Positions 1-64,000 of a stretch of DNA of 64,000 bases are shown here, piece after piece (position 1 is the first letter of the stretch; each line of letters starts with the position of its first letter). The notes under the pieces were generated by a model. The model searched no databases and had not been told where the DNA came from. It saw nothing but the letters and a program-made list of their open reading frames with translations. This stretch comes from Candidatus Omnitrophota bacterium (lineage in GTDB: Bacteria > Omnitrophota > Omnitrophia > Omnitrophales > Aquincolibacteriaceae). The stretch is taken from contig JAKLFP010000003.1 in NCBI GenBank assembly GCA_022711115.1, positions 73,199 to 137,198 on the forward strand, given 5' to 3'. The translations under genes and the position numbers were made by a program.

Positions 1-450
1 GTAATGAGTCCAGGAAAGCGGAAACTGAGATCCAATCTCTTGTAAGAGATATGGGAATTGGCTACGCAGCGCGTAGCCTTTTTCGAGAGCCACCTGGCTA
101 GACGGATGGAAACCCTCCCGCCGGTAGGTCAGATAGAATTGCCGTATGTTTTTAAGCTGCGGGAAACTGAGCCCGTTCCCGTATTTTTTCGTGAGTTCTT
201 TGGCAAGATTCCTTAAAGCCTCTTCTCCATAGGTTGCCCTTTCCCGTCCTTTCTGTTCATGCTCGACGATCCGCATCCCGACGAGCCAGTAGGTTGCGAT
301 TATGGCCGTGTTGATGTGCCGGACTGCCGCCTTTCTTCCTTCTTCGATCAAACCCGAGATATTTCGTAACAACTCGCCATAGTCCTTCGAGCGCACATCC
401 GAAGCATCTATTTTTGCTATGGCGGATTTTTCCTTTTCATTCATGGACAT
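1..450 (-). CDS. partial CDS (N-terminal part, runs off window): DUF1016/YhcG-like PDDEXK-nuclease-family protein
   Basis: Reverse-strand translation from ATG at 450 gives MSMNEKEKSAIAKIDASDVRSKDYGELLRNISGLIEEGRKAAVRHINTAIIATYWLVGMRIVEHEQKGRE...; this resembles the N-termini of DUF1016 proteins. It overlaps the stop of the upstream gene by 14 nt. Not in the ORF track because it is truncated by the window edge. Confidence 0.45.
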   Translation of the reverse strand, partial: MSMNEKEKSAIAKIDASDVRSKDYGELLRNISGLIEEGRKAAVRHINTAIIATYWLVGMRIVEHEQKGRERATYGEEALRNLAKELTKKYGNGLSFPQLKNIRQFYLTYRREGFHPSSQVALEKGYALRSQFPYLLQEIGSQFPLSWTHY

Positions 451-1255
451 CGTTTAGCCCCTCCCTGTCCAAGGTCTTGATACCTGCCTTCTCCGTAAAC
501 GCTTGGCCATTGCCCATGGCTATGAATCTTTGCGCTAATTCATAGGAATCCAGCGTCCCGATATCGAACCAGGTCCCGTCAAAATCCACCGCATAGAGCG
601 GCTCTTTCTCCGAGAGCCACGCGATGAAATCTCCGATCCTGTCCGGATTCAGTTTTTCGATTTCCAAGTATTCATAGACTCTCAGCCGGTAGGCTGCTGG
701 AAAGCAATAAACTCCAATCGATACCCTTGTCGATTTCGGATCCGCCGGTTTTTCCTCGAATCCGACGATCCGGTTGTGGCTATCCGTCAAAACAACGCCG
801 CACCCGGATGCAACGGCTTTTTCCTTCACGTCGTAAGTGCCGACGAATACGTTTTGCTTATGCCCCAGACACGGCAGCAGAAAATATCCGATCGGAAAAT
901 CGAAATAATTGTCCCCGCAGAAAACGACGAAATCATCGCCCCCGCAGAACCCCGATCTGAGAGCAAGATGAAGATCCCGTACCGCCCCGAACCTTTTCTC
1001 CGGATCGAACACGCCATCCCCAAGCAAATGGATCGGTTTCTTATAGCTTGAACGCTTCCGCCATTCATGGAAATCGAGGTAGAACCGGCCGTTCGTAACG
1101 ACAATCACTTCGCTGATGGCTTTCATCAACTCGAGTTTCTCGACGAGATGATCGAGAATGGTCTTCCCACCCAACTGCAAAAGCGCCTTCGGAATGTTCT
1201 TCGTCAGCGGATAAAGTCTTGTCCCGAACCCAGCCGCGAGAATAATGGCTTTCAT
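437..1255 (-). CDS. sugar-phosphate nucleotidyltransferase (NTP_transferase family)
   Basis: N-terminal MKAIILAAGFGTRLYPLT is the G-x-G-x-R-L signature of glucose-1-P nucleotidyltransferases. It lies 2 nt downstream of the HlyD-like gene. Confidence 0.7.
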   Translation of the reverse strand: MKAIILAAGFGTRLYPLTKNIPKALLQLGGKTILDHLVEKLELMKAISEVIVVTNGRFYLDFHEWRKRSSYKKPIHLLGDGVFDPEKRFGAVRDLHLALRSGFCGGDDFVVFCGDNYFDFPIGYFLLPCLGHKQNVFVGTYDVKEKAVASGCGVVLTDSHNRIVGFEEKPADPKSTRVSIGVYCFPAAYRLRVYEYLEIEKLNPDRIGDFIAWLSEKEPLYAVDFDGTWFDIGTLDSYELAQRFIAMGNGQAFTEKAGIKTLDREGLNDVHE

Positions 1256-1257
1256 AT

Positions 1258-2184
1258 TTAAAGGACCCCTTTTCGTTTGGATTGGATCTTGATATGCGCC
1301 CGCATCCCGTATTTCAAATCACGGGGCGTTTCGTGAAGCCGGATCTCGCAGGGAATGACGTGCTTCACTTTAAAAACTTTTTCGATTTCCTCGGTTGTCC
1401 TGGAAGCAATACGGGTTACTTCCCCTGAATAAGTCTTCCATGGAAATGCCCGGAATCGCGCCGTGGCTTTGTTCCCGACGCTGATTCCTTCGATGTCCGT
1501 CTCAAGGACCAAAAACTCGAGAAAGTAGGTCCCGGGATCGGCGATCTCTAGCACAAACTCCCCTTCCTTGACCGGACTTCCGACCGTATCCGAAGGATCG
1601 GTAAGAAGCGTCCCGTCGAATGGAGCCTTCAGCTCAAGGGTCTCAACCCTTGATTTGAGGTATTCAGTTTCCTTCTCCGTGGATTGGATCTCTTTTCCAA
1701 GCATGACAAGTTCCCGCGCAACATTTGCGGCATCGAGCTTTGCTTTCTCCAAAAGATCCACCCCGATCACCGAATTTTCCTGAAGGATCTGCTTTCTCGC
1801 TTTTTCCTTTTCATAGAACCCGGATTTTTCCTGAAGTGCCGCTTTATTTTCGTTCAGTTTTTCGAGGAGCAACTGAGCCTGGGCATACCTCTTTAAAAGT
1901 TCGCTATTTTCGAATTTGGCGATGATCTCACCGGCTTTGACGAATTCGCCCTTCTCATGAAGAAGTTCTTTCAACACCCCGGAGCTTGTAAGTCCCATCT
2001 TGGCAAAGCGGCGGGCCTGAAGAACGGCCTCCCCCTCCACGATCCCCCTCGGCCATAACAGAAATGCTGCGATCGCAACAGCCCCGATAATCAGCAGTAT
2101 CCGGCCAATTTCTTTTTTCTCCGGTTTCTCCTCGAAAAGTTTGGGTTCCTCGCTTGAAATATGCTCGTTCGTTTCGCTTGTCAT
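1258..2184 (-). CDS. HlyD-family membrane-fusion / periplasmic adaptor protein
   Basis: N-terminal TM helix, a long coiled-coil middle and a C-terminal beta domain (FDGTLL..GEFVLEIADPGTYFLEF), the typical HlyD architecture. It is adjacent to TolC-like and GT2 genes. Confidence 0.7.
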   Translation of the reverse strand: MTSETNEHISSEEPKLFEEKPEKKEIGRILLIIGAVAIAAFLLWPRGIVEGEAVLQARRFAKMGLTSSGVLKELLHEKGEFVKAGEIIAKFENSELLKRYAQAQLLLEKLNENKAALQEKSGFYEKEKARKQILQENSVIGVDLLEKAKLDAANVARELVMLGKEIQSTEKETEYLKSRVETLELKAPFDGTLLTDPSDTVGSPVKEGEFVLEIADPGTYFLEFLVLETDIEGISVGNKATARFRAFPWKTYSGEVTRIASRTTEEIEKVFKVKHVIPCEIRLHETPRDLKYGMRAHIKIQSKRKGVL

Positions 2185-2212
2185 AGGCTCCGGTCTCTCC
2201 TTTTTTTATGAT

Positions 2213-3796
2213 TTAAACGAAATTCCGCCATTTTTCCGGGATCCTCTGCGCCGTGAGATAAACGACGGGGATCGATAAAATCAAACTCAGAAAAATCGGC
2301 GTGGCCTGCCATACGAAATAGGGCGTCTGCTCAAAACAGAAATAGAGGCCAAAGAGGCCGAATACGGTCCCGCTCCATAAACTCGCCGCCGCGCTTTTCA
2401 GGTCGATCCCGGCAAAGGGATCTTTCATCATGGGTTTCCAGGCAAGTTTTCTCAAAGGGATGCTCAAAATATCGAGCGGCGCGTAAAGAAAATTATTAAG
2501 GGTAATGAGCGAAGACATCACAAGCTCATAGAAATAATCCTTAAAATCCCGGAGGGTCCTCAAAATCGTGACTTTGTGAAAAAAAACGACCCCGATACTG
2601 AAAAGAAGAATCCATTTGAGGATCGAGTTCGTGCACTCCCCGAACCAGATCGAATCGATCTCGAAATGGATGAGTTCTCCTGTCGGTTCCGAATGCGCCA
2701 GGATTCCGAGGATCACCCACACGAAAAAGACGAGATCCGAAAGATAGAGATAGATCCCGTAAAACGCCTGAAACCGGGCGGCAAGCCCGACCTTCTTGAA
2801 GATCAAAGGCCAGCCCTGAAGCGTTCCCTGCGCCCATCGTCTTGCCCGCGCACGCGCCTCGAGATAATTGGCAGGCGCTTCGTCATAGGCAAAAACATCC
2901 GGGCAGAAGACCACCCGCCAGCCCATCTGCCGCAAAAGAACCGTATCCCAGTTATCATGCGAGAGAAGACCTTTGGGAAGCCGGATCTGTCTTAAAGCAT
3001 CCGTCCGCGCAAGATGATGATGCCCGAATGAGATCGTTTCCCCGAAGATTGCCTGAAATGCGGTAAAACTGAATCTCTGAGCGAAATACGCTCCGATTCT
3101 TTCGAAGCGGGAGTACCAGGTTGCCGCATGTGCGATCCGGATCAGACATTGGAAAATGGCGATATCCTTGTTTTCCGGACATTCCGCTTTTCGAAGGAGC
3201 TTCAGAAGCGTCCCTTTGGGAACCATCCCGTCCGCATCGCATACATACAGATATTCATATTCCGGATGGGAATGCAGGAACTCGGCGATATTCCCCTGTT
3301 TTCTTTCGACCGGCCGCTCCCGTCTTCTGTAAAACACCCGGTCGGGATGAAGTTTCAGCAGTTTTGCCGTAAGGTTTTCTTCATAGGAGACGAAATCTTC
3401 GGAGGAATCCGATAGTATCCATAAATCCGTATTCGGAAGCTTGTTCCCCGAAAACGAATAATGGATCCGTTCGCTCATACCGTGCGGCTCGTTACGGACG
3501 GGATACACCATCGCGATCCGGGGAAAGCGTTGCACATAAGCTTCGTTCAAGACCGGCGGACGAATGAACGGCTGAGAAACGCTCAAAAGAAAGAGGTACG
3601 CCACATTAAAAAAGAGGAACCCGAACCCGGCCACCCAAATCAAACTAAGGAATCTCGTTTCCGGCGTGATCACAAGCGTCGATGAGACAAGGCAGGTTGC
3701 CGCGGTCGTGACGGCGAGAACGATCCCTAGAAAAATCCGCGTCCTTTTTTCCGGATCCAGCCAGTCATTGAGATAAAAATGCTCGATCGGCTTCAC
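2213..3796 (-). CDS. family-2 glycosyltransferase, OpgH/MdoH-like (glucan synthase-like)
   Basis: RVFYRRRERPVERKQGNIAEF...EYLYVCDADGMV...RRWAQGTLQ matches OpgH hallmark blocks (FYRRRxxNxxRKAGNIADF, DxD, RDRRWxQGN). Multiple TM helices C-terminal. It is shorter than E. coli OpgH and overlaps the TolC-like stop by 4 nt. Confidence 0.7.
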   Translation of the reverse strand: MKPIEHFYLNDWLDPEKRTRIFLGIVLAVTTAATCLVSSTLVITPETRFLSLIWVAGFGFLFFNVAYLFLLSVSQPFIRPPVLNEAYVQRFPRIAMVYPVRNEPHGMSERIHYSFSGNKLPNTDLWILSDSSEDFVSYEENLTAKLLKLHPDRVFYRRRERPVERKQGNIAEFLHSHPEYEYLYVCDADGMVPKGTLLKLLRKAECPENKDIAIFQCLIRIAHAATWYSRFERIGAYFAQRFSFTAFQAIFGETISFGHHHLARTDALRQIRLPKGLLSHDNWDTVLLRQMGWRVVFCPDVFAYDEAPANYLEARARARRWAQGTLQGWPLIFKKVGLAARFQAFYGIYLYLSDLVFFVWVILGILAHSEPTGELIHFEIDSIWFGECTNSILKWILLFSIGVVFFHKVTILRTLRDFKDYFYELVMSSLITLNNFLYAPLDILSIPLRKLAWKPMMKDPFAGIDLKSAAASLWSGTVFGLFGLYFCFEQTPYFVWQATPIFLSLILSIPVVYLTAQRIPEKWRNFV

Positions 3797-5175
3797 TGAC
3801 CGGTCTCCTCGTCCTTGGATTGAGCGCGCTCTTCGGTTTCTCCTAAGGCTGTCTCCCGTGTTTCGCCAAAGCCCGTTTTCCGGGCGAGTTTTACTACGAG
3901 GATCCTGTACTCGGTCACGGCATCGAGATATTGGATCTTCGCTTCTTCGAGTGCGATAAAAGAATCCGACAATTCTCCCGAGCCCTTCTCTCCCGCAATC
4001 AGCTTCGTCTTCTCGTTTTTGAAGATCTCCCGGCGTTCCCGAATCAATGTTTCCGCAAGCCGAATCTTTTCGCGTGCCGCGCGCGCCTCATGGAAAAACT
4101 TCTGGATCTCTTTTTCATGCTCCCGGACCTCGATCTCGCCCGCCCATTTCGTTTCCTCGATCTCGTAAGACTTCGCTTTGATCGCGTTCCCGAGCCGTCC
4201 GAAATCCCAGATATTCCAGGTCCCCTGGATTCCGACCATCGCGCGGTTGGTATCCGCATACACATCCCGGAACCGGTTCCACTTCGTCGTCAGACTGAGT
4301 TGCGGGAACCGGTCCGCTTGAAGTTCTTTTTTTTCGAAATTTTTTTCCTGAACTTTCAAGCCGCTCAGCCGGTAAACGGGGTCGTGCTTGCGCGCGGTCT
4401 CGAGATAAACGGAAACGCTTTTCTCGATCTCTTCGAAATCCGATAATGGTTCGAGATCCAGAGACTCTCCTTCCCCGATCCCGATAATTTCCCGAAGCAC
4501 ACCCGAGAGGTAGTCATAGGTTTCCTTATGCTTCACAAGCGCATGTTTCGCCGTCTCGAGAATGGTTTCCATCCGGAAAAGTTCATGCTGGGGAAGAACT
4601 TCCTTATCGACCAGTTGTTTGATGCGAGCATGCTCCGGCAAGAGTTCTTTCACCTCGCCCTGAGCAATACGCGTAAGCTCCCGCTCTTTGAGCGTCTCGG
4701 CATAAAGGACCCTCACCCCGAGTTCCACTTCAAGCTTTGCTTCTTCGAGCTTCACCTCCTCGCTTTCGAGACGCACTTTGCGCCTGCGTTTCCCCGCGAG
4801 GATCTTTCCGCCCTTGAAAAGAGGCTGCTCGATACCGGCATCGAGAAAGGTCACGGATTTCCTGTCGCCCGTCGCAACCGCCTGAAAAATCTCGCCCCCG
4901 AGTTTCGGGAGAAATTCGGCAATACTTCCCTTGTAAAGCGCCTCTTCCTTTTTCATCCTCGCAAAAGCCCTCTTTACCTCCGCCTGGTTTGTGAGGGCCC
5001 TCGCTACCGCTTCGTTCAGGCCGAGAAGCGAACCGAACTGCTCTTGGGGAAGGCTCTCCGGCACTTCAGCATGAAGGGAGTGCGTGCAAACTGCCGTAAA
5101 CACCACCGACAGAATGAAACATCCCGCAAACTTCATCCCTCGTTTTTCGAAAACACCATGATTATTTCCGGCCAT
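3793..5175 (-). CDS. TolC-family outer-membrane efflux protein
   Basis: Signal-peptide-like N-terminus and two repeated coiled-coil/beta halves typical of the outer-membrane-factor family. Start chosen at MAGNNHG (ATG preceded by AAAGGAGG); the ORF track starts 9 nt upstream. Confidence 0.7.
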   Translation of the reverse strand: MAGNNHGVFEKRGMKFAGCFILSVVFTAVCTHSLHAEVPESLPQEQFGSLLGLNEAVARALTNQAEVKRAFARMKKEEALYKGSIAEFLPKLGGEIFQAVATGDRKSVTFLDAGIEQPLFKGGKILAGKRRRKVRLESEEVKLEEAKLEVELGVRVLYAETLKERELTRIAQGEVKELLPEHARIKQLVDKEVLPQHELFRMETILETAKHALVKHKETYDYLSGVLREIIGIGEGESLDLEPLSDFEEIEKSVSVYLETARKHDPVYRLSGLKVQEKNFEKKELQADRFPQLSLTTKWNRFRDVYADTNRAMVGIQGTWNIWDFGRLGNAIKAKSYEIEETKWAGEIEVREHEKEIQKFFHEARAAREKIRLAETLIRERREIFKNEKTKLIAGEKGSGELSDSFIALEEAKIQYLDAVTEYRILVVKLARKTGFGETRETALGETEERAQSKDEETGQ

Positions 5176-5228
5176 TAGCTGCACTCCTCCTTTAAAAAAA
5201 ACGGGATTTTTCGAAAGACTCAGACGAA

Positions 5229-5483
5229 TCAGGCGGCCTGAAGTCTTTTCCGCAATTTCTCGAATCCTTCGAGAAACGCTTCCGGATTCTCGGGAAACGG
5301 GATTCCGCGCTTGGTAGGAAGCATGATGTCTTCGTACCTTCCTTTTTCGAAATACCGCATATCTCCGGCCTGTTTGCCGTCCACGTCCACGATCGCGAAC
5401 CGGAATTCCTGATTTTTCCCGACGGGTAACACGTGCACCATTTCCTTGGTTTTCGTTACTTTCTTTTTGTATTTTTCAACCAT
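5229..5483 (-). CDS. small PC4/YdbC-like putative ssDNA-binding protein
   Basis: 84 aa; EFRFAIVDVDGKQAGDMRYFEKGRY...LPTKRGIPFP resembles the bacterial PC4-like fold (YRVS..G..yVDlR.y....GelrPTKKGIsl). Good RBS (AAAGGAGCG). Two paralogues are at 18911 and 19580. Confidence 0.4.
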   Translation of the reverse strand: MVEKYKKKVTKTKEMVHVLPVGKNQEFRFAIVDVDGKQAGDMRYFEKGRYEDIMLPTKRGIPFPENPEAFLEGFEKLRKRLQAA

Positions 5484-5511
5484 GTTTAACGCTCCTTTTC
5501 TTTTTTTGGAT

Positions 5512-6477
5512 TTAAACCGCTTCGAGTAATATCACCTGGATGGGCGTATACGCCTCAACCGTCACAGAGGTATCGATCTTCGAGCTCCGGAGATCGCGAG
5601 CCGCTTCGTTCGAGAGATTTTGCGTGAGATTGAGGCGCATCTGATCTTCCAGGCTGTATGGATCGGTTTGTCTTCCGCCCGCAAACAATGAAACCCCCGC
5701 GATGAGGGATTCCCCAACCGCTTTCAGGACCTTTTTGTCCGTATGCTTGTCCACCTTTCCCCGGATCCCGGCGGACCCGTCCTCGGAAAGGGCAAGCGCC
5801 CGGATCCTGATTTCCCTGCCATCCGGGAAAATCAATAGATCGAAACGAACATTGATTCGGTCGACCGATTTCAGGACCGCGGCGTTCCCCAAGAACCGGG
5901 AATCCTTCGGGATCACGATCTTGTCCTGGAAACTGAAATCTTTGGGGAGAACGGCAGTTACCGGAGCCTCGACGTTGAACGAGAAAACGCGGTTCGATAA
6001 AAGCGCGGGGATCTTCGTGCCGGACGAGATCCCTAGTTTCGATTCCTGAGCGGGAATTCTTTCGACCTTGGGATCGTTTTCTTTTTCCGGTTTCTCCACG
6101 AAAACGGCGATGCCGGTGTCGAGCTTCCGCTTTCTTCTTTCGGGTCTGAAGCCCGCTTGAGGCGAGAGCGCCTGTTTCTTCCCCTTCACTGACGCATCGA
6201 TGGCCCGCTCCATCGATACGGCCGTCACAAGCACCCGTTTTTCATCTTGGGCTACTTGCGGCACGGTCGGTTTCTTCCCGGTTTTGGGATAGAAAAAGAA
6301 CAGGGCAAGCACAAAAATGGCAACCCCGGCGATTACGAACCATTTCGGATGTTTTTGAAATAGACTGCCGAGCGCGATCGTTTTTCGGGTTTTTTCCGCC
6401 GGATCGAAGAACTCCGGCTCCGGCGGTTTTGGCGTGTCCTTCACCTGTGTTGGATTCTTCTTTTTGGAGAGTTCCAT
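5512..6477 (-). CDS. virB10: T4SS VirB10/TrbI-like protein
   Basis: N-terminal cytoplasmic segment, one TM helix and a Pro-rich linker. The C-terminal block IPALLSNRV...IPKDSRFLG...RINVRFDLLIFPDGREI...GIRGKVDKHTDKKVLKAVGESLIAG follows the VirB10 C-domain pattern. ATG at 6477 overlaps the VirB9 stop (TGATG). Confidence 0.6.
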   Translation of the reverse strand: MELSKKKNPTQVKDTPKPPEPEFFDPAEKTRKTIALGSLFQKHPKWFVIAGVAIFVLALFFFYPKTGKKPTVPQVAQDEKRVLVTAVSMERAIDASVKGKKQALSPQAGFRPERRKRKLDTGIAVFVEKPEKENDPKVERIPAQESKLGISSGTKIPALLSNRVFSFNVEAPVTAVLPKDFSFQDKIVIPKDSRFLGNAAVLKSVDRINVRFDLLIFPDGREIRIRALALSEDGSAGIRGKVDKHTDKKVLKAVGESLIAGVSLFAGGRQTDPYSLEDQMRLNLTQNLSNEAARDLRSSKIDTSVTVEAYTPIQVILLEAV

Positions 6478-7487
6478 CAGGAGACCCACTCGAACCCTTT
6501 GATTTCGATATTGCGGGCGCTCCCCTCTGCCACGGTATCTTCCAAAATCCTGAAGACCGGTTTTTCGTTCTTTCCCAGAGCCCGGAAATCGAAGACAAGA
6601 ACGCCGTATTCGTAGACATCCGGATTGATGATCTTCGCCAGTTCAAGCTCTGACGGGATCTCGATCATTCCCGATTCTTTCTTAGAGAGGAACTTCTTTT
6701 CGTAGGTGATCGCACCCACCATCGCTTTAAGGAGTTTAAAGGGTGTTTTCGAGTAATTGAGGATCGAAAATCTGAGATAGGCCTTATCCGCCACTTGGGA
6801 AAGCGACAGGAGATTGACCTGCACCTCGCCTTTTCCTTCGGATTTTTTCAGTTCAATTGTCCGCACTCCGGTTGCGATTTTTTCTTTGAGTTTTTTCTCG
6901 GAGATCTTGTCCGCCGTTTCATCGAGTTTCTTTTCTTTGCCCTGATACGTTTTCTCGAGCTCCACTGTTTTCTCCTGGATTTTCTGATCGAACGCGTTTT
7001 TCACGAGCAGGTCGTCATCCTGGGGAAGCCTGAAATCGAGCACGAAATCCGCTGTCTCCGGAGGACCGACCGACACATCGAACGCAAGCCGGCCGGAACC
7101 CGTGACGATCACGAGGTTCGTTCGGGCGTCCGGCTCGTCGGTAATGGGTTTGATGAGGACCTGGCGCTCGTAAACCTCGACTTTGAAAAGTTCCTGGTCA
7201 CCCACGAACACTTTGAGCGCTTTTTCGGGCAAATCGATGGTGGAGATGTAGCCGAGGGCCGTCTGGAGCCTGAAAGCGACGGTCGAGCGCATCGTAACTT
7301 TGTAGATATTCCGGGTCGATCGCTTCAGTTTATTGAAATCCCGGCGCGTTTTAAGCGCGTCCGGCTGGGCGTTAGCGCCCGCAGGCTTCGTCTCCGGCGT
7401 CAAATCGGGATCGTCCGCGAAAGCGGGACCCGCAACCAGGAGCAGCAACAGAAGAACGGACTGGATTTTGAGATTGATGGGCTTCAC
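6477..7487 (-). CDS. virB9: T4SS VirB9/TrbG-like protein
   Basis: Signal peptide; N-domain VFVGDQELFKVEV..QVLIKP....NLVIVTGSGRLAFDV resembles the VirB9/CagX N-domain; C-terminal beta-sandwich-like. 4-nt ATGA overlap with upstream VirB8-like gene. Confidence 0.6.
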   Translation of the reverse strand: MKPINLKIQSVLLLLLLVAGPAFADDPDLTPETKPAGANAQPDALKTRRDFNKLKRSTRNIYKVTMRSTVAFRLQTALGYISTIDLPEKALKVFVGDQELFKVEVYERQVLIKPITDEPDARTNLVIVTGSGRLAFDVSVGPPETADFVLDFRLPQDDDLLVKNAFDQKIQEKTVELEKTYQGKEKKLDETADKISEKKLKEKIATGVRTIELKKSEGKGEVQVNLLSLSQVADKAYLRFSILNYSKTPFKLLKAMVGAITYEKKFLSKKESGMIEIPSELELAKIINPDVYEYGVLVFDFRALGKNEKPVFRILEDTVAEGSARNIEIKGFEWVS

Positions 7488-8149
7488 GGTTTATTGACCT
7501 CCTCTAATTTATTGAGCAGGATCTCACGGTACTGCTCGACTAAAAGACCCCAGGGAATTTCCTGGGTTCGTGGAAATTTTTTGAGGACAAGCTCCGCCTT
7601 AAAAAGGCTCGACTCCCGGTAATCCGGGTTTTTGTAGCTCATGAGCGTTCTGACCCCGATCAAGGACACCCTGAGATACTCGGGTGTCTGGCGTTCGATC
7701 GTTTCTTCCTTGAATTCGATTAGGGCATGCAGCCCGGCTTCTTCCACCCGGGCAAGAAGCCCGGACTCGATAAGTTCCTTTTGCGCGGTCTTTTGATAAC
7801 GCGAGGTCATGAAATTCATGGCTTCCGCCATGTCCCTGGAAAGCGTGTACGCGTTGTACTCGGCATAGCGTTTTACGAAGGCCTTCGCAAAATAGAAGAT
7901 CTCGGGATCGGTCGGAGCGTTGTTGATTTTGATGTCCCGGATCGTTTCCGCTTGCCCGACTTCCGTGACCCGGATCACGACCGGGGGACGCTTCGCCAGC
8001 ACGAAGGCCCCGGCCAGAGCAAAAAAGAGAAGCGTAAACAAAATGAGACTCGTGAGTTTCAGAAATTCCGTCTCCATCTCGAGATCGCCAAACACCTCGT
8101 AGTAACGTCTTTTCATTTTTCCCAATCTTTCTTCAAATCGTGTTTTCAT
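7484..8149 (-). CDS. T4SS VirB8-like bitopic protein
   Basis: ~220 aa with a single N-terminal TM helix and Tyr/Phe-rich NTF2-like C-domain. Its position between the VirB6-like and VirB9-like genes matches canonical order. Confidence 0.45.
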   Translation of the reverse strand: MKTRFEERLGKMKRRYYEVFGDLEMETEFLKLTSLILFTLLFFALAGAFVLAKRPPVVIRVTEVGQAETIRDIKINNAPTDPEIFYFAKAFVKRYAEYNAYTLSRDMAEAMNFMTSRYQKTAQKELIESGLLARVEEAGLHALIEFKEETIERQTPEYLRVSLIGVRTLMSYKNPDYRESSLFKAELVLKKFPRTQEIPWGLLVEQYREILLNKLEEVNKP

Positions 8150-8153
8150 GCGT

Positions 8154-8954
8154 TTATCTCCGACCCGGTTTTATATGTTTCGCAAGAAATGCCGTCACGG
8201 CGCCGAGCGCAATCGAGCCGACGCCGCCGAGGCTTCCCGCTCCGGACACGACCTGCCTCGAAATAAGCGGGACAAGAATAAAAAGAACGATGAACAGGAT
8301 ATTCGCCGCAAAAACGGAGAGGCTATTGGAATCCTGCGCGAAATAAATCGCGGTCAGGTTCATCGTGGAAATCACTTTGAGAAGGATCGCGAGAAGCACC
8401 TGCCAGCTCGAGACCTCGATCACGCTCTTCACCCAGAATCCGAGGCCCTGTGCCGCGCGGTGATAAACCCCGGCCCCGATCACGATAGGCCCGAGGATAT
8501 AGAGCGTGGCGAGCAGGATGAACTGAAGCCACCGAAGGACCGACAGAACCGCGAGCGCAAAGTGATAGGTCAGGGTGTTCATCCCGCGAAGCAGGGACTG
8601 GAAGCTGAAAAATCCCATGTCTTTGTTATCCCGGATCTCGTGAAAAATCGATTGGATCGTTTCTTCGTATTGCTCCTTCGAAAAAATCGAGTCCCCCAAG
8701 AGACGCAGGGCGTGGACGATCCAGACGAAAAACCGCTCGTAAAGAACCAAAAGACTCACCACGAGAACGATGCGGATAAAAAGTCCCGCATAATCCGACT
8801 CCCCCTTCATCCCCTGGATATTTTCATGCAGGATGGCGACGACGAGCATGATCGAGAAAAGCACGAATCCGATCCTTGCCGTGGTCTCATAATCCGAAGC
8901 GAAAAGACTCGGGATCTGAAGAGGGTTCGTGGTGATAGCGCCTCCGCTAAACAT
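8154..8954 (-). CDS. T4SS VirB6/TrbL-like polytopic membrane protein
   Basis: At least 5 predicted TM helices, size and position typical of VirB6/TrbL. Confidence 0.5.
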   Translation of the reverse strand: MFSGGAITTNPLQIPSLFASDYETTARIGFVLFSIMLVVAILHENIQGMKGESDYAGLFIRIVLVVSLLVLYERFFVWIVHALRLLGDSIFSKEQYEETIQSIFHEIRDNKDMGFFSFQSLLRGMNTLTYHFALAVLSVLRWLQFILLATLYILGPIVIGAGVYHRAAQGLGFWVKSVIEVSSWQVLLAILLKVISTMNLTAIYFAQDSNSLSVFAANILFIVLFILVPLISRQVVSGAGSLGGVGSIALGAVTAFLAKHIKPGRR

Positions 8955-8995
8955 GCTCTTCCTTTTTTCGCACGGGTTCCCACTCCCTTTTGGAT

Positions 8996-9763
8996 TTATG
9001 AATTGATGCTTGCAAAGTGATCCTCCATAAATTGATTGGCGTCCTGCAAATACCGGATTCGTTCCGATTCCGCTTCTTTTTCGCGGCGAGTGACCTGCTC
9101 GATTTGGGTGGCATTAAGTTCGATGAGTTTCGCGACCGCTTCCTGATTCTGCTGCCCGAGGATCATGAGCTGGGCGACCCCCTGGGCCTGAAGTTTTGCG
9201 GCTCCTTTCGGGCTTGCGGTTTGCGCCTGCTCCGCGATCGAGTTTGCACTGTCGCGGGTGTTTCCCCCGGCTTCGCGGATCTGACGCGCCAGATCGAACG
9301 CGTCCACGACCATCATTTCCTCAAACGGGATATAAGGCCGTTGATTTCCCTCGGGGATCTGGCCCGTGACCTTTTCCAGAGCCTGCCGGATATCTGCGGG
9401 CCCGTTTCCGCCCTCCAGGATCTCGATCTGAGGAGTAATGAGTCCCGTATCTAAAAATGCGTCCCTGAGCCCCGTCTTTCCTTTTCCCAAGAGATTCCCA
9501 AGAGGCTCTCCGATCACCGAATTCAGGATCTCATCCAACCCTGCATGGAACCGGAAAATCTCAAGCGTTTGGGTCCGGAGCTCGTTTAACTGATCGATCA
9601 CCACCGCGATATTCTGGGCAAATTGGGATTCCATAAGCGAGTTCCGGAGTTGATTGAGAAAAGCATTCGCGGCATCGAAAGTCGGAAGGTCGGCATGAGA
9701 CGACGGAATCCACGCCATGCCCAAAAGCAGGATAAACGCCAGAATCCTCAAGTGTTTCTTCAT
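8996..9763 (-). CDS. T4SS VirB5/TrbJ-like secreted protein
   Basis: Signal peptide, ~250 aa, coiled-coil Q/E-rich, positioned between VirB4 and VirB6. 4-nt overlap with VirB4. Confidence 0.4.
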   Translation of the reverse strand: MKKHLRILAFILLLGMAWIPSSHADLPTFDAANAFLNQLRNSLMESQFAQNIAVVIDQLNELRTQTLEIFRFHAGLDEILNSVIGEPLGNLLGKGKTGLRDAFLDTGLITPQIEILEGGNGPADIRQALEKVTGQIPEGNQRPYIPFEEMMVVDAFDLARQIREAGGNTRDSANSIAEQAQTASPKGAAKLQAQGVAQLMILGQQNQEAVAKLIELNATQIEQVTRREKEAESERIRYLQDANQFMEDHFASINS

Positions 9764-12273
9764 GTTCCACCCCCCGCTTTTTTGACTCCGTTCGGGAATC
9801 TTGCGGCCAGGGTTTCGAGGATCTCGAGATCCGGGATCCCGGGTTTCTCCAGACGAAGACGTCTCTCTTCGGCAAGATCCACGGGATCCGTGGTTGCGGT
9901 CCAGTACTCGATCGGGTTCGGCTCAAGCTTTGCGATCACTCCCTGATCGTCGAATTTGATGAATATCTCGGAGTAGCGTCCCGGTTTCACCTCAAGGTCG
10001 CCGCAGGCCCGGATCTCGTTTTCATTGAGGCCGAACGCGGAAAGCTGGTCATGTCCTTTTTTGAGACGAAGGATATATTTCACGGGCGAGTTATTGACCA
10101 TCACCCCCGCGATCTTCGCTTCGAGGAAATCTTCGGGGTTCTGGCTGATGGAAAGCACCGCCCCATTGAATTTACGGGCGGTCCTGTAAAAAAGCTCGAT
10201 CAAGTCGGTGCCCTGCGTCTCTTTCAGGAGGTGCCAGCATTCATCCAGGACGAGGATCTTTTTAAGATCCAGGTTTTCGAATTTCCGTTTCAGGGCAAAG
10301 GGAATGATGAGAAGCAGGATCTCCTGAAGCTCGGGATACTGCGAGATTTTCCGGAGATCGAAGACGGTAAAACGCGCGTTAAAATCGAAACAGCCGGGAC
10401 GGTTCAGGATCTTTCCGTACTCTCCTTGCGTAAAAAGAGACAGTTCTTTCGCGAACTGGTAAGCGAGTTTCCGGTCCTCCTCGTCTCCAAACCCGAAACT
10501 GCGGAGCGTTTTCTCCACATCCCCGAGAAGCGGGGTCCCGTCACTCGGTATATCCCGGTAAACTTCCGAGATGGCGCGTTCCAGGATCATTTTTTCGCTC
10601 GAGGACCAGACGCGCGCCGGCGCGATCATTGTTTGGAGCAGTTCCTTCAGAAACTGAAGAAAAGTCGAGTCCGCATCGCCCGTTTCCGGAAACAGCACCT
10701 TTTTCGCGGGAAAAGGATTCAACGCGAATTTCTCGGAACATTCCACCTCGAGATAAGAGCCCTTCAGCACTCCCGCGAGTTTCCGGTAGCTCCCGCCAAG
10801 ATCGATCACGATCACGTCGTGCGCCGGGGATTCCATCAGGAAATGAAGAAGCAGGTGATTCGTGAAAAAGGATTTCCCGGAGCCGGTCGTGCCAAGCATC
10901 ACCGCGTGCTTCGCCTGAAGCCGCGCGTCGAAAAGATCGAACCGGAGCGGTTCATCCCGCCGCGTTTTGAGAAGAAGACCGATCTTTTCGGTCCCCGGCC
11001 AGCTCGCTTGCAGAGGAAGGAGATGCGCCAAAGACGCGGACCGGACAAGAAACGCGAGAGGATTTTCTGTGCCCTGAAGAGGCAGGAACGATAAAAAGAG
11101 ACGGTCGTGATTCATGTGATCTTCGAGGCCGGTCGCATCCCCGAGCCTCCGGAAACTCCGGAAGACTTCCGTCGAACGTTCGAGCGCTTCCTCGCGGGAA
11201 CAGGCGCGGACCATCACGGCAAGCGAGATATAGAAAAGTTTATCCGAGCTCTCGGCGATCTCGCTTAAGAGTTCGTCCGACTCGCCGGCTTTGACGATGG
11301 CGTCGTAATCCTTCGTCCGCGAATAGAGGCTCCTGGCCCTGGCGAAATTCCCCTGCCGCCGGATCTCGGATTTCTCGCGGTCCTGTTCCGGCACTTCCAC
11401 GGTAAGGGAAAGGAAATATTCCTTACCCAAACCTTCTTCGAAATTCCGCATGCATTTAAGATCCGTCGATTCGGGAAGCTGAAGAAGATTAAGAGCAGAG
11501 TGGAAATACCGGCTGATGAAAAAAGAGTCGTATTGAGTGACGGGCGCGCTCAAAAGCAGTTTCGATCTTAAACTCGAAGGGTCCTCGCCGTCTTCTTTCT
11601 CGAACGCGTGAAAATCGAAAGGGGCAACCTTTTCCGCGTGATAGGGGTTGAGAAGCTCGTAGCAGTATTTCAGGATCTCTTCATCTTTGAGAAGTTCGAC
11701 TTGGAACCCGAGATCGCGGAAACCGTCCCCCACTTCGCTCGATACTTTCAGAAGCTCGTTTTTCGCCGTCTGGAATTCCGATTCCGAAAGACGGTGCGCT
11801 TTCTTGCCGAAAAGAACCGAGAGATCGGGAAGAAACGAACGGCGGCGCGGGCAAGAAGGTGGGCGAACGATCACAAACAAAAAAACCTCTCTTTTGAGGA
11901 ACGGATTCTTCAGAAAACCGGAAATCTTGGATTCCACGAATTTTGGGGCTAGAGGTGCCTTATCCTGAATGGACTCTCGATATTCCTCGACTACCGCTTC
12001 ATCCCCGTTTTGGGCACGGACGATGAAGTGCAGAATGATCCCTTCGGGGAGACCATTCAGGAATTTCCGGATCTTTTTTTCGTGGTCCACGATTTCTGCC
12101 GGGTCTTTTAAAAGCAGATCCTGCGCGCCAAGCCTTAAACCTCGGCCGAGCGCTCCCGAAACTCCGGTCAGGATCCCTTCTTCGACGCCGTAGAGATCGA
12201 GTTCCCCGAGGAAAGAGGGTTTTCTTTCCCGCTGGATCAGATCCCGAACCTTGAGTAAACGGTTTGTGTTCAT
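9760..12273 (-). CDS. virB4: T4SS VirB4/TrbE-family ATPase
   Basis: Walker A GTTGSGKSFF and Walker B-like ILVLDECWHLL, ~840 aa. Start moved to MNTNRLL (ATG at 12273), which forms an ATGA overlap with the VirB3 stop; the track's longer start would overlap VirB3 by 87 nt. Confidence 0.85.
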   Translation of the reverse strand: MNTNRLLKVRDLIQRERKPSFLGELDLYGVEEGILTGVSGALGRGLRLGAQDLLLKDPAEIVDHEKKIRKFLNGLPEGIILHFIVRAQNGDEAVVEEYRESIQDKAPLAPKFVESKISGFLKNPFLKREVFLFVIVRPPSCPRRRSFLPDLSVLFGKKAHRLSESEFQTAKNELLKVSSEVGDGFRDLGFQVELLKDEEILKYCYELLNPYHAEKVAPFDFHAFEKEDGEDPSSLRSKLLLSAPVTQYDSFFISRYFHSALNLLQLPESTDLKCMRNFEEGLGKEYFLSLTVEVPEQDREKSEIRRQGNFARARSLYSRTKDYDAIVKAGESDELLSEIAESSDKLFYISLAVMVRACSREEALERSTEVFRSFRRLGDATGLEDHMNHDRLFLSFLPLQGTENPLAFLVRSASLAHLLPLQASWPGTEKIGLLLKTRRDEPLRFDLFDARLQAKHAVMLGTTGSGKSFFTNHLLLHFLMESPAHDVIVIDLGGSYRKLAGVLKGSYLEVECSEKFALNPFPAKKVLFPETGDADSTFLQFLKELLQTMIAPARVWSSSEKMILERAISEVYRDIPSDGTPLLGDVEKTLRSFGFGDEEDRKLAYQFAKELSLFTQGEYGKILNRPGCFDFNARFTVFDLRKISQYPELQEILLLIIPFALKRKFENLDLKKILVLDECWHLLKETQGTDLIELFYRTARKFNGAVLSISQNPEDFLEAKIAGVMVNNSPVKYILRLKKGHDQLSAFGLNENEIRACGDLEVKPGRYSEIFIKFDDQGVIAKLEPNPIEYWTATTDPVDLAEERRLRLEKPGIPDLEILETLAARFPNGVKKAGGGT

Positions 12274-12551
12274 TTTAGAAATTGATCCTCTTTTCTTTCG
12301 CGTTTCAAGGGGTATTCTCTCGGGTGCATAAGAAACCGAAGCACCGATCCAGACCAATGCGGCGCTTTGCCGCGTTTGTAGAACCGGAGCCCGAGATACG
12401 ACGCCGTCACAATCGCAAGATTCAAGATCAGGTTGTTCGAGAGAACGAAAATGACCATATAAATAACGAGCAATACCAAAAGGTCGAAGAACTCGAGCCC
12501 GAAGATTTTGTTGCTCGTTTGAATTTTGTTGTAGCCTTTGACGGTGTTCAT
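12270..12551 (-). CDS. T4SS VirB3/TrbD-like small membrane protein
   Basis: 93 aa with one or two TM helices, immediately upstream of and translationally coupled to VirB4. Confidence 0.5.
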   Translation of the reverse strand: MNTVKGYNKIQTSNKIFGLEFFDLLVLLVIYMVIFVLSNNLILNLAIVTASYLGLRFYKRGKAPHWSGSVLRFLMHPREYPLKRERKEDQFLK

Positions 12552-12557
12552 TTTTTC

Positions 12558-12872
12558 CTAGAACCTCGTTATGTTTTGAATGAATGCGAGAATCGCGCGG
12601 GAAAGCAGGATCAAAGCACCGCCCGTCGCGGCAAGAGCGCCGCGCTGCATCCCCCGCTCGTCCCCAAGAGCCATGGAGACTCCGGCCACGGCGACTCCGA
12701 TCACGAGCACCGCGGGACCGACGATCCGGATCAGAAAATCACCGACCCCCTCGAGAAAAGCGTTGAGATCGGATTCGGAAGTCGCCTCCGCAAACGCCAT
12801 ATGCGAGCGAAGGAACAAAACCGCTCCGAACAAAAGCACCTTTAGAATTTCGAGTTTGAAGTTTTTTTTCAT
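12558..12872 (-). CDS. T4SS VirB2/TrbC-like pilin
   Basis: 104 aa; signal peptide followed by two hydrophobic segments with a Gly/Ala-rich loop, typical of T-pilin. First gene of the virB2-B10 block. Confidence 0.5.
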   Translation of the reverse strand: MKKNFKLEILKVLLFGAVLFLRSHMAFAEATSESDLNAFLEGVGDFLIRIVGPAVLVIGVAVAGVSMALGDERGMQRGALAATGGALILLSRAILAFIQNITRF

Positions 12873-12967
12873 TCTGTCTCTTTCCCCCTCCCCTAAGGGA
12901 GGGGAGCAGTGAGCGAATCCCCTGTGTGCCTAATGGCAATATTGAGTTGTCGGGATGTCACTGTCCC

Positions 12968-13037
12968 CTCATATAGGGGTCAGAAACGGGCATTTTTTGA
13001 CGGATCGGACGACACCCGTTCTCTAGAAAATATTTTT
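12968..13037 (-). promoter_or_regulatory. ~70-bp conserved element, copy A, upstream of pilin operon (candidate shared promoter/operator)
   Basis: ctcatataggggtcagaaacgggcattttttgacggatcggacgacacccgttctctagaaaatattttt lies 95-165 bp upstream of the VirB2 start. It overlaps the last 4 codons of the regulator gene and is ~93% identical to 23478-23546. Confidence 0.5.
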
Positions 13038-13652
13038 TTGGACCCTCGCGTAAATGTTGGTGAGAGTGCTTTTGGAGACCCCCAATCTTTTGGCGATTTC
13101 GGCAAAACTGAGCCCCTGTTTTTCATGCAGCTCGATAATGCTCTTCTGGTAGGGCGTCAAAGAATGGCTGGCGAGCTTTCTTTTTCGGGAAAGAGCCAGG
13201 ATTTGCATTTCGGCTTTGTGCGCTTTGAGGATCGCAGCCTCGACTCTTTTTTTCAGGTACCACAGGCTATTCTGGTTTATGCCAAGCTTCTGTTGCACCT
13301 GTTCCTCGGAAATCCTGTCCACATACACGAGCTGGTAACAGGCTCGCTGCATAGGCGTAAACTTTGCCTTTTGCGCCAAATGCCTTAGCCTCGAATCCCG
13401 GCTGCGTTCCTCCGCCGCTAATTCGTCTTCTGCTTCGATTCTCGCGAGTTCGTCCGCCGGCGACGGAGCGGATGCCAAATTCTCCTTCACTTCCAGCTCG
13501 AAAGGCGTCAGCTCCTCTTGATACGGATTGTGTTCGATCCTGTGGTAGTCGGCGTTCCTAGACCTCCTTCCCTTTTCGAACCAAACGAGCGATTCCTGCT
13601 CCTCCTTCGCCGGATGTGCGCCAGAAACATCTTCTTTCGCGTTCTTTTCCAT
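13023..13652 (-). CDS. tandem helix-turn-helix DNA-binding protein (two sigma-70 region-4/LuxR-like HTH units)
   Basis: Start at MEKNAKE (ATG 13652, RBS GGAAACG). Two HTH-like segments, QRACYQLVYVDRISEEQVQQKLGINQNSLWYLKKRV and TPYQKSIIELHEKQGLSFAEIAKRLGVSKSTLTNIYARV. The upstream 45 codons of the track ORF lack an RBS. Confidence 0.55.
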   Translation of the reverse strand: MEKNAKEDVSGAHPAKEEQESLVWFEKGRRSRNADYHRIEHNPYQEELTPFELEVKENLASAPSPADELARIEAEDELAAEERSRDSRLRHLAQKAKFTPMQRACYQLVYVDRISEEQVQQKLGINQNSLWYLKKRVEAAILKAHKAEMQILALSRKRKLASHSLTPYQKSIIELHEKQGLSFAEIAKRLGVSKSTLTNIYARVQKNIF

Positions 13653-14378
13653 TTTCGTTTCCTTTCCGCCGTGCGGAAGGAACCGGAAACGGACACAAAA
13701 AAACGGCAATCCGGAAGAGACTGCCGCTTGAGGTAAAATTAAAAATCGAAGATTACTTTCTGAAAAGGGATGTGCATCTGAACACACGATCCCCGGCGAG
13801 GCTTTACCCGAAAAGGGAAAAAGAGCCTTTTAATCGGCCGGAATTCGTGTCGAAGCTATTTCAAGAAAGGCGATCCGGAACGGAGAACTTTTCGAAATAG
13901 CGGGCGTGGAAGATCAATCTGTGGAAGGAGCCCTGTGGCTTCATCCGCGAATGGACGCAAATTACCTGCAAGCGGAGAATCCTCCGCATTGCCGCGTCCA
14001 TTTCGGTGACCCCACACGGCTATGGGTTGAAGCCAAGGCCTTTCGCGCCAGCCCGAAAGCTGTGTTCTGGGACTTGGTTCTGTAATGGGATTGCCATTCT
14101 GACAATCCCGACTCTCAAGGCGCTCCCTGCCTCACGAGTCATGTTGAGAATACGCCACTGCTCTTTCAAGCGATGGCGTTTCAAGATTCGCGACTTTCGC
14201 CACGAGCCTTTTGTTTTTGAGAGCTTCAAGAGAAACCCTAACAGGCAGTTTCGAATTTTGCAAGTTTTCGAATGAGATTTTCGGAATGCCGTAAAAAAAG
14301 AGGATATTTCATTATCAAAACATAGCAACTTTGATCCGTCCGGGCACAAAAAAAGACCGTTTTAAGGCTGCCGCTGTA

Positions 14379-14410
14379 GAAGACGGCGGGGTTCCCTTAC
14401 CGCCGTCTTC
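14379..14410 (-). terminator. stem-loop downstream of gene 14417-14809 (possible terminator)
   Basis: gaagacggcgg/ccgccgtcttc, an 11-bp perfect stem, 7 nt after the stop. The T-run is ~20 nt further downstream, so it is not a canonical terminator. Confidence 0.3.
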
Positions 14411-14416
14411 CGCATG

Positions 14417-14809
14417 TTAACGCTTCCGAAACCAACGCATCAGATCCCGGCCAACATACTTTAATGTCGACCAGGACGAACGCACTTCCGTAGAGACCGA
14501 ATTACTCCGGTGAGCGGGACTATTTTCGGCAGAACAATTCTCCGGTCCATACGAAATGGGCGCTTGAGGCGAAGAAGTTTGTCCCGAAGAATTCTGGACC
14601 GGAGAAACGGCTTGGACATTCTTATCCGGCCTAAGACGAGAGAACACCGAAGCAAATGCTCCGCAGCATCCCTTTGCGAGCAAAAACAGAAGCGCCGCCA
14701 GGATCGTCCACCGCAGGATCCAGCGGAATATCCACGCGCCAAGCCGGATTATTACCTCTTTTACCCATACCACCGCCGTTTTGATCTCGTTTAAAACAAA
14801 TGTCATCAT
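14417..14809 (-). CDS. hypothetical membrane protein
   Basis: MM start preceded by GAGGAGG; N-terminal TM helices (WIFRWILRWTILAALLFLLA). Confidence 0.45.
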   Translation of the reverse strand: MMTFVLNEIKTAVVWVKEVIIRLGAWIFRWILRWTILAALLFLLAKGCCGAFASVFSRLRPDKNVQAVSPVQNSSGQTSSPQAPISYGPENCSAENSPAHRSNSVSTEVRSSWSTLKYVGRDLMRWFRKR

Positions 14810-14860
14810 GATTTTTGAAACCTCCTCTCTTAAGATCCAACATAGAATCTTTCTGCCGGA

Positions 14861-15001
14861 TCAGTATTTGAATTTCTCGAATTTCCATCTCCCTTCACGA
14901 AGCCATTTCTTAAACTCCCGCCGCTCCCGCAAAGTTTCGATCACGGCGTACAGAATCGCGACCGGGATCATGACGAGGAGCAACGCTAAAAAATCATTCA
15001 T
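14861..15001 (-). CDS. small hydrophobic ORF (46 aa)
   Basis: MNDFLALLLVMIPVAILYAVIETLRERREFKKWLREGRWKFEKFKY with RBS GGAGGGTG 5 nt upstream. Below the track's length cutoff. Confidence 0.35.
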   Translation of the reverse strand: MNDFLALLLVMIPVAILYAVIETLRERREFKKWLREGRWKFEKFKY

Positions 15002-15101
15002 AATTCACCCTCCTCTTCCTAAAAAAGAAAACGGAGCACACCGCCTTTGGCGCACTCCGTTTTCGAACTGGTTCGATACGACTACCCGAAACTATTTGCG
15101 T

Positions 15102-15479
15102 TTAGTCTTCTCCTTCCAGCATGATCGTTACGCAAGGCTCCATTTCATCGCCCGGCCCGCACTTCGCCCACATGCGGACAGGTTTTGCCATAGGGTTTCC
15201 CGGCATCACAAAAAGCGGGGCAAAATGGATCTCATCGCCTTTCGAGGATTTTGCGGTCATTCTGAAAACCATGAGAAGATCCCACGCTCTTCCCTTAAGA
15301 TCCTGCCCCGGGCTGCTCGTTTCGTTCAAAACACTGAAGACTCCCTGCGTGACCGCTACCGGAAATTTGATGCCGGCCTCTTTTGCCAGCTCCGAAATAT
15401 CCACAAGCACGCCGTCCTCAAGAGCTTGCTTTCTGGTGTATTTGAAAATAACATCCGCTTCCCCGAAAATATCATCCAT
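15102..15479 (-). CDS. hypothetical protein
   Basis: 125 aa, RBS GGAGGG 8 nt upstream, no recognised motif. Confidence 0.45.
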   Translation of the reverse strand: MDDIFGEADVIFKYTRKQALEDGVLVDISELAKEAGIKFPVAVTQGVFSVLNETSSPGQDLKGRAWDLLMVFRMTAKSSKGDEIHFAPLFVMPGNPMAKPVRMWAKCGPGDEMEPCVTIMLEGED

Positions 15480-15551
15480 GATTTAACCCTCCTGTTTTAC
15501 GAGACACGAAAGGCGGGGTCACAAAACCCCGCCTTTCTGCCGCGTCGTTTT

Positions 15552-16613
15552 TTAAACTCCCGAGAGCTCGAAAAGTTCCGGGGATTCCTCGTTCGCCTCT
15601 CTGCCGCCCCGGCCGCGCCCGAACGAATCCAGACAATCGAAGCTGCACGACTCGCACATGAACCGGCGGCTCATCTCGTCATAGTAAAGCTCCCCCGTCT
15701 CGAATTCGCGGCGGCATGCCGCGCAAACGATCTTCGAATGTTCGCCGATCCCCGAACCTTCGAAGAAGCCGAAGCCCTCGAGGTCCGCGAACGAGAAGAA
15801 ATTCGGCTGACTTCCCGGCCGGAAATCGTCCTCCGCCCAACGCGACGGAGCCGGCCTTTCGCAGGATTTCATCGCGCATACCGTTTTCCGGAGATGGCTT
15901 CTCCCGTTGAAATCCCTGACGTCGGCGGTATAGAGATGATCCTCTTTGATCTGCCAAACGGAACCTTTCAGGCCGTTACGGGCAAGCGCATACTCGAGAT
16001 GTTCCGCGTCGCTGGCCCAGAAAAGCGTCCGGAGGGACGGAACATACGCGATATGGAGGGGCCGATCTTCGTTCCGGATCAAAAAGAGCCGGTCCGGATC
16101 GTTTTTCAGCGAGAAACCCAAAGCAAAATCCCCTTCCATCTCGCTTAGCTTCGATACGAACCCTTTCGAGTCCTTCTCCCCGTCAAGGACCCTGAAAATC
16201 GCTTCGCTGTCGACCGGGGTCGCCGCTTTTTTTCCGTATTTCTTGAGCAACGCCTCGCGGTTCAGGAAATGACCGTTATGCACCCCGAGAAAATCATCCG
16301 ACTCGAAGGGATGGCAGTGGCAGTTCCGGACATCCCCAACCGTTGCGAGGCGGGTATGCCCGAGACAGATCTGCGTGCCCTCCGAGATCGCCCGGATCAT
16401 TTTCTGGAACCGTTTCGTCCTGAGGAGTTTCCCAGCGGGCGACGCTTCCTTGAACATCATCCACTTCCCACGGGAAAGCAGCGCGATCCCGGTCCCGTCC
16501 TTTCCCCGCGTTTCGTTCAGAAACGCAAGATCCATCACGGCCCCCCTGATCCTGAAGCGTTCAAGAACATTCAAATGCCCTTCTTTCCTTGCAAATCCGT
16601 AGATTCCGCACAT
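15552..16613 (-). CDS. class II (Ntn-type) glutamine-amidotransferase-like protein with C-terminal zinc ribbon; predicted partner of the amidoligase
   Basis: True start MCGIYGF (Met-Cys N-terminus typical of class II GATases) at ATG 16613 with RBS AAGGAGGA. C-terminal CAACRREF...YYDEMSRRFMCESCSFDC is a CxxC...CxxC ribbon. The 59-codon track extension has no RBS. Confidence 0.75.
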   Translation of the reverse strand: MCGIYGFARKEGHLNVLERFRIRGAVMDLAFLNETRGKDGTGIALLSRGKWMMFKEASPAGKLLRTKRFQKMIRAISEGTQICLGHTRLATVGDVRNCHCHPFESDDFLGVHNGHFLNREALLKKYGKKAATPVDSEAIFRVLDGEKDSKGFVSKLSEMEGDFALGFSLKNDPDRLFLIRNEDRPLHIAYVPSLRTLFWASDAEHLEYALARNGLKGSVWQIKEDHLYTADVRDFNGRSHLRKTVCAMKSCERPAPSRWAEDDFRPGSQPNFFSFADLEGFGFFEGSGIGEHSKIVCAACRREFETGELYYDEMSRRFMCESCSFDCLDSFGRGRGGREANEESPELFELSGV

Positions 16614-16663
16614 GACACGATCCTCCTTGTTTTTTCGAGTTGGATTGTTCGATAGCAGCCTGA

Positions 16664-17941
16664 TTAAACAGCCGGGCAGGAAAAACGTTCGGGATGGAAC
16701 TTCGCGACGCGGTCGCGCATATACGCGCCGAGCCCCGCAGGAACGCCGAGGAACGAGACGAATCCCTCGAAACGCTCCTTGAAACCGCAATTCGGAAGCG
16801 CCTTGAACGTCTTACTCTCTTTCGCTTTGTCAACGAGCGCCTGGCAGATCACGATGAAATTCGTGATCTTCTGGGCGTTCAAAGTCCCGGAATGGTAACG
16901 GAACTCGAGCGAGCGCCTGAAAAACCAGGAGTGGATATTGAGCCCGTAGTAGCGGGAGTGGTGATACTTGGACTTGAGGTCGACTCTCCCGCTCCCCCGG
17001 GGGCCATACCAGAGCTTTTTGAGCGCTTCTTCGTCCCTTGCCGCGATCCGGAACCTCGATTTCGGAAACCGTTCGAGCGGGACGGAATAACTTCCCTCAT
17101 GGCGGGATTCGGGAAGCATGGCGTAAAGCACCGGCTCGAAGTATCGCGTGATCTTGAGGATCTTCTTGATGTCCTCGCACCCAAGATCCCGGCCGTCGAT
17201 ATGCACGTGAAGACCGCAGGAGCGGTTCACGAAATAACCCCACCCTTGAAGGATCCCCGCGAATTTCCGGATCTCATGGAATCCTTCGTCTCCTTGGAGG
17301 ATGGGGCTTACGTACTCCCGCCCGTCGTCTCCTAAAGACCCGTCCGTCACCTGTTTCCAGTCCTTGAGCCGTTCGTGCGGAAGATGCTCCGCTCCCTCTC
17401 CCATCATGGCCTCGATTTCGATCCCGTACTTGCGCGGGGACGGACATACGGAGAAACTCTTTCCGGAAAATTCGGGATACCTGGGCGAAGCGTCCGTTTC
17501 GCGGCTGTCCCAGCAGTCCTCGCAATATTCGTCGCCGTCGTCGTTGCGGAAACACGAATCGGGATCGATCTGATCGCGGCACGCGGCGCAATACGTCACG
17601 CGCTCGCTAAAACAACTCTCGCAATAATCCCGGTCGTGAAGCTCGGAATAATGCGCGCGGCCGGTCGGGACATACTCTTCGCATCCGGCACAATACCGGA
17701 AATTCTCGTCCAGGCATTCCCCGCAATAGCATTTCCCGTTTACTTTCTTCATTTCCTCTTTCCAAAAGACTTCGCCGCATTGGGCGCATGCCCCGGCCAG
17801 CTCGTGAAAACAGTCCCGGCACAGGACTTTGCCTCCGTGCTCGAGATACACGAGTCCCGGATCTTCGGCGCGGCAGTTCGAACAGATCTTGAGACCGGAG
17901 GCCGCAGCGGGCTCTTTCGAAAGTTGAACGCTTGTTGTCAT
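16664..17941 (-). CDS. Amidoligase_2-family (glutamine-synthetase-like fold) protein fused to an N-terminal array of ~4 CxxC...CxxC zinc ribbons
   Basis: C-terminal half GIEIEAMM...GLHVHIDGRDL...YYGLNIHSW...LEFRYHSGTLNAQKITNF matches the Amidoligase_2 (PF12224) pattern, which starts with the G-x-E-x-E block. N-terminal 140 aa carry CSNC..CRDC, CAQC..CGEC, CAGC..CESC, CAAC..CEDC. RBS AAAGGAGA. Confidence 0.65.
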   Translation of the reverse strand: MTTSVQLSKEPAAASGLKICSNCRAEDPGLVYLEHGGKVLCRDCFHELAGACAQCGEVFWKEEMKKVNGKCYCGECLDENFRYCAGCEEYVPTGRAHYSELHDRDYCESCFSERVTYCAACRDQIDPDSCFRNDDGDEYCEDCWDSRETDASPRYPEFSGKSFSVCPSPRKYGIEIEAMMGEGAEHLPHERLKDWKQVTDGSLGDDGREYVSPILQGDEGFHEIRKFAGILQGWGYFVNRSCGLHVHIDGRDLGCEDIKKILKITRYFEPVLYAMLPESRHEGSYSVPLERFPKSRFRIAARDEEALKKLWYGPRGSGRVDLKSKYHHSRYYGLNIHSWFFRRSLEFRYHSGTLNAQKITNFIVICQALVDKAKESKTFKALPNCGFKERFEGFVSFLGVPAGLGAYMRDRVAKFHPERFSCPAV

Positions 17942-17985
17942 GGAGAATCTCCTTTCGCGTTGAAAAAAAGTTGTCTTTGGCGTTT

Positions 17986-18648
17986 TTAAAGCTGGTTACG
18001 TTCCGAAAAACTGAAGTATTGGTTCTCGCCGACGATGATGTGATCGAGAACGCGGACCGAAACCGTCTGGCAGGCCGCTTTGATTTTCTGAGTGATCTCG
18101 TAGTCCTCGCGGCTTGGTTCGATCTTCCCGGAGGGGTGGTTATGAACGAGCACGATATTCGACGAATTCCGAAGAAGCGCTTCTTTCACGACCTCGCGGG
18201 GATGCACGGCGGCTTCGTCGACCGTGCCGAAAAAGATGTCTTTGTCGCCGAGAATCTTCAGGGCTTTGTCGAGAAACATCACCCTGAAGACCTCCCGCTT
18301 CAGGTCTCTCAGGCTCGCCGAAAGATAGTCCGTGACCGCTTGGGGACTCCGGACGAAGCTCTGGCCGATGATCCCCTGCCTCAGAACGCGGCGGCCGATC
18401 TCCCGGACGGCCTGAAGCTGGATCCTTTGCGCCTCCGGCAAATCCCCGAGATCGAAAAGCTGGCGGAGCCCGCCCGCCTTATTCAGGATCTCGAGGGCAA
18501 CATCCACTTCCGTTTGCTCGTAAGTGCACTTTTTCAGGATAAGAGACAAAAGCTCGGCGTCCGATAACGCTTCGATTCCTTTGTCTTTCGCCCGCGCCGA
18601 AGGTTGCTCGCTCTCCGGCCAATCCTTGACCGATAATTTTTTTCGCAT
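17986..18648 (-). CDS. radC: RadC-family JAB/MPN-domain protein
   Basis: HNHPSG JAMM motif and RadC N-terminal signature (KDWPESEQPSAR...GIEALSDAELLSLIL aligned to LPEEERPRERL...GAEALSDAELLAILL). Start at MRKKLSV (ATG 18648, RBS AAGGAGA). Confidence 0.8.
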   Translation of the reverse strand: MRKKLSVKDWPESEQPSARAKDKGIEALSDAELLSLILKKCTYEQTEVDVALEILNKAGGLRQLFDLGDLPEAQRIQLQAVREIGRRVLRQGIIGQSFVRSPQAVTDYLSASLRDLKREVFRVMFLDKALKILGDKDIFFGTVDEAAVHPREVVKEALLRNSSNIVLVHNHPSGKIEPSREDYEITQKIKAACQTVSVRVLDHIIVGENQYFSFSERNQL

Positions 18649-18722
18649 GACTGCGGTCTCCTTTGAAGACAAAAAGGGCGGGAAGAACGAAATGCTCTCC
18701 CCGCCCGCCGTTGAAAGATCCT

Positions 18723-18815
18723 TCACTTCACGATTACTTCCCAGCCGCGGCGTCTGAAACGCTCGATCAGCGCGGCGTATTTGATCTCATCTGCTTTGCG
18801 GATAATGAGACGCAT
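18723..18815 (-). CDS. possible small ORF (30 aa, basic)
   Basis: MRLIIRKADEIKYAALIERFRRRGWEVIVK preceded by a strong GGGAGGTG 6 nt upstream; it sits between the PC4-like gene terminator and radC. Could equally be a leader or decoy. Confidence 0.25.
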   Translation of the reverse strand: MRLIIRKADEIKYAALIERFRRRGWEVIVK

Positions 18816-18830
18816 GGAAATCACCTCCCT

Positions 18831-18884
18831 CTTTTTAAAAATGAAAAGGGGGGAAACGGTCGAAAATGCGGACCGCTTCCCCCT
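18831..18884 (-). terminator. rho-independent terminator after PC4-like gene 18911-19429
   Basis: Minus-strand GC stem (gggggaagcggtc/gaccgtttccccc) followed by TTTTCATTTTTAAAAAG. Confidence 0.55.
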
Positions 18885-18910
18885 CTGTTTGCCGTTTAAA
18901 CCCAGCCGCT

Positions 18911-19429
18911 TTAGGCCGGCTGAACGGACGTTTCCACCGGCATCGGTTCGGCTTCCGGGCTCTGGAGAGCCGCTGCGACACCCTCGACGGACGACTCGAG
19001 GATCGACAGCGCCTTCCTGGAACTCGGGATGAAGCTCCCTTCGCCGCCCTTGAAAGCGTACGAGATCCGAACGATGCGGTTTTTGGGGCCCCGCACTTTC
19101 GAGATCTGGTACTGCTCGGTTTCCGAAACCGCGACCGCGCTCACGAACGCCGTCTCGCAGTTTTTGCCTTCGGACGGCTCGGGAATCTCGGCGGCGTTTT
19201 TCGCCGCGAGGAGAGCCGCCGCGATTTCGCGGCGGAGCCGGGCAAGGACGTTCACGCCTTCCCGGGTCTTCCTGAGTTTCCCGTCCTTCGTGTAATACAC
19301 GCGGAGGTCGAGAAAGTGTTTGCCTTCCTTGCCCGTCCACGCGGAAACGCGGTAGATATCGTTCCCGTTCCGCGGAACGTCCGCGATGATCTTGTTTTCG
19401 TTTTTGCTGATTTCCTTTTGAGTTTCCAT
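18911..19429 (-). CDS. PC4/YdbC-like putative ssDNA-binding protein (172 aa)
   Basis: DIYRVSAWTGKEGKHFLDLRVYYTKDGKLRKTREGVNV matches the PC4-like core. RBS AAAGGAGAAAC. The overlapping 252-aa Arg-rich frame is judged spurious. Confidence 0.45.
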   Translation of the reverse strand: METQKEISKNENKIIADVPRNGNDIYRVSAWTGKEGKHFLDLRVYYTKDGKLRKTREGVNVLARLRREIAAALLAAKNAAEIPEPSEGKNCETAFVSAVAVSETEQYQISKVRGPKNRIVRISYAFKGGEGSFIPSSRKALSILESSVEGVAAALQSPEAEPMPVETSVQPA

Positions 19430-19514
19430 TGTCTTGTTTCTCCTTTTTTGATTTTTGAATTGGATTTTTCCTGCTATTCAAATGCCTCGTTTTTCCTGGG
19501 TTTCACCTCCCTTT

Positions 19515-19557
19515 CGAAAATAAAAAGGAGAAGCGGGTCGAAATGACCGGCTTCTCC
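19515..19557 (-). terminator. rho-independent terminator after PC4-like gene 19580-20083
   Basis: Minus-strand stem ggagaagccgg/ccggcttctcc followed by TTTTTATTTTCG. Similar in sequence to the 18831-18884 terminator. Confidence 0.6.
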
Positions 19558-19579
19558 GAAGTTGTCGTCCCCCGTTTTT

Positions 19580-20083
19580 TCAAAGAGAACGGGCGCGCTT
19601 GGCGCGTTCAAGGCCCGCGATCACCCGCTCGATCAACCGCATCTCGATCACGGTCCCTTTCCTGTAATACGGGCTCCACTTCCGGCCTACGTTCAGCATC
19701 ATCCGCCTGAGCTCCACGAACTGCGCGTCCTTCTTGCGGAGCTTGTAGAAGCGGTAGATGTCCCACTCCGAAATATAGAACTGCCAGGCGATGATTCTGT
19801 TTTCCTCCGCCCCGCACAAAGACCTCCTGGCAGGCGTATTCTTGGCGAGGGTAAGCCCTTCGATTACGTCCCCCAGAAGTTCCCTTTCGATCCAGAGGCC
19901 TTCGATCCTCGGGATCAAACGGGCGGGATCCTCGATCGCCCGGGCGAAAACCCTTAGGTCGACGTGCCTCATCCCGCGGTATTCCTTGTTGGAAATGCGG
20001 TAGATCTCCCGTTCGTTGATCGGGATATCGCAGATCACCTTCGTTTTGAAATCGTCGTTTCTCTTGTAATCCAGTCCAAGCAT
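19580..20083 (-). CDS. PC4/YdbC-like putative ssDNA-binding protein (167 aa)
   Basis: Start MLGLDYK at ATG 20083 with RBS AAAGGAG 7 nt upstream. EIYRISNKEYRGMRHVDLRVFAR aligns with the other two PC4-like genes. Confidence 0.45.
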   Translation of the reverse strand: MLGLDYKRNDDFKTKVICDIPINEREIYRISNKEYRGMRHVDLRVFARAIEDPARLIPRIEGLWIERELLGDVIEGLTLAKNTPARRSLCGAEENRIIAWQFYISEWDIYRFYKLRKKDAQFVELRRMMLNVGRKWSPYYRKGTVIEMRLIERVIAGLERAKRARSL

Positions 20084-20239
20084 TTGATGCTCCTTTCTTC
20101 GCTGAAAAAGCAAAAGGAGAGAAACGCAAACCGCGCGCATCTCTCCTTTGGTTGAAAACAAAATAAGCGGAGCACGCCAAACCGGCACGCTTCGCTTATT
20201 CGTCGGATTTACTTGAAGTTATGAAGCCCGAAACCGGGC

Positions 20240-22084
20240 CTAGACCGCTTTGTTTCTCGTGTTTTTCACCTCCTTCACGACCTCGAGCGGATTATCCGCC
20301 TTGACCGGGCCGAGTTTCTCTTTGAATTTTTCGAGAAGTTTCAGTTCTTCCACAAGCTCTTCGTCTTCGAAAATATCGGGGTTGTGGTTCGGCTTGAATT
20401 CGCCGCGATAAGCGGGGTGCCCGAAGAAATCGAGTTTCACGTAGTCGGTAAGAAGCGACGGACTTTTCCAGATCACGACCGCTTCCCCGCGCTTAAGGGC
20501 CCGGATAAGATCGGGCTCGATCCGGAAAGTCTGCCCCTCCCGGACCGAGCCGGTGCCGGTAAAGCCCTTGCCGAGGATCTTATCTTCCGTCTGATAAGTA
20601 GAAATCATGGTCGTGCGGGTGCCGCCGATCTTCGAGAATTTCTCGACCGAGATGGGGTCATCCTGCCTCAGAACGATCTTGATATTGGTATTTTCCATCA
20701 CCTGCTGTTGAAAGTTCGGAATGCCGCGGAAATAAAGATCCCCAAGCGACTGATGAAGGATCGTGACCGCAAAACCGCTCGCCCGGCATTTGTTGAGGAA
20801 ATCGATAAAATTAAGCTCCAAAAAACTCGAGGCATCGTCGATGAAAACCGGGAAGAAATGACGGCGGTGTTCCGGAATTTTGGCCTGGATGTGGCTGGAA
20901 ACGGCGCGGATATCCTGGATCACCATCCTCCCGAGACGGCGGGAGGTGTCCGCGTATTTCTGAAGATCGAGGGCGAAATAGCAGATCTGGTTTTTATTAT
21001 AGACCCTTAACAGATCGATTTCCGGACGGACCGTGTCCAGAAGGTCCGAAAACTCGCTCCGAGACGTGAGATAAAGGTCCGCCATGAGCCCGGAAAGGAA
21101 CTTCTGATTGTCTTTGAAGCTACTCACCATCTTTCCGATATCATCCTTGAGAACGGGATCCTGAGTCTCGTCGGAAAGCTTCGAGAGAGCGTCGACGTCC
21201 GTGAGATATGCGTGAAGATCCCGGAATCTCGTGCTTTTTTTCCGTTTCCGGGAAGCGATCGCGTTGAAAAGCGTAAGCGCGGCGCGCTCGGCCATCCTCC
21301 GGTAAAACTCCTCGCTCCAGACCATGCTGTTGATCAGTTTGTCTTTGAGTTCCGTGGGATTCCCCCTGAAAAGAGGGTTATAGGTATTGGATTTATCGGG
21401 ATGAGCCAGCGAGAAAAAGAAGAAGTCATCCCCGCGGTTTTTCTCTTTGACGATGTATTGGATCCGGTTTAGGAGCTCGAGATCCCCTTTCCCGTCGAGG
21501 ATAATAGCGCCTTTACCGCGTGCGATATCGTGGGCAAGCATGGGAAGGAGCACGGATTCGGTCTTTCCGGTCCCGGTGCTTCCCACCACTTCGCAGTGCA
21601 TTTGGCGCTGGTCGTTGGTGAGATAAAGAGGCTTGCCTCTCCTGAAACTTTCGCCGAGATAGACCTTGTGATAATCGGACGCGAGCCGGTTCCGGCGCAT
21701 GGTTCCCGGGGCAGGGTCGATTCTCCGGTCTTCGGACTTGAACTTCGAATCCTGAGTGAAATAGGCGAAAAGTATGAAAACGGGAAGCGTAGCGGCCGTG
21801 TAAACGCCGTAGAATAGCGCGAAGCGGATGCCGCCCTGCCAGTTCTGATTCACGAACCCATTCTGGAAAAGCAGGTTTATACCGTCAAGCAGCCGGCTTA
21901 AACCGAGGATCGCCCCTGCGGAAAACAGGACCGGGATGCCAAGCACCATTCTTTCGACCCGAGGTTTTCCGATCCTTGAAACGAGGAGTAAAAAACTCCG
22001 GGCGATCCCGAGCGGAACCGCGATGAATATTCCCGTGATCAATTTGACGAGAAACGGTTCTTGTCTTCCCGGAGGTTTTGTCAT
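20240..22084 (-). CDS. virD4: type IV coupling protein (VirD4/TraG/TraD family)
   Basis: N-terminal TM helices, Walker A VVGSTGTGKTESVLLP, ~610 aa, adjacent to the putative relaxase. Confidence 0.85.
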   Translation of the reverse strand: MTKPPGRQEPFLVKLITGIFIAVPLGIARSFLLLVSRIGKPRVERMVLGIPVLFSAGAILGLSRLLDGINLLFQNGFVNQNWQGGIRFALFYGVYTAATLPVFILFAYFTQDSKFKSEDRRIDPAPGTMRRNRLASDYHKVYLGESFRRGKPLYLTNDQRQMHCEVVGSTGTGKTESVLLPMLAHDIARGKGAIILDGKGDLELLNRIQYIVKEKNRGDDFFFFSLAHPDKSNTYNPLFRGNPTELKDKLINSMVWSEEFYRRMAERAALTLFNAIASRKRKKSTRFRDLHAYLTDVDALSKLSDETQDPVLKDDIGKMVSSFKDNQKFLSGLMADLYLTSRSEFSDLLDTVRPEIDLLRVYNKNQICYFALDLQKYADTSRRLGRMVIQDIRAVSSHIQAKIPEHRRHFFPVFIDDASSFLELNFIDFLNKCRASGFAVTILHQSLGDLYFRGIPNFQQQVMENTNIKIVLRQDDPISVEKFSKIGGTRTTMISTYQTEDKILGKGFTGTGSVREGQTFRIEPDLIRALKRGEAVVIWKSPSLLTDYVKLDFFGHPAYRGEFKPNHNPDIFEDEELVEELKLLEKFKEKLGPVKADNPLEVVKEVKNTRNKAV

Positions 22085-22090
22085 GACGCA

Positions 22091-22858
22091 TCATAGGATT
22101 TCGCAGAGAGCGAAGCTTGCCGCCTTGTTTTCAAATACAGCATCCCCTTTCTTTTGGGTAAGTTCACGGTAGGTCGTGATCCAGACCCGTTTCACGTCGT
22201 AATCCATGACGGTAACCAGCCAGTCTTTGACGTCTCCATCGATGATCAGGAACAAAAGCACGTAGTTCTCGTGCTGCCTGTAATAATTCAGCATAGCTTG
22301 ATACCGCACCATCTGCTTGGTTAACCCGAGATTTTCGAATTCGATGGCGATTCTTTTGCCGCCGATATTGAGAATCCCGTCGGGAACTTTCTTCAAATGA
22401 TCCCGGTCCCGCGCCACTCTTTCGCTGGTCCACGAATCGAGGCCGAGATCCCGGAAAAGAATCCTGAGATTCAGGACTTTTAGGTCATGGTCGATGCTCC
22501 GGTCGAACCATTCCGTCGGTTCATAAAGCATAAGCCCGGAATCGAGGCCGCGGTCCTGGAGAATCTTAAAAGACTTTGCGGTCACGAAATAAACGTCCAG
22601 GCTCTTTCTTGACGAGTAACCTTTGTCGAGAAAGCCGGAGCGAACAAGCCTTTCGACCCGTTTGTAGCAGGTTTTGGCCGAAACGGTCCGGTTCTTCCAA
22701 AAACCCTCCCGGATCTGGCTGTAAACGATATATCGGTGCTCATGCGCAAGCTTGAAAATCGCGATGTCCCGGGCCGTCAGATCAAGCGGATCTAAAGGCT
22801 TTGTTTCGTCCTCTTCCTCGAAATTCCCGGGTTGTGCGTTTTCTTCGCTCAAGATCAT
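22091..22858 (-). CDS. Replic_Relax-family protein (putative relaxase/mobilisation protein)
   Basis: N-terminal LTARDIAIFKLAHEHRYIVYSQIREGF...YKRVERLVRSGFL matches the winged-helix start of the replication-relaxation family (PF13814). It lies immediately upstream of virD4. Start uncertain (ATG 22858 or TTG 22891). Confidence 0.55.
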   Translation of the reverse strand: MILSEENAQPGNFEEEDETKPLDPLDLTARDIAIFKLAHEHRYIVYSQIREGFWKNRTVSAKTCYKRVERLVRSGFLDKGYSSRKSLDVYFVTAKSFKILQDRGLDSGLMLYEPTEWFDRSIDHDLKVLNLRILFRDLGLDSWTSERVARDRDHLKKVPDGILNIGGKRIAIEFENLGLTKQMVRYQAMLNYYRQHENYVLLFLIIDGDVKDWLVTVMDYDVKRVWITTYRELTQKKGDAVFENKAASFALCEIL

Positions 22859-22910
22859 CCTCCCGAAAGGTTTTCTTTCAGGATCTTTCAAGAGAAAGCG
22901 ATCCTGACCC

Positions 22911-22945
22911 GGAGGGAAAAGAGAATCCGAGTCTCTTTTCCCTCC
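22911..22945 (-). promoter_or_regulatory. perfect 14-bp-stem inverted repeat between gene 22959-23408 and the relaxase gene (oriT candidate / attenuator)
   Basis: ggagggaaaagaga atccgag tctcttttccctcc; no T-tract follows. Confidence 0.4.
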
Positions 22946-22958
22946 ATTGCATACCCGC

Positions 22959-23408
22959 TTAACGGCCCAAGCGGCCCGTCAGGCGCTCGGCAACTCCCAG
23001 CACATCGTGTACGAACCGGTTCTGCTCCCGCGTCATATCGACGCGGTAACGGTTCTGTTCGCGCAGAAGGCCGACTTGATCGGCGGGTTTTGACTGAATT
23101 ATCACCGGCTGATTTACATGGGGAATGACCGCCGGGCTCCGCGGGACCATAAAATCCGTAGAAGCTTCGGCCCGTCCTCCCGAGTATTTCAGCCATGTTC
23201 TCACGCCCTCATTGACCATCGTCACGAGTAAAAAGGACGCGAAAACAAGAATCGCAACGAACTTCGCTTTCGAAATCGCTTTCTTGCTTTCACGGCGCGG
23301 CATCTCGATGACTTGCACTGCCGCGTAACGTCTGAATCTCGAAACATCTCTGACGTTCGGAGACATCTCACGTCTTTTGCTCATCTCTAGAGTACTCATA
23401 TCGCTCAT
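22959..23408 (-). CDS. hypothetical membrane-anchored protein, first gene of mobilisation operon
   Basis: RBS AAAGGAGATG, one TM helix (FVAILVFASFLLVTMV), internal repeat REQNRYRVDMTREQNRFVHDV. The conserved 70-bp element lies 70-140 bp upstream. Confidence 0.4.
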   Translation of the reverse strand: MSDMSTLEMSKRREMSPNVRDVSRFRRYAAVQVIEMPRRESKKAISKAKFVAILVFASFLLVTMVNEGVRTWLKYSGGRAEASTDFMVPRSPAVIPHVNQPVIIQSKPADQVGLLREQNRYRVDMTREQNRFVHDVLGVAERLTGRLGR

Positions 23409-23477
23409 CTCCTTTTGGCTCTAACGCCGAATTACCTCCCAAGTCTAGGATTGGGTGTTTTTGTTTTTAATGCATCT

Positions 23478-23546
23478 CTCATATAGGGGTCAGAAACGGG
23501 CATTTTTTGACGAATCGGACGACACCTGCCCTCTAGAAATATTTTT
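23478..23546 (-). promoter_or_regulatory. ~70-bp conserved element, copy B, upstream of mobilisation operon
   Basis: ctcatataggggtcagaaacgggcattttttgacgaatcggacgacacctgccctctagaaatattttt; ~64/69 identical to copy A, with the same orientation relative to the downstream minus-strand genes. Confidence 0.5.
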
Positions 23547-23756
23547 AAAAGGGCTTTTTTTCTATTTCTCTGAATTTCGTTTTTGGGAAGTCGAGCCGGA
23601 TTTTAGCGCACCCAGGCACGGCTCTAACCATCCGACTACGGTCTCGAGTCTCATTTTCAAGACGAGAGAGCGTAGTCGGATGGTGGGTGGAGTTTGTCAC
23701 CAGTGGGGACCCAGAATAAGGCGTGCCGGGGTGCGGGAATCAAAACGACGGACATG

Positions 23757-24128
23757 TCAGGCGCAGCGCCCGCCGCCAAAGAGAATGGGAGGATTGGCGT
23801 TCGTGGCGAGGAATATGTAACGGCGGGTGTGACATTTCTTGCAGTAGCGACCGATCCCTTCGAAAATCTTCCGGTAAACCGAGCGGCAGGAAGGACACCG
23901 GTAAATGGCGATACTGATGTCGGGTCTCCCTTTGATGCCGTGCCATTCACCGTGCCGGAGCACCTGCGCGCATTTTACGCAGGTGATTTCAAGCTTGCCG
24001 GGCTCGATGGATCCCGTCGACACATCACACAAGAGCCGGCCGCAATCACAAGCGCACCGGACCTCGGCGATATCACTCTCACCATGCTCTTTCTGCGGCG
24101 GCAATCCCGCGTTTGGCTGCGTATCCAT
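23757..24128 (-). CDS. Cys-rich protein with Mu Com-like zinc finger plus second zinc ribbon
   Basis: EVRCACDCGRLLCDVSTGSIEPGKLEITCVKCAQV resembles the Com zinc finger (RCpnCgklL...g.ieIKCpRC), followed by YRCPSCRSV...YCKKCH. High GC and an overlapping plus-strand ORF make this uncertain. Confidence 0.4.
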   Translation of the reverse strand: MDTQPNAGLPPQKEHGESDIAEVRCACDCGRLLCDVSTGSIEPGKLEITCVKCAQVLRHGEWHGIKGRPDISIAIYRCPSCRSVYRKIFEGIGRYCKKCHTRRYIFLATNANPPILFGGGRCA

Positions 24129-24278
24129 AACTTGTAACTTTCATACCCGCCTTTCCTTGGATTTTTCGTCTGCCGGCCCAGACAAGCCTTCACTTTCTAA
24201 ATCACAAAAACAGCCAGATAATAAAAAACCCTGCAACAAATTAAATCGTACAAAAAAACCGTATATCGCACGCACTTT

Positions 24279-24306
24279 AATTTGTGACAGGGCTGGTATC
24301 ACAAAT
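24279..24306. promoter_or_regulatory. inverted repeat aatttgtga-N11-tcacaaat (operator-like)
   Basis: 8-bp arms containing TGTGA/TCACA half-sites, located ~90 bp downstream of the lacI-family gene and ~150 bp upstream of the Com-like ORF. Confidence 0.25.
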
Positions 24307-24387
24307 AAACCAAGTTATTGGCACCGCTTTACTGCTGGCTCTCCTCTGGCTTGGAAGCCAATTATTTAAAAAACATGAAACGATCGA

Positions 24388-25449
24388 TCAGGCGGTCTGC
24401 CGCGCTACGATCTCGGGAATATAACGGCGCTGGACCGCTTCTTCATCTCCGAACTCGATCTTGTCGATCACAAGACCCACGGCATCCTGTCCTATCTGAT
24501 AAAGAGGCTGCCTGACGGTCGTAAGGCTTGGGGAGATCACTTTCCCTTTTTCGATATCGTCGAAACCTATAAGCGCTACCTTCTCGGGACACCACATTTT
24601 GGCTTCCTTCAAAGCTTTTAATGCGCCAATCGCGATATCATCATTCCCGCAACAAATCGCCCGCGGTAAATTCCCCTGTTCGATCCATTCCTTCATCTTG
24701 TTGTAGGCGTCCGCTTCGCGGTAAGTGACGCATTCCCTGATCCATTGCGGTTTCAAAAGCAGTTTGTTCTCTTTGATCCCCTCTTGGAATCCTTTTAGTT
24801 TCTCTTCCGCGTCCACGCAATTCTGATGGAGTTCCTTGCCGTCGGTTTCGAAAACTGCGGCCCGAGGTCGGGCAAGATAACCGATTCGCTTGTACCCTCT
24901 CCCCGCAAGATAGGACACCGCCATTTTCATGCCTTCCCGAACATCGGTGTAAAGGATATTGGTTTTCAGATTACTGTCGAAATCGTTCATCACCACGAGC
25001 GGGAGATCCGGCAGGCAGTTTTCGATCAATTGGATCAAGTGCGGATTAAAGCGCCACGTGATAACGATCAGGCCGTCCACTCCGTATTCACCGAAAAGAT
25101 CCTCGGCGCGGGCGAGTTGCTTCTCTTTCATGCGGAAAAGCTTGAGGTCATGGCCAGTCCTGAAGATCTGGTCCACAATACCGGCCATGATCCCCATGTG
25201 GTAGCCGGAATGAATGATGTCTTTTGAAAGCGAAGTAAGTACCCCAATATTGTATTTGCGTAAAGCTCGCCGCAACCGCGCAAACGCCATGGGTTTATAG
25301 CCAAGCTTTTGGATCGCGAGCTCGATACGGGCACGAAGATCCGCCCTTACCGTATGCCGCGTCCTAGGAGACAAATAACGGGTTATAGTCGCCTGCGAGG
25401 TCTCGGCTTCCCGCGCCACATCCTGAATCGAAGGTCTTTCTTTGCTCAT
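24388..25449 (-). CDS. LacI/GalR-family transcriptional regulator
   Basis: N-terminal HTH SIQDVAREAETSQATITRYL plus a periplasmic-binding-protein-like sugar-binding core; 353 aa. Confidence 0.85.
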   Translation of the reverse strand: MSKERPSIQDVAREAETSQATITRYLSPRTRHTVRADLRARIELAIQKLGYKPMAFARLRRALRKYNIGVLTSLSKDIIHSGYHMGIMAGIVDQIFRTGHDLKLFRMKEKQLARAEDLFGEYGVDGLIVITWRFNPHLIQLIENCLPDLPLVVMNDFDSNLKTNILYTDVREGMKMAVSYLAGRGYKRIGYLARPRAAVFETDGKELHQNCVDAEEKLKGFQEGIKENKLLLKPQWIRECVTYREADAYNKMKEWIEQGNLPRAICCGNDDIAIGALKALKEAKMWCPEKVALIGFDDIEKGKVISPSLTTVRQPLYQIGQDAVGLVIDKIEFGDEEAVQRRYIPEIVARQTA

Positions 25450-25514
25450 TTAGTTTCCTTTCTTCGAGTAACGAATTACGAAAGAAAATATAACTGTAAA
25501 AGATTGGTATTACA

Positions 25515-25530
25515 ACCTGCTATAGCAGGT
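25515..25530. promoter_or_regulatory. perfect 16-bp palindrome ACCTGCTATAGCAGGT in divergent promoter region
   Basis: Located between the lacI-family start (25449) and the XRE gene start (25564). Confidence 0.35.
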
Positions 25531-25563
25531 AAATATGGGCTTTTCTCAGTCGAAACTAACCGC

Positions 25564-25854
25564 ATGAAAGTCACCACGAACGAGAAAATGGCGGAAAAAG
25601 CGATCGCAAAACAGTTTGGCAAGCTCGTGGCAGTGCTTCGGGTGAAAAAGCGATTCACCCAGGATGGGTTTGCCTATCACGCCGGAATAAACAGAAGCTA
25701 TTACGGAGAGATCGAGCGAGGAGAAGTTAGCGTCTCGGTCTACAAAGCCGATCTTATCGCAAAAGGGCTCAGCCTGGAACTCGGCGAGCTCATGGTTTTA
25801 TTGGATAAGGAACGGAAAAAAGAACCCGGAAAAGAACAACTGCCGGGGAAATAG
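25564..25854 (+). CDS. XRE-family helix-turn-helix regulator
   Basis: Start MKVTTNEK; LRVKKRFTQDGFAYHAGINRSYYGEIERGE is the HTH_XRE signature. The 85-codon upstream track extension is antisense to lacI. Confidence 0.6.
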   Translation: MKVTTNEKMAEKAIAKQFGKLVAVLRVKKRFTQDGFAYHAGINRSYYGEIERGEVSVSVYKADLIAKGLSLELGELMVLLDKERKKEPGKEQLPGK

Positions 25855-25905
25855 CCTTGGCATGCCGATTTTAAAGCAGACGGGAAGATAGTATGAGGGT
25901 TGTTT

Positions 25906-26277
25906 TTAGTCCGGCTGGCTGAGGATTTTGAAATCTTTTAGCTGCCTCGCCAAAAAATCCGGATGAAGAGGCTTGAAGATCGCCCCTTTGATATTAAGGG
26001 GCATGTGAGTCAATAGCTCCTCCCCTCCCATGATCACGATCGATATCTTCGGATCTAAAGAACGAACTCCTTCCAGCAACTTCCCATAACGAGCGCACTC
26101 GTCGACTTCGTATTTCATCAGCACGAGATCGGGGTTTTCCTTCTGGACGGCGGGAATCAAATCCTCGTCTTTATGCGCCCATACAATCTCACAGCGACCC
26201 TCCACCGCTCCCAAGACGAGACTAACGACTTCAGGGTCGTCAAAAACCAGCATCTTTTTAAGAGGGGCTTTATCCAT
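25906..26277 (-). CDS. receiver (REC)-domain protein, possibly degenerate
   Basis: KKMLVFDDPEVVSLVLGAVEG...PDLVLMK has a CheY-like layout, but Lys replaces the phospho-acceptor Asp. Confidence 0.45.
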   Translation of the reverse strand: MDKAPLKKMLVFDDPEVVSLVLGAVEGRCEIVWAHKDEDLIPAVQKENPDLVLMKYEVDECARYGKLLEGVRSLDPKISIVIMGGEELLTHMPLNIKGAIFKPLHPDFLARQLKDFKILSQPD

Positions 26278-26737
26278 GACAGAACGAAAAAACAGGCTGG
26301 AGAATCTTTAGGTCCGGAAGAGCGAAGTTTTTTGACGGTTTTCTTTTTTCGCGGCGTTTAGGGATTCTCTCATCAAGCCCGCAGGCGCAGCGTTCGAAAT
26401 AATGTGCAGGAAGCGATTCTATCTTGTCCAACGATAATTGGCTTACCTTCCTAAAACGGTAACCCGCCCGCTCGGCAGCCTCCGTGAATCGCCAGGTAGT
26501 GCCGTCGCAATCGCCGCAGGGAATCTGGGAATGGCGGTGCTTGAAAAGAAGAAGCCGGACGTTGCAATGGCAGTATTGAATGCATTCGACAGGAATCATT
26601 TGGAAAATATCGGGAGGGATATCCGTCATGTGCATCCCCTGACGGTCGAGCATCTTCTCAAGCCAGTAAGGCAAGACGTGTTTCATTCCCCGGCAATGTT
26701 CGCATACCTGGTCACGGCTGGTTGTTTCGTTTTTCAT
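26270..26737 (-). CDS. Cys/His-rich hypothetical protein
   Basis: Start MKNETTS at 26737, 2 nt after the stop of the XRE gene. Motifs CEHC, CIQYCHC, CGDCDG, CACG. Confidence 0.4.
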   Translation of the reverse strand: MKNETTSRDQVCEHCRGMKHVLPYWLEKMLDRQGMHMTDIPPDIFQMIPVECIQYCHCNVRLLLFKHRHSQIPCGDCDGTTWRFTEAAERAGYRFRKVSQLSLDKIESLPAHYFERCACGLDERIPKRREKRKPSKNFALPDLKILQPVFSFCHG

Positions 26738-26739
26738 GC

Positions 26740-26967
26740 TTAAAACGGATGCCGGTATTGATGGTAAAGCTGCTCGTCGTCTTCGGGCCATTCGTCGATG
26801 ATGGATTTGATGAGTTCGATCTGTTCCGGAATAGCCGCGATCTCGCCCTTCTCTAACCGGACGAGATACCCCTGACTTACGCCCATCACATCTGCTAACT
26901 CGACCAATGTGATCCTTTTTTGCTTCCTTGCGTTCTTCATTTCCGTTGCCGAAAAACCACCGCTCAT
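26740..26967 (-). CDS. small XRE-family HTH protein
   Basis: ITLVELADVMGVSQGYLVRLEKGE. Confidence 0.55.
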   Translation of the reverse strand: MSGGFSATEMKNARKQKRITLVELADVMGVSQGYLVRLEKGEIAAIPEQIELIKSIIDEWPEDDEQLYHQYRHPF

Positions 26968-27231
26968 TTTAAGCTACCGCCTTTCACAAGAATTTGATCA
27001 ATGCTACCGGATACACCCAGCTCTTTCAGGAGCCGGAGCGTTCTTCGCAGAAACGTATTCGGAAATGATTTGCTTAAGGAAGGACGAAAAAGCCATCGAC
27101 CGCTTGGAGGCAAGATCCTTTAAAACCCGAAAATCCTCCATCGAAAAACTGAGCTGAACCTCAACCCATTGTCCCTCCATTCACCAATTACCTGCCCTTC
27201 CTTAAGATTGTTTTATCATCCAGCCGACAAC

Positions 27232-28332
27232 TTACGCTTCTGCCTGCCAAGAAACGACCTTATCATCAATAAGTGTTACAATACCGTTTCCGTAGAAAAA
27301 CTGAATCTGAGTTGCATTATTGGCATATGATTTCCGAACCAGATCAGGATTCCCAAGTAATCCCATGACCTGTCCACCGGTAAGACCTTCTCCCATAGCA
27401 GACCATTTCCGCTCAGCCGTTGTCAATTTGGGAACTACCGTCATTTTTTCGACGGGACCGTGATCCTTCAGGTAAGGCGCAAGGGCTTCCGGCGGAATTC
27501 GGGAGAGCATGTCCTCGGCAAATTGCGTTGTTTCAAGCACATTGGCGGGCAATTCTTTAACAACCTTAGCCTTGCCTGCCAATCCTTTTTTAACCACCCT
27601 TAAATGCTCCTTGGGGACACTATAGCCTGCTTTCTTCGCCTTGCGAAACCAGCGGTCAGCCGCTTCAAACTTATTGCGCATAACCTCAATAAGCCCAAGG
27701 CGATACATTGTGTCACCGTCATTGGGGTTACACAGCAATGCATTGATGAGATACTTGTGTGCCTTATCGTTATTTCGTTGCTCCGCAAAAATCATTGAGG
27801 AATATTTGTAAGCGAGAAAATGCCTTGGATTTTTCTGAATTGCTTGACCGTAATAAGTCAGCGCTTTTTCCTTGTTTCCAAGCTTGGATTCGACGATTCC
27901 CGCATAAAAATATAAATCCGCTTGATCAGGTTCAGCGGTCAACGCTTCATTAAGCTTCAAGGATGCTTCATCATATTTCCCATCCTTAAAAAGAATCATC
28001 CCTTCCTTAACCAAATTTTGAACCGACTGGGTAAGCGGCACTGGTTGCTGCCTTTTGCTGAACAAAATCCTATAATTATCTTTTACTGACCAAGCAAGAA
28101 GTCCTACCAGAAGCACAACCAGAACAATACCCCACCAGGTCAGGCAAATCCGAACGATAATGGCAAGCAACCCCAGCAAGGTCACAAGCCGTGCTGCCTC
28201 TCGAAGCAAACCGCCAACATGAGCGGCCACAAAAATGGTATTGATGGCAAGCCCAACTACAAAGAGAATGAGCCCCCACTTTAAAAGCCTCGTTTTCCAT
28301 ATTGATTTTTTCTTTATCTCGTTCTTCGTCAT
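27232..28332 (-). CDS. membrane protein with TPR repeats
   Basis: Three N-terminal TM helices followed by TPR-like repeats (ALKLNEALTAEPDQADLYFYAG..., ALTYYGQAIQKNPRHFLAYKY...). Confidence 0.6.
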   Translation of the reverse strand: MTKNEIKKKSIWKTRLLKWGLILFVVGLAINTIFVAAHVGGLLREAARLVTLLGLLAIIVRICLTWWGIVLVVLLVGLLAWSVKDNYRILFSKRQQPVPLTQSVQNLVKEGMILFKDGKYDEASLKLNEALTAEPDQADLYFYAGIVESKLGNKEKALTYYGQAIQKNPRHFLAYKYSSMIFAEQRNNDKAHKYLINALLCNPNDGDTMYRLGLIEVMRNKFEAADRWFRKAKKAGYSVPKEHLRVVKKGLAGKAKVVKELPANVLETTQFAEDMLSRIPPEALAPYLKDHGPVEKMTVVPKLTTAERKWSAMGEGLTGGQVMGLLGNPDLVRKSYANNATQIQFFYGNGIVTLIDDKVVSWQAEA

Positions 28333-28374
28333 AACTATTGCCTTTTATCTCTAATCACTAATCATAGCCCTTTA

Positions 28375-28743
28375 CTACTTCGTATATATTTCTTCTAAAA
28401 TTTTCCCGGTTTTAATATCAACTCGATATGTTGACTCCCCACCACTTGCCCAAAAATTTTCTTTTTTATCAACCCCAATACCAACAAAAAGATCCCTTCT
28501 GAAAAATTTTTTCCCTGTCCGCCATTCATCTGGGTCCTGAATTCGCCACAAAATTTCTCCCACGTCATTGACGCATACAATATTTCTATCGGGTGTCTTC
28601 TCACCCTCGGCTTTAAATCGCACCACAATATATTGATTCCCAACAACTAAGGCATCGCCGATTTCATGATCCATAGCAATGGTTCGACATGTTTCATTTC
28701 TTTTAATATTTAAATTATTTTTTTGAAACGAAAGATTAATCAT
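28375..28743 (-). CDS. hypothetical protein; candidate immunity protein for the giant protein's C-terminal domain
   Basis: 122 aa; its ATG overlaps the last 8 nt of the 4439-aa ORF. AT-rich. Confidence 0.4.
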   Translation of the reverse strand: MINLSFQKNNLNIKRNETCRTIAMDHEIGDALVVGNQYIVVRFKAEGEKTPDRNIVCVNDVGEILWRIQDPDEWRTGKKFFRRDLFVGIGVDKKENFWASGGESTYRVDIKTGKILEEIYTK

Positions 28744-31700
28744 TAAATATATCTCCTATTTCACGAAGGCGTTTAAACCAGTCGTCCTTAAGTTCGGATA
28801 TTATTTCGTATTGGTGTCCACCGCCAACACCATATGCATTTGAACCAGCAATACCATCCCGAATAAACACAGTATCTGTCGACCCAAAAACAACATCAGC
28901 AACATGCGTCGGCTCTTGTGGCAAAGACAAAATCTGTTTAATTTCAGCCGGACTCTTTCCCTCTATGACAGAGCGTCGTGTAATCCAGTAGCCTTTCCCT
29001 GTTGGATTGGACGAGCTTGGAACAAAAACCCTAACAAGAGGATCTCCATCCACAACATTGAAAGAATCTCTCACACCCTTTTCTGTAACAGCTTCAAATG
29101 GATCCCAAGGAATTTCATGTCCAGGACGTCTGACAAGATAATCGGCATTAACCTCTTGACCTTGCCGAGTAATATTTATATCGGTTACATCATCAACACC
29201 AATATACCGCCTTGAGTAGGCTTCGGCAACATCATCAATGTTATTAGCTTCTGATAGAAATTCACCCTTAAGGCCATTATTTCTAAAAAGACGTGTTAAC
29301 AATGAATCGGCAGCAACATCACCTTGGCGCCTCAATAGCTTCCCCACAAGATCTGCTATGCCAGTTTTTACCGCCGTAACACCAGCGCCTACTACGGTCT
29401 TAACTACGCCTCCAATCAATACAATATCTAGCGCGCGAAACAGCTCTGTCGCGGTGTTCAAACCAAGAGAAAGAATCTTTTTTCCCGCATCGGATAGATT
29501 GCCGTCATTGATATCACGCCAAGCTCCCGTCGCATCATCCCACATATTATCCAGCCGATCGCCAATCCGAATGGCATCGATAAATCCTTTTACAACGGAT
29601 CTTAAGAGCTCCACGGATGCTGTCTGTGGAAACAGCAATATGTCTTCCAGCAAACTGTCTGTTTCCGGTTTGATATAGTCGAAAATTCTGTCAACTACGG
29701 CATCTGCTTGATTGGCTATCTCATGCCTTGTTATGTTCAGGTCCTCAAGCAATGAACGATGAGTATCCGGAAGATCTGTTATCCTCTGATTATCAATCAA
29801 TGTTTCGGCAACGTTCCGCATGGCAACAGGGTCTCCGTCGAGCAGATGCTGCTGGAAACCCGGGTCCATATGAATTTCATAGCCGCCTGAAATATTGACG
29901 CCGTCAAAGTGCTCGACAAATTGGATAGATCCTGCCGCTGTATCGCCTAAATCGGTCTGGTAATCTATAAACAATGTCTGCTGAACGGCTGATACTTGCC
30001 CCGCAGAATAATAAGCCGTGTCGCCCGTGTCCCAATTTCTCGCAACGCCGGACTGGATCGTAAAGGATCCATTCGGGTTATCCACTAACACAAGCGGCTG
30101 TGTCTCTGTGCCGAAAAAGCTGACCGCATTCCCCTGCGCATCAATCATGTCAACATTTACTACCTGCGCATCGCGAACGGTTAACGTCATGCTTTCCGTC
30201 CCATTGGTGAATGTCATTTCGCCGTTGACCATAACATACCGCCCTTGCTCATCCATCCTGTACTGGCCGCTTTCCGTGTGACTGCCAAACTGCCTGGCAA
30301 GGATCTGTGTTTCATCTTCGTTTAAAACAAATTTGTTATTCCCTACGGTATATTCGTGGACAATCGTGCCGTCCTCAAGCTGGCGCACCGTGAAATCCTG
30401 GGCTGCCTGCCGGGCCCTGAAATAATCTTCAATGTTCTGTCCCGTCGCATAAATTGACTCTACGGTATCCCGACCGAGGATCTGGACAGCATACATCTCA
30501 AAAACATCGAAAATATCCCCTCCGTCCCGGATTTTGCTTGCCAAACTGACCAATTGCATGAGGTAAAGCGATTTTTGGTATTCGGTAGCGCCTTCGCCTC
30601 CCAAGGTAAGAACATTTTTAATGGATTCCTGTAAAGCACCGGCAATCCCTCCAAAAAAGCGGGTAATGGCATTTCCGGAAGATGTCTGATTCGTTAAACC
30701 TTCTATTCCTCCGACAATGCCCCTCAGGCCTAGGGATATCAGCAATGGATTAACATCCAGAACATCAGCCAGCCAGTAAGCACCCATACTGACGAATCCA
30801 CCCAAGGTCTCCCTGCTAAGGAGAGCTTCTTTTAGCGAGTCAAGAATTGAGAAGGTGCCCGGGCTAAGTGCGCTATTAACAATATGACCTATACTTGCCG
30901 CAATTGGATACCCTATGAGTGCTGTAATGCGCGGATCGAGGCCGAGGGAGCGGCCGACGAGTTCGAGTCCGCCGAGTGTCAATTGCTGAGTAAAACGAGG
31001 GAAAATACCGGGAAGTTCGGTTCTGAGATTGAAGGCAGGATCAAAAAGACCGGCAAGGGATGCCGTCACACCAAGAGAAATCGCCGACGTGATCGGCGGC
31101 GGCAAATCCAGTTTGAGACCCATTTCGCTGACACCCTGAAGCAAATACATCTGCATCCCGGAACGAAGAAATTCCGACATACCTCCGCCAAGTCCGATCA
31201 CCCCGCCTGAAACAAAAGCCCCCGCAAGACGTGCCATCGTGGATTCAATACCGAGTCCTTCCAGACCTTTCGAAACCGGCATATTGATGGCCGCGGCGAT
31301 CATGGTCCGGCCGATCGTCTGCCCAAGCGTCAGTGTTTGCGGCACAAGCGCTCCGGCCGGGTCGAACATGATCTTGATCCCGTCGACAACATAGTTCCCG
31401 ATGTTCGTGATCCCGGCCCCAAGCGCTCCGAAATTTCCGGTGACCATATCCGTAAAGAACGTGAATCCCTGTTTCAGAAATTGCCCGGCATGCGACACGC
31501 CCTCCCAAATCGTGTTCCCGAGTGACGTGAATCCGTTCTGGATTGACTGGAGGAGCCCGGCATGCTGGATAGAACTGAGCGCCATGGAGAATCCCTGGAC
31601 CGCGAAGTTGACCACGCTTGCCGCGATCGCCACGATCCCGGCCACCATGGCCGCGTAACCGATGATCTTCCCGAAAGTCGGGCTGATAAAAGACACCACA

Positions 31701-34700
31701 ACGCTCGCCACCGTCAAAGCAACCGAGGCGATCGTGAACCAGAAAATGAGCAATGGGAAAAAAGATCCACGGACCCGCATAGCCGTTTTGTCATCAAGAC
31801 GTTTTGTCGTGATCGACTGGTCCTTAAAAACCACAAGATGCCCTGTCCCGTCCCCGGCATCCCAGCTTTTTGAAAATTGCGGCAAAGTGACATGGACCAG
31901 CGTGCCGTCCGCTCCCTGATTGGTTTCAAAATAAGACACGGCGGTGGGTGTCACTCCTGTGATTACGGCAAAATGTTCCTTTCCGATATGCACAATAACA
32001 CGCAGACCACAGGCCGCGTTTTCATCGATTTGAAGCGCCGGACACGCGGACGCATAAAGCGATCTGAGATCAGCGAGCGAGTACCGAACACCCGTGATGT
32101 CCGCTCCGTGGATCTTCGCGGCACGTTCCATGGCAAAAACGGATATTAAAAGATCGCCTTCGGCAAAACGATTGATCGTCCCGGTCAGAATGTCCACAAG
32201 CACTGACTCACGCCCCAGCGTTGTCATGGGAACATGAATGCCCCGGGACGAGAGCATCTCTTTTAAAGAAAGAAACGCGGATTGTCCGAAGTGAAGATCC
32301 CGGCTCCCAAGCCATTGCAGAATCGCGGTCACATCCTCCTGATTGAGATCCACGGCCTCGGAAGGATCAAGCCGAAGTGATTGAACAAGTGTCGCGCGTG
32401 CTGTCGGATCATTGGCAGCGGCAAGATACTGACTCAGAAAAGTCTGCACCTGGCTGATCATCGCGGCTTTTTCATTTGTCCTGTTCAGAAATTCAGGCGA
32501 ATTCCTGATCTCGTTGATGGTTCGGCTGAGATCAATTGCCTCCATCGCTCCAAATCTCGCGATCTCGGTATCGACTTCCGCGTCCGAAGGGTCCCGGCCC
32601 AAAAGCCGCCGGTAAATATCCGCAAGGACCGGCGCGACTTCGCGCTCGAGGATATCGTGAAAAACCGCCTGCTCCTGCGCGGCAAGGTCCGTGATTTTCT
32701 GCGCGGTCGCGTTTTCAATCTCAGATTTTTTCTGCGCAATCAGCAAGGGGATGGTGGCAATCTGCTCGGGCTGGATTTGTTCCAGCAACTGCGCTTTTTG
32801 ATTTCTGGTCGCGTTGATCATGGCGACAACGCCGGGGACCTCATAACGTTCTTCATGGCATTTCCTGCCGAATCCCAAAAAAACACTTTTACAGACCTTG
32901 ACATTCTGAAAGCGCTGGGATTCTAACTGATGAATATAGGCATCAAGCGCCGCAAGGGCACTGGCCACTTCCTGTTTGATATTGGCCTGCGCCACTTCTT
33001 CCTGTTCGGCCAATTGCCGTAACGCATCGAATTTGACCTGCGCGATCTGCTGACGGGATTTCGCGGCTTCGGCTTCAAAATCAGCGCGTGCTTTGACCAG
33101 GGTCACTTTCACAAGATACAAATCATTCGGATTGGCACAGCCGCTATCCGGGCAGCCATATTCGTGGACATAAAGAAGTTCTCCGTCACTGGCAAACGTT
33201 TCTCTCGGCTTGCCTCGATCATAAAAGGTTCGCACACCGCTTAAATTTTCAGAATAAACGATCTGGTTTTGGCTGTCATAGACCGTGATTTTTTCGAGGT
33301 CGCCGCCGGGTTTGTTGGGTTCATAGGCTTTTAAGAAAGCGCTGTAGGCATCGGCTGCCCCCTCAGGCACAGACAGGATCAAATGCATCCCGTGAAACAC
33401 CGGGTCGGTGATCCCGGAAAGACTCGTGTAGACCGCGCTTTCCGTAGCGGAGGAAAAAGAACTGCCTCCCGTCTGTTCACAACCTTCCCCCTTTTTTAAA
33501 TATTCATTCCCGAATAAATACCATGTCTGATTGGCCGCACTTGCATTCCTCACGTTCCCCGCCCCGATACCTTCCAGCAGAGAAAGAATTTCATTTCCCG
33601 CCGAAGAAAAATAGGGATCTTTGACCGCCATGGCGACATACTGGCCCGGTTTGAGATTTATTAAAAAATTTTTCAGCAGGATGCGGTCACCGGTGGATGC
33701 GAATTGACCGGAGAGGACCTTCCATTGATTGAGAGATTCATCATACGTGCTGATCAAAAATCCGGGACTTCCCTCGCGCTTCCCGATTATTGCGTCCGGA
33801 TCTCTCATCACAATCGTATTTCCCGCCTCAAGCGTCAGTGCTTTCGGAAACGGCACGCCGTTAAAATCAATCTGCTTATGATGCAAAAGATTGTACCCCG
33901 TGAGATTGCCTGAAGTATCCGCTTGATAAGTGAACTGCCAGGATTCGCCGTTGGGAGAATCGATCTTGAGTAAATACCCATAAGCGTCATAACTGTAGTA
34001 CGTTCCTTCGCTCTGGAACATACTTCCCGTGTAGCTACCCGTCTGATCCTGCAAAATCGTTATTTGAAAATCGTTTGCCGGAAAATTCGCCGAAAAAAAA
34101 GCGCCGTCGGCCAAACGTCCGCGGACCGGCAGATAATTCTCAATTTCAAGAATAAGCCCGTTGTCAAACTGTATCTGCCCGCTTTTGATTTTCCGGTCAT
34201 CATCCAGAACAACATTCACGGCTTTATCCCCTGAAGGAGTGTCGATTTCCATCAATCCGTCGTCTCCTTTTTTGATCCGGAAACCATCCCTGGATTCATA
34301 TCCCACCCAGGTGACTGCACGCAGGTCCGCCGCATTGAACACATGAGTCCATTTATAATCGTGAGCGACGGCAAGCGGATTTTGAGGCACTACGGAATAA
34401 TCCAAATAAGCATACAGATAGCCATCCCGGGTGAGGTGTTTTTTCAGGTTGCCGTTTTTGTCGTAATACCAGGTGGTCCCGTCGTGATCCGTGACTTGAG
34501 TTTCGTCGTCTGAAAACTTATAGCTGGTACTTTGCAGCACGCGGTTTTTATAAAAAAGCTCGGCTCCGATCAGTGCTTCATCCAGGTAACTGTAAGTCGT
34601 CGTAATGCCCGCCGCGCTGATGGATTGCAACAATTTTCCTCCTTGGAACTTTCGGAGGTCGCCCGTGAGGTCGTCTTTGATGACGGTAATCTCATTCCCC

Positions 34701-37700
34701 TGGCCGTCAAACTCATAGCTGAATTCGTAAATTTTTCCATCTGATTGCGTGATTTTTCTGAGGGCGCCGTAACGGTAATCCAAATTCCCAACGGCACTAT
34801 TGGCACTGGAAGAGCCTTGAACGGTTGTTTGGGAAGAATTCTCAGCGGGCAAATATTCATGAACAGTCCCGTCCGGCAAGGTCACGCGGCTTACATTTTC
34901 TCCGTCAAGATCAACACGACTTCCGTCAAAACGTTGAAAATAGGTGATGTCGCCCGGGTGTTGGCCGTCCCCTGTTTGATAAAGCAGGGCCGGGGCATCG
35001 AACCATTCAGCAAGGACAGCGTAATCAGGAGGTGTGTTTGACGCAATTTCAGCACCCACTGCCGTTAAATGATCTGATTCGATTTTTAAGGTGCTGATTT
35101 CCTGAGCGGTCATGCCGGATTGGGTTTCCCAGAAAGAGTGAGGCCCGCTCATTCTTTTTAACGAAATAAATTCAAGATCCGTCACGGTAAAGGAACCTTG
35201 CTTGCCGATACCTTCCTCGGTAGGTACCGGCTCGACTGTGATCTCAGTTTCCTCAGCGCTCAGAACTGGCAGAGGAATCCACAGAAACCTACCGCCACTG
35301 GTTTCATAGGTAAATAACGTATTTCCATTTTTTATTTTTACCACAAAGGGCTGCTCCCAGGTCACATCCAGACCCGGATGAATACTGATCTGAAGCAAGT
35401 TGTAATCGATAAGTGAAACAGGATGATTCCTATTCATGATATAGAGCCCCATTTGGCTCGTGGTATCTTGATAAAGAAATTTGCAGGAAGCTTCGGAAGC
35501 ATTGCCTGCCCCCCATATAAACTCTCCCGGTTTCAAGGCGCCGACTTGGAAACCTCCCATGCCTTCTGCCAACGATAAAACATTACTGCTTTTTGAGAGA
35601 AAATAGGGTTTCACATCGCTGACATAATGACTAAACCAATTTCCAAAAAGCAATTCAGCCAGGGAGCAAGTCCCCTCATGCACCTGAGTCGTCCCATAAA
35701 CCCACTCCGAGTAGCGAAAATGCACCGTCGTTCCTGTGATCTGACCGTCGAGATCCCGTTCATAGGACAAAACATCGAGCCGGTTATTTTCATCCCAGAC
35801 AATCGACTTGATCGCTCCATTTTGGTAGATGACTCTCGGGCCTCCATTGGGGTAATCCACATACTGCTCTTGCGTCTGGTCAATCGTCATCACCGTGCCG
35901 TCCTTCAACGTCAGGATCGCACGCAGTAATCCGCCGTCATCGGCAAATTCGAGATCGCTGAATGTCCCGGCACTCGTGGTGATGGACGAAATTTTTCCGT
36001 TCTCATAGGCAACCATGTTTCCATCCTGGATCATCTTCTGAAGTTTTCCGTCCGGACCAAAGACACGCCTGCGGTCATTGTCCTGAATATGGAAGGAACG
36101 GATTTCTCCGCGAAGATTTTCGTCATAATAAAACCGGCCTGTTTCCAGTTTCCCTCGCGCGAGATCGATCACAAAGGAGGCAAGCCCGTTTTCAAACAAA
36201 ACCGTCCTCCCATTTTTAAAGATCCATTTCACGAGTTTTCCGTCCTGAAAATACTGAATTCCGCCATCGGCGCGATTCAACGTGCCGCTGATGAGTTTCC
36301 CATCCGAATCGATCGTGAAATGATCAAGAGTCTCTATAGCGGTCCTTAGATTGCCACTGGCGGAACTCGATGCGATTTTGTTGAGGATGATTTGCTGAAG
36401 AGCCGGCGCATTGGTGCCAAGCATGGAAACCCAATCCAAACGATCTGAAGTCCTCACTTTGAAAGCAGAAAGAGGGCCGAGATAAATATTCCCGCTGACT
36501 TCCGAACCATCGGTGGATTGTATGACTGTTGCTAATTCGTACATCATCCCATCCGTAGGCTTGGAAACAGGGATATGGACATACTGCCAGCCGTGCTTCA
36601 AAGGTTCGGTCACAAAAATATTGCCGGTCCCTTTGAATTCGAATTTAAGACGGATTTTTTCAGGGGTATCCTCTCCGACACGGACGGGAATGGACAAAAA
36701 ATCATACGGTCCCAAATCCAAGGCATGATATCTATTCCAAAGACCTACCGGCGCATACCGGTATTTTGCGTCAAAAATCACATGCCGAACGGTACCCACC
36801 TGAGGATCAGAGACAGGCATGTTTCTGCAAAAACCAGCACCCGGCGTATAAAAATCTCCTTGGGAATTTCCCGACAACTCATAAATGCTGAATTGATAGG
36901 ATTCCAAAAGAGACCTGCCCAAAGCCGATCTGCCGGGAAGCAGAAGATATTCTTGAAGACTCATGCGGCGCAAAGCATCGCCTTCGTTAAATTCAATCTC
37001 CGTATGATGAAAATTTCCGGCCGCGGTCAGATAATTAAAAACAGAGCCGATTCCGTATTCCGGATCGGAAAGGGTCGGAATAAAATTTGCTACTTTAACA
37101 AGACCGGCGGAAGCTCCATCCGGCAAACTCGCGCTGCCGGTGTAAAGGGAAGCCATGGCCTGATGAAAATTGGGCGGCGTTGGCAACATTCCGGAGGCAG
37201 GAGGACTTAAATTCAACTTGATCGATTGATACACAGAATCAAAACGTGTTTTCAGATTTTCTTCTTCCAGATAGTTCTGAAAATATGTTTGGCTTGTCTT
37301 CAAAAGGGAAAGAATAAACGAAGCCTGGTCCACTCCAAAATATTGCGTTGAAAAAACAGGTTCTTGAACTTGAATGGATTGCCCTGTTCCCGGATCTGTT
37401 TTTGTGACCGTCTGCATTTTGATAGCATCGATAAACCCGTCAGAAGTCCGGATTTGCGGAAACGCGGCTTCAAGATTCTTGAGAAACTGCAGCGTGTAAT
37501 GCGGCGCCAAACCAAAAGCCGAAGCGATTCCATAGATCGATCCAATATTGGTATAGCGAATGTCATCGGCTTCTGCCGCATCAGGCAGACCGATCTTTCC
37601 TTCATAACCTTGTCCGGGATTATCTCCCGCCGAAAGAAGTCCCGGAATATTATTTCGCTGAACAAATTCCGCCTGGGCATAAAGAAAATTACGGAGTGCC

Positions 37701-40700
37701 GGCTCCAGTTCCGGATATTTTGTTTCATCCACATGGATGAGCGGCCAGAACATTTGAAAAGCACCTCCATCATAGGGGGAAGCGATATTCCATTCCGCGC
37801 CATCGCTGGATCGATAGTTGCGAAGCGTCACGCTCAGATTATAAAAAGCATCCTGATATTGAGGAAAACGGGAAACCAGCCAAGCCAGGCCCGGTCTGAA
37901 TTCATCGAAGACGCGGTCCATATGGCCCACAAAATCTCCCTGAAACCGATAAGCCTGATAGAAAAGATGTGCGTCTGCATCATAAAAAGCGGCATACCCG
38001 GGTTCTTGAGCTGTCAAAATCGCATTGGAACGATTCAGGATCTGATCCCGGTAAACCGCCATACCCGCATCAAGCGTCAGACCCTGCAAAGCCCCTATCA
38101 CGCTCGCAAGACTCACTGATAGATTAACATTATCTCCCAATCCCACTTCATTGAAACGACGCTGATATTTGTACACAAGACGCGTCATGCCTGTCGGATG
38201 GCCTTCGCCATCAAGAACCGGTTCGATGGTTGGGGCGATCGTAAAGAAAGCGACCATTCCGTTCCATCCTACCTGCTCTTGTATTTCCTGATAAACCGCT
38301 AAAAGCGCATTCAGTTTTTCAAAAGCTTGGATCCGTGAAATCTTTGACGTCTGGTATTCCCCTGTCGCAATAGCCGCAAGTATTTCCGCCCAAAATCCAA
38401 TCAGTGTCGCTTGACTGTAGTCTGCCTGCTGTTCATTCAAACCGTTGTAATTATCCACGGGAAGACCCGTCGGCGTATGAATCCCTTTACCGTTTAAGAA
38501 ATAATCAAGCTGCGTTTCGATGAGATCATTCCTGTAAGCGGTTTCGGTCGGCGTCAAAGGCTCTGGAAGGATAGCTGCCGGCGTTTGAACGGGTTCGGGT
38601 AATGTGCTTGAAAATTCTACGAACTGTCCGGAAGGCGTGATTTGTTTGACCACCTGATTATTTTCAATGAAGTATTGCATGCCGTCGTTGAAAAGTATTT
38701 CTCCGGAATAAATAAAACCATCCTGGTCGACGGTCAAAGACCGGAGTTCGGCATCCTGCAAAGTGACTTTCGGCACAAAAAATTTCCCGTCCGGCAGCAC
38801 CGGAACTTCTGTCAAATCCAGCTGCACGGTTTTGTACTGCCCATACCGGATCGGTTTGCCATTGTTGAATTCAATCCATGCACCGTCCGGAAGATCGATT
38901 CTCAATAGTTCGGTTAACTGACTTGTCAAACCCTCTGCATTCAAAAACTTGATGACTCGGTAGACTTTTCCGTCATTTGTCGTGATAGTATCCGGGCGCT
39001 GCGCTCCTAAAAAATTCACATAAGTGGTTTTATTCCCCGATGCATTGGTTCGCTCGATTAACTGAAAATTTTGATAAACTTCTTGCGAACCGTCGGGATA
39101 AAACCTTTTAAATCCCGTCAGATTTTGACCATTCCAAATAAGATTCATTAATAAACTACCGTCATCCAAACGGATATCCGCCAAAGTTCCGGCTGTAACA
39201 CGAAAAGATGTCCCGCCTTTTAAGCGAACAGCTGAAAGTTGTCCGGTGGCGTCATAAACCTGTTCGATCTGGGATTCGCCCTCTTCAGACACAGAAACCG
39301 ATAAAAGACTGTGATCGGCAGCCAACTGAGTTTGGACATGAAACAATGCTCCGGATTGACTGGCATAGGACACTGGAAGCCCGTTTTGGAGACGCAGCAC
39401 TTCTCCTTTTCCCGAAACTGTTTCCTTCATCACGCCGGAGATATCGTATTCGATTGAAACGGTCAGCTTATCCTGCAAGGTATCCTTTATCGAAGGATAA
39501 TAGTCCGGATCACGTTGAATGGTGGATATTGGAATTATTTCATTCGTTGCGGACCACGTCACAGAGCTGAGAACAGAACGATAGCCGCTGACGTCTGTCC
39601 CCTGCCGCAATGTGGCTATTTCATAATGAAAGATATTGCCCGCTTCATCCCTGTAGGTTTCCAGAAATCCGTTCTGATAAAGGATTGCCGTCCCATCGGT
39701 TTTCTTGACCCACAGGGGTTTCCCATTTGAACTGTAGCGGCTCGTTGTCCCGTCCTCTTCGGCGACAAGCATAGATAGAACTTGCCCGGAATCATTTAAT
39801 TCATAATTGAATTTAATCTTCTTGTTATCAGCCGTCTGCACATAAGCAATACGGCCATTCGAATGATAAACAGTTCTTTCACCTTGGGAATTCACTCCAT
39901 AAACAGCTTTTCCATTTTGGTAAAGAAGCTTATTACCGTTACTGAAAACGAGAAGACCGCTCACAAGATTTTGAGCGGCATCAAATTGGGGCAAATAAAG
40001 CGTGTAACTGTTCGGGTTTTCAATCGCGACAAGACTGGCATTGGCATATTTAAGGATCAAACCGTTGGCAGCAGTCATCGTCATAAGATCTTGCGGGAGC
40101 GTTGGGATGGCCGGCATGGGCGGCAGCGCAATTTCAGGTTGATCCAAAGTAACGGCATATGCCGCAAAAGCCGGCAAGTTCCCCACTATGGTTTCGACCA
40201 TGAGACGATTCTCACCAGGTTGAAGCTCCCAGGACTCTTGATGCTCGGCTCCTTGAATGGTATAGCGAAGAACATAATTCGGATCCGTTGTTCTTTGATC
40301 CGACAGGAACTGAATCGGAAAAACATACCGGATCGTTGAAGAGGCAGCAGCAATGTTTCCCGCCTGGTCGCGAACCTGGCAAGTGATTGTTTTGAAGCCT
40401 TCTCCGGCAGGCAATGTCATCACTTTCGACGGAACGAAAGCGGTCCAATCCGTCCATTGCAATCCGTTATCTGTGGAGAACCGAATATCCTTTAAAGAAA
40501 CGGCGTCTTGGGCATTCACATCCAAACGGACTGTGAGATTATTCGTTTCCGCATCACCGTTATTGATTCGTAGGGCCGTCAACGGCGGATGGGTGTCGAG
40601 TATGACATCAAAGAACGCTTCGGCCTTGTTCCCAAAAATATCGCGACTTTGAACGGTAAGAACGTTACTGCCTTCCGTAAGCATTCTGGTTTCAGTACGT

Positions 40701-42055
40701 TCAACGCTATCAATCTTATAACGAAGTTCGTAAATCGATTGATTCGTGACAGTCACCGCTGGAAGAAACTCGATAATGGGCGGCGTGGTGTCTAAAACCT
40801 GTGTCCCATTATTATAAAATTCTTCTATAGAACCTTCTTCATAAAGAACCCGGTAACCGGTGACGAATTGTCCGTTCAGAATCGGGGTTATGGAATAATC
40901 CGCGTCCAGATCACTGACACGGTCTAATGCGTGAGCCAACCCGAGCGGTAAAAATGCACCGCGGCCATAAGAGGAAGAAGTTGTTTTGATGCTGTAATCG
41001 CCCGCCGTGGCATTGGTAAATTGCGGGTCCGTCACAAGATTGCCACCTCTTTCTTCGGCAACGGCGGGCGGTGTCGCGCTTCCGTAATAGGTGCCATGCT
41101 CCACATTATTGAAAAAGGTGTTGTTTTGAACCGTCGCGTATCCCCTGCTCGGTGTCCGGCCCCAACAAAATTCATAAATCGACTGAAAGGTGCTATTTGT
41201 AAAAATATTGTTCTCCACAACCGGCGTTCCGCCGTTCAGAATATTGACTGCGATATTGTTCGCTATAAACGTGTTGTAGCGGATGAGGGTTCCTGCTTTG
41301 GGAAGTTGAATGGCCAGATGATTGCCCTGAAAGAAATTTTCTTCGATGAGAAGATCGGTTCCAGACCAAACATAAATGCCATAATCCCGGTTATCAACAA
41401 AACGGTTATTCCGGATCTTCACGTGATCGGCTTGGATGCGGATAGCGCTTGCGGGATATCCGGCATAAGGACCGCCGCCGGTGATGGTTAGATTTTCGAT
41501 ACGGTTATTTCCTAAGACCGTGATGATATTTGTTTGAGGCTGATTATTTCCGCTGATAATGGTCCGCCGCGAATCTTCCCCTTTTAAATTTATACCGTTT
41601 TTTAAAGTCAAGTATTCACGATAGATTCCCCGATGCAGATACACCACGTCGCCGGCATTTGCATTGTTAATTTCATTTTGGATCGATTCCCCTTCATAGA
41701 CATAGTGAATGGTTGTCCCGTCAGAAGCGATCTCTTGCCTTAATTTTCCATCTGGCCCATAAGTTTTGCCCAAATCTGATGGCGGGATATTGCCCGTGGT
41801 ATTTCCCGCGGAAGACAGAGGCATGCTTTGAGCTGCTAGAAAATCAAACGCCGTTGAAGAGACCCGGCTTACGGGTAAATGAGCCGATGATGCAGAGGAT
41901 ACTTGGGTTTCGGCCTGAACCGGCCGTGACGCATATTGATCGTAAAGATTTGTTTGAGCCGCAAGGATCGTTTGATCCCAGACAAAAATAATGACCGTAA
42001 AAAAAGCCGTGACTTTCAACCAGCCGGAAAATCTTTTCTGGCGCATCATAACCAA
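28736..42055 (-). CDS. giant (4439 aa) secreted multidomain protein: signal peptide, right-handed beta-helix repeats, YD-type repeats, coiled coil, DUF4214-like segment, internal TM hairpin, (alpha/alpha)6-like domain, C-terminal putative toxin module
   Basis: Uninterrupted 13.3-kb ORF. N-terminus MVMMRQKRFSGWLKVTAFFTVIIFVW; PbH1-like NNRFVDNRDYGIYVWSGTDLLIEENFFQGNHLAIQL...; YD-like TTYSYLDE..., WYYDKNGNLKK, FYYDENLRGEI; LADIYRRLLGRDPSDAEVDTEIARFGAM; TM hairpin FFPLLIFWFTIASVALTVASVVV...IIGYAAMVAGIVAIAASVV. Confidence 0.85.
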   Translation of the reverse strand: MVMMRQKRFSGWLKVTAFFTVIIFVWDQTILAAQTNLYDQYASRPVQAETQVSSASSAHLPVSRVSSTAFDFLAAQSMPLSSAGNTTGNIPPSDLGKTYGPDGKLRQEIASDGTTIHYVYEGESIQNEINNANAGDVVYLHRGIYREYLTLKNGINLKGEDSRRTIISGNNQPQTNIITVLGNNRIENLTITGGGPYAGYPASAIRIQADHVKIRNNRFVDNRDYGIYVWSGTDLLIEENFFQGNHLAIQLPKAGTLIRYNTFIANNIAVNILNGGTPVVENNIFTNSTFQSIYEFCWGRTPSRGYATVQNNTFFNNVEHGTYYGSATPPAVAEERGGNLVTDPQFTNATAGDYSIKTTSSSYGRGAFLPLGLAHALDRVSDLDADYSITPILNGQFVTGYRVLYEEGSIEEFYNNGTQVLDTTPPIIEFLPAVTVTNQSIYELRYKIDSVERTETRMLTEGSNVLTVQSRDIFGNKAEAFFDVILDTHPPLTALRINNGDAETNNLTVRLDVNAQDAVSLKDIRFSTDNGLQWTDWTAFVPSKVMTLPAGEGFKTITCQVRDQAGNIAAASSTIRYVFPIQFLSDQRTTDPNYVLRYTIQGAEHQESWELQPGENRLMVETIVGNLPAFAAYAVTLDQPEIALPPMPAIPTLPQDLMTMTAANGLILKYANASLVAIENPNSYTLYLPQFDAAQNLVSGLLVFSNGNKLLYQNGKAVYGVNSQGERTVYHSNGRIAYVQTADNKKIKFNYELNDSGQVLSMLVAEEDGTTSRYSSNGKPLWVKKTDGTAILYQNGFLETYRDEAGNIFHYEIATLRQGTDVSGYRSVLSSVTWSATNEIIPISTIQRDPDYYPSIKDTLQDKLTVSIEYDISGVMKETVSGKGEVLRLQNGLPVSYASQSGALFHVQTQLAADHSLLSVSVSEEGESQIEQVYDATGQLSAVRLKGGTSFRVTAGTLADIRLDDGSLLMNLIWNGQNLTGFKRFYPDGSQEVYQNFQLIERTNASGNKTTYVNFLGAQRPDTITTNDGKVYRVIKFLNAEGLTSQLTELLRIDLPDGAWIEFNNGKPIRYGQYKTVQLDLTEVPVLPDGKFFVPKVTLQDAELRSLTVDQDGFIYSGEILFNDGMQYFIENNQVVKQITPSGQFVEFSSTLPEPVQTPAAILPEPLTPTETAYRNDLIETQLDYFLNGKGIHTPTGLPVDNYNGLNEQQADYSQATLIGFWAEILAAIATGEYQTSKISRIQAFEKLNALLAVYQEIQEQVGWNGMVAFFTIAPTIEPVLDGEGHPTGMTRLVYKYQRRFNEVGLGDNVNLSVSLASVIGALQGLTLDAGMAVYRDQILNRSNAILTAQEPGYAAFYDADAHLFYQAYRFQGDFVGHMDRVFDEFRPGLAWLVSRFPQYQDAFYNLSVTLRNYRSSDGAEWNIASPYDGGAFQMFWPLIHVDETKYPELEPALRNFLYAQAEFVQRNNIPGLLSAGDNPGQGYEGKIGLPDAAEADDIRYTNIGSIYGIASAFGLAPHYTLQFLKNLEAAFPQIRTSDGFIDAIKMQTVTKTDPGTGQSIQVQEPVFSTQYFGVDQASFILSLLKTSQTYFQNYLEEENLKTRFDSVYQSIKLNLSPPASGMLPTPPNFHQAMASLYTGSASLPDGASAGLVKVANFIPTLSDPEYGIGSVFNYLTAAGNFHHTEIEFNEGDALRRMSLQEYLLLPGRSALGRSLLESYQFSIYELSGNSQGDFYTPGAGFCRNMPVSDPQVGTVRHVIFDAKYRYAPVGLWNRYHALDLGPYDFLSIPVRVGEDTPEKIRLKFEFKGTGNIFVTEPLKHGWQYVHIPVSKPTDGMMYELATVIQSTDGSEVSGNIYLGPLSAFKVRTSDRLDWVSMLGTNAPALQQIILNKIASSSASGNLRTAIETLDHFTIDSDGKLISGTLNRADGGIQYFQDGKLVKWIFKNGRTVLFENGLASFVIDLARGKLETGRFYYDENLRGEIRSFHIQDNDRRRVFGPDGKLQKMIQDGNMVAYENGKISSITTSAGTFSDLEFADDGGLLRAILTLKDGTVMTIDQTQEQYVDYPNGGPRVIYQNGAIKSIVWDENNRLDVLSYERDLDGQITGTTVHFRYSEWVYGTTQVHEGTCSLAELLFGNWFSHYVSDVKPYFLSKSSNVLSLAEGMGGFQVGALKPGEFIWGAGNASEASCKFLYQDTTSQMGLYIMNRNHPVSLIDYNLLQISIHPGLDVTWEQPFVVKIKNGNTLFTYETSGGRFLWIPLPVLSAEETEITVEPVPTEEGIGKQGSFTVTDLEFISLKRMSGPHSFWETQSGMTAQEISTLKIESDHLTAVGAEIASNTPPDYAVLAEWFDAPALLYQTGDGQHPGDITYFQRFDGSRVDLDGENVSRVTLPDGTVHEYLPAENSSQTTVQGSSSANSAVGNLDYRYGALRKITQSDGKIYEFSYEFDGQGNEITVIKDDLTGDLRKFQGGKLLQSISAAGITTTYSYLDEALIGAELFYKNRVLQSTSYKFSDDETQVTDHDGTTWYYDKNGNLKKHLTRDGYLYAYLDYSVVPQNPLAVAHDYKWTHVFNAADLRAVTWVGYESRDGFRIKKGDDGLMEIDTPSGDKAVNVVLDDDRKIKSGQIQFDNGLILEIENYLPVRGRLADGAFFSANFPANDFQITILQDQTGSYTGSMFQSEGTYYSYDAYGYLLKIDSPNGESWQFTYQADTSGNLTGYNLLHHKQIDFNGVPFPKALTLEAGNTIVMRDPDAIIGKREGSPGFLISTYDESLNQWKVLSGQFASTGDRILLKNFLINLKPGQYVAMAVKDPYFSSAGNEILSLLEGIGAGNVRNASAANQTWYLFGNEYLKKGEGCEQTGGSSFSSATESAVYTSLSGITDPVFHGMHLILSVPEGAADAYSAFLKAYEPNKPGGDLEKITVYDSQNQIVYSENLSGVRTFYDRGKPRETFASDGELLYVHEYGCPDSGCANPNDLYLVKVTLVKARADFEAEAAKSRQQIAQVKFDALRQLAEQEEVAQANIKQEVASALAALDAYIHQLESQRFQNVKVCKSVFLGFGRKCHEERYEVPGVVAMINATRNQKAQLLEQIQPEQIATIPLLIAQKKSEIENATAQKITDLAAQEQAVFHDILEREVAPVLADIYRRLLGRDPSDAEVDTEIARFGAMEAIDLSRTINEIRNSPEFLNRTNEKAAMISQVQTFLSQYLAAANDPTARATLVQSLRLDPSEAVDLNQEDVTAILQWLGSRDLHFGQSAFLSLKEMLSSRGIHVPMTTLGRESVLVDILTGTINRFAEGDLLISVFAMERAAKIHGADITGVRYSLADLRSLYASACPALQIDENAACGLRVIVHIGKEHFAVITGVTPTAVSYFETNQGADGTLVHVTLPQFSKSWDAGDGTGHLVVFKDQSITTKRLDDKTAMRVRGSFFPLLIFWFTIASVALTVASVVVSFISPTFGKIIGYAAMVAGIVAIAASVVNFAVQGFSMALSSIQHAGLLQSIQNGFTSLGNTIWEGVSHAGQFLKQGFTFFTDMVTGNFGALGAGITNIGNYVVDGIKIMFDPAGALVPQTLTLGQTIGRTMIAAAINMPVSKGLEGLGIESTMARLAGAFVSGGVIGLGGGMSEFLRSGMQMYLLQGVSEMGLKLDLPPPITSAISLGVTASLAGLFDPAFNLRTELPGIFPRFTQQLTLGGLELVGRSLGLDPRITALIGYPIAASIGHIVNSALSPGTFSILDSLKEALLSRETLGGFVSMGAYWLADVLDVNPLLISLGLRGIVGGIEGLTNQTSSGNAITRFFGGIAGALQESIKNVLTLGGEGATEYQKSLYLMQLVSLASKIRDGGDIFDVFEMYAVQILGRDTVESIYATGQNIEDYFRARQAAQDFTVRQLEDGTIVHEYTVGNNKFVLNEDETQILARQFGSHTESGQYRMDEQGRYVMVNGEMTFTNGTESMTLTVRDAQVVNVDMIDAQGNAVSFFGTETQPLVLVDNPNGSFTIQSGVARNWDTGDTAYYSAGQVSAVQQTLFIDYQTDLGDTAAGSIQFVEHFDGVNISGGYEIHMDPGFQQHLLDGDPVAMRNVAETLIDNQRITDLPDTHRSLLEDLNITRHEIANQADAVVDRIFDYIKPETDSLLEDILLFPQTASVELLRSVVKGFIDAIRIGDRLDNMWDDATGAWRDINDGNLSDAGKKILSLGLNTATELFRALDIVLIGGVVKTVVGAGVTAVKTGIADLVGKLLRRQGDVAADSLLTRLFRNNGLKGEFLSEANNIDDVAEAYSRRYIGVDDVTDINITRQGQEVNADYLVRRPGHEIPWDPFEAVTEKGVRDSFNVVDGDPLVRVFVPSSSNPTGKGYWITRRSVIEGKSPAEIKQILSLPQEPTHVADVVFGSTDTVFIRDGIAGSNAYGVGGGHQYEIISELKDDWFKRLREIGDIFND

Positions 42056-42435
42056 ATTTGCTTGGTGAATTGATCAAAACAAACGGTGCTTTGCTTTCCG
42101 CATGAAATGCGTGGCGAATAAAATCGGACACGCTCAGTCGCGCGATAATCTGGGTTTGTTTTCACGGTCCTCTGCTTCATGTCCGCCCTCCTTTTATTTT
42201 CCAGCATCCACGTCATAAAAATAAATCATGAAAAATTAAAAGGGAATGGATATGAAGCGGATGTTTTTTATAAAAATACCCATAGTTGATTAATATCTAT
42301 TATGGATAGTTATTTGGCGCGAAGCTCAAAAAGCTGTTGGGGCTTGAAATTGAATGCTAGGAAATGCTAGCGTTGTTTTCTATTTCTAAAATTTATAGGT
42401 GTATATTGCTGGACCGCTAACCCATGGAGTTGATC

Positions 42436-42693
42436 TTAAGTGATACTAGCAAACAGCCTTGCAGGGGCCTTCTTATGTTCGAGGTGGAAGATAATCTCGT
42501 CAATATATTGCTGGATATGCGGCGGCGGTTGATCATCAAAAAGAAGGAAAAGATTTAAAAGAAAGCGGCGGACTTCGGTTGCAAGCTTTTTGTCTTTGAT
42601 TTTTGATAGCCGAGACTCCAATTCATCAGACGACATTTCTTTAAAACTCCTATTTTCTAGTAGAAATTTAACACCTTTATTATCTATTTTCAA
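42436..42693 (-). CDS. hypothetical small protein (AT-rich region upstream of giant gene)
   Basis: 85 aa ORF only, no motif. Confidence 0.25.
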   Translation of the reverse strand: MKIDNKGVKFLLENRSFKEMSSDELESRLSKIKDKKLATEVRRFLLNLFLLFDDQPPPHIQQYIDEIIFHLEHKKAPARLFASIT

Positions 42694-42887
42694 GTCAATT
42701 TTATATTACAACTAGCAATAAATAACATAAAATAACATTGTAGAGTATAATTTTTTTATGCGAAAAATTAGCACTGAAGAAAAACCATTTAGGGTTCGAT
42801 AAAAGAGCAGAAGTGCTTGTTATATATGAACTTAATCATGATATTTCATTATCTCAGTTCATACAAACTAAAAGGGAGCAATCACAC

Positions 42888-44276
42888 ATGACAAAGAAAC
42901 TTCTCTGCTTCGGACTTTTAGCTACTTTTATTTTCATGGTTCCAGCATCTGCTTTTGCGGTCGGAGGCGGTGGTTTTGAAAATGCCTCGTTCAGCGCGAA
43001 ACAGCTGTCTTTGGGCGGCGCAGCAACAGCCTCACCCGATGAGCCCGCAGCCATTTCCTATAACCCGGCAGGTATCGCAGATCTTCCCGGAGTGCAGTTC
43101 CAGGGCGATGCGAATTTTATCGGAATCTGGACATTCAAAAATAACGATGCAACGGGAAGCACTCGCAGTTCAGGTACGTTAAGCATGGTTCCTACCGCTT
43201 ACTTTACAGTCAACCCGGGCAAGATCTTCTGCGATCGCCTCGCACTCGGGGTCGGCATGGATTCCCCTTTTGGATTAATGAACAAATACAACTCCAGCGA
43301 TCCTGCCGCCCATTATACAGGTTGGAGAAATTATCTTAAAATGTACACCATCAAACCGACCATCGCCTATAAGATCACGGACAAGATCTCGCTCGGCGGC
43401 GGCCCGATGTGGTACCGGATCTATGATTTCGGCGGGATCCAAGGTTATCCGAATTCGCTCATCGGAGGCGCGGGAACTCCGGACGGTCAAATCCGGTTGA
43501 ATACCTCCGGCAATCGTTGGGGATGGCAAATGGGTACCTTGGTCAAATTGACCCCAAAGCACCGTCTTGGGTATTATTTTCGAAGCCCTGTGGTCGTCAA
43601 AACAAGCGGTTTGGCAAAAGTTGAGAATTCCGCTTATTACGGCGGGAATAATCATTATGAGACCGGTGTCCATACCAAAGTCGCTTTACCGATGAACATG
43701 ACGTGGGCCTATGCCTTTCAACCCACTCCGAAAACCCATTATGAGGCAGACTTCACGTGGTCCCACTGGAAAACACATAAACGCATCTATTTTGTGACCG
43801 ATCCTACCAAAAGCGCTCTCGACAACGCGATTCTGGAAAATATCCGCATGGCAGACAAAGATTGGAGAGACAGCTACGGGATTCAACTCGGCGCAAGCCA
43901 CAAGCTCACTAAAAAACTGACGCTGCGCGGTGGATCATTTTTCTACTGGACGCCGGTCCCGAAAGACCATTACATCCCGGCTGTTCCCGATGCCAATCAT
44001 TTGGCAATCAGTCTTGGCCTCGGTTATGACATCACCAAGAATTTGACCGCGGACGCTGCCTATTACAACGCGTTCTATTTCACGCGTAACATCAATAACA
44101 GCATTGGAGAAAATGCGGCCCTCGTGAATTCTTCCGTTGACGGACATTATTACTCCTACATGCAGTCCTTCACCTTCAGCCTGACACTGCACTGGGATGA
44201 CCTGTTTCCGCGGGCTTATGGAAACAGTAAAAGCGAGACACCGGCCACGATCGATATAAAGCCGGCTGCCGTTTAA
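42888..44276 (+). CDS. outer-membrane transport protein, FadL/OmpP1/TodX family
   Basis: Start MTKKLLCF (RBS AAGGGAG); signal peptide; conserved ISYNPAGIA (NPAG motif) near N-terminus; beta-barrel-like alternating pattern; C-terminal aromatic. Confidence 0.7.
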   Translation: MTKKLLCFGLLATFIFMVPASAFAVGGGGFENASFSAKQLSLGGAATASPDEPAAISYNPAGIADLPGVQFQGDANFIGIWTFKNNDATGSTRSSGTLSMVPTAYFTVNPGKIFCDRLALGVGMDSPFGLMNKYNSSDPAAHYTGWRNYLKMYTIKPTIAYKITDKISLGGGPMWYRIYDFGGIQGYPNSLIGGAGTPDGQIRLNTSGNRWGWQMGTLVKLTPKHRLGYYFRSPVVVKTSGLAKVENSAYYGGNNHYETGVHTKVALPMNMTWAYAFQPTPKTHYEADFTWSHWKTHKRIYFVTDPTKSALDNAILENIRMADKDWRDSYGIQLGASHKLTKKLTLRGGSFFYWTPVPKDHYIPAVPDANHLAISLGLGYDITKNLTADAAYYNAFYFTRNINNSIGENAALVNSSVDGHYYSYMQSFTFSLTLHWDDLFPRAYGNSKSETPATIDIKPAAV

Positions 44277-44285
44277 TCGAATCTA

Positions 44286-44327
44286 AAAATAAAAAAGCCA
44301 CAGGCGTGAAAACCTGTAGCTTTTTTT
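44286..44327. terminator. bidirectional rho-independent terminator between convergent OMP and gpsA genes
   Basis: aaaaaagccacaggcgtgaaaacctgtagcttttttt: a stem flanked by A- and T-runs. Confidence 0.6.
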
Positions 44328-44345
44328 ATGACCCAAAACAACGGC

Positions 44346-45398
44346 TTATTTCTTTGTCGCTAATTTCGCCTGATAGGAAATAAGATCAAAAGCCTTCCAC
44401 TCTTCGTAGGGCGTCCTGGAAAGAAGCGTACTCACAGCCTCTTCCGGGCTCTTGTCCTTAAAAAGCATGCGGTAGACCTCCCGCAAGATCGGAAGTTCCA
44501 GATCAATGCGATCGGCAAGCTGCTGGACACTGAGCGAGGTGTCCACGCCTTCCGCAACCATATTCATTTCGTTGATGATATCCTTGATCTTGCGTCCTTG
44601 GCCAAGTTCCCGGCCGACGTGAAGATTCCGACCGTGTTTTGAAAAACAGGTGGTGATGAGATCCCCGACACCCGAAAGCCCGAAGAAGGTGTTCGGATTG
44701 GCGCCGAGCTTCACGCCTAACCGGACCATTTCATACAGCCCCCGCGTGATCAAACCCGACTTCGTATTGTCCCCGAACTTGAGTCCGTCGCAAACACCGG
44801 CTGCAATCGCGATCACATTTTTCACAGCCCCGCCAATCTCGACGCCGACGACATCCTTTTGGATGTAAACACGGAAATACGGGTCCCGGAAATGGTCCTG
44901 GATATATTGCGCTGTCGCCATATTCTCGGAAGCCGCCACCACTAGTGTGGGGATCTTACGGGCCACCTCTTCGGCATGCGAAGGACCGGAAAGCGCCACC
45001 ACCGAAACATCATGGCCAAGCACGGATCGAATAATCTCCGAGGGACGAAGACATGTTTTTTTCTCGATGCCTTTTGCGACACTGACAAGAATTTTCTTTT
45101 TATAAGGAAATTCCCGGATCTTAAAGAGAATATTGCGGAGGTATTGCGAAGGGATCGCGAGCACAAGAACATCCGCGAAATCGACGGCCTTCTCAAGGTC
45201 TGAGGTGATCTCCAGTTCTTTGGGGAGCTTTAACCCCGGAAGGAATTTGAGATTCTCGCGTTCTTTTTGAAGGATCTTGGCGTAATCCGCAAAAGCGGAC
45301 CACAGAAGCACGTCATTGCCGCAGCGAAGATTCACAAGTGCAAGCGCCGTTCCCCACCCGCCGTCGCCCAAGACTGCTACTCTGATTTTTTTTGACAT
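44346..45398 (-). CDS. gpsA: NAD(P)H-dependent glycerol-3-phosphate dehydrogenase
   Basis: KIRVAVLGDGGWGTALAL Rossmann motif, full-length similarity to the GpsA pattern (..SKGIE.., GAVKNVIAIAAG). Confidence 0.9.
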   Translation of the reverse strand: MSKKIRVAVLGDGGWGTALALVNLRCGNDVLLWSAFADYAKILQKERENLKFLPGLKLPKELEITSDLEKAVDFADVLVLAIPSQYLRNILFKIREFPYKKKILVSVAKGIEKKTCLRPSEIIRSVLGHDVSVVALSGPSHAEEVARKIPTLVVAASENMATAQYIQDHFRDPYFRVYIQKDVVGVEIGGAVKNVIAIAAGVCDGLKFGDNTKSGLITRGLYEMVRLGVKLGANPNTFFGLSGVGDLITTCFSKHGRNLHVGRELGQGRKIKDIINEMNMVAEGVDTSLSVQQLADRIDLELPILREVYRMLFKDKSPEEAVSTLLSRTPYEEWKAFDLISYQAKLATKK

Positions 45399-45425
45399 GC
45401 ATCCTCGATCATTGAAATGTTTTAT

Positions 45426-45905
45426 TCATTTAACAGGCGTTTCAGCAAAGGGTCCATTCCCCTTGCACCGGCATCTTTTCTTGAGAAGCGAAAAAACAGT
45501 GACAACCTTTTTGATTTCTTCAGGCACGCGGCAAGGTTTCATTCCTTTATTCACAAAGACATGGACGGAATATCCCGTCGCGATCGCTTGCTGCGTGTTG
45601 GCGTTCATGACCTGATATTCGAAACGCAAGGTGCTGTTCCCCATCTCGGCAACGCTTGTCCGCACGATGATATCATCATCATAGGTAGAAGGTGCCAAAT
45701 AATTCGCATGGGCTTCCGCCACCGGAAGATAAATCCCCTTTTTCTCGCATTCCGTGTAGGGGAAACCGAGTACCCTGAAATATTCCGTGCGCGCGGCTTC
45801 AAACCAACGGAAATAATTCGCATAATAAGTAATGCCCATTTGATCTGTATCCGCATACAAAACCCGGTAGCGATAATCAAAATAATGCATCGGACCCTTC
45901 ATCAA
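45426..45905 (-). CDS. acyl-CoA thioesterase, YbgC/4HBT family
   Basis: [22 protein letters not shown] hotdog-fold signature. Confidence 0.7.
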
Positions 45906-47002
45906 AATAATCCTTTTTTTGCTTGGATTTTTTCTTTGCGTTCGGCGGCCAACTGCTCAAGCAACTCCTGCTCATGCTTGCTCAATTTCGCCGGCACTTC
46001 AATGTCGACTTTCACATATTGGTCCCCGCGCCGCTCTGACATCCCGTACAGAGGAACGCCTTGCTCTTTGATCTTGAGAATTTTTCCTGACGGCGTCCCT
46101 TTGGGAACTTTAAGTTCCTCCGTACCGGTCAGCGTCGGAACCTCGACCTCGCCGCCAAGCACTGCCACAGTGTAGGGAATAAGCATTTCACAAAAGATGT
46201 CTTGGCCGCGACGTTCAAAAACCTTGTGTTTCTTGATAAGCACTTGAATAAACAAATCACCCCGGGAACCGCCTTGCTGACCGGCTTCACCTTCGCCGGT
46301 CATCCGAAGCCTTGACCCGTGCTCGATTCCTGCCGGGATCTTGGCCTGGAGTTTGCGAACCTTCTGGGCACGGCCTTCGCCGTGGCATGCATGACAAGAC
46401 TTCTCGATCGACTCGCCTTCGCCATGACACCGCCGACATGTCTGTCGAAGCGTAAAAAAACCCTGGCTCACCCGGACTTCCCCACGGCCGTCGCAATCCT
46501 GGCAAACCTTCTTTTTTGAACCTTTTTCTGCGCCGCTCCCCTGACATTCCGCACAGGTTTCGAGACGGGGGATCTCAAGGTCAATCGTTTTTCCAGTCAA
46601 GACTTCCGCCAGTTCAATCTCTACCCTGTATTCTATATCCGAACCGCGCCGATCTCGGCCGCGTCCCCTTCCTCCTCCTCCGCCGCCGAAAATATCTCCG
46701 AAAATGTCCCCGAAAATATCGCTGAAACCGCCAAACGCATCCTGAAATCCCTCGAAACCCGAAAAACCCGCCCCCCCCATGTTGTGTCCGAACTGATCGT
46801 AACGGGCCCGTTTGTCCGCATCGCTCAGGACCGCGTAGGCTTCCGCGGCTTCCTTGAATTTTTCCTCGGCTTGTTTATTGCCCGGATTCCGGTCGGGATG
46901 ATATTGCAACGCAAGTTTGCGATAAGCTTTCTTGAGTTCCTCCGCGCTTGTACTTCGACTCACGCCTAATACTTCATAGTAATCGCGTTTTGTTGGCATC
47001 AT
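45902..47002 (-). CDS. dnaJ: molecular chaperone DnaJ
   Basis: J-domain DYYEVLGV...HPD, G/F-rich region, four CxxCxGxG zinc-finger repeats, C-terminal domain. Start at MMPTKRDYY. Confidence 0.9.
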
Positions 47003-47080
47003 TAAAGACCGTTCGACGCACAACGTTCAATGCACACCGAGAGACTTGACGCTGTGCTTTTTGCGTTGCGCTGTTCTGGG

Positions 47081-47806
47081 TTAAGTGATCTCATCCTTTT
47101 TTGTTTCGGAGGGATCTGCTTGTTTGGGAGATAAACGAACTCGGACTCTCGCCGCCCTGAGCAATCGCTCATGAAGCATGTAGCCGGATTCCAACTCATC
47201 CACAATGTGATCCTCTTTACCCTCTTCCGCTACATGGGCAACCGCTTCATGCATATGAGGATCAAATTTCTGGCCGATCGTTTCAAGACGTTTTAGGCCG
47301 TTTCTTTTAAGAATATCAAACAACTGTTTTTGGACCATCTGCACTCCCGAAAGAAGGGTCTTGAAATTCTGCTGCAAAGCTTCTTCGCCATTCGCGGTGA
47401 CAGAAACTGCGTTCACATGCCCGATCGCCCGGTCAAAATTGTCCAAAACAGGCAGCAGTTCTCTCATGATGCGTTCCTGGCTGAATTTAATGAATTCTTC
47501 TTTGTCACGAGCATTACGCTTTTTCGCATTTTCAAAATCTGCCGCAGCATGCAGAAACTTCTCGCGGAGCCCTTCGAGCTCCTGGACTTTTTTCTTTAGG
47601 TCCTCGTATTCCTGCTTGGAGATCTCGACCTTATCGCCTTTGGAATGCTTATTCTTTTCCTCGTGAAGCGCATGGTTCTGTTGGCCCGCTTGCGGCATTC
47701 CTTTACCCTCACCGCTATCCCAAGGCTGTCCTTCCGGGCGGGGTGTATCATTGGGATGTACCTCTTCAGGTGCGGCGTGATTCTTTTTTTTATGTTCGCT
47801 GTTCAT
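47081..47806 (-). CDS. grpE: nucleotide exchange factor GrpE
   Basis: KFLHAAADFENAKKRNARD...VLDNFDRA...G.V.LK.G GrpE core. Confidence 0.85.
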   Translation of the reverse strand: MNSEHKKKNHAAPEEVHPNDTPRPEGQPWDSGEGKGMPQAGQQNHALHEEKNKHSKGDKVEISKQEYEDLKKKVQELEGLREKFLHAAADFENAKKRNARDKEEFIKFSQERIMRELLPVLDNFDRAIGHVNAVSVTANGEEALQQNFKTLLSGVQMVQKQLFDILKRNGLKRLETIGQKFDPHMHEAVAHVAEEGKEDHIVDELESGYMLHERLLRAARVRVRLSPKQADPSETKKDEIT

Positions 47807-48588
47807 AAATCTTTGTTTTCCATCCTTTCAAGAATATTTCCGACTAAAACCGCCATGCTTGAAACCAACGGAATGACTTGCCGGTAAGGCATCCGTTTGG
47901 GTCCCAAAATGGCAATCGCCCCTTTGCGATGCCTTCCCGCCGAGTAACGGACCATAACAATCGCACAATCCTCCAAGGCTTCATTTTCATGTTCGCTTCC
48001 CACCGATACAGATACCTGCTCTTCATTGGCATGTTCCAAAAGCCATTTCGCGAGGGTCACTTTTTCTTCAAAAGCACGCAACAAGGACTTGATCTTATGG
48101 ACGTCCTGAAATTCCGGTTTTTCGAGAAGATGGGTCAACCCCTGCAAAGAAAGCTTGAGACGTTCGATCTTTGCCAATATCTTCGAGTCCTCAAAAGGCA
48201 TCAGAGTCAATCCGATCTCTTGCGACAAGGACGAAAGGACCAAGGATACACGATCTATAAAATCTTCCGCTTGTTCCTCATCATGCGCCGGAACAAGGGC
48301 CTGGGCAACTCGGGCTAAAGGATCCGATTTGAGGGATTCATCAAAGCAGGTGTGATCAAGATAATAACGATAGCCATGATCCGTCGGAATACGCCCTGAA
48401 GAAATGTGCGGGTGCGTCAAATAGCCGATCTCTTCCAGAATACCCATTTCATTGCGGATCGTCGCCGGGGAAAAAGAGAAGGCGCATTTTTCACCGACAT
48501 ACCGGGACCCCACCGGCAAACTGGTCTCGATATGGGTTTCGATAACACCCCTCAGAATTGTATTTTGTCTTTCGGATAGTTGTTCCAT
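47803..48588 (-). CDS. hrcA: heat-inducible transcription repressor HrcA
   Basis: Start MEQLSERQNTILRGVIETHIET (winged-helix N-terminus of HrcA); 4-nt overlap with grpE. The 28-codon track extension is dropped. Confidence 0.8.
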   Translation of the reverse strand: MEQLSERQNTILRGVIETHIETSLPVGSRYVGEKCAFSFSPATIRNEMGILEEIGYLTHPHISSGRIPTDHGYRYYLDHTCFDESLKSDPLARVAQALVPAHDEEQAEDFIDRVSLVLSSLSQEIGLTLMPFEDSKILAKIERLKLSLQGLTHLLEKPEFQDVHKIKSLLRAFEEKVTLAKWLLEHANEEQVSVSVGSEHENEALEDCAIVMVRYSAGRHRKGAIAILGPKRMPYRQVIPLVSSMAVLVGNILERMENKDL

Positions 48589-48635
48589 GAGGCGGGTATC
48601 ATAGCAAAAAAAAATGGTTGTGAAAAGCCAAGCGT

Positions 48636-48679
48636 TAAAAAACAAAAAGGACGGTGCACGCACATGTCGCACACCGTCC
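48636..48679 (-). terminator. rho-independent terminator downstream of LTXXQ gene
   Basis: Minus-strand stem ggacggtg.../...caccgtcc followed by TTTTTGTTTTTT. Confidence 0.55.
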
Positions 48680-48695
48680 TGAAATCCCCTAGAGG

Positions 48696-49253
48696 TTATT
48701 CGTTTGGTCCTTCTTCCGGACCTTCACCCGGCCCACCTCGCGGACCTTCACCCGGACCCTCGCCAGATCCTTTTTGCCTAGGCATATGCCTTCCTTGCTT
48801 GCCATGATGTTTTTCAAAGCCCTTTTGCATCTTGGCAAATTGTTCCGGCGTCAGAATCTCCTTCATGGCAAGAATGCCTTCCGTATGCTGAGCGAAAAGC
48901 TGCCCTTTCAAATTGTTAATCTCAGCCACAAGAGCATTGATTTGAGCTCGATCCACCGTCGGCTTCCCGATCTCAGCATGCAAAGCCTGCATTTTGGCCT
49001 TGATCTGCTCTCTCAGAGCACGGCTGCTTTCTTTCTGAGCTTCTTTGTGCCCCTTCAATTTTTCCTTTTGCTCAGGGGTCAAATTGAGTTCCCTGAAAGG
49101 CCCCTCTTTGTTTCCTTGCCTTTCATGCCAATATCCCGCTGCTTTTTTAGTTCCTTTTTCCTGTACTTGCGGTTGAGCATAAACAGCCGAAGCTGATGCC
49201 ACCAACCCACAGACAAGCCATATGACTACCCTCCCACCTAATCTTTTTCCCAT
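48696..49253 (-). CDS. periplasmic LTXXQ-motif protein (Spy/CpxP family)
   Basis: Signal peptide; two LTxxQ motifs (LNLTPEQKEKL, ILTPEQFAKM); Gly/Pro/Glu-rich tail. Confidence 0.6.
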   Translation of the reverse strand: MGKRLGGRVVIWLVCGLVASASAVYAQPQVQEKGTKKAAGYWHERQGNKEGPFRELNLTPEQKEKLKGHKEAQKESSRALREQIKAKMQALHAEIGKPTVDRAQINALVAEINNLKGQLFAQHTEGILAMKEILTPEQFAKMQKGFEKHHGKQGRHMPRQKGSGEGPGEGPRGGPGEGPEEGPNE

Positions 49254-49309
49254 GTTGAAACCCTCCCTTTTCTACCCGGTTAGACAAAATCCTTGACCGA
49301 AAAGTTCCA

Positions 49310-49807
49310 TCATCCTGTCATAGTCTCTAAAGCGAGATCATAGTTCCTGAACTCCTCATTTAAAAGATCCGTATTCCCCGTCCTAAGCCCATCGAGAAAT
49401 GTCATTTGTTCCGTAAGATAACCCGACGAAGGATCCACATAATAGGAAGGCCATTTGAAAAGTACGACGGTCATAAAAACCAGACTCACAACAAAAGCAA
49501 CTCGAAATGCCGGCTGTGAAATCCTGAAAAACGGCAAGGAAAAATCTGTCGCCCGCTCCAGCCAACCTCGCGACCGTTCTTTTTCAGCAAGGATTTTTTC
49601 CTGAAGAGACTGCCACACCACCGGATCCGGCTGCATTTCGCGCGCTTTCTTAAAGGGCACGACCGATGCCTGCCGAACCATCTCCAAAAAATTGCGACAA
49701 TCCGCACATGTTTCTAAATGACTTGCGATTTCTTCGCTTTTCGCCTGTTCCATTTCCTTATCCAGAAAATCTGTCATGAGCCAATGCTTGATCTTTTTAC
49801 ATTCCAT
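49310..49807 (-). CDS. anti-sigma factor, zf-HC2 type
   Basis: Start MECKKIKHW; HLETCADCR zinc-binding motif; single TM helix; overlaps the sigma factor stop. Confidence 0.55.
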   Translation of the reverse strand: MECKKIKHWLMTDFLDKEMEQAKSEEIASHLETCADCRNFLEMVRQASVVPFKKAREMQPDPVVWQSLQEKILAEKERSRGWLERATDFSLPFFRISQPAFRVAFVVSLVFMTVVLFKWPSYYVDPSSGYLTEQMTFLDGLRTGNTDLLNEEFRNYDLALETMTG

Positions 49808-50363
49808 GGCTCGCCACCTCCTTTTTCCCAAGAGCCATCAAGGCCTCCCGGGCTCTTTTGAGTCTTGAACGTACGGTATTCAAATGAATGCCAAGGGTTT
49901 GCGCAATGTTCTGATAATCCAACCCCTCGATCTCTCTTAAAATAATGCAGGCGCGCTGATCCGGATTAAGCTGGGCAAGCAATTGATGAAGTTGTTCCTC
50001 GGCCTCCCGCGTCTCAATATTCCGGACAGCCGCTTCTTGCGCTCCTTCTCTCGGCGCCTCCGGTTCTTCAAACTCGACTTCCCGCCACGAAATGCGGCCT
50101 GTTTTTTTTGCCATATTGAGCGCGGTATTGACCGTCACTCGATAGAGCCAGGTTTTAAAGGAAGATTCGAATTTAAAGGTCTTTAAATGGTGATGAACTT
50201 TGAGAAATACATCCTGGGTGACTTCGTCGGCCTCAGCCTTACGGTTTACAATCCGGTAGGCAATGCTATAGACAAATCCGGAAGTCCGCTGATAAATTTC
50301 GCGGAATGCCCCCATGTCCCCTTGTGCCGCCCTCTCTATCAGTCCTTTTTCAACCTCTTGCAT
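49797..50363 (-). CDS. ECF-subfamily RNA polymerase sigma-70 factor
   Basis: Region 2 (DEVTQDVFLKVHHHL...FKTWLYRVTVNTALN) and region 4 (LNPDQRACIILREIEGLDYQNIAQTLGIHLNTVRSRLKRAR). Start MQEVEK with GAGGG RBS. Confidence 0.8.
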   Translation of the reverse strand: MQEVEKGLIERAAQGDMGAFREIYQRTSGFVYSIAYRIVNRKAEADEVTQDVFLKVHHHLKTFKFESSFKTWLYRVTVNTALNMAKKTGRISWREVEFEEPEAPREGAQEAAVRNIETREAEEQLHQLLAQLNPDQRACIILREIEGLDYQNIAQTLGIHLNTVRSRLKRAREALMALGKKEVASHGM

Positions 50364-50828
50364 ACAATAACCCTCTGCGTCCATTCACTTTGACAGCGCC
50401 TTCTTCTAAAAAGTTCCTGCCGCCTTAAAAATTTGTCCCATTATACTTTTTAAAGCAGGCCGGTACATGGCTTTCGCGAGTTTTTATTTTTTATCAAAAC
50501 CGATCAAACCCATCGAACAGGTTAAAAGACATGAAAAATATCATGAAACGCGGGATGTAACGATGGGGTTTTTGCTGAAATCATTGTCTATGATTTTTCA
50601 TGTCTCTTCCATGCCTATCGCCGTGAAAAAATAAGTCCCCAAAAAATACCTTTCCTAGCACCAATTCTTAAGATAAGTTATCAGCGAGGCGTTGATTATT
50701 TGCTTTTGGTTTGAATTTCTAGATCAATATATGCTAATTTATAGCAAAATTGATCTTCGGAACTTTAAATTTTTTTATGTGCTATCTTTTAGAGCTGATT
50801 CCAACTTTCAACCAAAGAAAATATTTTA

Positions 50829-53597
50829 ATGAACTCAAAGGTCATAGAGAAAATCATTGGCGTCTTCATTTCGTTGACGCTCCTGCTACACCCTGTTACC
50901 GGCTGGGCAGACCCTCCCGACGGATCTAGCGCAACGATCCCAAAGGAAATTTCTTTACCCTCTCCGACAAAATCAAGCACTGCCGCTTTGTTCCCAGATA
51001 AAAAACAGGATCCGCTCTTTTACAAACCAGGCGGACTTTTAGTCCGCGGCCCCCTGCCGCCTACGATGATACGCGGCCCTCAGGAAGTGCCGGTGGTTGA
51101 GCAACTTTACAGGACTGCTGCACCAGATTTTTACGCACAGAGCATGACACAGTCTCTGCCGGTTCCCGATCTCCTTTTCCTGGAAGAAAAACTGATCCCG
51201 ACGGAATCCGTCTATTTCCAACCCGGTATCGGGATGGACAGCAAGAGCGGCATGCCCTATGACCATATCCGTATTCGCTTGAAAGAAAATCTGCTGAGCG
51301 AGGTCGGAAATTACACCGCCGCTTCCAAACTTTCCTTGTCGATTCCTTTTTTACTGAAAGTGATTCAAAAAAATCCTTATGTCCGGCAGGTCAAACTCTC
51401 CCCAAAAGAAGCCGAGAATCATTTGAAGCGGGCTTTACGCACAATCCTGACCTTTATTCAAAGTTACCCCGACTATGAAGGATTTTTGCCGTGGGTTGAC
51501 ATCCGCCCTAATGGAACGATCGCGCCCGCCTTTACAAAAGTCCCTTCCCTGGACAATGGCCAACTGACTTGGGCCTTAGCTGCTGTCGTTGCCGCATTTG
51601 AAGATGCGAACGACCCGGAGCTTCGGAAACTGGCCAACATCGCGCAAACGATCCTGACCCATCAGAACTATCAAAAATTCTATGACAGCAAATCAAAATT
51701 GATGCATGGAACAATTCAATACGACCCCCAAACCAGAGAATGGACTGGTGATAAAACTTATTATTTAAATGATATGTTTGAAGGAACGCTTGCCGTGCTA
51801 TGGGGAGTCCTGAACGGACAAATCCCCGAAGAAGCCTGGTATAACCTCTCCATTCCTACCATCGAATACATCACCACGGAAAATGAAAAAATCACGACAC
51901 TTTCAGGGTTTCGGGCTTCCTTCCATGAGCATTGGGCTTTAGGTTTTCTCCCGATCATGGAATCCGCCTTGGCACCGCTTTACCAGAATTATCTCTACGC
52001 CCAAGCCGATCACGCACGCAGAAACCAGATGCCGGGTTTTATCAGCACGGCCTATGACCCAAAGGGGATCTACCGGCAGATGGGCATCCCATCGATTGCT
52101 TATAATCCCGTGGACCGAAGCGATGTCTCTGTGCTTTACGCAACCGCGATGGCGATGCTAATCTCTCCCGGCGTGGGAGCGGCATGGCTTGTGAAGCTTT
52201 ACTCCTTTAAAAATTTTATATCCCCGTATGGTGCCTATGAATCGGTGGGCAGGGACGGTTATTCGGATATTTTCACAGCCGACGCAAAGGGCATGACGCT
52301 TCTGGCGGCGACCGGCGGCGTGGTGGATGAAATTAAAAAATATCTACGCGGGCGGACCGTGCCTAGAACAGGCATCCCGATGGACGTCAAACTCATCGAA
52401 CTGTTGCATGCGAAATACAAACAAATGCTCTTGGCGCGCGATAACCGGCCGGTCTTTTTTCCGTCCAAACCCTTCCCCCCCCCGACCGAAAAACCCTTCA
52501 CGGCCAAATTCGAAAAACCGAAGGACCCCGGACCTTTCTTTGATGTGATCGCCCATTTACAGCCAGGCCATTTGCACGGGAAAAATGTCCGCTCAGTCGA
52601 CCAAAAAACACTGGAACAGGATGTCTTCCCCGGCCAGCCGTTCCAATTTGAATTTGAAATTCCCGCTTATTATGTCTACTTTGACCAGTGGGCTTTTCGG
52701 GGTACCTATGTCGATGAAGCCGTATCCATCGAAAATATGCGCTATGTCTCCCTGACCATTCCGGTTCAAAACACTCCCAATATGTATGAACTCGAGCTGA
52801 AAAGTGATGACATCACGCTTGCCACCGTAATTGTCAATACGGTCAAACCCGGAGTCATGTCCAAGGACGGAAAATGGAAAACTATTGTGGAAAGGATCAA
52901 GCCGATCCCCGAATCGGATGTGAAACCGTTCAATTATGTCTCTGTGGCCATTCATGACCCCCGTTATCTTTTGGGTTCGTTTAGCCGCGGCGGCCGTGAA
53001 GGAACGATCATTCTGAAGGAAATCAAACTGCACACGAAATTCCCCTTCCCGGACCTGCCGGAGCCATCTTATTTGGAAAAACCACAGGGAAATGACGAGT
53101 TGGAATTGATCCGCTATTGGCGGTTAAGCCATGGGGATCTGCCTTTTGAAAAAGATGCCCAGCGGGGTATTTATCGGTTTACCGGAGGCGCGGGTTGGCG
53201 CGGCGGTTATATCCCGTACACCAATCTTTCAAAATTTAGTTTTCTCTACATCAAACTGCGCAATGCCATTGGGACCAGCTGCAATTGTTTCTACGTGGAA
53301 CTCAAGCACGAATCCGACCAGCTCCTGGGAGATAAAATACCCATCCATATTCCCGCAGACAGCAACTGGCATGTTTATCAAATCCCTATCCCGCCCCACA
53401 TCAAATACACCTTCAACTATATCGCCTTGTCCGATCCTTATGCGGCTCTGGATGTCGGGTCCATGCTTTTAACATCGGAGGCCATTACGGGAATGAACGG
53501 CTTGAAAATCGAAAAAATTGTTTTTCCCTTGCAAACCCGAACCCCTCTCGAATGTACCTACCGACCGTGTCCCGCCACCCTCACCCATCACGAATAA
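50829..53597 (+). CDS. secreted 922-aa protein with an (alpha/alpha)6-like glycosidase-type domain paralogous to a domain of the giant protein
   Basis: Signal peptide MNSKVIEKIIGVFISLTLLLHPVTGWA. Residues ~200-500 (…FHEHWALGFLPIMESALAPLYQNYLYAQADHARRNQMPGFISTAYDP…) align with …FQMFWPLIHVDETKYPELEPALRNFLYAQAEFVQRNNIPGLLSAGDNP… in the giant protein. C-terminal beta-rich region. Confidence 0.6.
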   Translation: MNSKVIEKIIGVFISLTLLLHPVTGWADPPDGSSATIPKEISLPSPTKSSTAALFPDKKQDPLFYKPGGLLVRGPLPPTMIRGPQEVPVVEQLYRTAAPDFYAQSMTQSLPVPDLLFLEEKLIPTESVYFQPGIGMDSKSGMPYDHIRIRLKENLLSEVGNYTAASKLSLSIPFLLKVIQKNPYVRQVKLSPKEAENHLKRALRTILTFIQSYPDYEGFLPWVDIRPNGTIAPAFTKVPSLDNGQLTWALAAVVAAFEDANDPELRKLANIAQTILTHQNYQKFYDSKSKLMHGTIQYDPQTREWTGDKTYYLNDMFEGTLAVLWGVLNGQIPEEAWYNLSIPTIEYITTENEKITTLSGFRASFHEHWALGFLPIMESALAPLYQNYLYAQADHARRNQMPGFISTAYDPKGIYRQMGIPSIAYNPVDRSDVSVLYATAMAMLISPGVGAAWLVKLYSFKNFISPYGAYESVGRDGYSDIFTADAKGMTLLAATGGVVDEIKKYLRGRTVPRTGIPMDVKLIELLHAKYKQMLLARDNRPVFFPSKPFPPPTEKPFTAKFEKPKDPGPFFDVIAHLQPGHLHGKNVRSVDQKTLEQDVFPGQPFQFEFEIPAYYVYFDQWAFRGTYVDEAVSIENMRYVSLTIPVQNTPNMYELELKSDDITLATVIVNTVKPGVMSKDGKWKTIVERIKPIPESDVKPFNYVSVAIHDPRYLLGSFSRGGREGTIILKEIKLHTKFPFPDLPEPSYLEKPQGNDELELIRYWRLSHGDLPFEKDAQRGIYRFTGGAGWRGGYIPYTNLSKFSFLYIKLRNAIGTSCNCFYVELKHESDQLLGDKIPIHIPADSNWHVYQIPIPPHIKYTFNYIALSDPYAALDVGSMLLTSEAITGMNGLKIEKIVFPLQTRTPLECTYRPCPATLTHHE

Positions 53598-54005
53598 CTA
53601 TTCCGGTTTGTAGATTTTTCCGGCCAGCATACCCGCCACCATACATTCGCCGAGACCGCCAAAAAACCAACCCGTAGCGAGTTCCCACGGAATCGGCATC
53701 ACCACATAACCCATCATGCTTACCATCCCCACAACCAAAAGCCCGGCCCAAAAGCCAAAACGGAACCCTTGCCCGACGCCCGATCTGTTCCTTTCGTATC
53801 CCTTTTTAAATATCACGACAAAAACAAATGAAAAGACCAGATAACCCAGCCCCATGAGCCAGATCATGTCCTGGACCTCTTCTTCCGAGCGCCAAAGGGA
53901 CGCAGTTTCAAGGTAGAGATCCTCCAGGATCACTCCGTGTAAGATCATCTCCAAGACCCCGAACACTCCCGCTACCGCCAGAACGGCTATCCAAAATCGT
54001 TTCAT
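53598..54005 (-). CDS. small integral membrane protein (4 TM, DUF1761-like)
   Basis: 135 aa with four hydrophobic helices. Confidence 0.45.
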   Translation of the reverse strand: MKRFWIAVLAVAGVFGVLEMILHGVILEDLYLETASLWRSEEEVQDMIWLMGLGYLVFSFVFVVIFKKGYERNRSGVGQGFRFGFWAGLLVVGMVSMMGYVVMPIPWELATGWFFGGLGECMVAGMLAGKIYKPE

Positions 54006-54093
54006 TTTGGTCCCCCTTCCCCTAAAAAGCGCAACGGCCGGATCGCTAAGACCCGGCCGTTGTACCCATTTTCAAATACCTCCAACAATAACC

Positions 54094-54369
54094 CTAAAAT
54101 CCCATTTTCTTTTTCAGGTCATTGCCGGCTTTCTGCGCTTCTTTTGCCGCCTTTTCTGCCTGCCGCTTGGCGCAAGCCGTTAAGCGGTCGGCCTTTCGCT
54201 GCGCGAGGACCGCCTGCTTCTCGACGTCCTTTTTGCCGAGCGTGGCGAACCAGTCCCCGGCCTGATCGATCGGCGTATCCTTCGTGCAATCCCCCGCGTA
54301 AGCGGCCTGAACGGAAATCCCGCCTGCCATCAGCGAAAACGCGAATAACACAATGACTATTTTTTTCAT
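54094..54369 (-). CDS. small secreted protein, paralogue 1
   Basis: Signal peptide; CTKDTPIDQAGDWFATLGKKDVEKQAVLAQRK is shared with the ORF at 54494-54757. Confidence 0.45.
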   Translation of the reverse strand: MKKIVIVLFAFSLMAGGISVQAAYAGDCTKDTPIDQAGDWFATLGKKDVEKQAVLAQRKADRLTACAKRQAEKAAKEAQKAGNDLKKKMGF

Positions 54370-54493
54370 AATGTTTTCCTTTCTTTTTGTTTCTTAAAAA
54401 TAGAAACCGTTTGTCATCGCATGATTATAATTAGAACTATTTGTAACAGCCATAAAAAATATTGGAAGGTCAAAAGATACCGTCAAAAAATTC

Positions 54494-54757
54494 TTAAAAT
54501 CCACTTTTCCTTTTTAGATTCTGAAAGGCCTTCGCTGTTTGCCGGGTTTGTTTTTGGACGCAAACAAACCAACGGCCGGTTTTGCGCCCTATCAACACCG
54601 CATTCTTTTGCATGCCTTTTTTACCCATGATCGCGAGCAAATCCCCTGCCCGATCCACCGGCGTATCCTTGCCGCACGGCCCGGAGCAAGTCCACCGGAG
54701 CAGGACCAACAACGCGAGCAAAATAAAGACCAGAAACACAGCCCGCAATGGCTTCAT
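54494..54757 (-). CDS. small secreted protein, paralogue 2
   Basis: Start MKPLRAVFLV; CGKDTPVDRAGDLLAIMGKKGMQKNAVLIGRK. Confidence 0.4.
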   Translation of the reverse strand: MKPLRAVFLVFILLALLVLLRWTCSGPCGKDTPVDRAGDLLAIMGKKGMQKNAVLIGRKTGRWFVCVQKQTRQTAKAFQNLKRKSGF

Positions 54758-54791
54758 CAGATTGGATTTCCAAAAAGACCGGCGCATGGGA

Positions 54792-55106
54792 TCAAAAAAT
54801 GCCGGCTTCTTTGTAGTATTTCAGGATCGTTTGGACGGCATGAAGAAAAACCGACCCGAGATAATAGGATAATGCCAGGACGATCAGCGTGATGATGATC
54901 TTTTTCCGCGTGCTGTACCGGGGATGGAGCCACACCAGCGGCAAGGCCAGAGGCCCAACGGCCAGAAAACAGAAGATCACGAAAAAGGGCCTGGAATACC
55001 ACGGGACCTTTTCTTCTTTCTCGCGTGCCTCAAGAAATTCCCCGCAATGCCTGCACTTGATCGCCTCGTCTTGGATCTCTTCCGCGCAAAAAGGGCATTT
55101 TTTCAT
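54792..55106 (-). CDS. zinc-ribbon membrane protein
   Basis: Start MKKCPFCAEEIQDEAIKCRHCGEF (CxxC...CxxC), then two TM helices. Confidence 0.45.
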   Translation of the reverse strand: MKKCPFCAEEIQDEAIKCRHCGEFLEAREKEEKVPWYSRPFFVIFCFLAVGPLALPLVWLHPRYSTRKKIIITLIVLALSYYLGSVFLHAVQTILKYYKEAGIF

Positions 55107-55107
55107 T

Positions 55108-55380
55108 TTAAGGCTTCCCGCCAAAAAAAAATTTGATCCATGAGAAAATGCCTTTTCCAGCCGGCTTCAGCAAGGCCCCGCAAAAAATACAGCTGAGATT
55201 TTCACTTGAAACTTCTTTTTTGCACGCCGAACAGACTAAAAACCTCGGCCCGGACAGATCGTCCTTCTCCCACTTTTTTTTCAATCTTTCAGGCGGTTCT
55301 TCTTCCCGGATTTCCCAATCCTTTAATTCGTCATCGCTTCGCACCGGCGGCCCTCCCTGACGGCATCGTGCCGCCAGCAT
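55108..55380 (-). CDS. hypothetical protein with zinc-ribbon-like CSAC...CIFC
   Basis: ORF only; start uncertain. Confidence 0.3.
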   Translation of the reverse strand: MLAARCRQGGPPVRSDDELKDWEIREEEPPERLKKKWEKDDLSGPRFLVCSACKKEVSSENLSCIFCGALLKPAGKGIFSWIKFFFGGKP

Positions 55381-55616
55381 TATTTAGAGAATTGATACCC
55401 CGGGTTGATCTTCAGGATCTTCGCGGTCAAAGCGGCACGTTCGCTGTCGCTGGATGCAGCCTGCAGCCGCGCGTTCAGCTTGCAAAGCTTCACATTCCGC
55501 TTCCGTTTCTGTCTGATCTCGGTCTGGCGTCTTCTTTTTCTGCCTGCTAATGACATAAGATGTTCCTTTCGTGATTGAGGGCTATAGGGACAGTGAATTG
55601 TATTCATTATAACCAA
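55380..55616 (-). CDS. small basic hypothetical protein
   Basis: Arg/Lys-rich 78-aa ORF; the first codon is TTG, alternative ATG at 55556 (MSLAGRK). Confidence 0.3.
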   Translation of the reverse strand: MVIMNTIHCPYSPQSRKEHLMSLAGRKRRRQTEIRQKRKRNVKLCKLNARLQAASSDSERAALTAKILKINPGYQFSK

Positions 55617-55900
55617 AAATCGGAAATATCAAAGCCCTCGGAGCCTTCCAAAACGATCCAAAACAGATCCAAAACGATCCATTGATTATCATAAGGGATT
55701 TGGTACAATACCCCCCTGCTTCGAATTCAGCTCTTTGGAACTTACGGCGCGGGGCAAAATAAATAGTCTTTCTTACAAATTAAAAAATTATCGTCGCAGG
55801 ACAATAAATAGTCCCGCGAACTTTGAATTAAAGAATCAATCGCCGCGGGGCAATTCTGCGAAGCAAAGATAGCCCCGCGGACCATTTTAGCAATTACCGT

Positions 55901-55979
<79 letters not shown>

Positions 55980-56006
55980 AAAACCCGGGTCCATACCGGG
56001 GACATG

Positions 56007-57271
56007 GGTAACACTTCGTACCGGAGACATAGGTTACACAATCTCCGGTACGAAGGGGTACTCAAGCGGTTCAAGTTTACTACTTTCTTCGTCAAAATAT
56101 CCTAAATCATAATCCATAAAGCTTACCAGCCAAATCCCGTCCGTCACTTCTTTAACGCCCACGTTTTGTCCCGAAAAGACCGTACTTAGATTTACTTTTT
56201 TCCCGCGAATACAAATTCTACCACAACAAGTCACCGTGATCGTTCGATCATGGAACGGATAGCTGACTTCCTCAAGCCCGCGATAAACTCGAGGCGAAGG
56301 TTTATAGACTTCGCTTGGGCATTTCATTTCCAACGCTTGGTGCGGTCTTTGGGTGTTAAATTCTTCGACGAAACGGTCAAATGTTTCTTGTTGTTGCAGC
56401 AGATTCTCACCGGCCGGATGGGTTGCTTCTTTTTTAAGTGTTAAATGCATCCTCTCATGGCGTCCGTTTTGCTGTGGATGGCCCGGTTTGATCCGTTCGA
56501 TCATAATTCCGAGACGTAACCACCACACGGCAAGCTTACTGAGGCCAAATAAAGCATGCGGCGATGCAAACGGAACTCCGTTATCGGTTCGAATCGTCCT
56601 AGGTAGACCTCGTTCCTTAAAAACCCTTTCAAATACATCAAAGGCATAGACTTCCGCATTACTTCCCAGGGCTTCACAGGAGAGTAAGTACCGGCTGGAG
56701 AAGTCGGTGATGGTGAGAGGATAGCAATAGCGCCGGTCTGAGAGCATGAATTCCCCCTTGTAGTCAGCACACCAAAGATCATTAGGATGGGTTGCAACAG
56801 AAAGCGTGGTTCCTTGAGCATGAAACCGTCGGCGCCGATGACGTTTTACAAGACCGTGGCGATCCAAGATGCAATGGACAGTGCTTCTGGCGGGGGTTTT
56901 AACTTCCGGGTATTTTCGCCGGAGAATTTCCCGGATCTTCGGAGCGCCCCAGGAGGGTTTGTCATGCTTGATCCGAATGATTTCTTTTTCGATTTGCATC
57001 GGAAGTTGGTTGGCGTATCGCTTGGGTCTTCGAGCCCGGTCAGTTAATCCGTGCAAGCCGATCTGATTGTAGCGGTCCCAAAACTTATACCCGGTCTTTC
57101 TTGAAATGCCGAACTCCCGGCAAAGAAAAGCCATTTTTTCGCCTTCAAGCAGCCGTCCGACAAACTTCATTCTTTCGTCCATAAGCACACTCTCTTTCCA
57201 TGGCATAGAGCACCTCCATTATGCCATGATGATAAAAAGTGTTACCTATGTCTCCGGTATATTGTGTAACC
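56007..57271 (-). mobile_element. IS481-family insertion sequence (~1.27 kb) with imperfect ~37-bp terminal inverted repeats
   Basis: IRL 56007-56043 ggtaacacttcgtaccggagacataggttacacaatc vs reverse complement of IRR 57235-57271 ggttacacaatataccggagacataggtaacactttt (28/37 matches). Single DDE transposase ORF reading into IRL. No clear target-site duplication found. Confidence 0.65.
56034..57206 (-). CDS. IS481-family DDE transposase (integrase-core/rve domain)
   Basis: N-terminal HTH (MAFLCREFGISRKTGYKFWDRY), rve core with D...D...E (CADYKGEF..., IRTDNGVPF, ...QQNGRHERMH), ~390 aa. Confidence 0.8.
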   Translation of the reverse strand: MPWKESVLMDERMKFVGRLLEGEKMAFLCREFGISRKTGYKFWDRYNQIGLHGLTDRARRPKRYANQLPMQIEKEIIRIKHDKPSWGAPKIREILRRKYPEVKTPARSTVHCILDRHGLVKRHRRRRFHAQGTTLSVATHPNDLWCADYKGEFMLSDRRYCYPLTITDFSSRYLLSCEALGSNAEVYAFDVFERVFKERGLPRTIRTDNGVPFASPHALFGLSKLAVWWLRLGIMIERIKPGHPQQNGRHERMHLTLKKEATHPAGENLLQQQETFDRFVEEFNTQRPHQALEMKCPSEVYKPSPRVYRGLEEVSYPFHDRTITVTCCGRICIRGKKVNLSTVFSGQNVGVKEVTDGIWLVSFMDYDLGYFDEESSKLEPLEYPFVPEIV

Positions 57272-57426
57272 TGTGTCTCAGGCCGCACACCGATAGGGCT
57301 TCCGGCCCTGTCGGGTTTTTTATTTGATGTTGTCGTGGGGCAGATTTGATGTGAGCCCTGCTTTAAAACATGACTCAATGTCCTGTTTTAAGGGCGAGTG
57401 GCCGACCCGTAACGATAAGAAGGGCG

Positions 57427-57449
57427 CCAAATCCTGCCCCCGCTACCAA
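57427..57449 (+). repeat. 23-bp direct repeat, copy 2 (partial tRNA-fMet 3' end, attR-like)
   Basis: caaatcctgcccccgctaccaat embedded in non-tRNA context (gggcgc|caaatcc...). It is followed by a hairpin plus T-run (57458-57490) resembling the original tRNA terminator. Confidence 0.8.
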
Positions 57450-57484
57450 TTCACGAAAAGCCCGGCAGAGAAATCTGGCGGGCT

Positions 57485-57530
57485 TTTTATTTAGCCGCTT
57501 ACCCCTCCCCTCCAGACGCCGTCCGGTTTT
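57485..57530 (+). repeat. P repeat copy 1 (tttatttagccgcttacccctcccctccRgacgccRtccggttttt)
   Basis: Second copy at 59552-59598 with 2 substitutions; contains a small hairpin ccggacgccatccgg plus T-run. Confidence 0.6.
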
Positions 57531-57570
57531 TGGCAAAGGTCGCTGGTTTCCCACGGGATTCCCTGCAAAA

Positions 57571-57632
57571 ACAGGAGCGTTACTCTGGGTGCCAGGCTGT
57601 CCGCTAGCATGTCACTGGCAGTAACGCCTCCT
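57571..57632 (+). repeat. ~64-bp palindromic repeat H1
   Basis: caggagcgttactctgggtgccaggctgtccgctagcatgtcactggcagtaacgcctcctt; the same family as H2-H4. Confidence 0.7.
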
Positions 57633-57974
57633 TAGTTGCTTAGTTGATGGCCCATAAGCTGCCGTCCCCGCGGGGCTAAAGGACCTTTTTCATTAGTGAA
57701 CTATTAACAATATACCCTGTCCCTCTGGGACAATATCCGGTGACTTGCAATGTTCTTTTTTATGAACAACGAAGTCGAAGAATCTCAACACCCGGATGAA
57801 AAAATGGCTCATTTTTCATATTGGATTCTATGTTTCCGTAATGCTTTATTAATGATTTGATCACATGTTGCGCCTGTTTCAATTTTTGAATGGAAATGGT
57901 ACGAAAATTGCATATTTTTCTTACGAAATCACTCCATAGGATCTTAAATCATTCCACTCAAATAGGGGGTCATA

Positions 57975-58616
57975 ATGAAAAAGACTTTAAAAATTGCGTT
58001 CTTAGCTTTTGCATTTTTGGTTATGGGCAGAGCACATTCGTATGCCGTCCTGATTGTGGATACGGATATCCCGTCGATGATCTCCGGGATGTCGCTGACT
58101 CCAACACAGTACCTGGCAGGAGAAATTACATTGCCCGATGCGAAAAGGATCAGCGATATTGAAGGGTGGATTGATCAGTATGATCAAGTGGCAACTTCGC
58201 TGACACTGTCGATCTATGGCGACGCCGGCTTGATTCCAGATGGAAACGATCTTATTTTTCGGAATACCTTCCTTGTCCCCGGTTGCGGGGGCGGTTCCTG
58301 TGCGGACTGGTACGGTCTTCATGGAATGAGCCTTGACCTTGGACCCGGCTCCTACTGGGTTGCGTTTGAAGTCCTCGCTGGCAATACCTATGATGGAGCC
58401 ATGAGCGTGATTCCTCCTCATCCTCTTAATTATGCGGCATTTTATAATGCCGGAACCGGCTCCATGGCGTGGTGGTCTCAGGGACAAGCTGGTTTTGGAT
58501 TGCGTGTTTATAGTGATGAAAGCACAGGACCTGCTGTTCCCGAACCCTCGACAATCGTTCTTTCAGTTCTAGGCTTAGGCGGCTTGGCATTCAAAAAAAA
58601 ATTTAAGAACCCCTAA
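57975..58616 (+). CDS. PEP-CTERM sorting-domain secreted protein
   Basis: Signal peptide; C-terminal VPEPSTIVLSVLGLGGLAFKKKFKNP (PEP motif + TM + basic tail). Confidence 0.7.
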   Translation: MKKTLKIAFLAFAFLVMGRAHSYAVLIVDTDIPSMISGMSLTPTQYLAGEITLPDAKRISDIEGWIDQYDQVATSLTLSIYGDAGLIPDGNDLIFRNTFLVPGCGGGSCADWYGLHGMSLDLGPGSYWVAFEVLAGNTYDGAMSVIPPHPLNYAAFYNAGTGSMAWWSQGQAGFGLRVYSDESTGPAVPEPSTIVLSVLGLGGLAFKKKFKNP

Positions 58617-58656
58617 ACCAAAGGTCTCTGGTTTCCCGCGAGATTCCCTGCAAAAA

Positions 58657-58720
58657 CAGGAGGCGTTACTCTGGGTGCCAAGCTGTCCGCTAGACATGGC
58701 ATCGGCAGTAACGCCTCCTT
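58657..58720 (+). repeat. ~64-bp palindromic repeat H2
   Basis: caggaggcgttactctgggtgccaagctgtccgctagacatggcatcggcagtaacgcctcctt, 41 nt after the PEP-CTERM gene stop. Confidence 0.7.
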
Positions 58721-58725
58721 AGTTG

Positions 58726-58983
58726 TTACGTCTCTTTTCTTAAGACAGGATTGTCCCGGCGTAACTTTTTATGAGCTTTCACATAAAGGTCCTCGACTTT
58801 TTTCCGGGCCCATGGCGTTTTTCTCAAGAAGGTCAGGCTGGATTTAATACTCGGATCAAAAAGAAAACACCGGACCGGGATACGCTTTCCCATCTCCTCC
58901 CAGCCGAAATGTCCCACCAGTCGGTTCAGGATTTCTTCCAGTGTCACGCCATGCAACGGGTCTTTGATATTCTGGTGCGGCAA
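58726..58983 (-). CDS. conserved small protein (DUF2132/VF530-like)
   Basis: DPLHGVTLEEILNRLVGHFGWEEMGKRIPVRCFLFDPSIKSSLTFLRKTPWARKKVEDLY matches a widely conserved ~80-aa family. Confidence 0.55.
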   Translation of the reverse strand: MPHQNIKDPLHGVTLEEILNRLVGHFGWEEMGKRIPVRCFLFDPSIKSSLTFLRKTPWARKKVEDLYVKAHKKLRRDNPVLRKET

Positions 58984-59473
58984 AATACCACCTTGGTTTT
59001 TAATTTTTCGGAATCGTCAGGGATGCATTGTACTATTTTGAGGCGTTTCTTTGAAACAAATCTCGATTTCGTTAGGATGATGCAAGAATCACCCTATACT
59101 GTCCCCTTCTTCAAAAAGGGGGTGATCCGATTGGGTAACAAGAGCAATTCAAAAAGAGAAGTGAAAAAGAAAAAAGGTTCCTTTAAGAGCAAAAAGAAAT
59201 AATCTTAAAAAAGAATTCGGAGGCGTTGCTGTTCCGCAGCGTCTCCGTTTTTTTGCCTGGCCTTTTTTTTATTGCGTTTGGTACTGCGCCGTCGGGACTC
59301 GGATGTCCCGTACGCCGGCTGTATCACCTAAAGGGTGGTGCGGGAATAAACGTACGGCGTTGTCATTTCACTCTGACAACGTATTACTGGCACATCGGGG
59401 CCAGTGCCCCGCTGCCATTCGTAACAAAAAAGGCCACGGCGCATTTAGCAGCCCCTGTGGGATCGCAAAAAAA

Positions 59474-59537
59474 CAGGAGGCGTTACTCTGGGTGCCAAGC
59501 TGTCCGCTAGGCATGGCTCTGGCAGTAACGCCTCCTT
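59474..59537 (+). repeat. ~64-bp palindromic repeat H3
   Basis: caggaggcgttactctgggtgccaagctgtccgctaggcatggctctggcagtaacgcctcctt. Confidence 0.7.
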
Positions 59538-59551
59538 AGTTTCTCGGGTTT

Positions 59552-59598
59552 TTTATTTAGCCGCTTACCCCTCCCCTCCGGACGCCATCCGGTTTTTT
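59552..59598 (+). repeat. P repeat copy 2
   Basis: tttatttagccgcttacccctcccctccggacgccatccggtttttt. Confidence 0.6.
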
Positions 59599-59722
59599 CA
59601 GCTCCGATGATAACTTTTCAGTGAGCCTAATTCAGGATTTCCCTCAGCAACCGATACTTTAATTGTCGCTGAAAAGAAAGCTAAGATCTTCAGAAGGCAT
59701 GCAAAATGACAAGGAGAGCAAA

Positions 59723-60025
59723 ATGAATGAGTCGAATGAGTCTAAGCAACCCCTCATACTTCCCCTAAATATCGATAAAGTTTATATCATTTATTATGGA
59801 AATAATGGTTGGGTCGTTGGAAAATTTATTGAAACCGTAAATAGTGGAGGCGGGGTTCTGCTTAAGATTAATCAATTGTCTGATGGATTTGGCCACCAAA
59901 AGCATCATTTCATTAATCCGGCTTACGTCACCGATATAATCGAGTTCGATTCTTATGATGAGTATAAAAAACATTTTGATGATTGGAAAGAGGACGAAAA
60001 GCTGAGAAAGTTTAAGAACGATTAA
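59723..60025 (+). CDS. hypothetical AT-rich small protein
   Basis: Start MNESNESKQ with AAGGAGAG RBS; flanked by P2 upstream and H4 12 nt downstream. Confidence 0.45.
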   Translation: MNESNESKQPLILPLNIDKVYIIYYGNNGWVVGKFIETVNSGGGVLLKINQLSDGFGHQKHHFINPAYVTDIIEFDSYDEYKKHFDDWKEDEKLRKFKND

Positions 60026-60036
60026 CCCACGGGAAA

Positions 60037-60099
60037 CAGGAGGCGTTACTGCCGGTGCCAAGCCGTCCGCCAGCATGGCACCGGCAGTAACGCCTCCTT
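60037..60099 (+). repeat. ~64-bp palindromic repeat H4 (perfect 23-bp stem)
   Basis: caggaggcgttactgccggtgcca-agccgtccgccagca-tggcaccggcagtaacgcctcctt. Confidence 0.75.
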
Positions 60100-60120
60100 A
60101 GTCCTGTTGTTATGAACGAT

Positions 60121-60975
60121 TTACTTCTTTCTTCGTATTTTATAGAATCCCCCGCTGAGGGCTCCGATGCCCAAAAGCAATAACGTCGCCGGTTCAGGGA
60201 CACAAGTTCCTTTGATATTACCGCTGACAGTGATCCAGTCTTTCACACAGGTAACTCTCGCCAAATACATTTGGGCGGAGGTGTTGCATTCACCATCCAG
60301 ACACGGGAAATAGTCCAGCGGGATACTCCCCTCCAAAACCCAGCGATTGATTCCATTATTCAAATAGCGGTTGAACAGACTATAGGTTCCTACAGAAGTT
60401 CCGGTTTTAACATGAAACGGGAACCAGATCGGATTTGATTTTTTCCAGTACTCGCCATACCATTTTTCAACAAGATAAACGTTTCTGCTTGCCAATGTGT
60501 TTTTGGGAACATTAGCGATATCGATGCCATAAGTAAAATAACCGGTTCGATAACTGGCACTAGCCTGCGTTTCACCGCTCTTCAGAATTTGATCATATGT
60601 CAAAGTTCTGAAATCCAGGCCGATATCCTCATGCGCCCAAGTCCCGATGAATGAGTTAGCAGAGACGACCGCAAAGTACAAATTGTCTGCATCCGAATCA
60701 AAATACATCGCCGATAGATCATAAGCGGTATTCCAATCGGAGTGTGCACGACCCCACCCGTTTTCAATCGCAGCGGCGGCCGTCGAGCTGTCAGGTTTCC
60801 AATCATTCAGTGCCAAGTTTATTCCCCAATCCTCCAGATTGCCGTCTAATGAAATAGCCAATGAAAATCCAGTTGCACTGTGGCTAAAAATACAAACGGC
60901 AAAAAACGCCAAGATGGAAAAAAACCTGTAAAATCCTAAACCGCTAAAAGATTTTGACCTGTGTCTCTCTGTCAT
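60121..60975 (-). CDS. PEP-CTERM sorting-domain secreted protein
   Basis: C-terminal CVPEPATLLLLGIGALSGGFYKIRRKK; N-terminal hydrophobic signal-like segment. Confidence 0.65.
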   Translation of the reverse strand: MTERHRSKSFSGLGFYRFFSILAFFAVCIFSHSATGFSLAISLDGNLEDWGINLALNDWKPDSSTAAAAIENGWGRAHSDWNTAYDLSAMYFDSDADNLYFAVVSANSFIGTWAHEDIGLDFRTLTYDQILKSGETQASASYRTGYFTYGIDIANVPKNTLASRNVYLVEKWYGEYWKKSNPIWFPFHVKTGTSVGTYSLFNRYLNNGINRWVLEGSIPLDYFPCLDGECNTSAQMYLARVTCVKDWITVSGNIKGTCVPEPATLLLLGIGALSGGFYKIRRKK

Positions 60976-61515
60976 ATATACCTTTTATATACCTTTCCGA
61001 AGCTCTCTCGTCAGGGTTTCATTCTATTTTTGAAATTTATATAGCCTGCCCTGATTTGAGTGCCATGTTTGATTTTATGAACATATAAGAACATTATTAA
61101 AATTCATAAATCTGAAGCATAAATCGTGCCATGTTGTTCTGATCATAAATTGTTATAAATTGATATAAGAAAACACCTATCCCACATAATGAATGTCTTT
61201 TTTTTTAATCATCCTGTCGATTTGTATCAATGCCTGACATGCCTCTGGCCAGAGAACTGAACGTAAGCGGCATAAGTGGTACTGGGAGAATCCGAGGGAC
61301 AAGTTGATTTAAGCACCAGAAAGCTTCTTATCCATTAACGATTCATACAGCCGTGTTGTTTCCACATACTGGTTAGCAGGATATTACCACCTTCGTTAAT
61401 AGTGTTGGTTTTAAAATGGGGTTTCTTTGAACTTTTTTCTGAGCAGACAATCAAGAGAAACAACGAAGGATTATGGCGTGCGATCTAGCTGACGAAAACG
61501 CAAAAATCCCAAGGG

Positions 61516-63912
61516 CTATTCATCATACCAAGGAATGGGAACTTTTTCCTGGCAATAGACACAGGTGACAATCATTTTGGCTTTCATTTTCATATTCATC
61601 GCGTAAAAAATGAGCGGCAAGCCAAGTAATAATACCGGCAGAAGAACAAACCCGCCGATCATGCAACACCAGTAAACCGTGGGATTAAAAGTTGACTTCC
61701 GGGTTTTCGGCATACGCAGCCGCCTGTTGCATTTCGGGCAGACATGTCCATGCATTTCTTCCGTACCCGCAATCACTGCCATGACCTCGGATGCGGCAGC
61801 TCGAACCTTTTCGCTTGGGTCTTTCAGCGCCGCTTTTAATGTCTCGATCGCTTCAGGCCCTCCGAAATCCGCGAGACTGCGAATGGCCCGCGCGCGGGTA
61901 TCCTCATCAGTATTCTTGAATGATCCGTCCAGCGATTTCAGATCCGCTTTTCCGCCAAGGCGTCCCATTAATTTTGCAGCGATTTCACGGACAGAAAGGT
62001 CCTTATCTTCCAGGCACTTCGTCAGTGCGGGTATGGGCAATTGGCGCATACCGCTGAGTGCCAGAACCGCCGCGTCAACGATGTACTTGTCTTTACTTCG
62101 CAAAAGTCCCACAAGAGGGTCGACGGCCCTTGGATCCATTTTTTTTGCCAGATACTTGCCTGCCTGGAGCCGAATAAAGGGTTCCGGATCATTAAGAACC
62201 TCAATCATGATGGCCGTCACCTTGGGATCCGAAAACCGGCTTAAGGCCTCCACCACTTTTTTCTGCACTTCTTGATTTTCATCTTTTAATTTTTCGGAGA
62301 GAGGCCCTATGGCTTTCGGACTCCCTATTCTGCCAAGAGATGTTGCAACGACCCGGCGAATGTAAGAACTTTTATCATTTAAATTGCCGATCAATTCGTC
62401 GACGACTTTTTCTCCCATCGCCGCAAGAGTCGTAGTTGCTTGAGCTTGGAGCTCGTGATTGCTTGAATCCGTTGCCACAAGAATAGGCCGGACCACTTCC
62501 GTGCCTCCGATCATTTGGAAAGCTTCAATCACCAAGTGGCGAATATTAGAATCTGGGTCCGTCGATAACGGCTTCAGCGCTTCAATGGCGGCTTTTCCCA
62601 TACGCCCCAGGGCCAAAATAGATTCCTGACGCATGGCAATGTCCGGCGATTTGAGCTTCGTCTCAATGGCCGGAATGGCCTTGGGGTCTTTTATTTTCCC
62701 TAAGAGCGTGATCGCCTCATAAGCAAGTTCCCTTCTCTCACCTGCGACCATTTCTATCAAAATATCAATGCCCGCACTGCCAAAGGAAGCGCAATAAGCT
62801 CCGGCTTTACTGCGCACCTCCGCAGAAGGATCTTTGATCATTTGAAATACAAGGTTGCGGTTTTTTTCATCTTTCCGGTGGATCAAACCCTCAACGGCAT
62901 AAAGCCTCACCATGGGATTTGTATCATGAAGAACCGCAGCGAGGGGTTCCACAGCGTCTTTTCCACCCATTTTGCTGAGTTTATAAGCTGCGAGTTCACG
63001 CACAGGTGCCTCTTGGCTTTTCAAATCCTCAATCAACTCGACCTCACTTTTTTTAACCTGTAAAAGACGAATGGATTCTTCTGCTTTCTCCTTGACCTGA
63101 GGATTGCTATCTAGGGCCGCTTTGTTGAGAGCGGGAATCGCCTCATCGTTGCCAAGATAACCCAGCGCCTGCGCTGCTTTCATCCGCACCGTCGGATTGG
63201 TGTCTTCAAGAGCATTGGCCATGGCCTGCACGACTTCCGGTTCTCGAAACATTTTTAGCGTATCAACCACTTTGATCCGGATCGACGCTTCGGTATCTTT
63301 CAACAGAGGGATAAGAGGCTCAATAAATTTCGACGACGCTTTTTTGTTAGCCACTTCCACCGCCTCCATCCGGACCACGTCGTTGGTATCACCCAGAAGT
63401 TGTATCACGAGAGGCATGACGTCCGAATCATGGATAAATTCCACAGCTTTGAGGATCTCTTCCCGAATTGCCGGGTCTCTGTGGTTGACGATCTCCTTCA
63501 GCAAGCGGACCCCTCTTTTGTCCTTCCGCACTCCGATCAGACTAATCCCCAATTTTTTGATTTCTGTATCTTCACTTTGAACAAGAGGCGCCAGCTGATC
63601 CATTCGAAGATCCTTGATGTGGCAAAGAAGGCGGTAGGCCCGCCTGCGAACTTCTTCTCCGCTCTTGATCATCATTTCAATGAGCGGAGTGGCGGTATAG
63701 TTTTCCATGTTAAAAAGAGAATCTTCGACGACTTTTTGGACGTCCGGATCGCTGTCACCGAGAGCTTCGATAAGGGCATTCACCGCATGCGGGTCGTCAA
63801 GTCTTCCAAGCGCTTGGGCTGCGGCCTTCCGGACAACAGAGGATTGCTGATCTTTCAGATTAGAAAGAAGCTCTTTAACATAATCAGGAACTTCTTCTTG
63901 AGGTGTCGGCAT
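61516..63912 (-). CDS. HEAT/PBS-lyase-repeat protein with C-terminal zinc ribbon and TM helix
   Basis: ~20 repeats of the AAxALGxIGDPxAVxxLIxxLxDxDxxVRxxA type; C-terminus CPKCNRRL...TM...CVYCQEKV. Confidence 0.7.
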   Translation of the reverse strand: MPTPQEEVPDYVKELLSNLKDQQSSVVRKAAAQALGRLDDPHAVNALIEALGDSDPDVQKVVEDSLFNMENYTATPLIEMMIKSGEEVRRRAYRLLCHIKDLRMDQLAPLVQSEDTEIKKLGISLIGVRKDKRGVRLLKEIVNHRDPAIREEILKAVEFIHDSDVMPLVIQLLGDTNDVVRMEAVEVANKKASSKFIEPLIPLLKDTEASIRIKVVDTLKMFREPEVVQAMANALEDTNPTVRMKAAQALGYLGNDEAIPALNKAALDSNPQVKEKAEESIRLLQVKKSEVELIEDLKSQEAPVRELAAYKLSKMGGKDAVEPLAAVLHDTNPMVRLYAVEGLIHRKDEKNRNLVFQMIKDPSAEVRSKAGAYCASFGSAGIDILIEMVAGERRELAYEAITLLGKIKDPKAIPAIETKLKSPDIAMRQESILALGRMGKAAIEALKPLSTDPDSNIRHLVIEAFQMIGGTEVVRPILVATDSSNHELQAQATTTLAAMGEKVVDELIGNLNDKSSYIRRVVATSLGRIGSPKAIGPLSEKLKDENQEVQKKVVEALSRFSDPKVTAIMIEVLNDPEPFIRLQAGKYLAKKMDPRAVDPLVGLLRSKDKYIVDAAVLALSGMRQLPIPALTKCLEDKDLSVREIAAKLMGRLGGKADLKSLDGSFKNTDEDTRARAIRSLADFGGPEAIETLKAALKDPSEKVRAAASEVMAVIAGTEEMHGHVCPKCNRRLRMPKTRKSTFNPTVYWCCMIGGFVLLPVLLLGLPLIFYAMNMKMKAKMIVTCVYCQEKVPIPWYDE

Positions 63913-64000
63913 ATTTTTTATGTCAATTTGTTATCGTTTGTATCAATGAACTTATTTTAGATTAAAAAAATATAAAAGCAACAATTACTTGCCCCAAAAC

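Follow-up and report, generated by a model that had tools for sequence, protein, structure and literature searches.

The gene block at positions 5229-23546 of the 64,000-nucleotide stretch of DNA analysed here (hereafter, the window) appears, with good confidence, to be the conjugation core of an ICE of about 36 kb that resides in the chromosome of an uncultured Candidatus Omnitrophota bacterium. Judging by sequence comparison, this locus belongs, as the core of a larger unit, to an ICE family restricted to the phylum Omnitrophota, whose representative here can probably excise from the chromosome and move into another cell. The type IV secretion machine of such an element would be of an unusual kind, sharing its transcript with a system that exports a sugar polymer. 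The block consists of a tightly overlapping one-strand gene set, from a pilin to a putative relaxase of the MOB_C (Replic_Relax) type (Table 1), and the preliminary description of it as a conjugation-type locus, made on the strength of the VirB-like gene order, the coupling protein and the Replic_Relax-type relaxase, is supported. The extent given there is too small because the operon continues to window position 1 and beyond, and additional cis elements and regulators are located at 23.6-25.9 kb. All data come from metagenome assemblies. The VirB4 sequence of the window is identical to that of a Ca. Omnitrophota protein; some 50 protein clusters show 51-71% identity, and all those with a named source are from Omnitrophota.

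Table 1. Genes and predicted cis elements of the locus, in window coordinates
Feature	Position	Strand	Evidence
YhcG/DUF1016 PD-(D/E)XK-type nuclease, 5' part	1..444	-	PF17761 and PF06250 matches in same-contig gene call
Sugar-1-phosphate nucleotidyltransferase	437..1255	-	Pfam NTP_transferase 119.9 bits; GlmU/GalU/RmlA-like NCBIfam matches
HlyD-type periplasmic adaptor (membrane fusion protein)	1258..2184	-	HlyD_3 55 bits, RND_mfp 73 bits; one N-terminal TM segment
Membrane GT2 glycosyltransferase, OpgH/MdoH-like glucan synthase	2213..3796	-	Glyco_trans_2_3 52 bits
TolC-family outer membrane factor	3793..5175	-	Pfam OEP 127 bits, TIGR01844 64 bits; signal peptide
p84, small cytoplasmic PC4-like (putative ssDNA-binding) protein, after VirB10	5229..5483	-	PC4 homology
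VirB10/TrbI homologue	5512..6477	-	TrbI 63.9 bits (cutoff 35); NF038091 44.5 bits; bitopic
VirB9/CagX homologue	6477..7487	-	Signal peptide; not a lipoprotein
VirB8 homologue	7484..8149	-	VirB8 25.9 bits (cutoff 23.2); bitopic
VirB6-like polytopic inner membrane protein	8154..8954	-	5-6 TM segments
Secreted all-helical protein, VirB5 position	8996..9763	-	Signal peptide
VirB4 ATPase, 837 aa	9760..12273	-	True start, ATG at 12273; P-loop_TraG 120 bits
VirB3/TraL-like small membrane protein, 93 aa	12270..12551	-	Hydrophobic segment; ATGA overlap with VirB4; weak TraL match, E 3e-3
VirB2/TrbC-type pilin	12558..12872	-	Pfam TrbC 37.2 bits (cutoff 27.9); signal peptide, two hydrophobic segments
69-bp promoter-like element, copy 1	12968..13036	-	About 95 nt upstream of virB2
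Regulator, two sigma-70 region-4-like HTH modules	13023..13652	-	Sigma70_r4_2 43 bits
Variable cargo, leading-region-like position	14417..20188	-	Pfam matches, PC4 homology
Type IV coupling protein (VirD4/TraD type)	20240..22084	-	T4SS-DNA_transf 40.8 bits (cutoff 20.1)
MOB_C/Replic_Relax-type putative relaxase, 255 aa	22091..22858	-	NCBIfam MobC_subf NF041423 E 1.5e-9
p149, small membrane protein, first gene of DNA-processing operon	22959..23408	-	One TM segment
69-bp promoter-like element, copy 2	23478..23546	-	About 70 nt upstream of p149
Candidate oriT, nested inverted repeat	23607..23735	.	Inner hairpin 23627-23684; core GACTACGC...CGTAGTC
LacI-family regulator	24388..25449	-	Pfam LacI and Peripla_BP matches
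XRE-type HTH gene, divergent from LacI, same conserved module	25564..25854	+	HTH_3 26.9 bits

As initially claimed, the minus strand encodes all plausible genes between 23408 and 5229, in agreement with the public gene calls for the identical contig, and the coordinates bear out the overlaps between B3 and B4 (ATGA shared at 12270-12273), B4 and B5 (4 nt, 9760-9763), B8 and B9 (4 nt, 7484-7487), and B9 and B10 (1 nt at 6477, TGATG). Profile thresholds confirm part of the VirB-like assignments, namely those of the TrbC/VirB2 pilin, VirB8, VirB10 and the coupling protein. The VirB9 homologue scores 31.9 bits against CagX, just under the cutoff of 34.2 that its relatives exceed, and also matches NCBIfam VirB9 (TIGR02781, E 1.8e-10) and DUF2381 (28 bits). 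The B3, B5 and B6 candidates, which lack threshold support, are identified by position, size and topology: B3 has a single TM segment and, as with B6, weak profile matches (for the latter, faint ones to CtnDOT_TraJ, with TIGR03782 at E 5e-4, and a weak TrbL match in the related locus L009), whereas the VirB5-position protein shows no VirB5 profile match and no match to any Pfam, NCBIfam or PDB profile. The latter protein has only 21 relatives among 1.84 billion representatives, and its single-sequence AF2 model is poor (pLDDT 51). The p84 protein, without a signal peptide or TM segment, is kept in all related loci and is homologous to a 114-aa protein of L007 with a Pfam PC4 match (E 3.6e-8).

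No T2SSE/VirB11, transglycosylase or lipobox protein was detected in any window ORF of at least 120 aa, and the search for VirB11, VirB1 or a lipoprotein was negative over the whole window and the 18.5 kb beyond its left edge. The reported lack of VirB11, VirB1 and VirB7 extends into that flank, with no VirB11 gene found adjoining the locus there. The further suggestion that a missing VirB11 is anomalous beside VirB9 and VirB10 does not hold. F-type systems possess homologues of VirB9 and VirB10 but no VirB11. VirB11 is rarely present outside MPF_T (19%), VirB7 evolves fast and is often missed, and VirB1 is non-essential (PMC4027160), so that the absence of the three components is not anomalous.

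The putative relaxase and the coupling ATPase share one operon, upstream of which lies a conserved nested hairpin. The identification of a Replic_Relax relaxase was right in substance, given the MobC_subf match (37.5 bits, far below the NCBIfam cutoff of 200), the homologues and the confident structural model, although the window protein itself shows no match to Pfam PF13814 even at E<=1. It is 35% identical to an L009 protein with a recorded PF13814 match, and this domain is present in 14 of 35 relaxase homologues. The AF2 model (pLDDT 89) consists of a wHTH and a nuclease-like alpha/beta domain, and the residues HD...PD...ExE...K are invariant. The family was previously called poorly characterised; in fact, CONJscan recognises Replic_Relax (PF13814) as the MOB_C relaxase superfamily, whose usual partner is a VirD4-type coupling protein (PMC5357655). 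The coupling protein contains 2-3 N-terminal TM segments and also matches TraG-D_C (28 bits) and SXT_TraD (114 bits). The first protein of the operon, p149, has no family match in profile searches and weakly resembles (27%) its positional counterpart in L013. The candidate oriT is present in one copy per element and folds as ssDNA with -19.9 kcal/mol (z -5.4). It is kept in L012 and L013 with 72% column identity, the surrounding DNA being dissimilar, and its outer stems differ in sequence between the elements but stay complementary.

The secretion and relaxase operons each begin behind a copy of the 69-bp promoter-like element; the two copies are 90% identical, with none expected by chance. 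Every related locus keeps the core of this sequence ahead of virB2, and its upstream half is element-specific. The 13 sites of the motif in 636 kb all lie on the coding strand, ahead of virB2, of the relaxase operon (also in L012 and L013) or, in some elements, of virB9. The regulator is kept directly upstream of virB2 in all elements, and in a profile derived from 7 of its orthologues both modules match region 4 of FliA/SigF/RpoE. On the other side, the LacI gene is probably the oriT-proximal end module of the element, its membership being uncertain. It is located upstream of the relaxase also in L012 (96.6% amino acid identity) and L013 (49%), and the genes beyond it differ. Between 24390 and 25853, the LacI/XRE segment is 88.5% identical to L012 at the nucleotide level, ending exactly at both stop codons, whereas the conjugation genes there are only 66-76% identical.

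The secretion operon runs on leftward, with gaps or overlaps of at most 44 nt, through the TolC-like channel, the OpgH-like glucan synthase, the HlyD adaptor, the sugar nucleotidyltransferase and the YhcG nuclease, and the TolC-family and GT2 genes overlap by 4 nt. The order from the secretion operon through YhcG is identical in more than 20 Omnitrophota loci; all 12 of the long metagenome loci share it, as do L001, L002, L007 and L008, and an alignment search with the HlyD protein yielded 23 metagenome loci that have this operon. The GT2 protein, with 5 predicted TM segments and 59-70% identity across related loci, matches NCBIfam MdoH with 160 bits, below the cutoff. The nucleotidyltransferase is syntenic in all long related loci and likely supplies the NDP-sugar. 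The YhcG gene, the last conserved one of the long operon, extends past the left edge of the window, and its position after the nucleotidyltransferase gene is kept in L007, L008, L027 and L030-L033. Among the relatives, a tyrosine integrase follows it in L027, L030 and L031 and a large serine recombinase in L032 and L033; in L033, housekeeping genes come after the recombinase.

Whether the locus is an ICE, a plasmid segment or a domesticated system had been left open, with the correct remark that the window contains no recombinase. An ICE is now favoured because of the housekeeping genes on the contig (dnaJ, grpE, hrcA and gpsA), the five tandem tyrosine recombinase (Phage_integrase) genes, the first of them truncated, located 4.9-9.5 kb left of the window, the terminal recombinases of the relatives, and the varying cargo and flanks. 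The conjugation genes are conserved between genomes; the cargo and the neighbours vary. Here the cargo includes a 130-aa membrane protein, DUF6573, a class-II glutamine amidotransferase, Amidoligase_2, RadC/JAB and two tandem PC4-like proteins; in other elements, DUF932, ThiF with JAB, UmuDC, DUF2201 and an R-M system are among the genes in this slot. The GC content rises to 0.50-0.56 between about window position 27 kb and the end of the integrase array, compared to 0.40-0.46 in the flanks. Inspection of the flanks revealed integrases but no att sites, that is, no flanking direct repeats between the two candidate ends, and the 36-kb size is approximate. The array is unusual, and no close homologues of it were seen on other VirB4 contigs, so it could be a separate entity that abuts the element.

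Under the proposed mechanism, the regulator would activate the two promoters, the element would be excised by a recombinase at its far end (here, possibly one of the five), and the relaxase would nick at the candidate oriT hairpin. The coupling protein would then feed the strand to a VirB4-powered channel that operates without VirB11, as in F-type systems. The TolC/GT2/HlyD trio might export a glucan, by analogy with BgsA/BgsB/TolC; tripartite glucan secretion of this type has a precedent (PMC13438883). In a speculative extension of this analogy, the module could have a role in mating, with the glucan probably aiding adhesion between donor and recipient cells.

The system might instead be a domesticated, vertically inherited chromosomal machine for contact with hosts or prey that delivers protein or DNA and displays a surface glucan but does not transfer itself. 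The high conservation of the combined T4SS and glucan-export operon across many Omnitrophota genomes is compatible with this scenario, as are accounts of Omnitrophota as host-associated or predatory bacteria whose large secretion loci lie near giant genes, the gene for a 4439-aa protein 5 kb away, and LacI as the neighbour in three genomes, which could mean a fixed chromosomal site. Such domestication appears unlikely considering that a relaxase, a coupling protein and a conserved hairpin accompany the system, that the terminal recombinases of relatives come from two unrelated families, that the cargo is variable and typical of mobile elements (R-M, UmuDC, RadC, DUF932), and that the island is compositionally distinct, with flanking genes that vary between genomes.

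It seems similarly doubtful, and somewhat less credible still, that the island is decayed or non-autonomous, that is, an ICE remnant or a helper-dependent element. The failure to find VirB11, VirB1, a VirB7-like lipoprotein or att repeats and the truncated integrase gene would fit decay, but all the genes are intact and translationally coupled, VirB11-less conjugative systems are the rule outside MPF_T, and more than 20 loci retain the same reduced gene set at 50-70% identity, implying that selection maintains a functional machine. A plasmid segment or an integrated plasmid is highly improbable: the closest VirB4 in the plasmid database is from Myxococcus plasmids and the window itself lacks a recombinase, but the 281-300 kb contig has housekeeping genes to either side of the locus, no genes for replication or partition were seen, and recombinases adjoin.

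In comparison with known systems, the VirB4 of the putative ICE reaches the threshold of no known class; the closest are F-type TraC and a Myxococcus plasmid protein (about 26% identity). Against the F-type (MPF_F) TraC model, VirB4 obtains its best score, 271 bits, far under the family cutoff of 567 (TraC_F_IV, 33 bits). The F-type affinity extends to the weak TraL match of the B3 candidate, the coupling protein, which scores best against TraD models, the VirB9- and VirB10-like proteins without VirB11, and the nearest outgroup VirB4 outside the clade, from an F-like locus of Ca. Ratteibacteria. However, the gene order is VirB-like rather than traL-E-K-B-V-C, and profile search detected no homologues of TraV, TraF, TraH, TraN, TraU, TraW or TraG_N in the window. 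The order B2-B3-B4-B5-B6-B8-B9-B10 is indeed that of Agrobacterium virB, as first noted, and the pilin, VirB8, VirB9 (just under the cutoff) and VirB10 match the corresponding Pfam models. Unlike Agrobacterium VirB/VirD4 (MPF_T), the window lacks VirB11, VirB1 and VirB7, and its VirB4 scores 162 bits against VirB4_CagE (cutoff 643) and only 39 bits against the solved TrwK.

The closest VirB4 in the plasmid collection is that of the Myxococcus plasmids (for example, M. stipitatus pYRE; 26-28% identity, 259 bits). In pYRE, a coupling protein upstream and VirB8- and VirB10-like ORFs downstream form a comparable order; the VirB8 homologue is 23% identical to a pYRE ORF (E 1e-12), and the DUF2381 match of the B9 candidate is another myxobacterial feature. 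However, pYRE is a plasmid with ParAB and has no homologues of the relaxase, the B5-position protein, the regulator or the glucan module. The putative relaxase resembles MOB_C relaxases (the pAD1 TraX and CloDF13 MobC group) in the modelled N-terminal winged helix and restriction-endonuclease-like domain, the invariant acidic and lysine residues, the adjoining VirD4-type coupling protein and the PF13814 domain of its homologues, but differs in falling below the Pfam and NCBIfam thresholds. The export module shares with BgsA/BgsB/TolC of Sinorhizobium and the cyanobacterial cellulose system the combination of a membrane GT2 synthase, an HlyD-type adaptor and a TolC-family channel. In contrast to those systems, the synthase is OpgH/MdoH-like, not BgsA/BcsA-like, and the trio is encoded together with a nucleotidyltransferase, apparently co-transcribed with a T4SS on a mobile element.

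The locus is quite probably an ICE of ~36 kb, as judged from its gene content and that of its relatives. A relaxase, a type IV coupling protein and a VirB4-based mating channel are all encoded in it (see the table), and the core interpretation of the preliminary description, a conjugation-type locus, was right. The genes from 23408 down to 5229 form a continuous row on the minus strand, with which the public gene calls of the identical contig concur; the overlaps B3/B4 (ATGA, 12270-12273), B4/B5, B8/B9 and B9/B10 are all real, and the VirB-like order virB2-B3-B4 ... B8-B9-B10 is present. The left limit at 5229, in contrast, is artificial, because the same operon carries on after VirB10 and p84, the small protein that follows it, with gaps of at most 44 nt. 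A TTG start of VirB4 was rejected since an exact look-up from it matched nothing; the real start is the ATG at 12273. Profile thresholds support B2, B8, VirB10 and the coupling protein; VirB9 stays just below its cutoff, and the B3, B5 and B6 labels fit in position, size and topology, with weak or absent profile support. The B3-labelled protein is hydrophobic (93 aa) and matches TraL at E 3e-3, and the B6-labelled protein has 5-6 transmembrane segments and faint TraJ/TrbL matches. Among 1.84 billion representative proteins, only 21 could be recognised as relatives of the B5-position protein, for which a signal peptide is predicted. Its label stays positional because the single-sequence AF2 model is poor (pLDDT 51) and no relevant match was found with a 13-orthologue profile against PDB or with each member against Pfam.

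Features of the element and of the rest of the window (window positions)
Feature	Position	Strand	Profile support or remark
YhcG/DUF1016 nuclease			runs off the window's left edge
Sugar-1-phosphate nucleotidyltransferase	437-1255
HlyD-type adaptor	1258-2184
OpgH/MdoH-like membrane GT2	2213-3796
TolC-family channel	3793-5175
Small PC4-like protein (p84)	5229-5483	-
TrbI/VirB10	5512-6477	-	63.9 bits
VirB9/CagX	6477-7487	-	31.9 bits, just under cutoff; NCBIfam VirB9 E 1.8e-10; relatives pass
VirB8	7484-8149	-	25.9 bits, above cutoff
VirB4	9760-12273	-	P-loop_TraG 120 bits
TrbC/VirB2 pilin	12558-12872	-	37 bits, above cutoff
69-bp sequence, copy before virB2	12968-13036
PC4-like cargo protein	18911-19429	-
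PC4-like cargo protein	19580-20188	-
Coupling protein	20240-22084	-	T4SS-DNA_transf 40.8 bits; best NCBIfam matches are TraD models
Relaxase	22091-22858	-	255 aa
69-bp sequence, copy before relaxase operon	23478-23546
Nested inverted repeat (candidate oriT)	23607-23735
CxxC ORF	23757-24128	-	123 aa
LacI	24388-25449
LacI/XRE module	24390-25853
Giant ORF	28736-42055	-	4439 aa
ORF with no Pfam match at all	50829-53597	+	922 aa
tRNA-Met	55901-55977
IS481-family transposase	56034-57206	-	rve, HTH_32
PEP-CTERM protein	57975-58616	+
PEP-CTERM protein	60121-60975	-
HEAT-repeat protein	61516-63912	-	798 aa

The absence of VirB11 (T2SSE), a lytic transglycosylase and a lipobox protein, already described, holds for all window ORFs of at least 120 aa including long antisense ORFs, for the 18.5 kb past the window's left edge and for the annotated genes of seven related loci (precomputed Pfam annotation). 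The preliminary description pointed out that VirB9/B10 homologues normally accompany VirB11 in diderm systems. For a non-MPF_T system the absence of VirB11 is ordinary, as are missing VirB1 and VirB7, because VirB11 is rare outside MPF_T (19%), VirB7 is fast-evolving and often overlooked, and VirB1 is non-essential (PMC4027160).

VirB4 reaches no curated family threshold. It scores 271 bits against the TraC-F-type model (TIGR02746; cutoff 567), 162.5 against VirB4_CagE (TIGR00929; 643), 143 against CD1110 (325), 78 against Bacteroidetes TraG (Bac_Flav_CT_G; 262), 43 against the PFL_4706 type (traC_PFL_4706; 521) and at most 73 against TrbE models, and is thereby placed in none of MPF_T, MPF_F and MPF_B/MPF_C/MPF_G. 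The VirB11 traffic ATPase of MPF_T is lacking as well, and the F-specific families TraV, TraF, TraH, TraN, TraU and TraW have no match in any operon gene. MPF_C, considered for its VirB-like gene order, was rejected because the Nostoc pCC7120alpha model scores VirB4 at just 36 bits. Solved structures are matched weakly, namely a Thermoanaerobacter VirB4-like protein (4ag5, 50.6 bits) and TrwK (39 bits). In the protein database, VirB4 identity drops from 51-71% (~50 clusters, all of those bearing a source name being Omnitrophota) to a small clade at 38% and then to at most 29%. An F-like locus of Ca. Ratteibacteria reaches 159 bits yet has the F gene order. The closest plasmid VirB4s (26-28% identity, 259 bits) are those of Myxococcus plasmids, whose locus shares the coupling protein and the VirB8- and VirB10-like ORFs with the element. 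The closest of all is on pYRE of Myxococcus stipitatus (L016, NZ_CP102771.1), which also encodes ArdC; its VirB10-like domain sits at the C-terminal end of an 813-aa protein with a protein kinase annotation, and an HMM search found no counterpart of the relaxase, the B5-position protein or the regulator on this plasmid. Standard typing can fail on such systems, given that this nearest plasmid relative is typed as non-mobilizable by PLSDB/MOB-suite and every T4SS class model tested stays below cutoff. Judged by model scores and pairwise comparison, the system cannot be filed under any of the eight MPF classes; it appears to work like a VirB11-less conjugative T4SS with ATPases closest to the F-type and a VirB-like gene order.

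The assignment of the relaxase to the Replic_Relax type was right in substance, because PF13814 corresponds to what CONJscan calls the MOB_C superfamily, whose members as a rule occur with a VirD4-type coupling protein (PMC5357655). It is thus a recognised relaxase family, rather than the poorly characterised type of the preliminary description, and the window protein itself lies below the curated thresholds: there is no PF13814 match even at E<=1, and NCBIfam NF041423 ('MobC family replication-relaxation protein') is matched at E 1.5e-9 with 37.5 bits against a curated cutoff of 200. The support comes from homologues and from a structural model. The protein is 35% identical to the same-position protein of the distant element L009, which has a recorded PF13814 match; this domain is present in 14 of the 35 relaxase homologues, and NCBI gives one of the homologues the name replication-relaxation family protein. 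An AlphaFold (AF2) model built from 33 sequences (pLDDT 89, pTM 0.84) shows a winged helix and, after it, an alpha/beta domain. In Foldseek searches, in which no match reached E<=0.001, the N-terminal part weakly resembles MecI/MarR repressors and the C-terminal part the R.BspD6I small subunit (E 0.018, prob 0.99), SdaI and Can2-type nucleases; the sequence profile has no solved relative in PDB. Residues H124, D125, P159, D160, E173 and K181 are invariant and E175 nearly so. The model is consistent with the MOB_C fold, that is, a winged-helix N-terminus and a restriction-endonuclease-like domain with conserved acidic and lysine residues.

Whether the locus is an ICE, a plasmid segment or a domesticated secretion system had been left open, and we can now decide with good confidence for an ICE, based on its recombinases, swappable integration modules, the co-occurrence of relaxase and VirB4 homologues on the same contigs, variable cargo and differing neighbours. 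The locus is chromosomal, because the window also carries gpsA, dnaJ, grpE and hrcA; the contig is 281 kb long, with two-component and other genes beyond the left end, and a protein identical to VirB4 is found in Candidatus Omnitrophota on contigs of 68-300 kb. There is indeed no recombinase gene inside the window, as stated previously; five Phage_integrase genes sit 4.9-9.5 kb past its left edge. These are head-to-tail XerC/D-like tyrosine recombinase genes (7308-11900 of L014, the same contig left of the window) encoding 280, 312, 311, 320 and 311 aa; the second and third genes form one pair of paralogues and the fourth and fifth another, and the catalytic His/Tyr region at the C-terminus is missing from the first. 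The GC content is 0.50-0.56 from ~27 kb of the window to the end of this array and 0.40-0.46 on both sides, falling right after the fifth gene, so that the recombinases lie at the edge of a GC island. Among the related elements, a single tyrosine integrase follows YhcG in L027, L030 and L031, and a large serine recombinase does so in L032 and L033; in L033, housekeeping genes come after it. The cargo between the coupling protein and the regulator varies by element: PC4-like proteins, RadC, an amidoligase, an amidotransferase and DUF6573 in the window, and DUF932, ThiF+JAB, UmuDC, DUF2201 or a restriction-modification system elsewhere. Leading regions typically carry genes of this kind (PMC12826799). 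Three PC4-like putative ssDNA-binding proteins are encoded in the element; both of those in the cargo hold two PC4-like repeats each, and the small one after VirB10 is kept in every related element.

The chromosomal flanks differ from genome to genome, and the LacI gene lies upstream of the relaxase in three of them, the divergent XRE gene next to it being present in the window and L012 and absent from L013. A conserved target next to lacI may have served these elements as a shared chromosomal integration site; the different families of recombinases in the relatives argue against a single such target. The LacI/XRE module is instead interpreted as the end of the element near oriT, which recombination would have shuffled. 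Over 1.46 kb it is 88.5% identical in nucleotide sequence to positions 1251-2714 of L012, from another Omnitrophota MAG (LacI, 96.6% amino acid identity), and the similarity stops exactly at both stop codons; the conjugation genes of the two elements share only 66-76% identity, and there is no relationship between the outer flanks. No att direct repeats of at least 14 nt were found between the two candidate ends when 23.3-29 kb of the window was compared with the DNA after the integrase array (exact 13-mers and blastn-short), the only matches being of 9-14 nt and at chance level. An ORF of 123 aa between LacI and the candidate oriT, zinc-ribbon-like with its several CxxC pairs, may be a gene; it has no counterpart at the corresponding position of L012 or L013.

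The operon beyond VirB10 combines a membrane GT2 synthase, an HlyD-type adaptor and a TolC-family channel. L001, L002, L007 and L008 have the genes of this export module in exactly the same order, as do all 12 long metagenome loci retrieved by the adaptor profile, and in every element examined the T4SS operon includes the trio together with the enzyme forming the NDP-sugar. The same three components make up a recognised route of beta-glucan export, BgsA/BgsB/TolC in Sinorhizobium, and a similar system serves cyanobacterial cellulose (PMC13438883); the difference is that here they are encoded together and with the NDP-sugar-forming enzyme. A role of the TolC-like protein as a substitute for VirB7 or the outer pore was considered as well; the analogy with BgsA/BgsB/TolC explains the whole four-gene module better. 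By this analogy, the element would make and export a glucan while its transfer genes are on, and the glucan would most likely hold the mating cells together; alternatively, it may act in surface exclusion or protection. The strict linkage between T4SS and polysaccharide synthase-exporter suggests a new way of stabilising mating pairs; no description of this linkage or of the ICE family was found in the searchable literature.

The transfer genes appear to be under control specific to each element. The window has two copies of a 69-bp sequence (90% identity, none expected by chance); one precedes virB2 by ~95 nt, and the other precedes the opening gene of the relaxase operon by ~70 nt. All elements have the 3' core of this sequence, TTTyNGnCCCmWTAyNnTGAGG, in front of virB2, and L012 and L013 have it in front of the relaxase operon too, always on the coding strand; it is found nowhere else in 636 kb apart from a third copy in the ~200-bp VirB8-VirB9 gap of three elements (L001 15039, L002 14977, L003 6635); in the window these two genes overlap and that copy is absent. 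The ~25 nt upstream of the core are shared by all copies of an element and differ from one element to the next. Directly before virB2 lies the gene of a protein with two sigma-region-4-like HTH modules, which is only 26-40% identical between elements. The simplest reading is that each element has a private operator, recognised by its own regulator. Scans for sigma-70 promoters and terminators gave no more than chance. The same sequence is present in a Logan contig that stops within the 69-bp repeat (~12997), probably through an assembly break there, and a 68-kb JGI contig begins at ~23870, in the interval from the candidate oriT to LacI.

A nested inverted repeat, one per element, precedes the relaxase-operon promoter; the core of its inner hairpin is GACTACGC...CGTAGTC. 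As ssDNA it folds at -19.9 kcal/mol (z = -5.4). The same structure is found in the same place in L012 and L013 (72% column identity), in surrounding DNA without detectable similarity, and the outer-stem sequences vary between elements but remain complementary. We infer that this repeat is a candidate oriT; an Rfam scan of window 1-30 kb gave no match.

Omnitrophota are abundant, ultra-small, uncultured bacteria, and, as far as we know, hardly anything has been established about how they exchange genes. The mobile elements described in recent surveys of these bacteria lack classical ICE machinery; with the present locus, the phylum has a complete candidate ICE family. The novelty lies in a T4SS variant that is specific to the phylum, fits no class and comes with a MOB_C relaxase, the fixed linkage to a glucan exporter, the element-specific promoter/regulator pair and the conserved candidate oriT. 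A tentative and rather doubtful extension is that these elements represent a ninth, phylum-specific class of conjugative T4SS, which would be characterised by a VirB-like order, a deeply divergent F-like VirB4, no VirB11 or lipoprotein, a MOB_C relaxase, a one-operon TolC/GT2/HlyD glucan exporter providing a mating adhesin or a surface-exclusion layer, and a private promoter code for each double-HTH regulator. The candidate oriT, the promoter-regulator pair and the relaxase model could become genetic tools.

Elsewhere in the window, the IS481-family transposase gene adjoins the sole tRNA gene. Two proteins carry C-terminal PEP-CTERM sorting motifs, and no exosortase gene was seen in the window; another protein consists almost entirely of HEAT repeats. 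Some 5 kb from the element, the 4439-aa ORF, with right-handed beta-helix/NosD, RHS-repeat and ILEI-like matches, fits the giant secreted proteins reported for Omnitrophota.

What the first reader, a model, noticed from the sequence alone, without database searches (positions are those of the whole stretch)
12968..23546. Two copies of a ~70-bp element (~93% identical) placed upstream of the pilin operon and upstream of the mobilisation operon
Copy A (12968-13037) and copy B (23478-23546) share ctcatataggggtcagaaacgggcattttttgacgRatcggacgacacc…ctctagaaa(a)tattttt. Both lie 70-165 bp upstream of the first minus-strand gene of an operon (virB2 operon; 149-aa / relaxase / virD4 operon) in the same orientation. 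Copy A overlaps the stop codon of the tandem-HTH regulator gene. A shared promoter/operator that co-regulates pilus and DNA-processing operons would fit, and the tandem-HTH protein is the obvious candidate binder. Alternatively they are direct repeats bounding a 10.4-kb cargo insertion (13038-23477).
Basis: seen in the sequence. Interest (0 to 1): 0.6.

Follow-up and report, generated by a model that had tools for sequence, protein, structure and literature searches.

The report
Twin promoter cassettes heading two conjugation operons
A type IV secretion island in an uncultivated Omnitrophota bacterium carries the same ~70-base control sequence in front of its DNA-processing operon and its pilus operon, and related islands each keep their own matched pair, so it is most likely a shared, island-specific promoter/operator that switches both operons on together.

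Summary
Copy A (12968-13037) and copy B (23478-23546) are about 93% identical. Both lie in gene sense on the minus strand, 95 nt and 69 nt upstream of the pilin (TrbC/VirB2) gene and of the first mob-operon gene.

I fetched 36 related Omnitrophota T4SS loci. All 11 that cover both operon heads have one such pair at the same two places. A profile of the copies hits nowhere else.

The last ~50 nt are 91% identical within an island but only 60% between islands. This holds even for islands in the same MAG.

Identity always stops at the same point (…ATGAG). Operon-specific, conserved leaders begin there. The pilin leader's closing helix starts at that base and shows covariation, so the boundary is probably the transcription start. 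The repeat would then span about -70 to -1.

A small sigma70-region-4-type HTH gene always ends inside the pilin copy and is the likely binder. This is inferred, not shown.

The cargo-insertion reading is rejected. The logic resembles TraR tra boxes or SetCD boxes, but the components are new. Interest is moderate.

The parts
12968..13037 (-). Copy A (pilin-operon copy) of the repeat. The core -50..-1 is 12968-13017. The A/T block AAAAAAATATTTT is 13027-13039 and overlaps the last codons (KNIF) and the stop codon of the HTH gene.
   Evidence: positional homologues in 13 loci
23478..23546 (-). Copy B (mob-operon copy) of the repeat. The core -50..-1 is 23478-23527. The A/T block AAAAATATTT is 23537-23546 and is non-coding here.
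   Evidence: positional homologues in 23 loci
12873..12967 (-). Pilin-operon leader, which starts where the repeat ends. The closing helix pairs GGGGACAGTGA (12967-12957) with TCACTGCTCCCC (12912-12901). A CCCCTCCC..GGGGAGGGG hairpin (12904-12885) covers the Shine-Dalgarno region.
   Evidence: covariation of the closing helix in 13 loci
23409..23477 (-). Mob-operon leader: an A-rich start, then hairpin CCCAA-N8-TTGGG (23455-23438), then GGC-GTTAGA-GCC. It is conserved, with compensatory changes, across 22 distinct loci.
13023..13652 (-). 209-aa regulator candidate. It has an N-terminal VDFxRVE..PFELEVK motif and two sigma70-region-4-like HTH units. Its stop codon lies inside copy A.
12558..12872 (-). 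TrbC/VirB2 pilin gene, first gene of the Mpf operon (followed by VirB3-like, VirB4, VirB8/9/10-like genes).
22959..23408 (-). 149-aa ORF, first gene of the mob operon.
22091..22858 (-). 255-aa protein with a weak MobC/replication-relaxation match (putative relaxase).
20240..22084 (-). Type IV coupling protein (VirD4/TraG family). It was used as the anchor to fetch related islands.
23627..23684 (.). Inverted repeat (25-nt arms, 88% complementary) about 80 nt upstream of copy B. Large inverted repeats occur at the same relative place in related loci. It is a candidate oriT or a terminator of the upstream Zn-ribbon gene.
   Evidence: (I10)

Best explanation
The two copies are one promoter/operator cassette used twice. 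One copy heads the DNA-transfer (mob, T4CP, cargo) operon. The other heads the mating-pair-formation (pilin, VirB) operon of an Omnitrophota type IV secretion island. Transcription most likely starts at or within a few bases of the repeat's 3' end (window 12967 and 23477, minus strand), so the repeat covers about -70 to -1. The ~50-nt core is island-specific. It is probably read by RNA polymerase together with an island-encoded factor, most likely the sigma70-region-4-type HTH protein whose gene ends inside the pilin copy. One signal would then fire both operons together, while each operon keeps its own structured leader for separate post-transcriptional control. Shown: position, orientation, conservation of the pairing, exclusivity, the sharp boundary, and leader structure. 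Inferred: the transcription start, the identity of the binder, and whether it activates or represses.
For: 1. The repeat is real and not chance.
2. All 11 related islands that cover both operon heads have one direct-repeat pair of 39-86 nt. One copy is 60-150 nt upstream of the first mob ORF. The other lies between the HTH gene and the pilin gene.
3. A profile of the copies hits only those two places, always in gene sense, in about 0.5 Mb of loci: 30 of 30 hits.
4. Core -50..-1 is 0.91 identical within an island and 0.60 between islands. For 17 of 22 copies the partner is the nearest neighbour. Islands co-resident in one MAG differ, at 54-75%.
5. Identity ends at the same base in every island (…ATGAG or …TATAG). 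After it come AGA… in mob copies and GGGG… in pilin copies. The downstream leaders are unrelated within an island (0.42) but conserved between orthologues (about 0.6).
6. The pilin leader's closing helix starts at base -1/+1. Paired cells are 83.8% against 72.5% in shuffles (0 of 500 reach it). Double-change cells number 17 against 6.7.
7. The core itself has no conserved RNA structure, which fits a DNA-level role.
8. The HTH gene's stop codon lies 50-56 nt before the boundary in 12 of 13 loci.
9. The two islands with a single-HTH version (L041, L037) have the shortest repeats, 39-44 nt against 55-86 nt.
Against: No transcript data exist, so the start site is inferred only from the boundary and the leader structure. 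The sigma-70 consensus scan finds nothing at either copy. By eye, a -35-like TTGAAY/CCGAAM and a TAnnnT-like hexamer can be placed in some islands. One large subgroup has TCCCAT where a -10 should be. The upstream genes are co-oriented at both copies (HTH; a Zn-ribbon gene), so read-through transcription across the repeat cannot be excluded. High within-pair identity at nearly every core position could reflect gene conversion rather than protein contacts. The link between HTH number and repeat length rests on only 2 single-HTH islands.
Confidence: 0.68

Rival explanations
1. The core is transcribed and acts at the RNA or elongation level. It could be a shared leader segment: a processive-antitermination or pause signal, a binding site for an RNA-binding regulator, or an endonuclease processing site that cuts at the boundary and creates the 5' ends of the two structured leaders.
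For: Upstream genes are co-oriented at both copies and no intrinsic terminator separates the HTH gene from the pilin copy. The boundary is as sharp as a cleavage site would be. No canonical sigma-70 hexamers are present. Both operons are long (over 9 kb and over 12 kb), the kind that use antitermination in other conjugative elements (my own knowledge: RfaH/ops in F, conAn in pLS20).
Against: The core has no conserved secondary structure and its folding energy is like that of shuffles. No NusG/RfaH-like or RNase gene was seen in the island. The A/T block and -35-like hexamers sit where promoter elements would lie relative to the boundary. No Rfam family matches.
Confidence: 0.12
2. The two copies are paired sites for a DNA-processing enzyme (relaxase nic-like sites or recombination sites). 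A 10.5-kb module holding mob, T4CP, cargo and HTH could then be nicked at one copy and closed at the other, or excised as a circle.
For: The repeats are direct and end at an exact, conserved point. This resembles nic sites, where only the 5' side is recognised (my own knowledge). One copy sits next to the relaxase-like operon. Concerted evolution is typical of sequences that recombine.
Against: No recombinase lies in the interval and the module lacks the T4SS genes. The core lacks the inverted repeat usual next to nic sites, while a large inverted repeat just upstream of the mob copy is a better oriT candidate. Each copy is followed at once by a leader with a Shine-Dalgarno sequence and the first gene of an operon. 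The pilin copy overlaps the end of a coding sequence.
Confidence: 0.05
3. The copies are direct repeats left by, or bounding, a cargo insertion at 13038-23477.
For: Two direct repeats flank a block that includes accessory genes: RadC, amidoligase, GATase, DUF6573.
Against: The block also holds the T4CP and the relaxase-like gene. The same flanking arrangement is kept in 11 of 11 islands with T4CP identity down to 49% and with differing cargo. No island lacks the interval while keeping a single copy. Mob-only contigs always show the copy at the operon head.
Confidence: 0.02
4. The repeat is a functionless duplication kept similar only by gene conversion.
For: Within-pair identity is high at almost all core positions.
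Against: Placement, orientation and the exact 3' end are conserved across deeply diverged islands. In close relatives the copies keep type-specific (mob or pilin) differences, so conversion is not continuous. In the 5' A/T block, mob copies share AATTTATTTC across islands and pilin copies share AAAATATTTTC, which points to independent selection on each.
Confidence: 0.03

Closest known systems
TraR tra boxes of Agrobacterium Ti plasmids
   Same: One plasmid-encoded HTH regulator of the LuxR/GerE (sigma-4-like) fold acts on copies of the same cis-element placed at the promoters of both the Dtr operons (traAFBH/traCDG) and the Mpf operon (traI-trb). The boxes sit at about -45 or -65 relative to the start site (PMC3907764).
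   Different: Tra boxes are 18-bp palindromes within otherwise different promoters. Here about 50-70 nt, the whole region up to the putative start site, is duplicated, and the core is not palindromic. The regulator here has no ligand-binding domain. It has a novel N-terminal motif and one or two region-4 units. There is no sequence homology.
SetCD / AcaCD boxes of SXT/R391 ICEs and IncA/C plasmids
   Same: A master regulator encoded by the element binds a conserved box near the -35 of many transfer-operon promoters, so that they fire together (PMC4344509; PMC4207636 listed).
   Different: The box is 19 bp, the activator is FlhDC-like, and the targets are many promoters. Here there are two targets and a much longer shared sequence that differs between islands.
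Repeated operator or promoter modules of broad-host-range plasmids (IncP KorA/KorB/TrbA operators; IncN CUP repeats)
   Same: Repeated regulatory sequences sit upstream of several backbone operons and tie Dtr and Mpf expression to plasmid-encoded repressors (my own knowledge; not checked in papers here).
   Different: Those are repressor operators embedded in recognisable sigma-70 promoters of Proteobacteria. Here no sigma-70 consensus is detectable and the host is an uncultivated Omnitrophota lineage.
Phage-type single-subunit RNA polymerase promoters (T7/SP6: …CACTATAG|GGAGA)
   Same: A long conserved sequence ends exactly at the start site and is followed by a purine-rich initial transcript. 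Some islands read …AATACTATAG|GGGG and …AATACTATAG|AGAG. The comparison with T7/SP6 is from memory.
   Different: No RNA-polymerase-like gene was seen in the island. Most islands end in …CCCATGAG. I treat the resemblance as superficial.

Membership tests
Shared operator/activator box of conjugative transfer operons (tra-box or SetCD-box type) | The same cis-element lies upstream of two or more transfer operons of one element | tested here: met
   Window copies lie upstream of the pilin and mob operons. The same is true in 11 of 11 related islands covering both heads.
Shared operator/activator box of conjugative transfer operons (tra-box or SetCD-box type) | An element-encoded DNA-binding regulator recognises the element | not testable with these tools
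   A candidate exists: the HTH gene is always adjacent and its HTH copy number tracks repeat length. Binding needs EMSA or footprinting.
Shared operator/activator box of conjugative transfer operons (tra-box or SetCD-box type) | The element lies at a fixed position relative to a mapped transcription start | tested here: inconclusive
   No start site is mapped. The repeat's 3' end coincides with the first base of a covarying leader helix, which suggests the start lies there.
Sigma-70-type promoter | TTGACA-like and TATAAT-like hexamers 16-19 nt apart | tested here: not met
   The consensus scan of 12500-24500 gives no site at either copy. By eye there are only partial matches: GTCAAA…TATATG in the window, TTGAAT with no -10 in another subgroup.
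Direct repeats bounding an inserted mobile or cargo segment | The repeats mark the ends of a segment that is absent in relatives and/or carries a recombinase | tested here: not met
   The interval holds the T4CP and relaxase-like genes and no recombinase. The arrangement is present in all relatives.
oriT / relaxase nic site | A single site next to the relaxase gene, with an inverted repeat 5' of nic | tested here: not met
   There are two copies, one next to the pilin operon. The core has no conserved inverted repeat. A separate large inverted repeat upstream of the mob copy fits oriT better. Cleavage was not testable.
Known RNA families (Rfam 15) | Covariance-model match | tested here: not met
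   Nothing at gathering score except a tRNA. Only chance miRNA-like hits at E up to 1 around either copy.
Sigma-70 family sigma factor (for the HTH protein) | Region 2 (core-binding, -10 recognition) together with region 4 | tested here: not met
   Region 4 matches are found in 29 of 31 family members, and no Sigma70_r2 is among the families listed. The TIGR02937 match covers only model positions 85-159. Foldseek's best matches are ECF and sigma-28 factors, but at E about 1e-2 and TM 0.25-0.35. The protein is sigma-4-like, not a sigma factor by this test.

The most novel reading that the evidence does not exclude
Each island carries a private transcription circuit. The ~50-nt core would be the full recognition site of a new family of island-encoded, sigma-4-only proteins (N-terminal VDFxRVE…PFELEVK module plus one or two region-4 units). 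These would act as dedicated promoter-specificity factors for host RNA polymerase and would co-evolve with their two promoters. Several islands could then coexist in one genome without cross-talk.
Probability: 0.2. Interest if true: 0.65.

Novelty: new variant of a known kind. Interest (0 to 1): 0.45.

Why it matters
Nothing is known experimentally about gene regulation in Omnitrophota, a phylum without cultured free-living representatives. I also found no description of this island family's control regions in the searchable literature.

- The paired cassettes give a precise, testable handle: two predicted start sites, a 50-nt specificity region and a candidate regulator family. These could be moved into a heterologous host.
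- The pattern is a clean natural example of a cis-element and its putative factor diverging together. Cores match within an island and differ between islands, even in the same genome.
- If the factor proves to be a promoter-specificity subunit, the islands would supply a set of orthogonal promoter/factor pairs.
- If the cassette proves to be an ordinary activator-dependent promoter, the finding is a routine extension of the tra-box or SetCD logic to a new phylum.

Tried and rejected
- **Exact-match scans.** I scanned metagenome contigs and genome contigs for the 20-mer invariant between the window and L007. Both gave 0 hits, so the sequence is too island-specific for exact searches. I switched to anchoring on the T4CP protein.
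- **Narrow nhmmer profile.** A profile built from the window copies alone found only L007 and weak L025 hits. A profile of all pairs was needed.
- **Word-indexed search with the HTH protein.** It found only one relative. The full HMMER scan found about 50 cluster representatives.
- **Sigma-54 reading.** One L041 copy has TGGC…TTGCA, but the GG is not conserved in its partner or elsewhere and the spacing is 10, not 12 (by eye). Rejected.
- **Sigma-32-like reading** (TTGAA … CCCAT). The spacer of about 21 nt is too long (by eye). Rejected.
- **Small ORF starting at the ATG of …ATGAG.** The reading frames are not conserved and some islands lack the ATG. Rejected.
- **T7-like promoter.** No polymerase gene is present. 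Rejected.
- **RNA structure in the core.** None was found.
- **Transcript-like contig ends.** I looked for contig ends at the predicted start site via contigs encoding the pilin. The result was uninformative.
- **Host promoter consensus.** Deriving it from the single tRNA upstream region was not possible.
Full report
**Observation**

The two copies exist as described. Alignment of the two regions and the repeat finder (family D3) give 12968-13036 and 23478-23546 as a 69-nt direct repeat. Ungapped identity is 90%, and about 93% with one 1-nt indel. A 49-nt core with a single R position occurs exactly twice in the 64-kb window, with none in 100 shuffles.

All genes here are on the minus strand, and both copies read in gene sense.
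- Copy A ends 95 nt before the ATG of a TrbC/VirB2 pilin gene (12558-12872). VirB3-like, VirB4 and VirB8/9/10-like genes follow.
- Copy B ends 69 nt before a 149-aa ORF (22959-23408). After it come a weak MobC/replication-relaxation match, a VirD4-type coupling protein, and cargo genes: RadC, amidoligase, GATase and DUF6573.
- The stop codon of a 209-aa protein with two sigma70-region-4-like HTH units (13023-13652) lies inside copy A.
- A source names the identical protein as coming from a Candidatus Omnitrophota MAG.

**Related islands**

Exact scans for a 20-mer shared with the one close relative (L007) found nothing in either collection. I therefore anchored on the coupling protein. It has many Omnitrophota homologues. 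An alignment of them retrieved 36 loci from GTDB genomes.

Self-comparison of each locus, a tblastn gene map and one local alignment for L037 gave these results.
- Every one of the 11 loci covering both operon heads has one direct-repeat pair of 39-86 nt: the window, L012, L014, L015, L019, L021, L024, L025, L027, L037 and L041.
- One copy lies upstream of the first mob ORF. The other lies between the HTH gene and the pilin gene.
- A profile built from these copies hits only those two positions, always on the gene strand: 30 of 30 hits in about 0.5 Mb.
- Contigs covering only one operon head show the matching single copy. In total there are 23 mob and 13 pilin copies.

**Pattern of conservation**

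| Segment (relative to the 3' end of the repeat) | Identity within an island | Identity between islands |
|---|---|---|
| Core, -50..-1 | 0.91 (range 0.75-1.00) | 0.60 |
| 5' part, -80..-51 | 0.66 | 0.57-0.63 |
| Leaders, +1..+50 | 0.42 (unrelated) | 0.59-0.63 (orthologues) |

- For 17 of 22 copies the most similar copy anywhere is the partner in the same island.
- Islands binned in the same MAG have different cores (54-75%), while each keeps its own matched pair.
- Within-pair mismatches cluster in the 5' third. That part contains a conserved A/T block (AAAAATATTTT).
- In the pilin copy the A/T block encodes the C-terminal K-(K/N)-I-F of the HTH protein. In the mob copy it is non-coding.
- Across one subgroup of islands, mob copies share AATTTATTTC and pilin copies share AAAATATTTTC. 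This part therefore evolves copy by copy, whereas the core evolves in concert.

**The 3' boundary**

In every island the identity stops at the same base, after …ATGAG, …TATAG or …GTGAG. Mob copies continue AGA… and pilin copies continue GGGG….

The pilin leaders fold into a closed, multi-branched structure. Its closing helix begins at base -1/+1 and pairs with a C-rich segment 65-75 nt downstream. Individual folds have z-scores of -1.5 to -6.4.

On an alignment not fitted to any structure, RNAalifold predicts that helix. Pair counting supports it:
- 83.8% of cells paired, against 72.5% in shuffles (0 of 500 reach it);
- 17 double-change cells, against 6.7 in shuffles;
- a better score than every slid register.

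A second hairpin pairs a CCTCC-type segment with the Shine-Dalgarno sequence. Mob leaders have their own conserved hairpins with compensatory changes.

By contrast, the core has no conserved RNA structure and folds no better than shuffles. No Rfam family matches anything here.

A structured RNA that begins exactly where two otherwise unrelated leaders diverge from a shared, unstructured upstream sequence is what a transcription start looks like. I therefore place +1 at or within a few bases of 12967 and 23477. This is an inference.

**Promoter elements**

The sigma-70 consensus scan finds no site at either copy. With the boundary as anchor, a -35-like hexamer lies at about -35 to -28: TTGAAT/TTGAAC in one subgroup, CCGAAM/ACGAAA in another, GTCAAA in the window. 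A TAnnnT-like hexamer lies at -9 to -3 in many islands (TACTAT, TATAGT; TATATG in the window). The largest subgroup has TCCCAT there.

The promoter is therefore non-canonical, and probably depends on a factor. I could not settle which bases are which.

**The candidate factor**

- In all 13 loci with a pilin copy, the ORF just upstream is a homologue of the HTH protein. Its stop codon is 50-56 nt before the boundary in 12 of them.
- A full HMMER scan of 1.84 billion representatives finds 82 matches (E up to 0.001), of which about 50 are full-length family members of roughly 200 aa. The family is small and restricted.
- Members share an N-terminal motif (VDFxRVE(D/N)…PFELEVKxKLA…SPxDEL) followed by two region-4-like HTH units.
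- Region-4 models match 29 of 31 members, and no region-2 model appears.
- The AlphaFold model is confident (pLDDT 85.8). A 36-residue helix separates the two HTH units.
- Foldseek's best PDB matches are ECF and sigma-28 factors, but weakly (E about 1e-2). The best sequence match in the PDB is a small two-HTH protein, 2lvs.
- L041 and L037 encode versions with the same N-terminal motif but a single HTH. Their repeats are the shortest: 39 and 44 nt against 55-86 nt. This is suggestive, but n = 2.

**Most likely mechanism**

One cassette is used twice, so the DNA-processing/cargo operon and the pilus/secretion operon are switched by the same island-specific signal. The likely agent is the adjacent sigma-4-type protein acting with RNA polymerase. 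Each operon then adds its own leader-level control.

I put 0.68 on the promoter/operator reading and about 0.5 on the HTH protein being the binder. Whether it activates or represses cannot be told from sequence.

**Rivals**

- **Transcribed element (0.12).** This would be an antitermination, RNA-binding or processing site. It remains possible because upstream genes are co-oriented and no terminator is evident. The lack of RNA structure argues against it.
- **Paired nic or recombination sites (0.05).** The exact boundary and the concerted evolution fit. However, the interval lacks a recombinase and the T4SS genes. The core lacks an inverted repeat. A large inverted repeat just upstream of the mob copy (23627-23684, with counterparts in other loci) is a better oriT candidate.
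- **Cargo insertion (0.02).** This is contradicted by the content of the interval and by its conservation in all relatives.
- **Functionless duplication (0.03).** This is contradicted by the conserved placement and the fixed end point.

**Comparison with known systems**

The logic matches TraR tra boxes at Dtr and Mpf promoters of Ti plasmids (PMC3907764). It also matches SetCD/AcaCD boxes at transfer promoters (PMC4344509). From my own knowledge, it further resembles the repeated operators of IncP and the CUP modules of IncN plasmids.

It differs in several ways. Nearly the whole promoter (50-70 nt) is duplicated, rather than an 18-19-bp box. The core differs from island to island while staying matched within each. 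The regulator family is new. Papers on Omnitrophota that mention secretion systems do not describe this island or its control regions.

I rate it a new variant of a known kind, of moderate interest.

Noticed in passing
window 13953-14140 (minus strand); L007:3328-3540; L025:19991-20082: A conserved, structured non-coding block lies in the 760-nt gene-free gap upstream of the HTH gene. It is about 90% identical to L007, while flanking coding DNA is about 70%. The RNA fold gives -86.7 kcal/mol with z = -4.5, and there is no Rfam match. It is a candidate ncRNA or long leader controlling the regulator gene.
   Followed up: partly
window 12873-12967 (minus strand) and the equivalent regions of 12 loci: The pilin-operon 5' UTR is a conserved structured RNA of about 70-95 nt. 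It has a closing helix with covariation, internal hairpins, and a hairpin that sequesters the Shine-Dalgarno sequence. It is not in Rfam and may be a translational control element for the pilin.
   Followed up: partly
window 23409-23477 (minus strand) and 22 loci: The mob-operon leader has a conserved hairpin with compensatory changes (CCCAG…CTGGG; CCCAA…TTGGG in the window) and a conserved loop (TCCAAAAC-like). A GGC-N6-GCC hairpin follows. An A/T-rich TATAAAT-like motif sits at about +5 to +12 in mob copies only. It could be regulatory RNA or part of oriT.
   Followed up: partly
window 23627-23684; similar inverted repeats in L008, L016, L018, L023, L024, L027, L031, L041: A large inverted repeat (25-nt arms in the window) lies between an upstream Zn-ribbon gene and the mob copy, and is conserved in position across islands. 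It has no U-tract, so it is not a typical terminator. It is an oriT candidate.
   Followed up: no
window 22911-22945; L014, L015, L016, L018, L024, L039: A 28-35-nt palindrome lies between the 149-aa ORF and the MobC-like gene and is conserved in position in related islands. Its function is unknown; it could be an attenuator or a protein-binding site.
   Followed up: no
window 23757-24128 (minus strand): A 123-aa protein with four CxxC pairs (Zn-ribbon-like) is encoded just upstream of the inverted repeat and mob copy. Weak homologues of similar size sit at the same place in L013, L017, L021 and L025, so the conserved island extends beyond copy B.
   Followed up: partly
L012/L041, L015/L021, L016/L019, L020/L022, L027/L034/L040: Single MAGs carry two or more islands of this T4SS family, each with a different core sequence (54-75% identity between islands). 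L034 and L040 look like two halves of one island (92%).
   Followed up: partly
window 57479-60107: A cluster of 44-73-nt direct and inverted repeats (families D1, D2, D4, D6; I1-I15), including hairpins AGGAGGCGTTACTG…CAGTAACGCCTCCT, lies next to a 390-aa ORF (56034-57206) and tRNA-Met (55901-55977). It may be a second mobile element or an array of repeated terminators or REP-like units.
   Followed up: no
window 28736-42055 (minus strand): A giant 4439-aa ORF, of the kind reported for Omnitrophota.
   Followed up: no

Follow-up and report, generated by a model that had tools for sequence, protein, structure and literature searches.

A giant exported protein encoded by a Candidatus Omnitrophota genome probably carries an exchangeable NADase toxin encoded next to its immunity gene

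A locus within a 64,000-nucleotide stretch of DNA (the window) from a Candidatus Omnitrophota metagenome-assembled genome is probably a polymorphic toxin system, in which a giant exported protein would deliver a C-terminal NADase and a DUF7957 protein would provide immunity. We use the term polymorphic toxin system in the sense that Zhang, Aravind et al. reportedly gave it in 2012. As in such systems, the putative toxin domain stands at the extreme C terminus of a multidomain, exported-type protein (amino acids [aa] 4290 to 4439, with a signal-like N terminus), the C terminus varies on a conserved body among close relatives (L016, L013, L017, and L018), a downstream candidate immunity gene covaries with the toxin (DUF7957 in 8/8 contexts and absent with another module), and the toxin domain is common to unrelated scaffolds (PT-TG, RHS, DUF4280, DUF637/PT-VENN, and LXG). 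Its scaffold would be a new one for such systems. Omnitrophota, which are uncultured and ultra-small, are suspected of living as predators or in dependence on a host, and to our knowledge, no function has been demonstrated for the very large proteins on their surface. To judge by this locus, at least one such "giant protein" would serve to deliver a toxin.

Results

The giant gene occupies positions 28736 to 42055 of the window on the minus strand, as do all features described below, and encodes 4,439 aa when read from a TTG codon; public gene calls begin at ATGs 2 to 3 codons later, giving 4,437 or 4,436 aa (NCBI HOW59141.1). An initial annotation had proposed a 4,439-aa open reading frame (ORF) here, and that ORF is real, with a signal-like N terminus and a transmembrane (TM) hairpin. 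Its public name is only "right-handed parallel beta-helix repeat-containing protein." The adjacent 122-aa ORF (28375 to 28743), publicly a "hypothetical protein" (NCBI HOW59140.1), starts inside the last codons of the giant gene, with the 8-nt overlap (ATGATTAA) noted at the outset and a GGAG sequence ∼10 nt upstream of its start. All sequences compared are metagenome assemblies; the window's version of the locus was assembled independently several times, which counts against an assembly artefact. The toxin and immunity genes each occur only once in the window, the giant has no internal repeat, and PADLOC defence models gave no match.

Comparison with a sister strain (L016) shows, at the level of DNA sequence, that everything past the motif GLDPRITALIG (aa 3705 to 3715; 30911 to 30943) is an exchangeable cassette comprising aa 3716 to 4439 and the next two genes. 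The two strains share 98.9% DNA identity over 15 kb (window positions 46064 to 30912); identity stops exactly after the motif, and no similarity is detectable across 27204 to 30911. Correspondingly, the sister protein (P0173) matches at ∼100% identity as far as aa 3715 and at ∼20% thereafter. Left of the cassette break, the sister strain is only 74 to 77% identical, compared with 98.9% on the right. The exchanged unit is thus a 3.7-kb segment (27204 to 30911) and not the whole gene, and the variable part of the protein is ∼724 aa (28739 to 30910) and not just the last 150 aa singled out initially. Comparison with homologues divides this variable module into two parts that recombine independently, a linker submodule and a ∼340-aa tip made up of a helical pre-toxin region and the putative NADase domain.

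In L016 the C-terminal module is of another, hydrolase-like kind with its own partner gene, and DUF7957 is missing; further C-terminal variants occur in L013, L017, and L018. After the alternative (type-B) module of L016 and L013, the place of DUF7957 is taken by a TPR-like protein that is conserved and has a signal-like N terminus. The module itself has no Pfam or PDB sequence match, and its label "hydrolase/lipase-like" reflects only two motifs spotted by eye, FAHSGNF and GAAHSDF. A metagenome scan with the back-translated GLDPRITALIG motif located three loci, adding 3 giant ORFs that contain the motif and diverge in their tails; a scan with the hairpin alignment found no locus. An att-like repeat of the motif-coding DNA was sought elsewhere in the window, where no repeat exceeds 12 bp, so site-specific integration is unsupported.

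The region from 27.2 to 44.3 kb had been described as more AT-rich than its flanks, a claim that is only partly right, since the region as a whole is no distinct AT-rich island. GC content is low only in the DUF7957 gene (0.36), the putative NADase domain (0.424), the third cassette gene (0.451), and the upstream intergenic region (0.362); the giant gene as a whole has a GC content of 0.483, compared with 0.496 for the window and 0.479 for the right flank.

The last 150 aa (aa 4290 to 4439; 28739 to 29188) were modelled with AlphaFold2 using a 21-sequence alignment (pLDDT 90.8, pTM 0.84), and the distinct C terminus noticed originally is a real folded domain. A single-sequence model of the same region was useless (pLDDT 33.8). 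In a Foldseek search of the PDB with the multisequence model, the best match was Tne2 (6B12_A; E 5.6e-4, probability 1.00), at a moderate TM-score of 0.53/0.66, followed by Serratia Rhs1-CT (6XTD_A; E 2.6e-2, probability 0.98) and Tse6 (4ZV0_A; E 0.12, probability 0.84); all remaining matches had probabilities of ≤0.13. Tne2, Rhs1-CT, and Tse6 are TNT-like NADases whose structures were solved with their immunity proteins (PMC10539506). On this evidence, the modelled tip has the palm-domain fold of TNT, Tse6, Tne2, and Rhs1-CT.

Sequence searches point the same way, more faintly. The family profile also matched Tne2 best in the PDB, across its GGVQQ motif (E 0.13), and an hhalign comparison with a TNT-annotated fragment gave a weak match (E 0.014). 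Among 83 toxin relatives, 3 match the Pfam TNT family (PF14021) at E ≤ 1e-3, and one relative is a DUF4237 protein by its UniRef name. The window's own C terminus falls short of the curated PF14021 threshold, with no Pfam match even at E ≤ 10, and single-sequence searches with it (Pfam, PDB sequences, and a word-indexed protein search) returned nothing. Conserved in the tip are the R of VRVF, the W of GYWI, and, without exception, the Q of GGGHQYE: in an alignment of 64 sequences, all 64 have the Q and either W or F, and 62 have the R. The invariant Q aligns with GGVQQ of Tne2 in the profile alignment, and TNT, Tne2, and Tse6 have an equivalent catalytic Gln and an essential aromatic residue (PMC6398120). 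From this fold and these motifs, the tip is predicted to be an NAD(P)+ glycohydrolase that would destroy a cell's NAD+. The initial annotation had staked its toxin proposal on the C-terminal module not being a structural or non-toxic domain, and what the module matches are NAD(P)+ glycohydrolase toxin folds.

A related possibility is that the tip is no simple NAD+ glycohydrolase but an ADP-ribosyltransferase (ART) acting on a protein or RNA target, which would leave the immunity relationship and the module swap unchanged. An ART-type fold is common to TNT-like NADases, the window reads Q-Y-E, like a [QE]-x-E motif, and the NADase reading draws on fold and sequence, not chemistry. Against this, the Gln is invariant while Glu occupies the Q+2 position in only 36/64 sequences, which argues against an ART-type ExE site, and each of the three proteins matched in structure is a characterised NAD(P)+ glycohydrolase (PMC10539506). 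We regard the ADP-ribosyltransferase reading as improbable and retain NADase as the predicted activity.

DUF7957 lies directly downstream of the toxin domain in 8/8 independent contexts (the window, L001, L003, L008/9, L010/11, L012 [Legionella lytica], L014, and L015), the genes overlapping in most and being separated by 80 nt in L014, and it is absent where the C-terminal module is of another type. A toxin/immunity pair had been proposed on the basis of the overlap, and that proposal is borne out by this linkage and by the joint loss of ORF and module in the 98.9%-identical strain. A role for the 122-aa DUF7957 protein as the antidote, a putative NADase immunity protein, is thereby supported. 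Precomputed tables assign PF25857 to the ORF and all its relatives, an assignment for which hmmscan against a local Pfam copy gave no match; homology among seven aligned members is clear. The protein has no hydrophobic segment and no sequence similarity to any solved protein among PDB chains, including NADase-immunity chains, and our literature search found no paper on DUF7957. The third cassette gene (27232 to 28332) encodes a membrane protein with three N-terminal hydrophobic helices and TPR repeats, as judged by Pfam and hydrophobicity; in L001 and L003, DUF7957 is followed by 57-aa membrane proteins homologous to the first two of these helices.

The same linkage bears on the most sceptical reading, in which the C terminus has a structural rather than a toxic role and the small ORF overlaps it spuriously or without any relation to it. 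That the window's own sequence lacks any Pfam or PDB sequence match would suit such a reading; the high-confidence NADase-toxin fold, the 8/8 conserved linkage, and the loss of toxin and small ORF together in the sister strain make it extremely improbable.

Toxin-domain relatives number 217 at E ≤ 1e-3, and among the 150 of these that were listed, the domain ends a median of 5 residues from the C terminus. Carriers include PT-TG proteins (10 proteins), RHS, DUF4280, DUF637 with PT-VENN, and LXG proteins; one of them, an unrelated 4,789-aa RHS protein (P0077), has the same tip as the giant. Many relatives are short stand-alone proteins (184 to 211 aa) paired with DUF7957, and such pairs could be toxin-antitoxin-like rather than delivered effectors. 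It is conceivable that the same applies here, the giant being mainly an adhesin and polysaccharide-degrading surface protein and NADase/DUF7957 an undelivered, intracellular toxin-antitoxin or addiction-like module. The occurrence of stand-alone pairs without a carrier, the CAZyme-like domains in the giant body, and the lack of an identified delivery apparatus in the giant and neighbouring genes favour this idea. However, the domain is fused to the extreme C terminus of many exported or secreted carriers (RHS, LXG, PAAR-like, and CdiA-like), and in the giant its place can be taken by a hydrolase-like module with an export signal on the partner protein, a pattern in keeping with delivered effectors that act in different compartments of the target. 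We therefore consider an addiction-like module quite unlikely and a delivered NADase the better reading.

The constant body (aa 1 to 3715) largely has the architecture described in the initial annotation. The predicted signal peptide is present as a signal-like N terminus (41948 to 42055) with a basic n-region and a hydrophobic stretch at aa 15 to 33, then ILAA|Q, as judged by hydrophobicity and a reading of the sequence. A right-handed parallel beta-helix of pectate-lyase/NosD type follows at aa ∼125 to 361 (40973 to 41683; PF13229, E 1.6e-17; PF05048, 1.1e-8), the Beta_helix/NosD matches that support the proposed fold covering aa 125 to 326. The suspected (alpha/alpha)6 domain was recovered at aa 1307 to 1547 (37415 to 38137) by similarity to PDB 8XUJ (E 2.4e-15), with a weak PF10091 match; 8XUJ is the beta-1,2-glucanase EeSGL1 (PMC12102758). 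YD/RHS-type repeats at aa ∼2440 to 2710 (33926 to 34738) are weak but real (summed E 2.5e-6 for PF05593 and 1.7e-5 for TIGR01643; 2.3e-12 in the homologue L013), as had been claimed, but no canonical Rhs core adjoins the toxin. An ILEI/PANDER-like domain at aa 2788 to 2849 (33509 to 33694) is borderline (E 5.9e-6; 27.1 bits against a cutoff of 27), and Ig-like regions are represented only by a weak Big_13 match (E 0.064). The DUF4214 segment read from LLGRDPS found no Pfam match in the giant, nor did a candidate PT-TG domain (DDATGAW...). A C39-peptidase-like region at aa ∼3250 to 3400, suggested by eye (HFGQSAF... HFAVITGV), is unsupported by Pfam or a PDB profile search. An Ala/Glu/Gln-rich stretch, put down earlier as a putative coiled coil, lies between the YD repeats and the hairpin.

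Markers of established delivery systems are lacking. The giant has no Pfam match to PF03527 or an RHS core, its RHS_repeat matches being weak only, and no DPxG[LW] motif anywhere, and so no core or cage with a DPxGL aspartyl-protease motif just before the toxin. Pfam scans of the giant and neighbouring genes detected no TPS domain, FHA repeats, VENN/PT-VENN, or CdiB-type transporter, nor any outer-membrane translocator or T5, T6, or T7 marker, and none of PAAR, VgrG, Hcp, MIX, or LXG/WXG matches in the giant itself. The outer-membrane protein encoded next to the giant is of FadL type.

Genes for a type IV secretion system (T4SS) do lie nearby: homologues of VirB4, VirB8, VirB9, VirB10, and VirD4 are encoded 6 to 23 kb downstream, and vir homologues have the same position in the sister strain. 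The giant might accordingly be a T4SS substrate, like the bacteria-killing effectors of Xanthomonas. Yet it has an N-terminal signal-like segment, far exceeds known T4SS substrates in size, and carries no XVIPCD-like C-terminal signal (Pfam found nothing on the C terminus), and the cluster sits with RadC, amidoligase, and HTH regulators, typical of a conjugative element. We judge this route very unlikely and favour Sec-type export of the giant.

Two adjacent TM helices, previously placed at ∼31600 to 31790, form a hairpin at aa 3436 to 3454 and 3464 to 3482 (31610 to 31750), defined by hydrophobicity and kept in L013, L019, and L018. A basic stretch (KRLDDKTAMRVRG) precedes it; under the positive-inside rule, basic residues before TM1 would place the 3,400-aa N-terminal part in the cytoplasm, in conflict with the signal peptide, and the topology of the giant is ambiguous. 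The Gly- and small-residue-rich hydrophobic segment after the hairpin, recognised by composition and by comparison with L013, had been put at ∼1,000 aa, an overstatement: it covers only aa 3483 to 3704 (30944 to 31609), with 15.8% Gly compared with 8.2% in the body. Nothing in the giant family is better conserved than the hairpin together with the Gly-rich segment (72% identity to L013 over aa 3430 to 3770, against 53% overall). By analogy with the TM helices of Tse6/prePAAR effectors, we infer that they form a membrane-insertion or translocation domain. A weaker hydrophobic helix at aa 4205 to 4229 was rejected as a third TM segment, since its hydrophobicity is not kept in L001 or L003, where it is charged/amphipathic.

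Discussion

WapA of Bacillus subtilis is a Sec-exported toxin with Rhs/YD repeats, and toxins of this class resemble the giant in having a large repeat carrier, a motif-demarcated C-terminal toxin, and exchange of CT-immunity units by recombination in the conserved part. The giant differs in lacking the Rhs core and DPxG[LW], with GLDPRITALIG as its demarcation motif, and in having its YD repeats ∼1,000 aa upstream of the toxin, separated from it by the Ala/Glu/Gln-rich stretch, a further domain, the hairpin, and the Gly-rich segment. In Serratia Rhs1, the exchangeable CT-immunity units include NADases (PMC10539506). CdiA (a T5bSS protein) is, like the giant, a very long exported filament-type protein with a motif (VENN) at the start of a variable C terminus and an immunity gene just downstream; its bipartite C terminus, an entry part plus a toxin, parallels the nested modularity described here. 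In place of the TPS, FHA, PT-VENN, and CdiB-type transporter of CdiA systems, the giant has an internal TM hairpin.

For the tip, the best structural and profile match is Tne2-Tni2, the T6SS NAD(P)+ glycohydrolase effector and immunity pair of Pseudomonas protegens (PDB 6B12), which likewise has a C-terminal toxin domain with its immunity gene immediately downstream. The tip also has in common with the TNT-like group (TNT of CpnT, Tse6/Tne1, and Serratia Rhs1-CT) the Gln of GG-x-Q, the aromatic residue, and the Arg. It shares 18% identity with Tne2 in the structural alignment and has no Pfam TNT match, DUF7957 bears no sequence similarity to solved immunity proteins, and the carrier is no PAAR/T6SS protein. 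Tse6/prePAAR effectors have their own hydrophobic helices, implicated in moving the C-terminal NADase across the target cytoplasmic membrane, with TM domains that are N-terminal, Eag-chaperoned, and loaded on the T6SS spike (PMC7773334). The helices of the giant instead stand ∼270 aa before the variable module of a Sec-type protein, with no chaperone or spike present.

West-Roberts et al. (2023) proposed that Omnitrophota giants serve in prey attachment and cell-wall degradation (bioRxiv 10.1101/2023.11.21.568195). Those giants and ours share a phylum, extracellular carbohydrate-active or attachment-type domains, RHS-like repeats, and TM segments, whereas ours is smaller (4.4 kaa against >10 to 80 kaa), lacks SecA_DEAD, has few TM helices, and adjoins no T2SS/pilus locus. 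In 12 of the 27 passages of that preprint that matched our search, none describes an immunity gene paired with an exchangeable C-terminal toxin.

If the locus is a polymorphic toxin system, the Sec pathway would export the giant, which would then be displayed or anchored on the outside of the cell, and its carbohydrate-active and repeat domains would make contact with the envelope of a nearby prey, host, or rival cell. Once inserted in the membrane of that cell, the hairpin and Gly-rich segment would move the C-terminal module to the other side, and the NADase would then deplete NAD(P)+ in the target cytoplasm. DUF7957, which is without an export signal, would neutralise the NADase by binding it in the cytoplasm of the producer and in sibling cells, and recombination at GLDPRITALIG would swap toxin/immunity cassettes between strains.

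We also put forward, as a speculation that is rather unlikely to hold in all its parts jointly, that the giant family is a self-contained, contact-dependent device of ultra-small Omnitrophota that uses no dedicated secretion system and combines hairpin-driven modules, a dual-role motif, and a mobile cassette. The hairpin and the glycine-zipper-like segment would then drive swappable modules (NADase, hydrolase-like, and others) across the membrane of a prey or rival cell. GLDPRITALIG would be a recombination boundary and perhaps also a processing site, and the cassette might travel with a divergent, T4SS-bearing element whose start coincides with the breakpoint.

The analysis gives the Pfam domain DUF7957 a role, as a putative NADase immunity protein, and describes a new demarcation motif and a carrier architecture of signal peptide, CAZyme/YD body, hairpin and Gly-rich segment, motif, and variable module. 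Because the giant lacks all known T5, T6, and T7 markers, it may take a different route into target cells. For one family of Omnitrophota giants, the clear strain-level replacement of a cassette suggests a concrete, testable function, that of a carrier of exchangeable toxins.

A giant ORF with a mosaic body

The giant ORF runs for 4439 codons without interruption (28736-42055, minus strand; 4436-4437 aa in public gene calls). As first proposed, the ATG of a 122-aa ORF (28375-28743) lies within its final codons, giving an 8-nt overlap (ATGATTAA), with GGAG about 10 nt upstream of the start. A Kyte-Doolittle scan of the giant places a hydrophobic segment at the N-terminus (aa 15-33) and two strong helices at aa 3436-3454 and 3464-3482 (nt 31610-31750), where the initial annotation had located them. 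A weaker helix in the same scan, aa 4205-4229, was rejected because its hydrophobicity is absent in homologues.

Profile searches recovered the pectin-lyase-like beta-helix (Beta_helix, aa 125-326, E 1.6e-17), the (alpha/alpha)6-like domain (aa 1307-1547 versus PDB 8XUJ, E 2.4e-15; the beta-1,2-glucanase EeSGL1, PMC12102758) and the YD-type repeats, which are weak but real (summed E 2.5e-6). The Ig-like regions survive only as a weak signal (Big_13, E 0.064), and no DUF4214-like segment was detected in the giant. Directly before the transmembrane hairpin lies a well-conserved domain of ~190 aa (aa ~3230-3425; 31781-32368, minus strand) with 68% identity to a more distant Omnitrophota giant, L013. 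By eye, this domain resembled a papain/C39-like peptidase with Ser replacing Cys (HFGQSAF ... HFAVITGV); sequence searches gave that candidate no support.

The C-terminal domain is a predicted NAD(P)+ glycohydrolase

As a single query, the C-terminus of the giant had no match in Pfam, PDB sequences, or a word-indexed protein search. An exhaustive phmmer search against 1.84 billion representatives returned 217 relatives at E <= 1e-3; among the 150 matches listed, the match ended at a median of 5 residues from the protein C-terminus. The N-terminal parts of 83 full-length relatives include PT-TG (10 proteins), RHS repeats, DUF4280 (PAAR-like), DUF637 with PT-VENN, and LXG, all classical polymorphic-toxin carrier domains, and PF14021 (TNT) was matched by 3 of the 83.

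In a 64-sequence alignment, one Gln is invariant (GGGHQ in the window), and an Arg (VRV) and a Trp are nearly so; the best PDB match of the resulting profile was Tne2, spanning its GGVQQ motif (E 0.13). AlphaFold2, given a 21-sequence alignment, produced a confident model (pLDDT 90.8, pTM 0.84), for which Foldseek ranked Tne2 first among PDB entries (6B12_A, E 5.6e-4, probability 1.00), followed by Serratia Rhs1-CT (6XTD_A, E 2.6e-2, probability 0.98) and Tse6 (4ZV0_A, E 0.12, probability 0.84), with all remaining matches at probability <= 0.13. Equivalent catalytic Gln residues are TNT Gln822, Tne2 Gln387, and Tse6 Gln413, accompanied by an essential aromatic residue (PMC6398120). Glu does occur two positions after the Gln, as in an ART-type ExE active site, and its presence in only 36 of the 64 aligned sequences disfavors that reading. 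We conclude that the tip is a predicted, divergent TNT/Tne2-like NAD(P)+ glycohydrolase; its score does not place it in Pfam TNT.

DUF7957 is a tightly linked candidate immunity gene

Precomputed tables tag the cluster of the 122-aa ORF, and all of its relatives, with PF25857 (DUF7957); hmmscan of the ORF (28375-28743, minus strand) against a local Pfam copy, from which the PF25857 model may be missing, gave no match at E <= 10. A DUF7957 gene lies immediately downstream of a toxin-domain relative in 8/8 independent contexts (the window, L001, L003, L008/9, L010/11, L012 on the Legionella lytica chromosome, L014, and L015), overlapping the toxin gene in most and following an 80-nt gap in L014. 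No hydrophobic segment was found in the DUF7957 protein, which fits the cytoplasmic site of action expected of it, the location of NAD+. It has no sequence similarity to solved proteins, including the immunity chains solved with the NADases Tne2, Rhs1-CT, and Tse6, and a literature search on DUF7957 found nothing.

Besides its toxin-linked copy, L001 has an orphan DUF7957 gene located behind a Y1 transposase gene. L012 (CP071527, 3155-4638) contains two short adjacent toxin fragments, and a small ORF follows each of them. One fragment is annotated as Pfam TNT; the other is from the window's toxin family and precedes DUF7957. The arrangement resembles an array of orphan toxin/immunity cassettes.

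The cassette is exchanged at a sharp boundary

The window derives from a Candidatus Omnitrophota MAG, and the contig of a near-identical sister strain, L016, encodes a giant (P0173, 4305 aa) of the same 90% cluster in a syntenic setting (GpsA, FadL, giant, then regulators, LacI, VirD4). The two proteins are ~100% identical to aa 3715 and ~20% identical beyond. At the DNA level, L016 1-15152 and window 46064-30912 share 98.9% identity, L016 15153-18127 and window 30911-27204 share no similarity, and L016 18128 onwards aligns with window 27203 to 18332 at 74-77% identity. The break falls exactly 3' of the codons for GLDPRITALIG (aa 3705-3715).

The third cassette gene (27232-28332, minus strand) encodes a protein of 366 aa that combines TPR repeats with three hydrophobic helices at the N-terminus. 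In L001 and L003, DUF7957 is followed by 57-aa membrane proteins, and these are homologous to helices one and two of the 366-aa protein (E 4e-8 and 3e-14). The Omnitrophota-type cassette thus has this gene as its conserved third member. Directly downstream of the NADase-DUF7957-57-aa cassettes of L001 and L003 is a Y1 (IS200/IS605-type) transposase gene (within L001 3150-4320 and L003 2268-2855), which in L001 precedes the orphan DUF7957 copy and may have a role in cassette movement. Just past the window's cassette, within the first stretch again conserved with L016, is a terminator-like hairpin (27150-27168, minus strand); the count of such hairpins is not above shuffled expectation. An AT-rich island had been proposed for 27.2-44.3 kb, which is only partly true because GC drops only in DUF7957 (0.36), in the toxin domain (0.424), in the TPR gene (0.451), and in the intergenic region upstream (0.362); the giant overall is at 0.483, the window at 0.496, and the right flank at 0.479.

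Left of the cassette, window 18332-27203 and L016 18128-26932 are syntenic yet far less similar than the sequence to the right, which puts the cassette on the border of a T4SS-bearing region that is much more divergent and whose left end lies beyond the sister contig. The T4SS/conjugation-like cluster (5512-22084, minus strand, with 15552-18726; GC 0.534, above the rest of the window) encodes VirB10/TrbI, VirB9/CagX, VirB8, a VirB4/TraC-like ATPase, and a VirD4 coupling protein, accompanied by RadC, an amidoligase, and a class-II glutamine amidotransferase; neither a relaxase nor an integrase was recognized within it. Elsewhere in the window, a tRNA-Met gene adjoins an IS481-type transposase/integrase gene (55901-57206; rve and HTH domains), a 922-aa ORF has no Pfam match (50829-53597, plus strand), and a 798-aa protein consists almost entirely of HEAT/PBS-lyase repeats (61516-63912, minus strand).

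A second module type and nested modularity

The alternative, type-B module (L016 15153-18127; L013 9959-12462) is common to L016 and L013 at 41-43% identity; the L013 body is 53% identical to the giant over aa 444-3938. Type-B had no match in Pfam or PDB, and its motifs FAHSGNF and GAAHSDF resemble a serine-hydrolase nucleophile elbow and a His. In both loci the gene downstream is not DUF7957; it encodes a conserved TPR-like protein (42% identity, E 2e-55) whose N-terminus is signal-like, and in L016 a 101-aa multi-TM protein comes next. Type-B and its partner are probably a second toxin/immunity type. Pairing a hydrolase-like module with an exported partner, and an NADase with a cytoplasmic one, is the pattern expected if immunity matches the target compartment of each toxin. 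The whole analysis is based on metagenome assemblies and prediction; chimeric assembly is unlikely since both module types occur in more than one assembly, and independent assemblies from several projects contain the window's version of the locus.

Across the metagenome collection, a back-translated S[LI]GL[DH]PRITALI pattern matched only three loci, each within a giant-like ORF that diverges 3' of the motif. One, the L018 giant, is only 26% identical to that of the window; it still has the TM hairpin, ~240 aa ahead of the motif, and at its end a further hydrolase-like tip. Cassette modularity is nested: in L003, the linker submodule of L018 (42% identity) is joined to the ~340-aa tip of the window (31% identity), accompanied by DUF7957.

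Comparison with known systems and proposed mechanism

By every computationally testable criterion, the locus qualifies as a polymorphic toxin system: the body is constant, and the variable cassette carries an NADase-type tip and a tightly linked partner gene. The giant differs from Rhs toxins in having no Rhs core domain and no DPxGL, and it lacks the hallmarks of CdiA/CdiB and of T6SS/T7SS effectors. The toxin fold is already known; new are the predicted role of DUF7957 in immunity, the carrier architecture, the GLDPRITALIG boundary, and the occurrence in Omnitrophota. In the parts of papers on Omnitrophota giant proteins reached by a term search, no passage concerned toxin/immunity ends, and the sole co-mention of Omnitrophota and polymorphic toxins found in the literature is unrelated.

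We propose that the giant would be exported by Sec via its N-terminal signal and that its body would be displayed at the surface, where the carbohydrate-active parts (beta-helix and beta-1,2-glucanase-like), the ILEI-like part, and the YD repeats would engage the envelope of a neighbor. The hairpin and glycine-rich segment could then insert into the target membrane and carry the variable module across, a step modeled by analogy on the TM domains of Tse6-type effectors (PMC7773334). Residues 3430-3770 are 72% identical to L013, versus 53% for the whole alignment, and the glycine-rich stretch (15.8% Gly) has small-xxx-small motifs at twice background density. A basic cluster before TM1 is at odds with a simple signal-peptide model of topology, and no T5, T6, or T7 markers were present in the giant or the neighboring genes scanned with Pfam. 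We regard this delivery route as possible, short of probable; that the locus is a toxin/immunity cassette whose tip consumes NAD+ is, in our judgment, likely. Inside the target, the tip would deplete NAD(P)+, and DUF7957 would protect the producer and its siblings.
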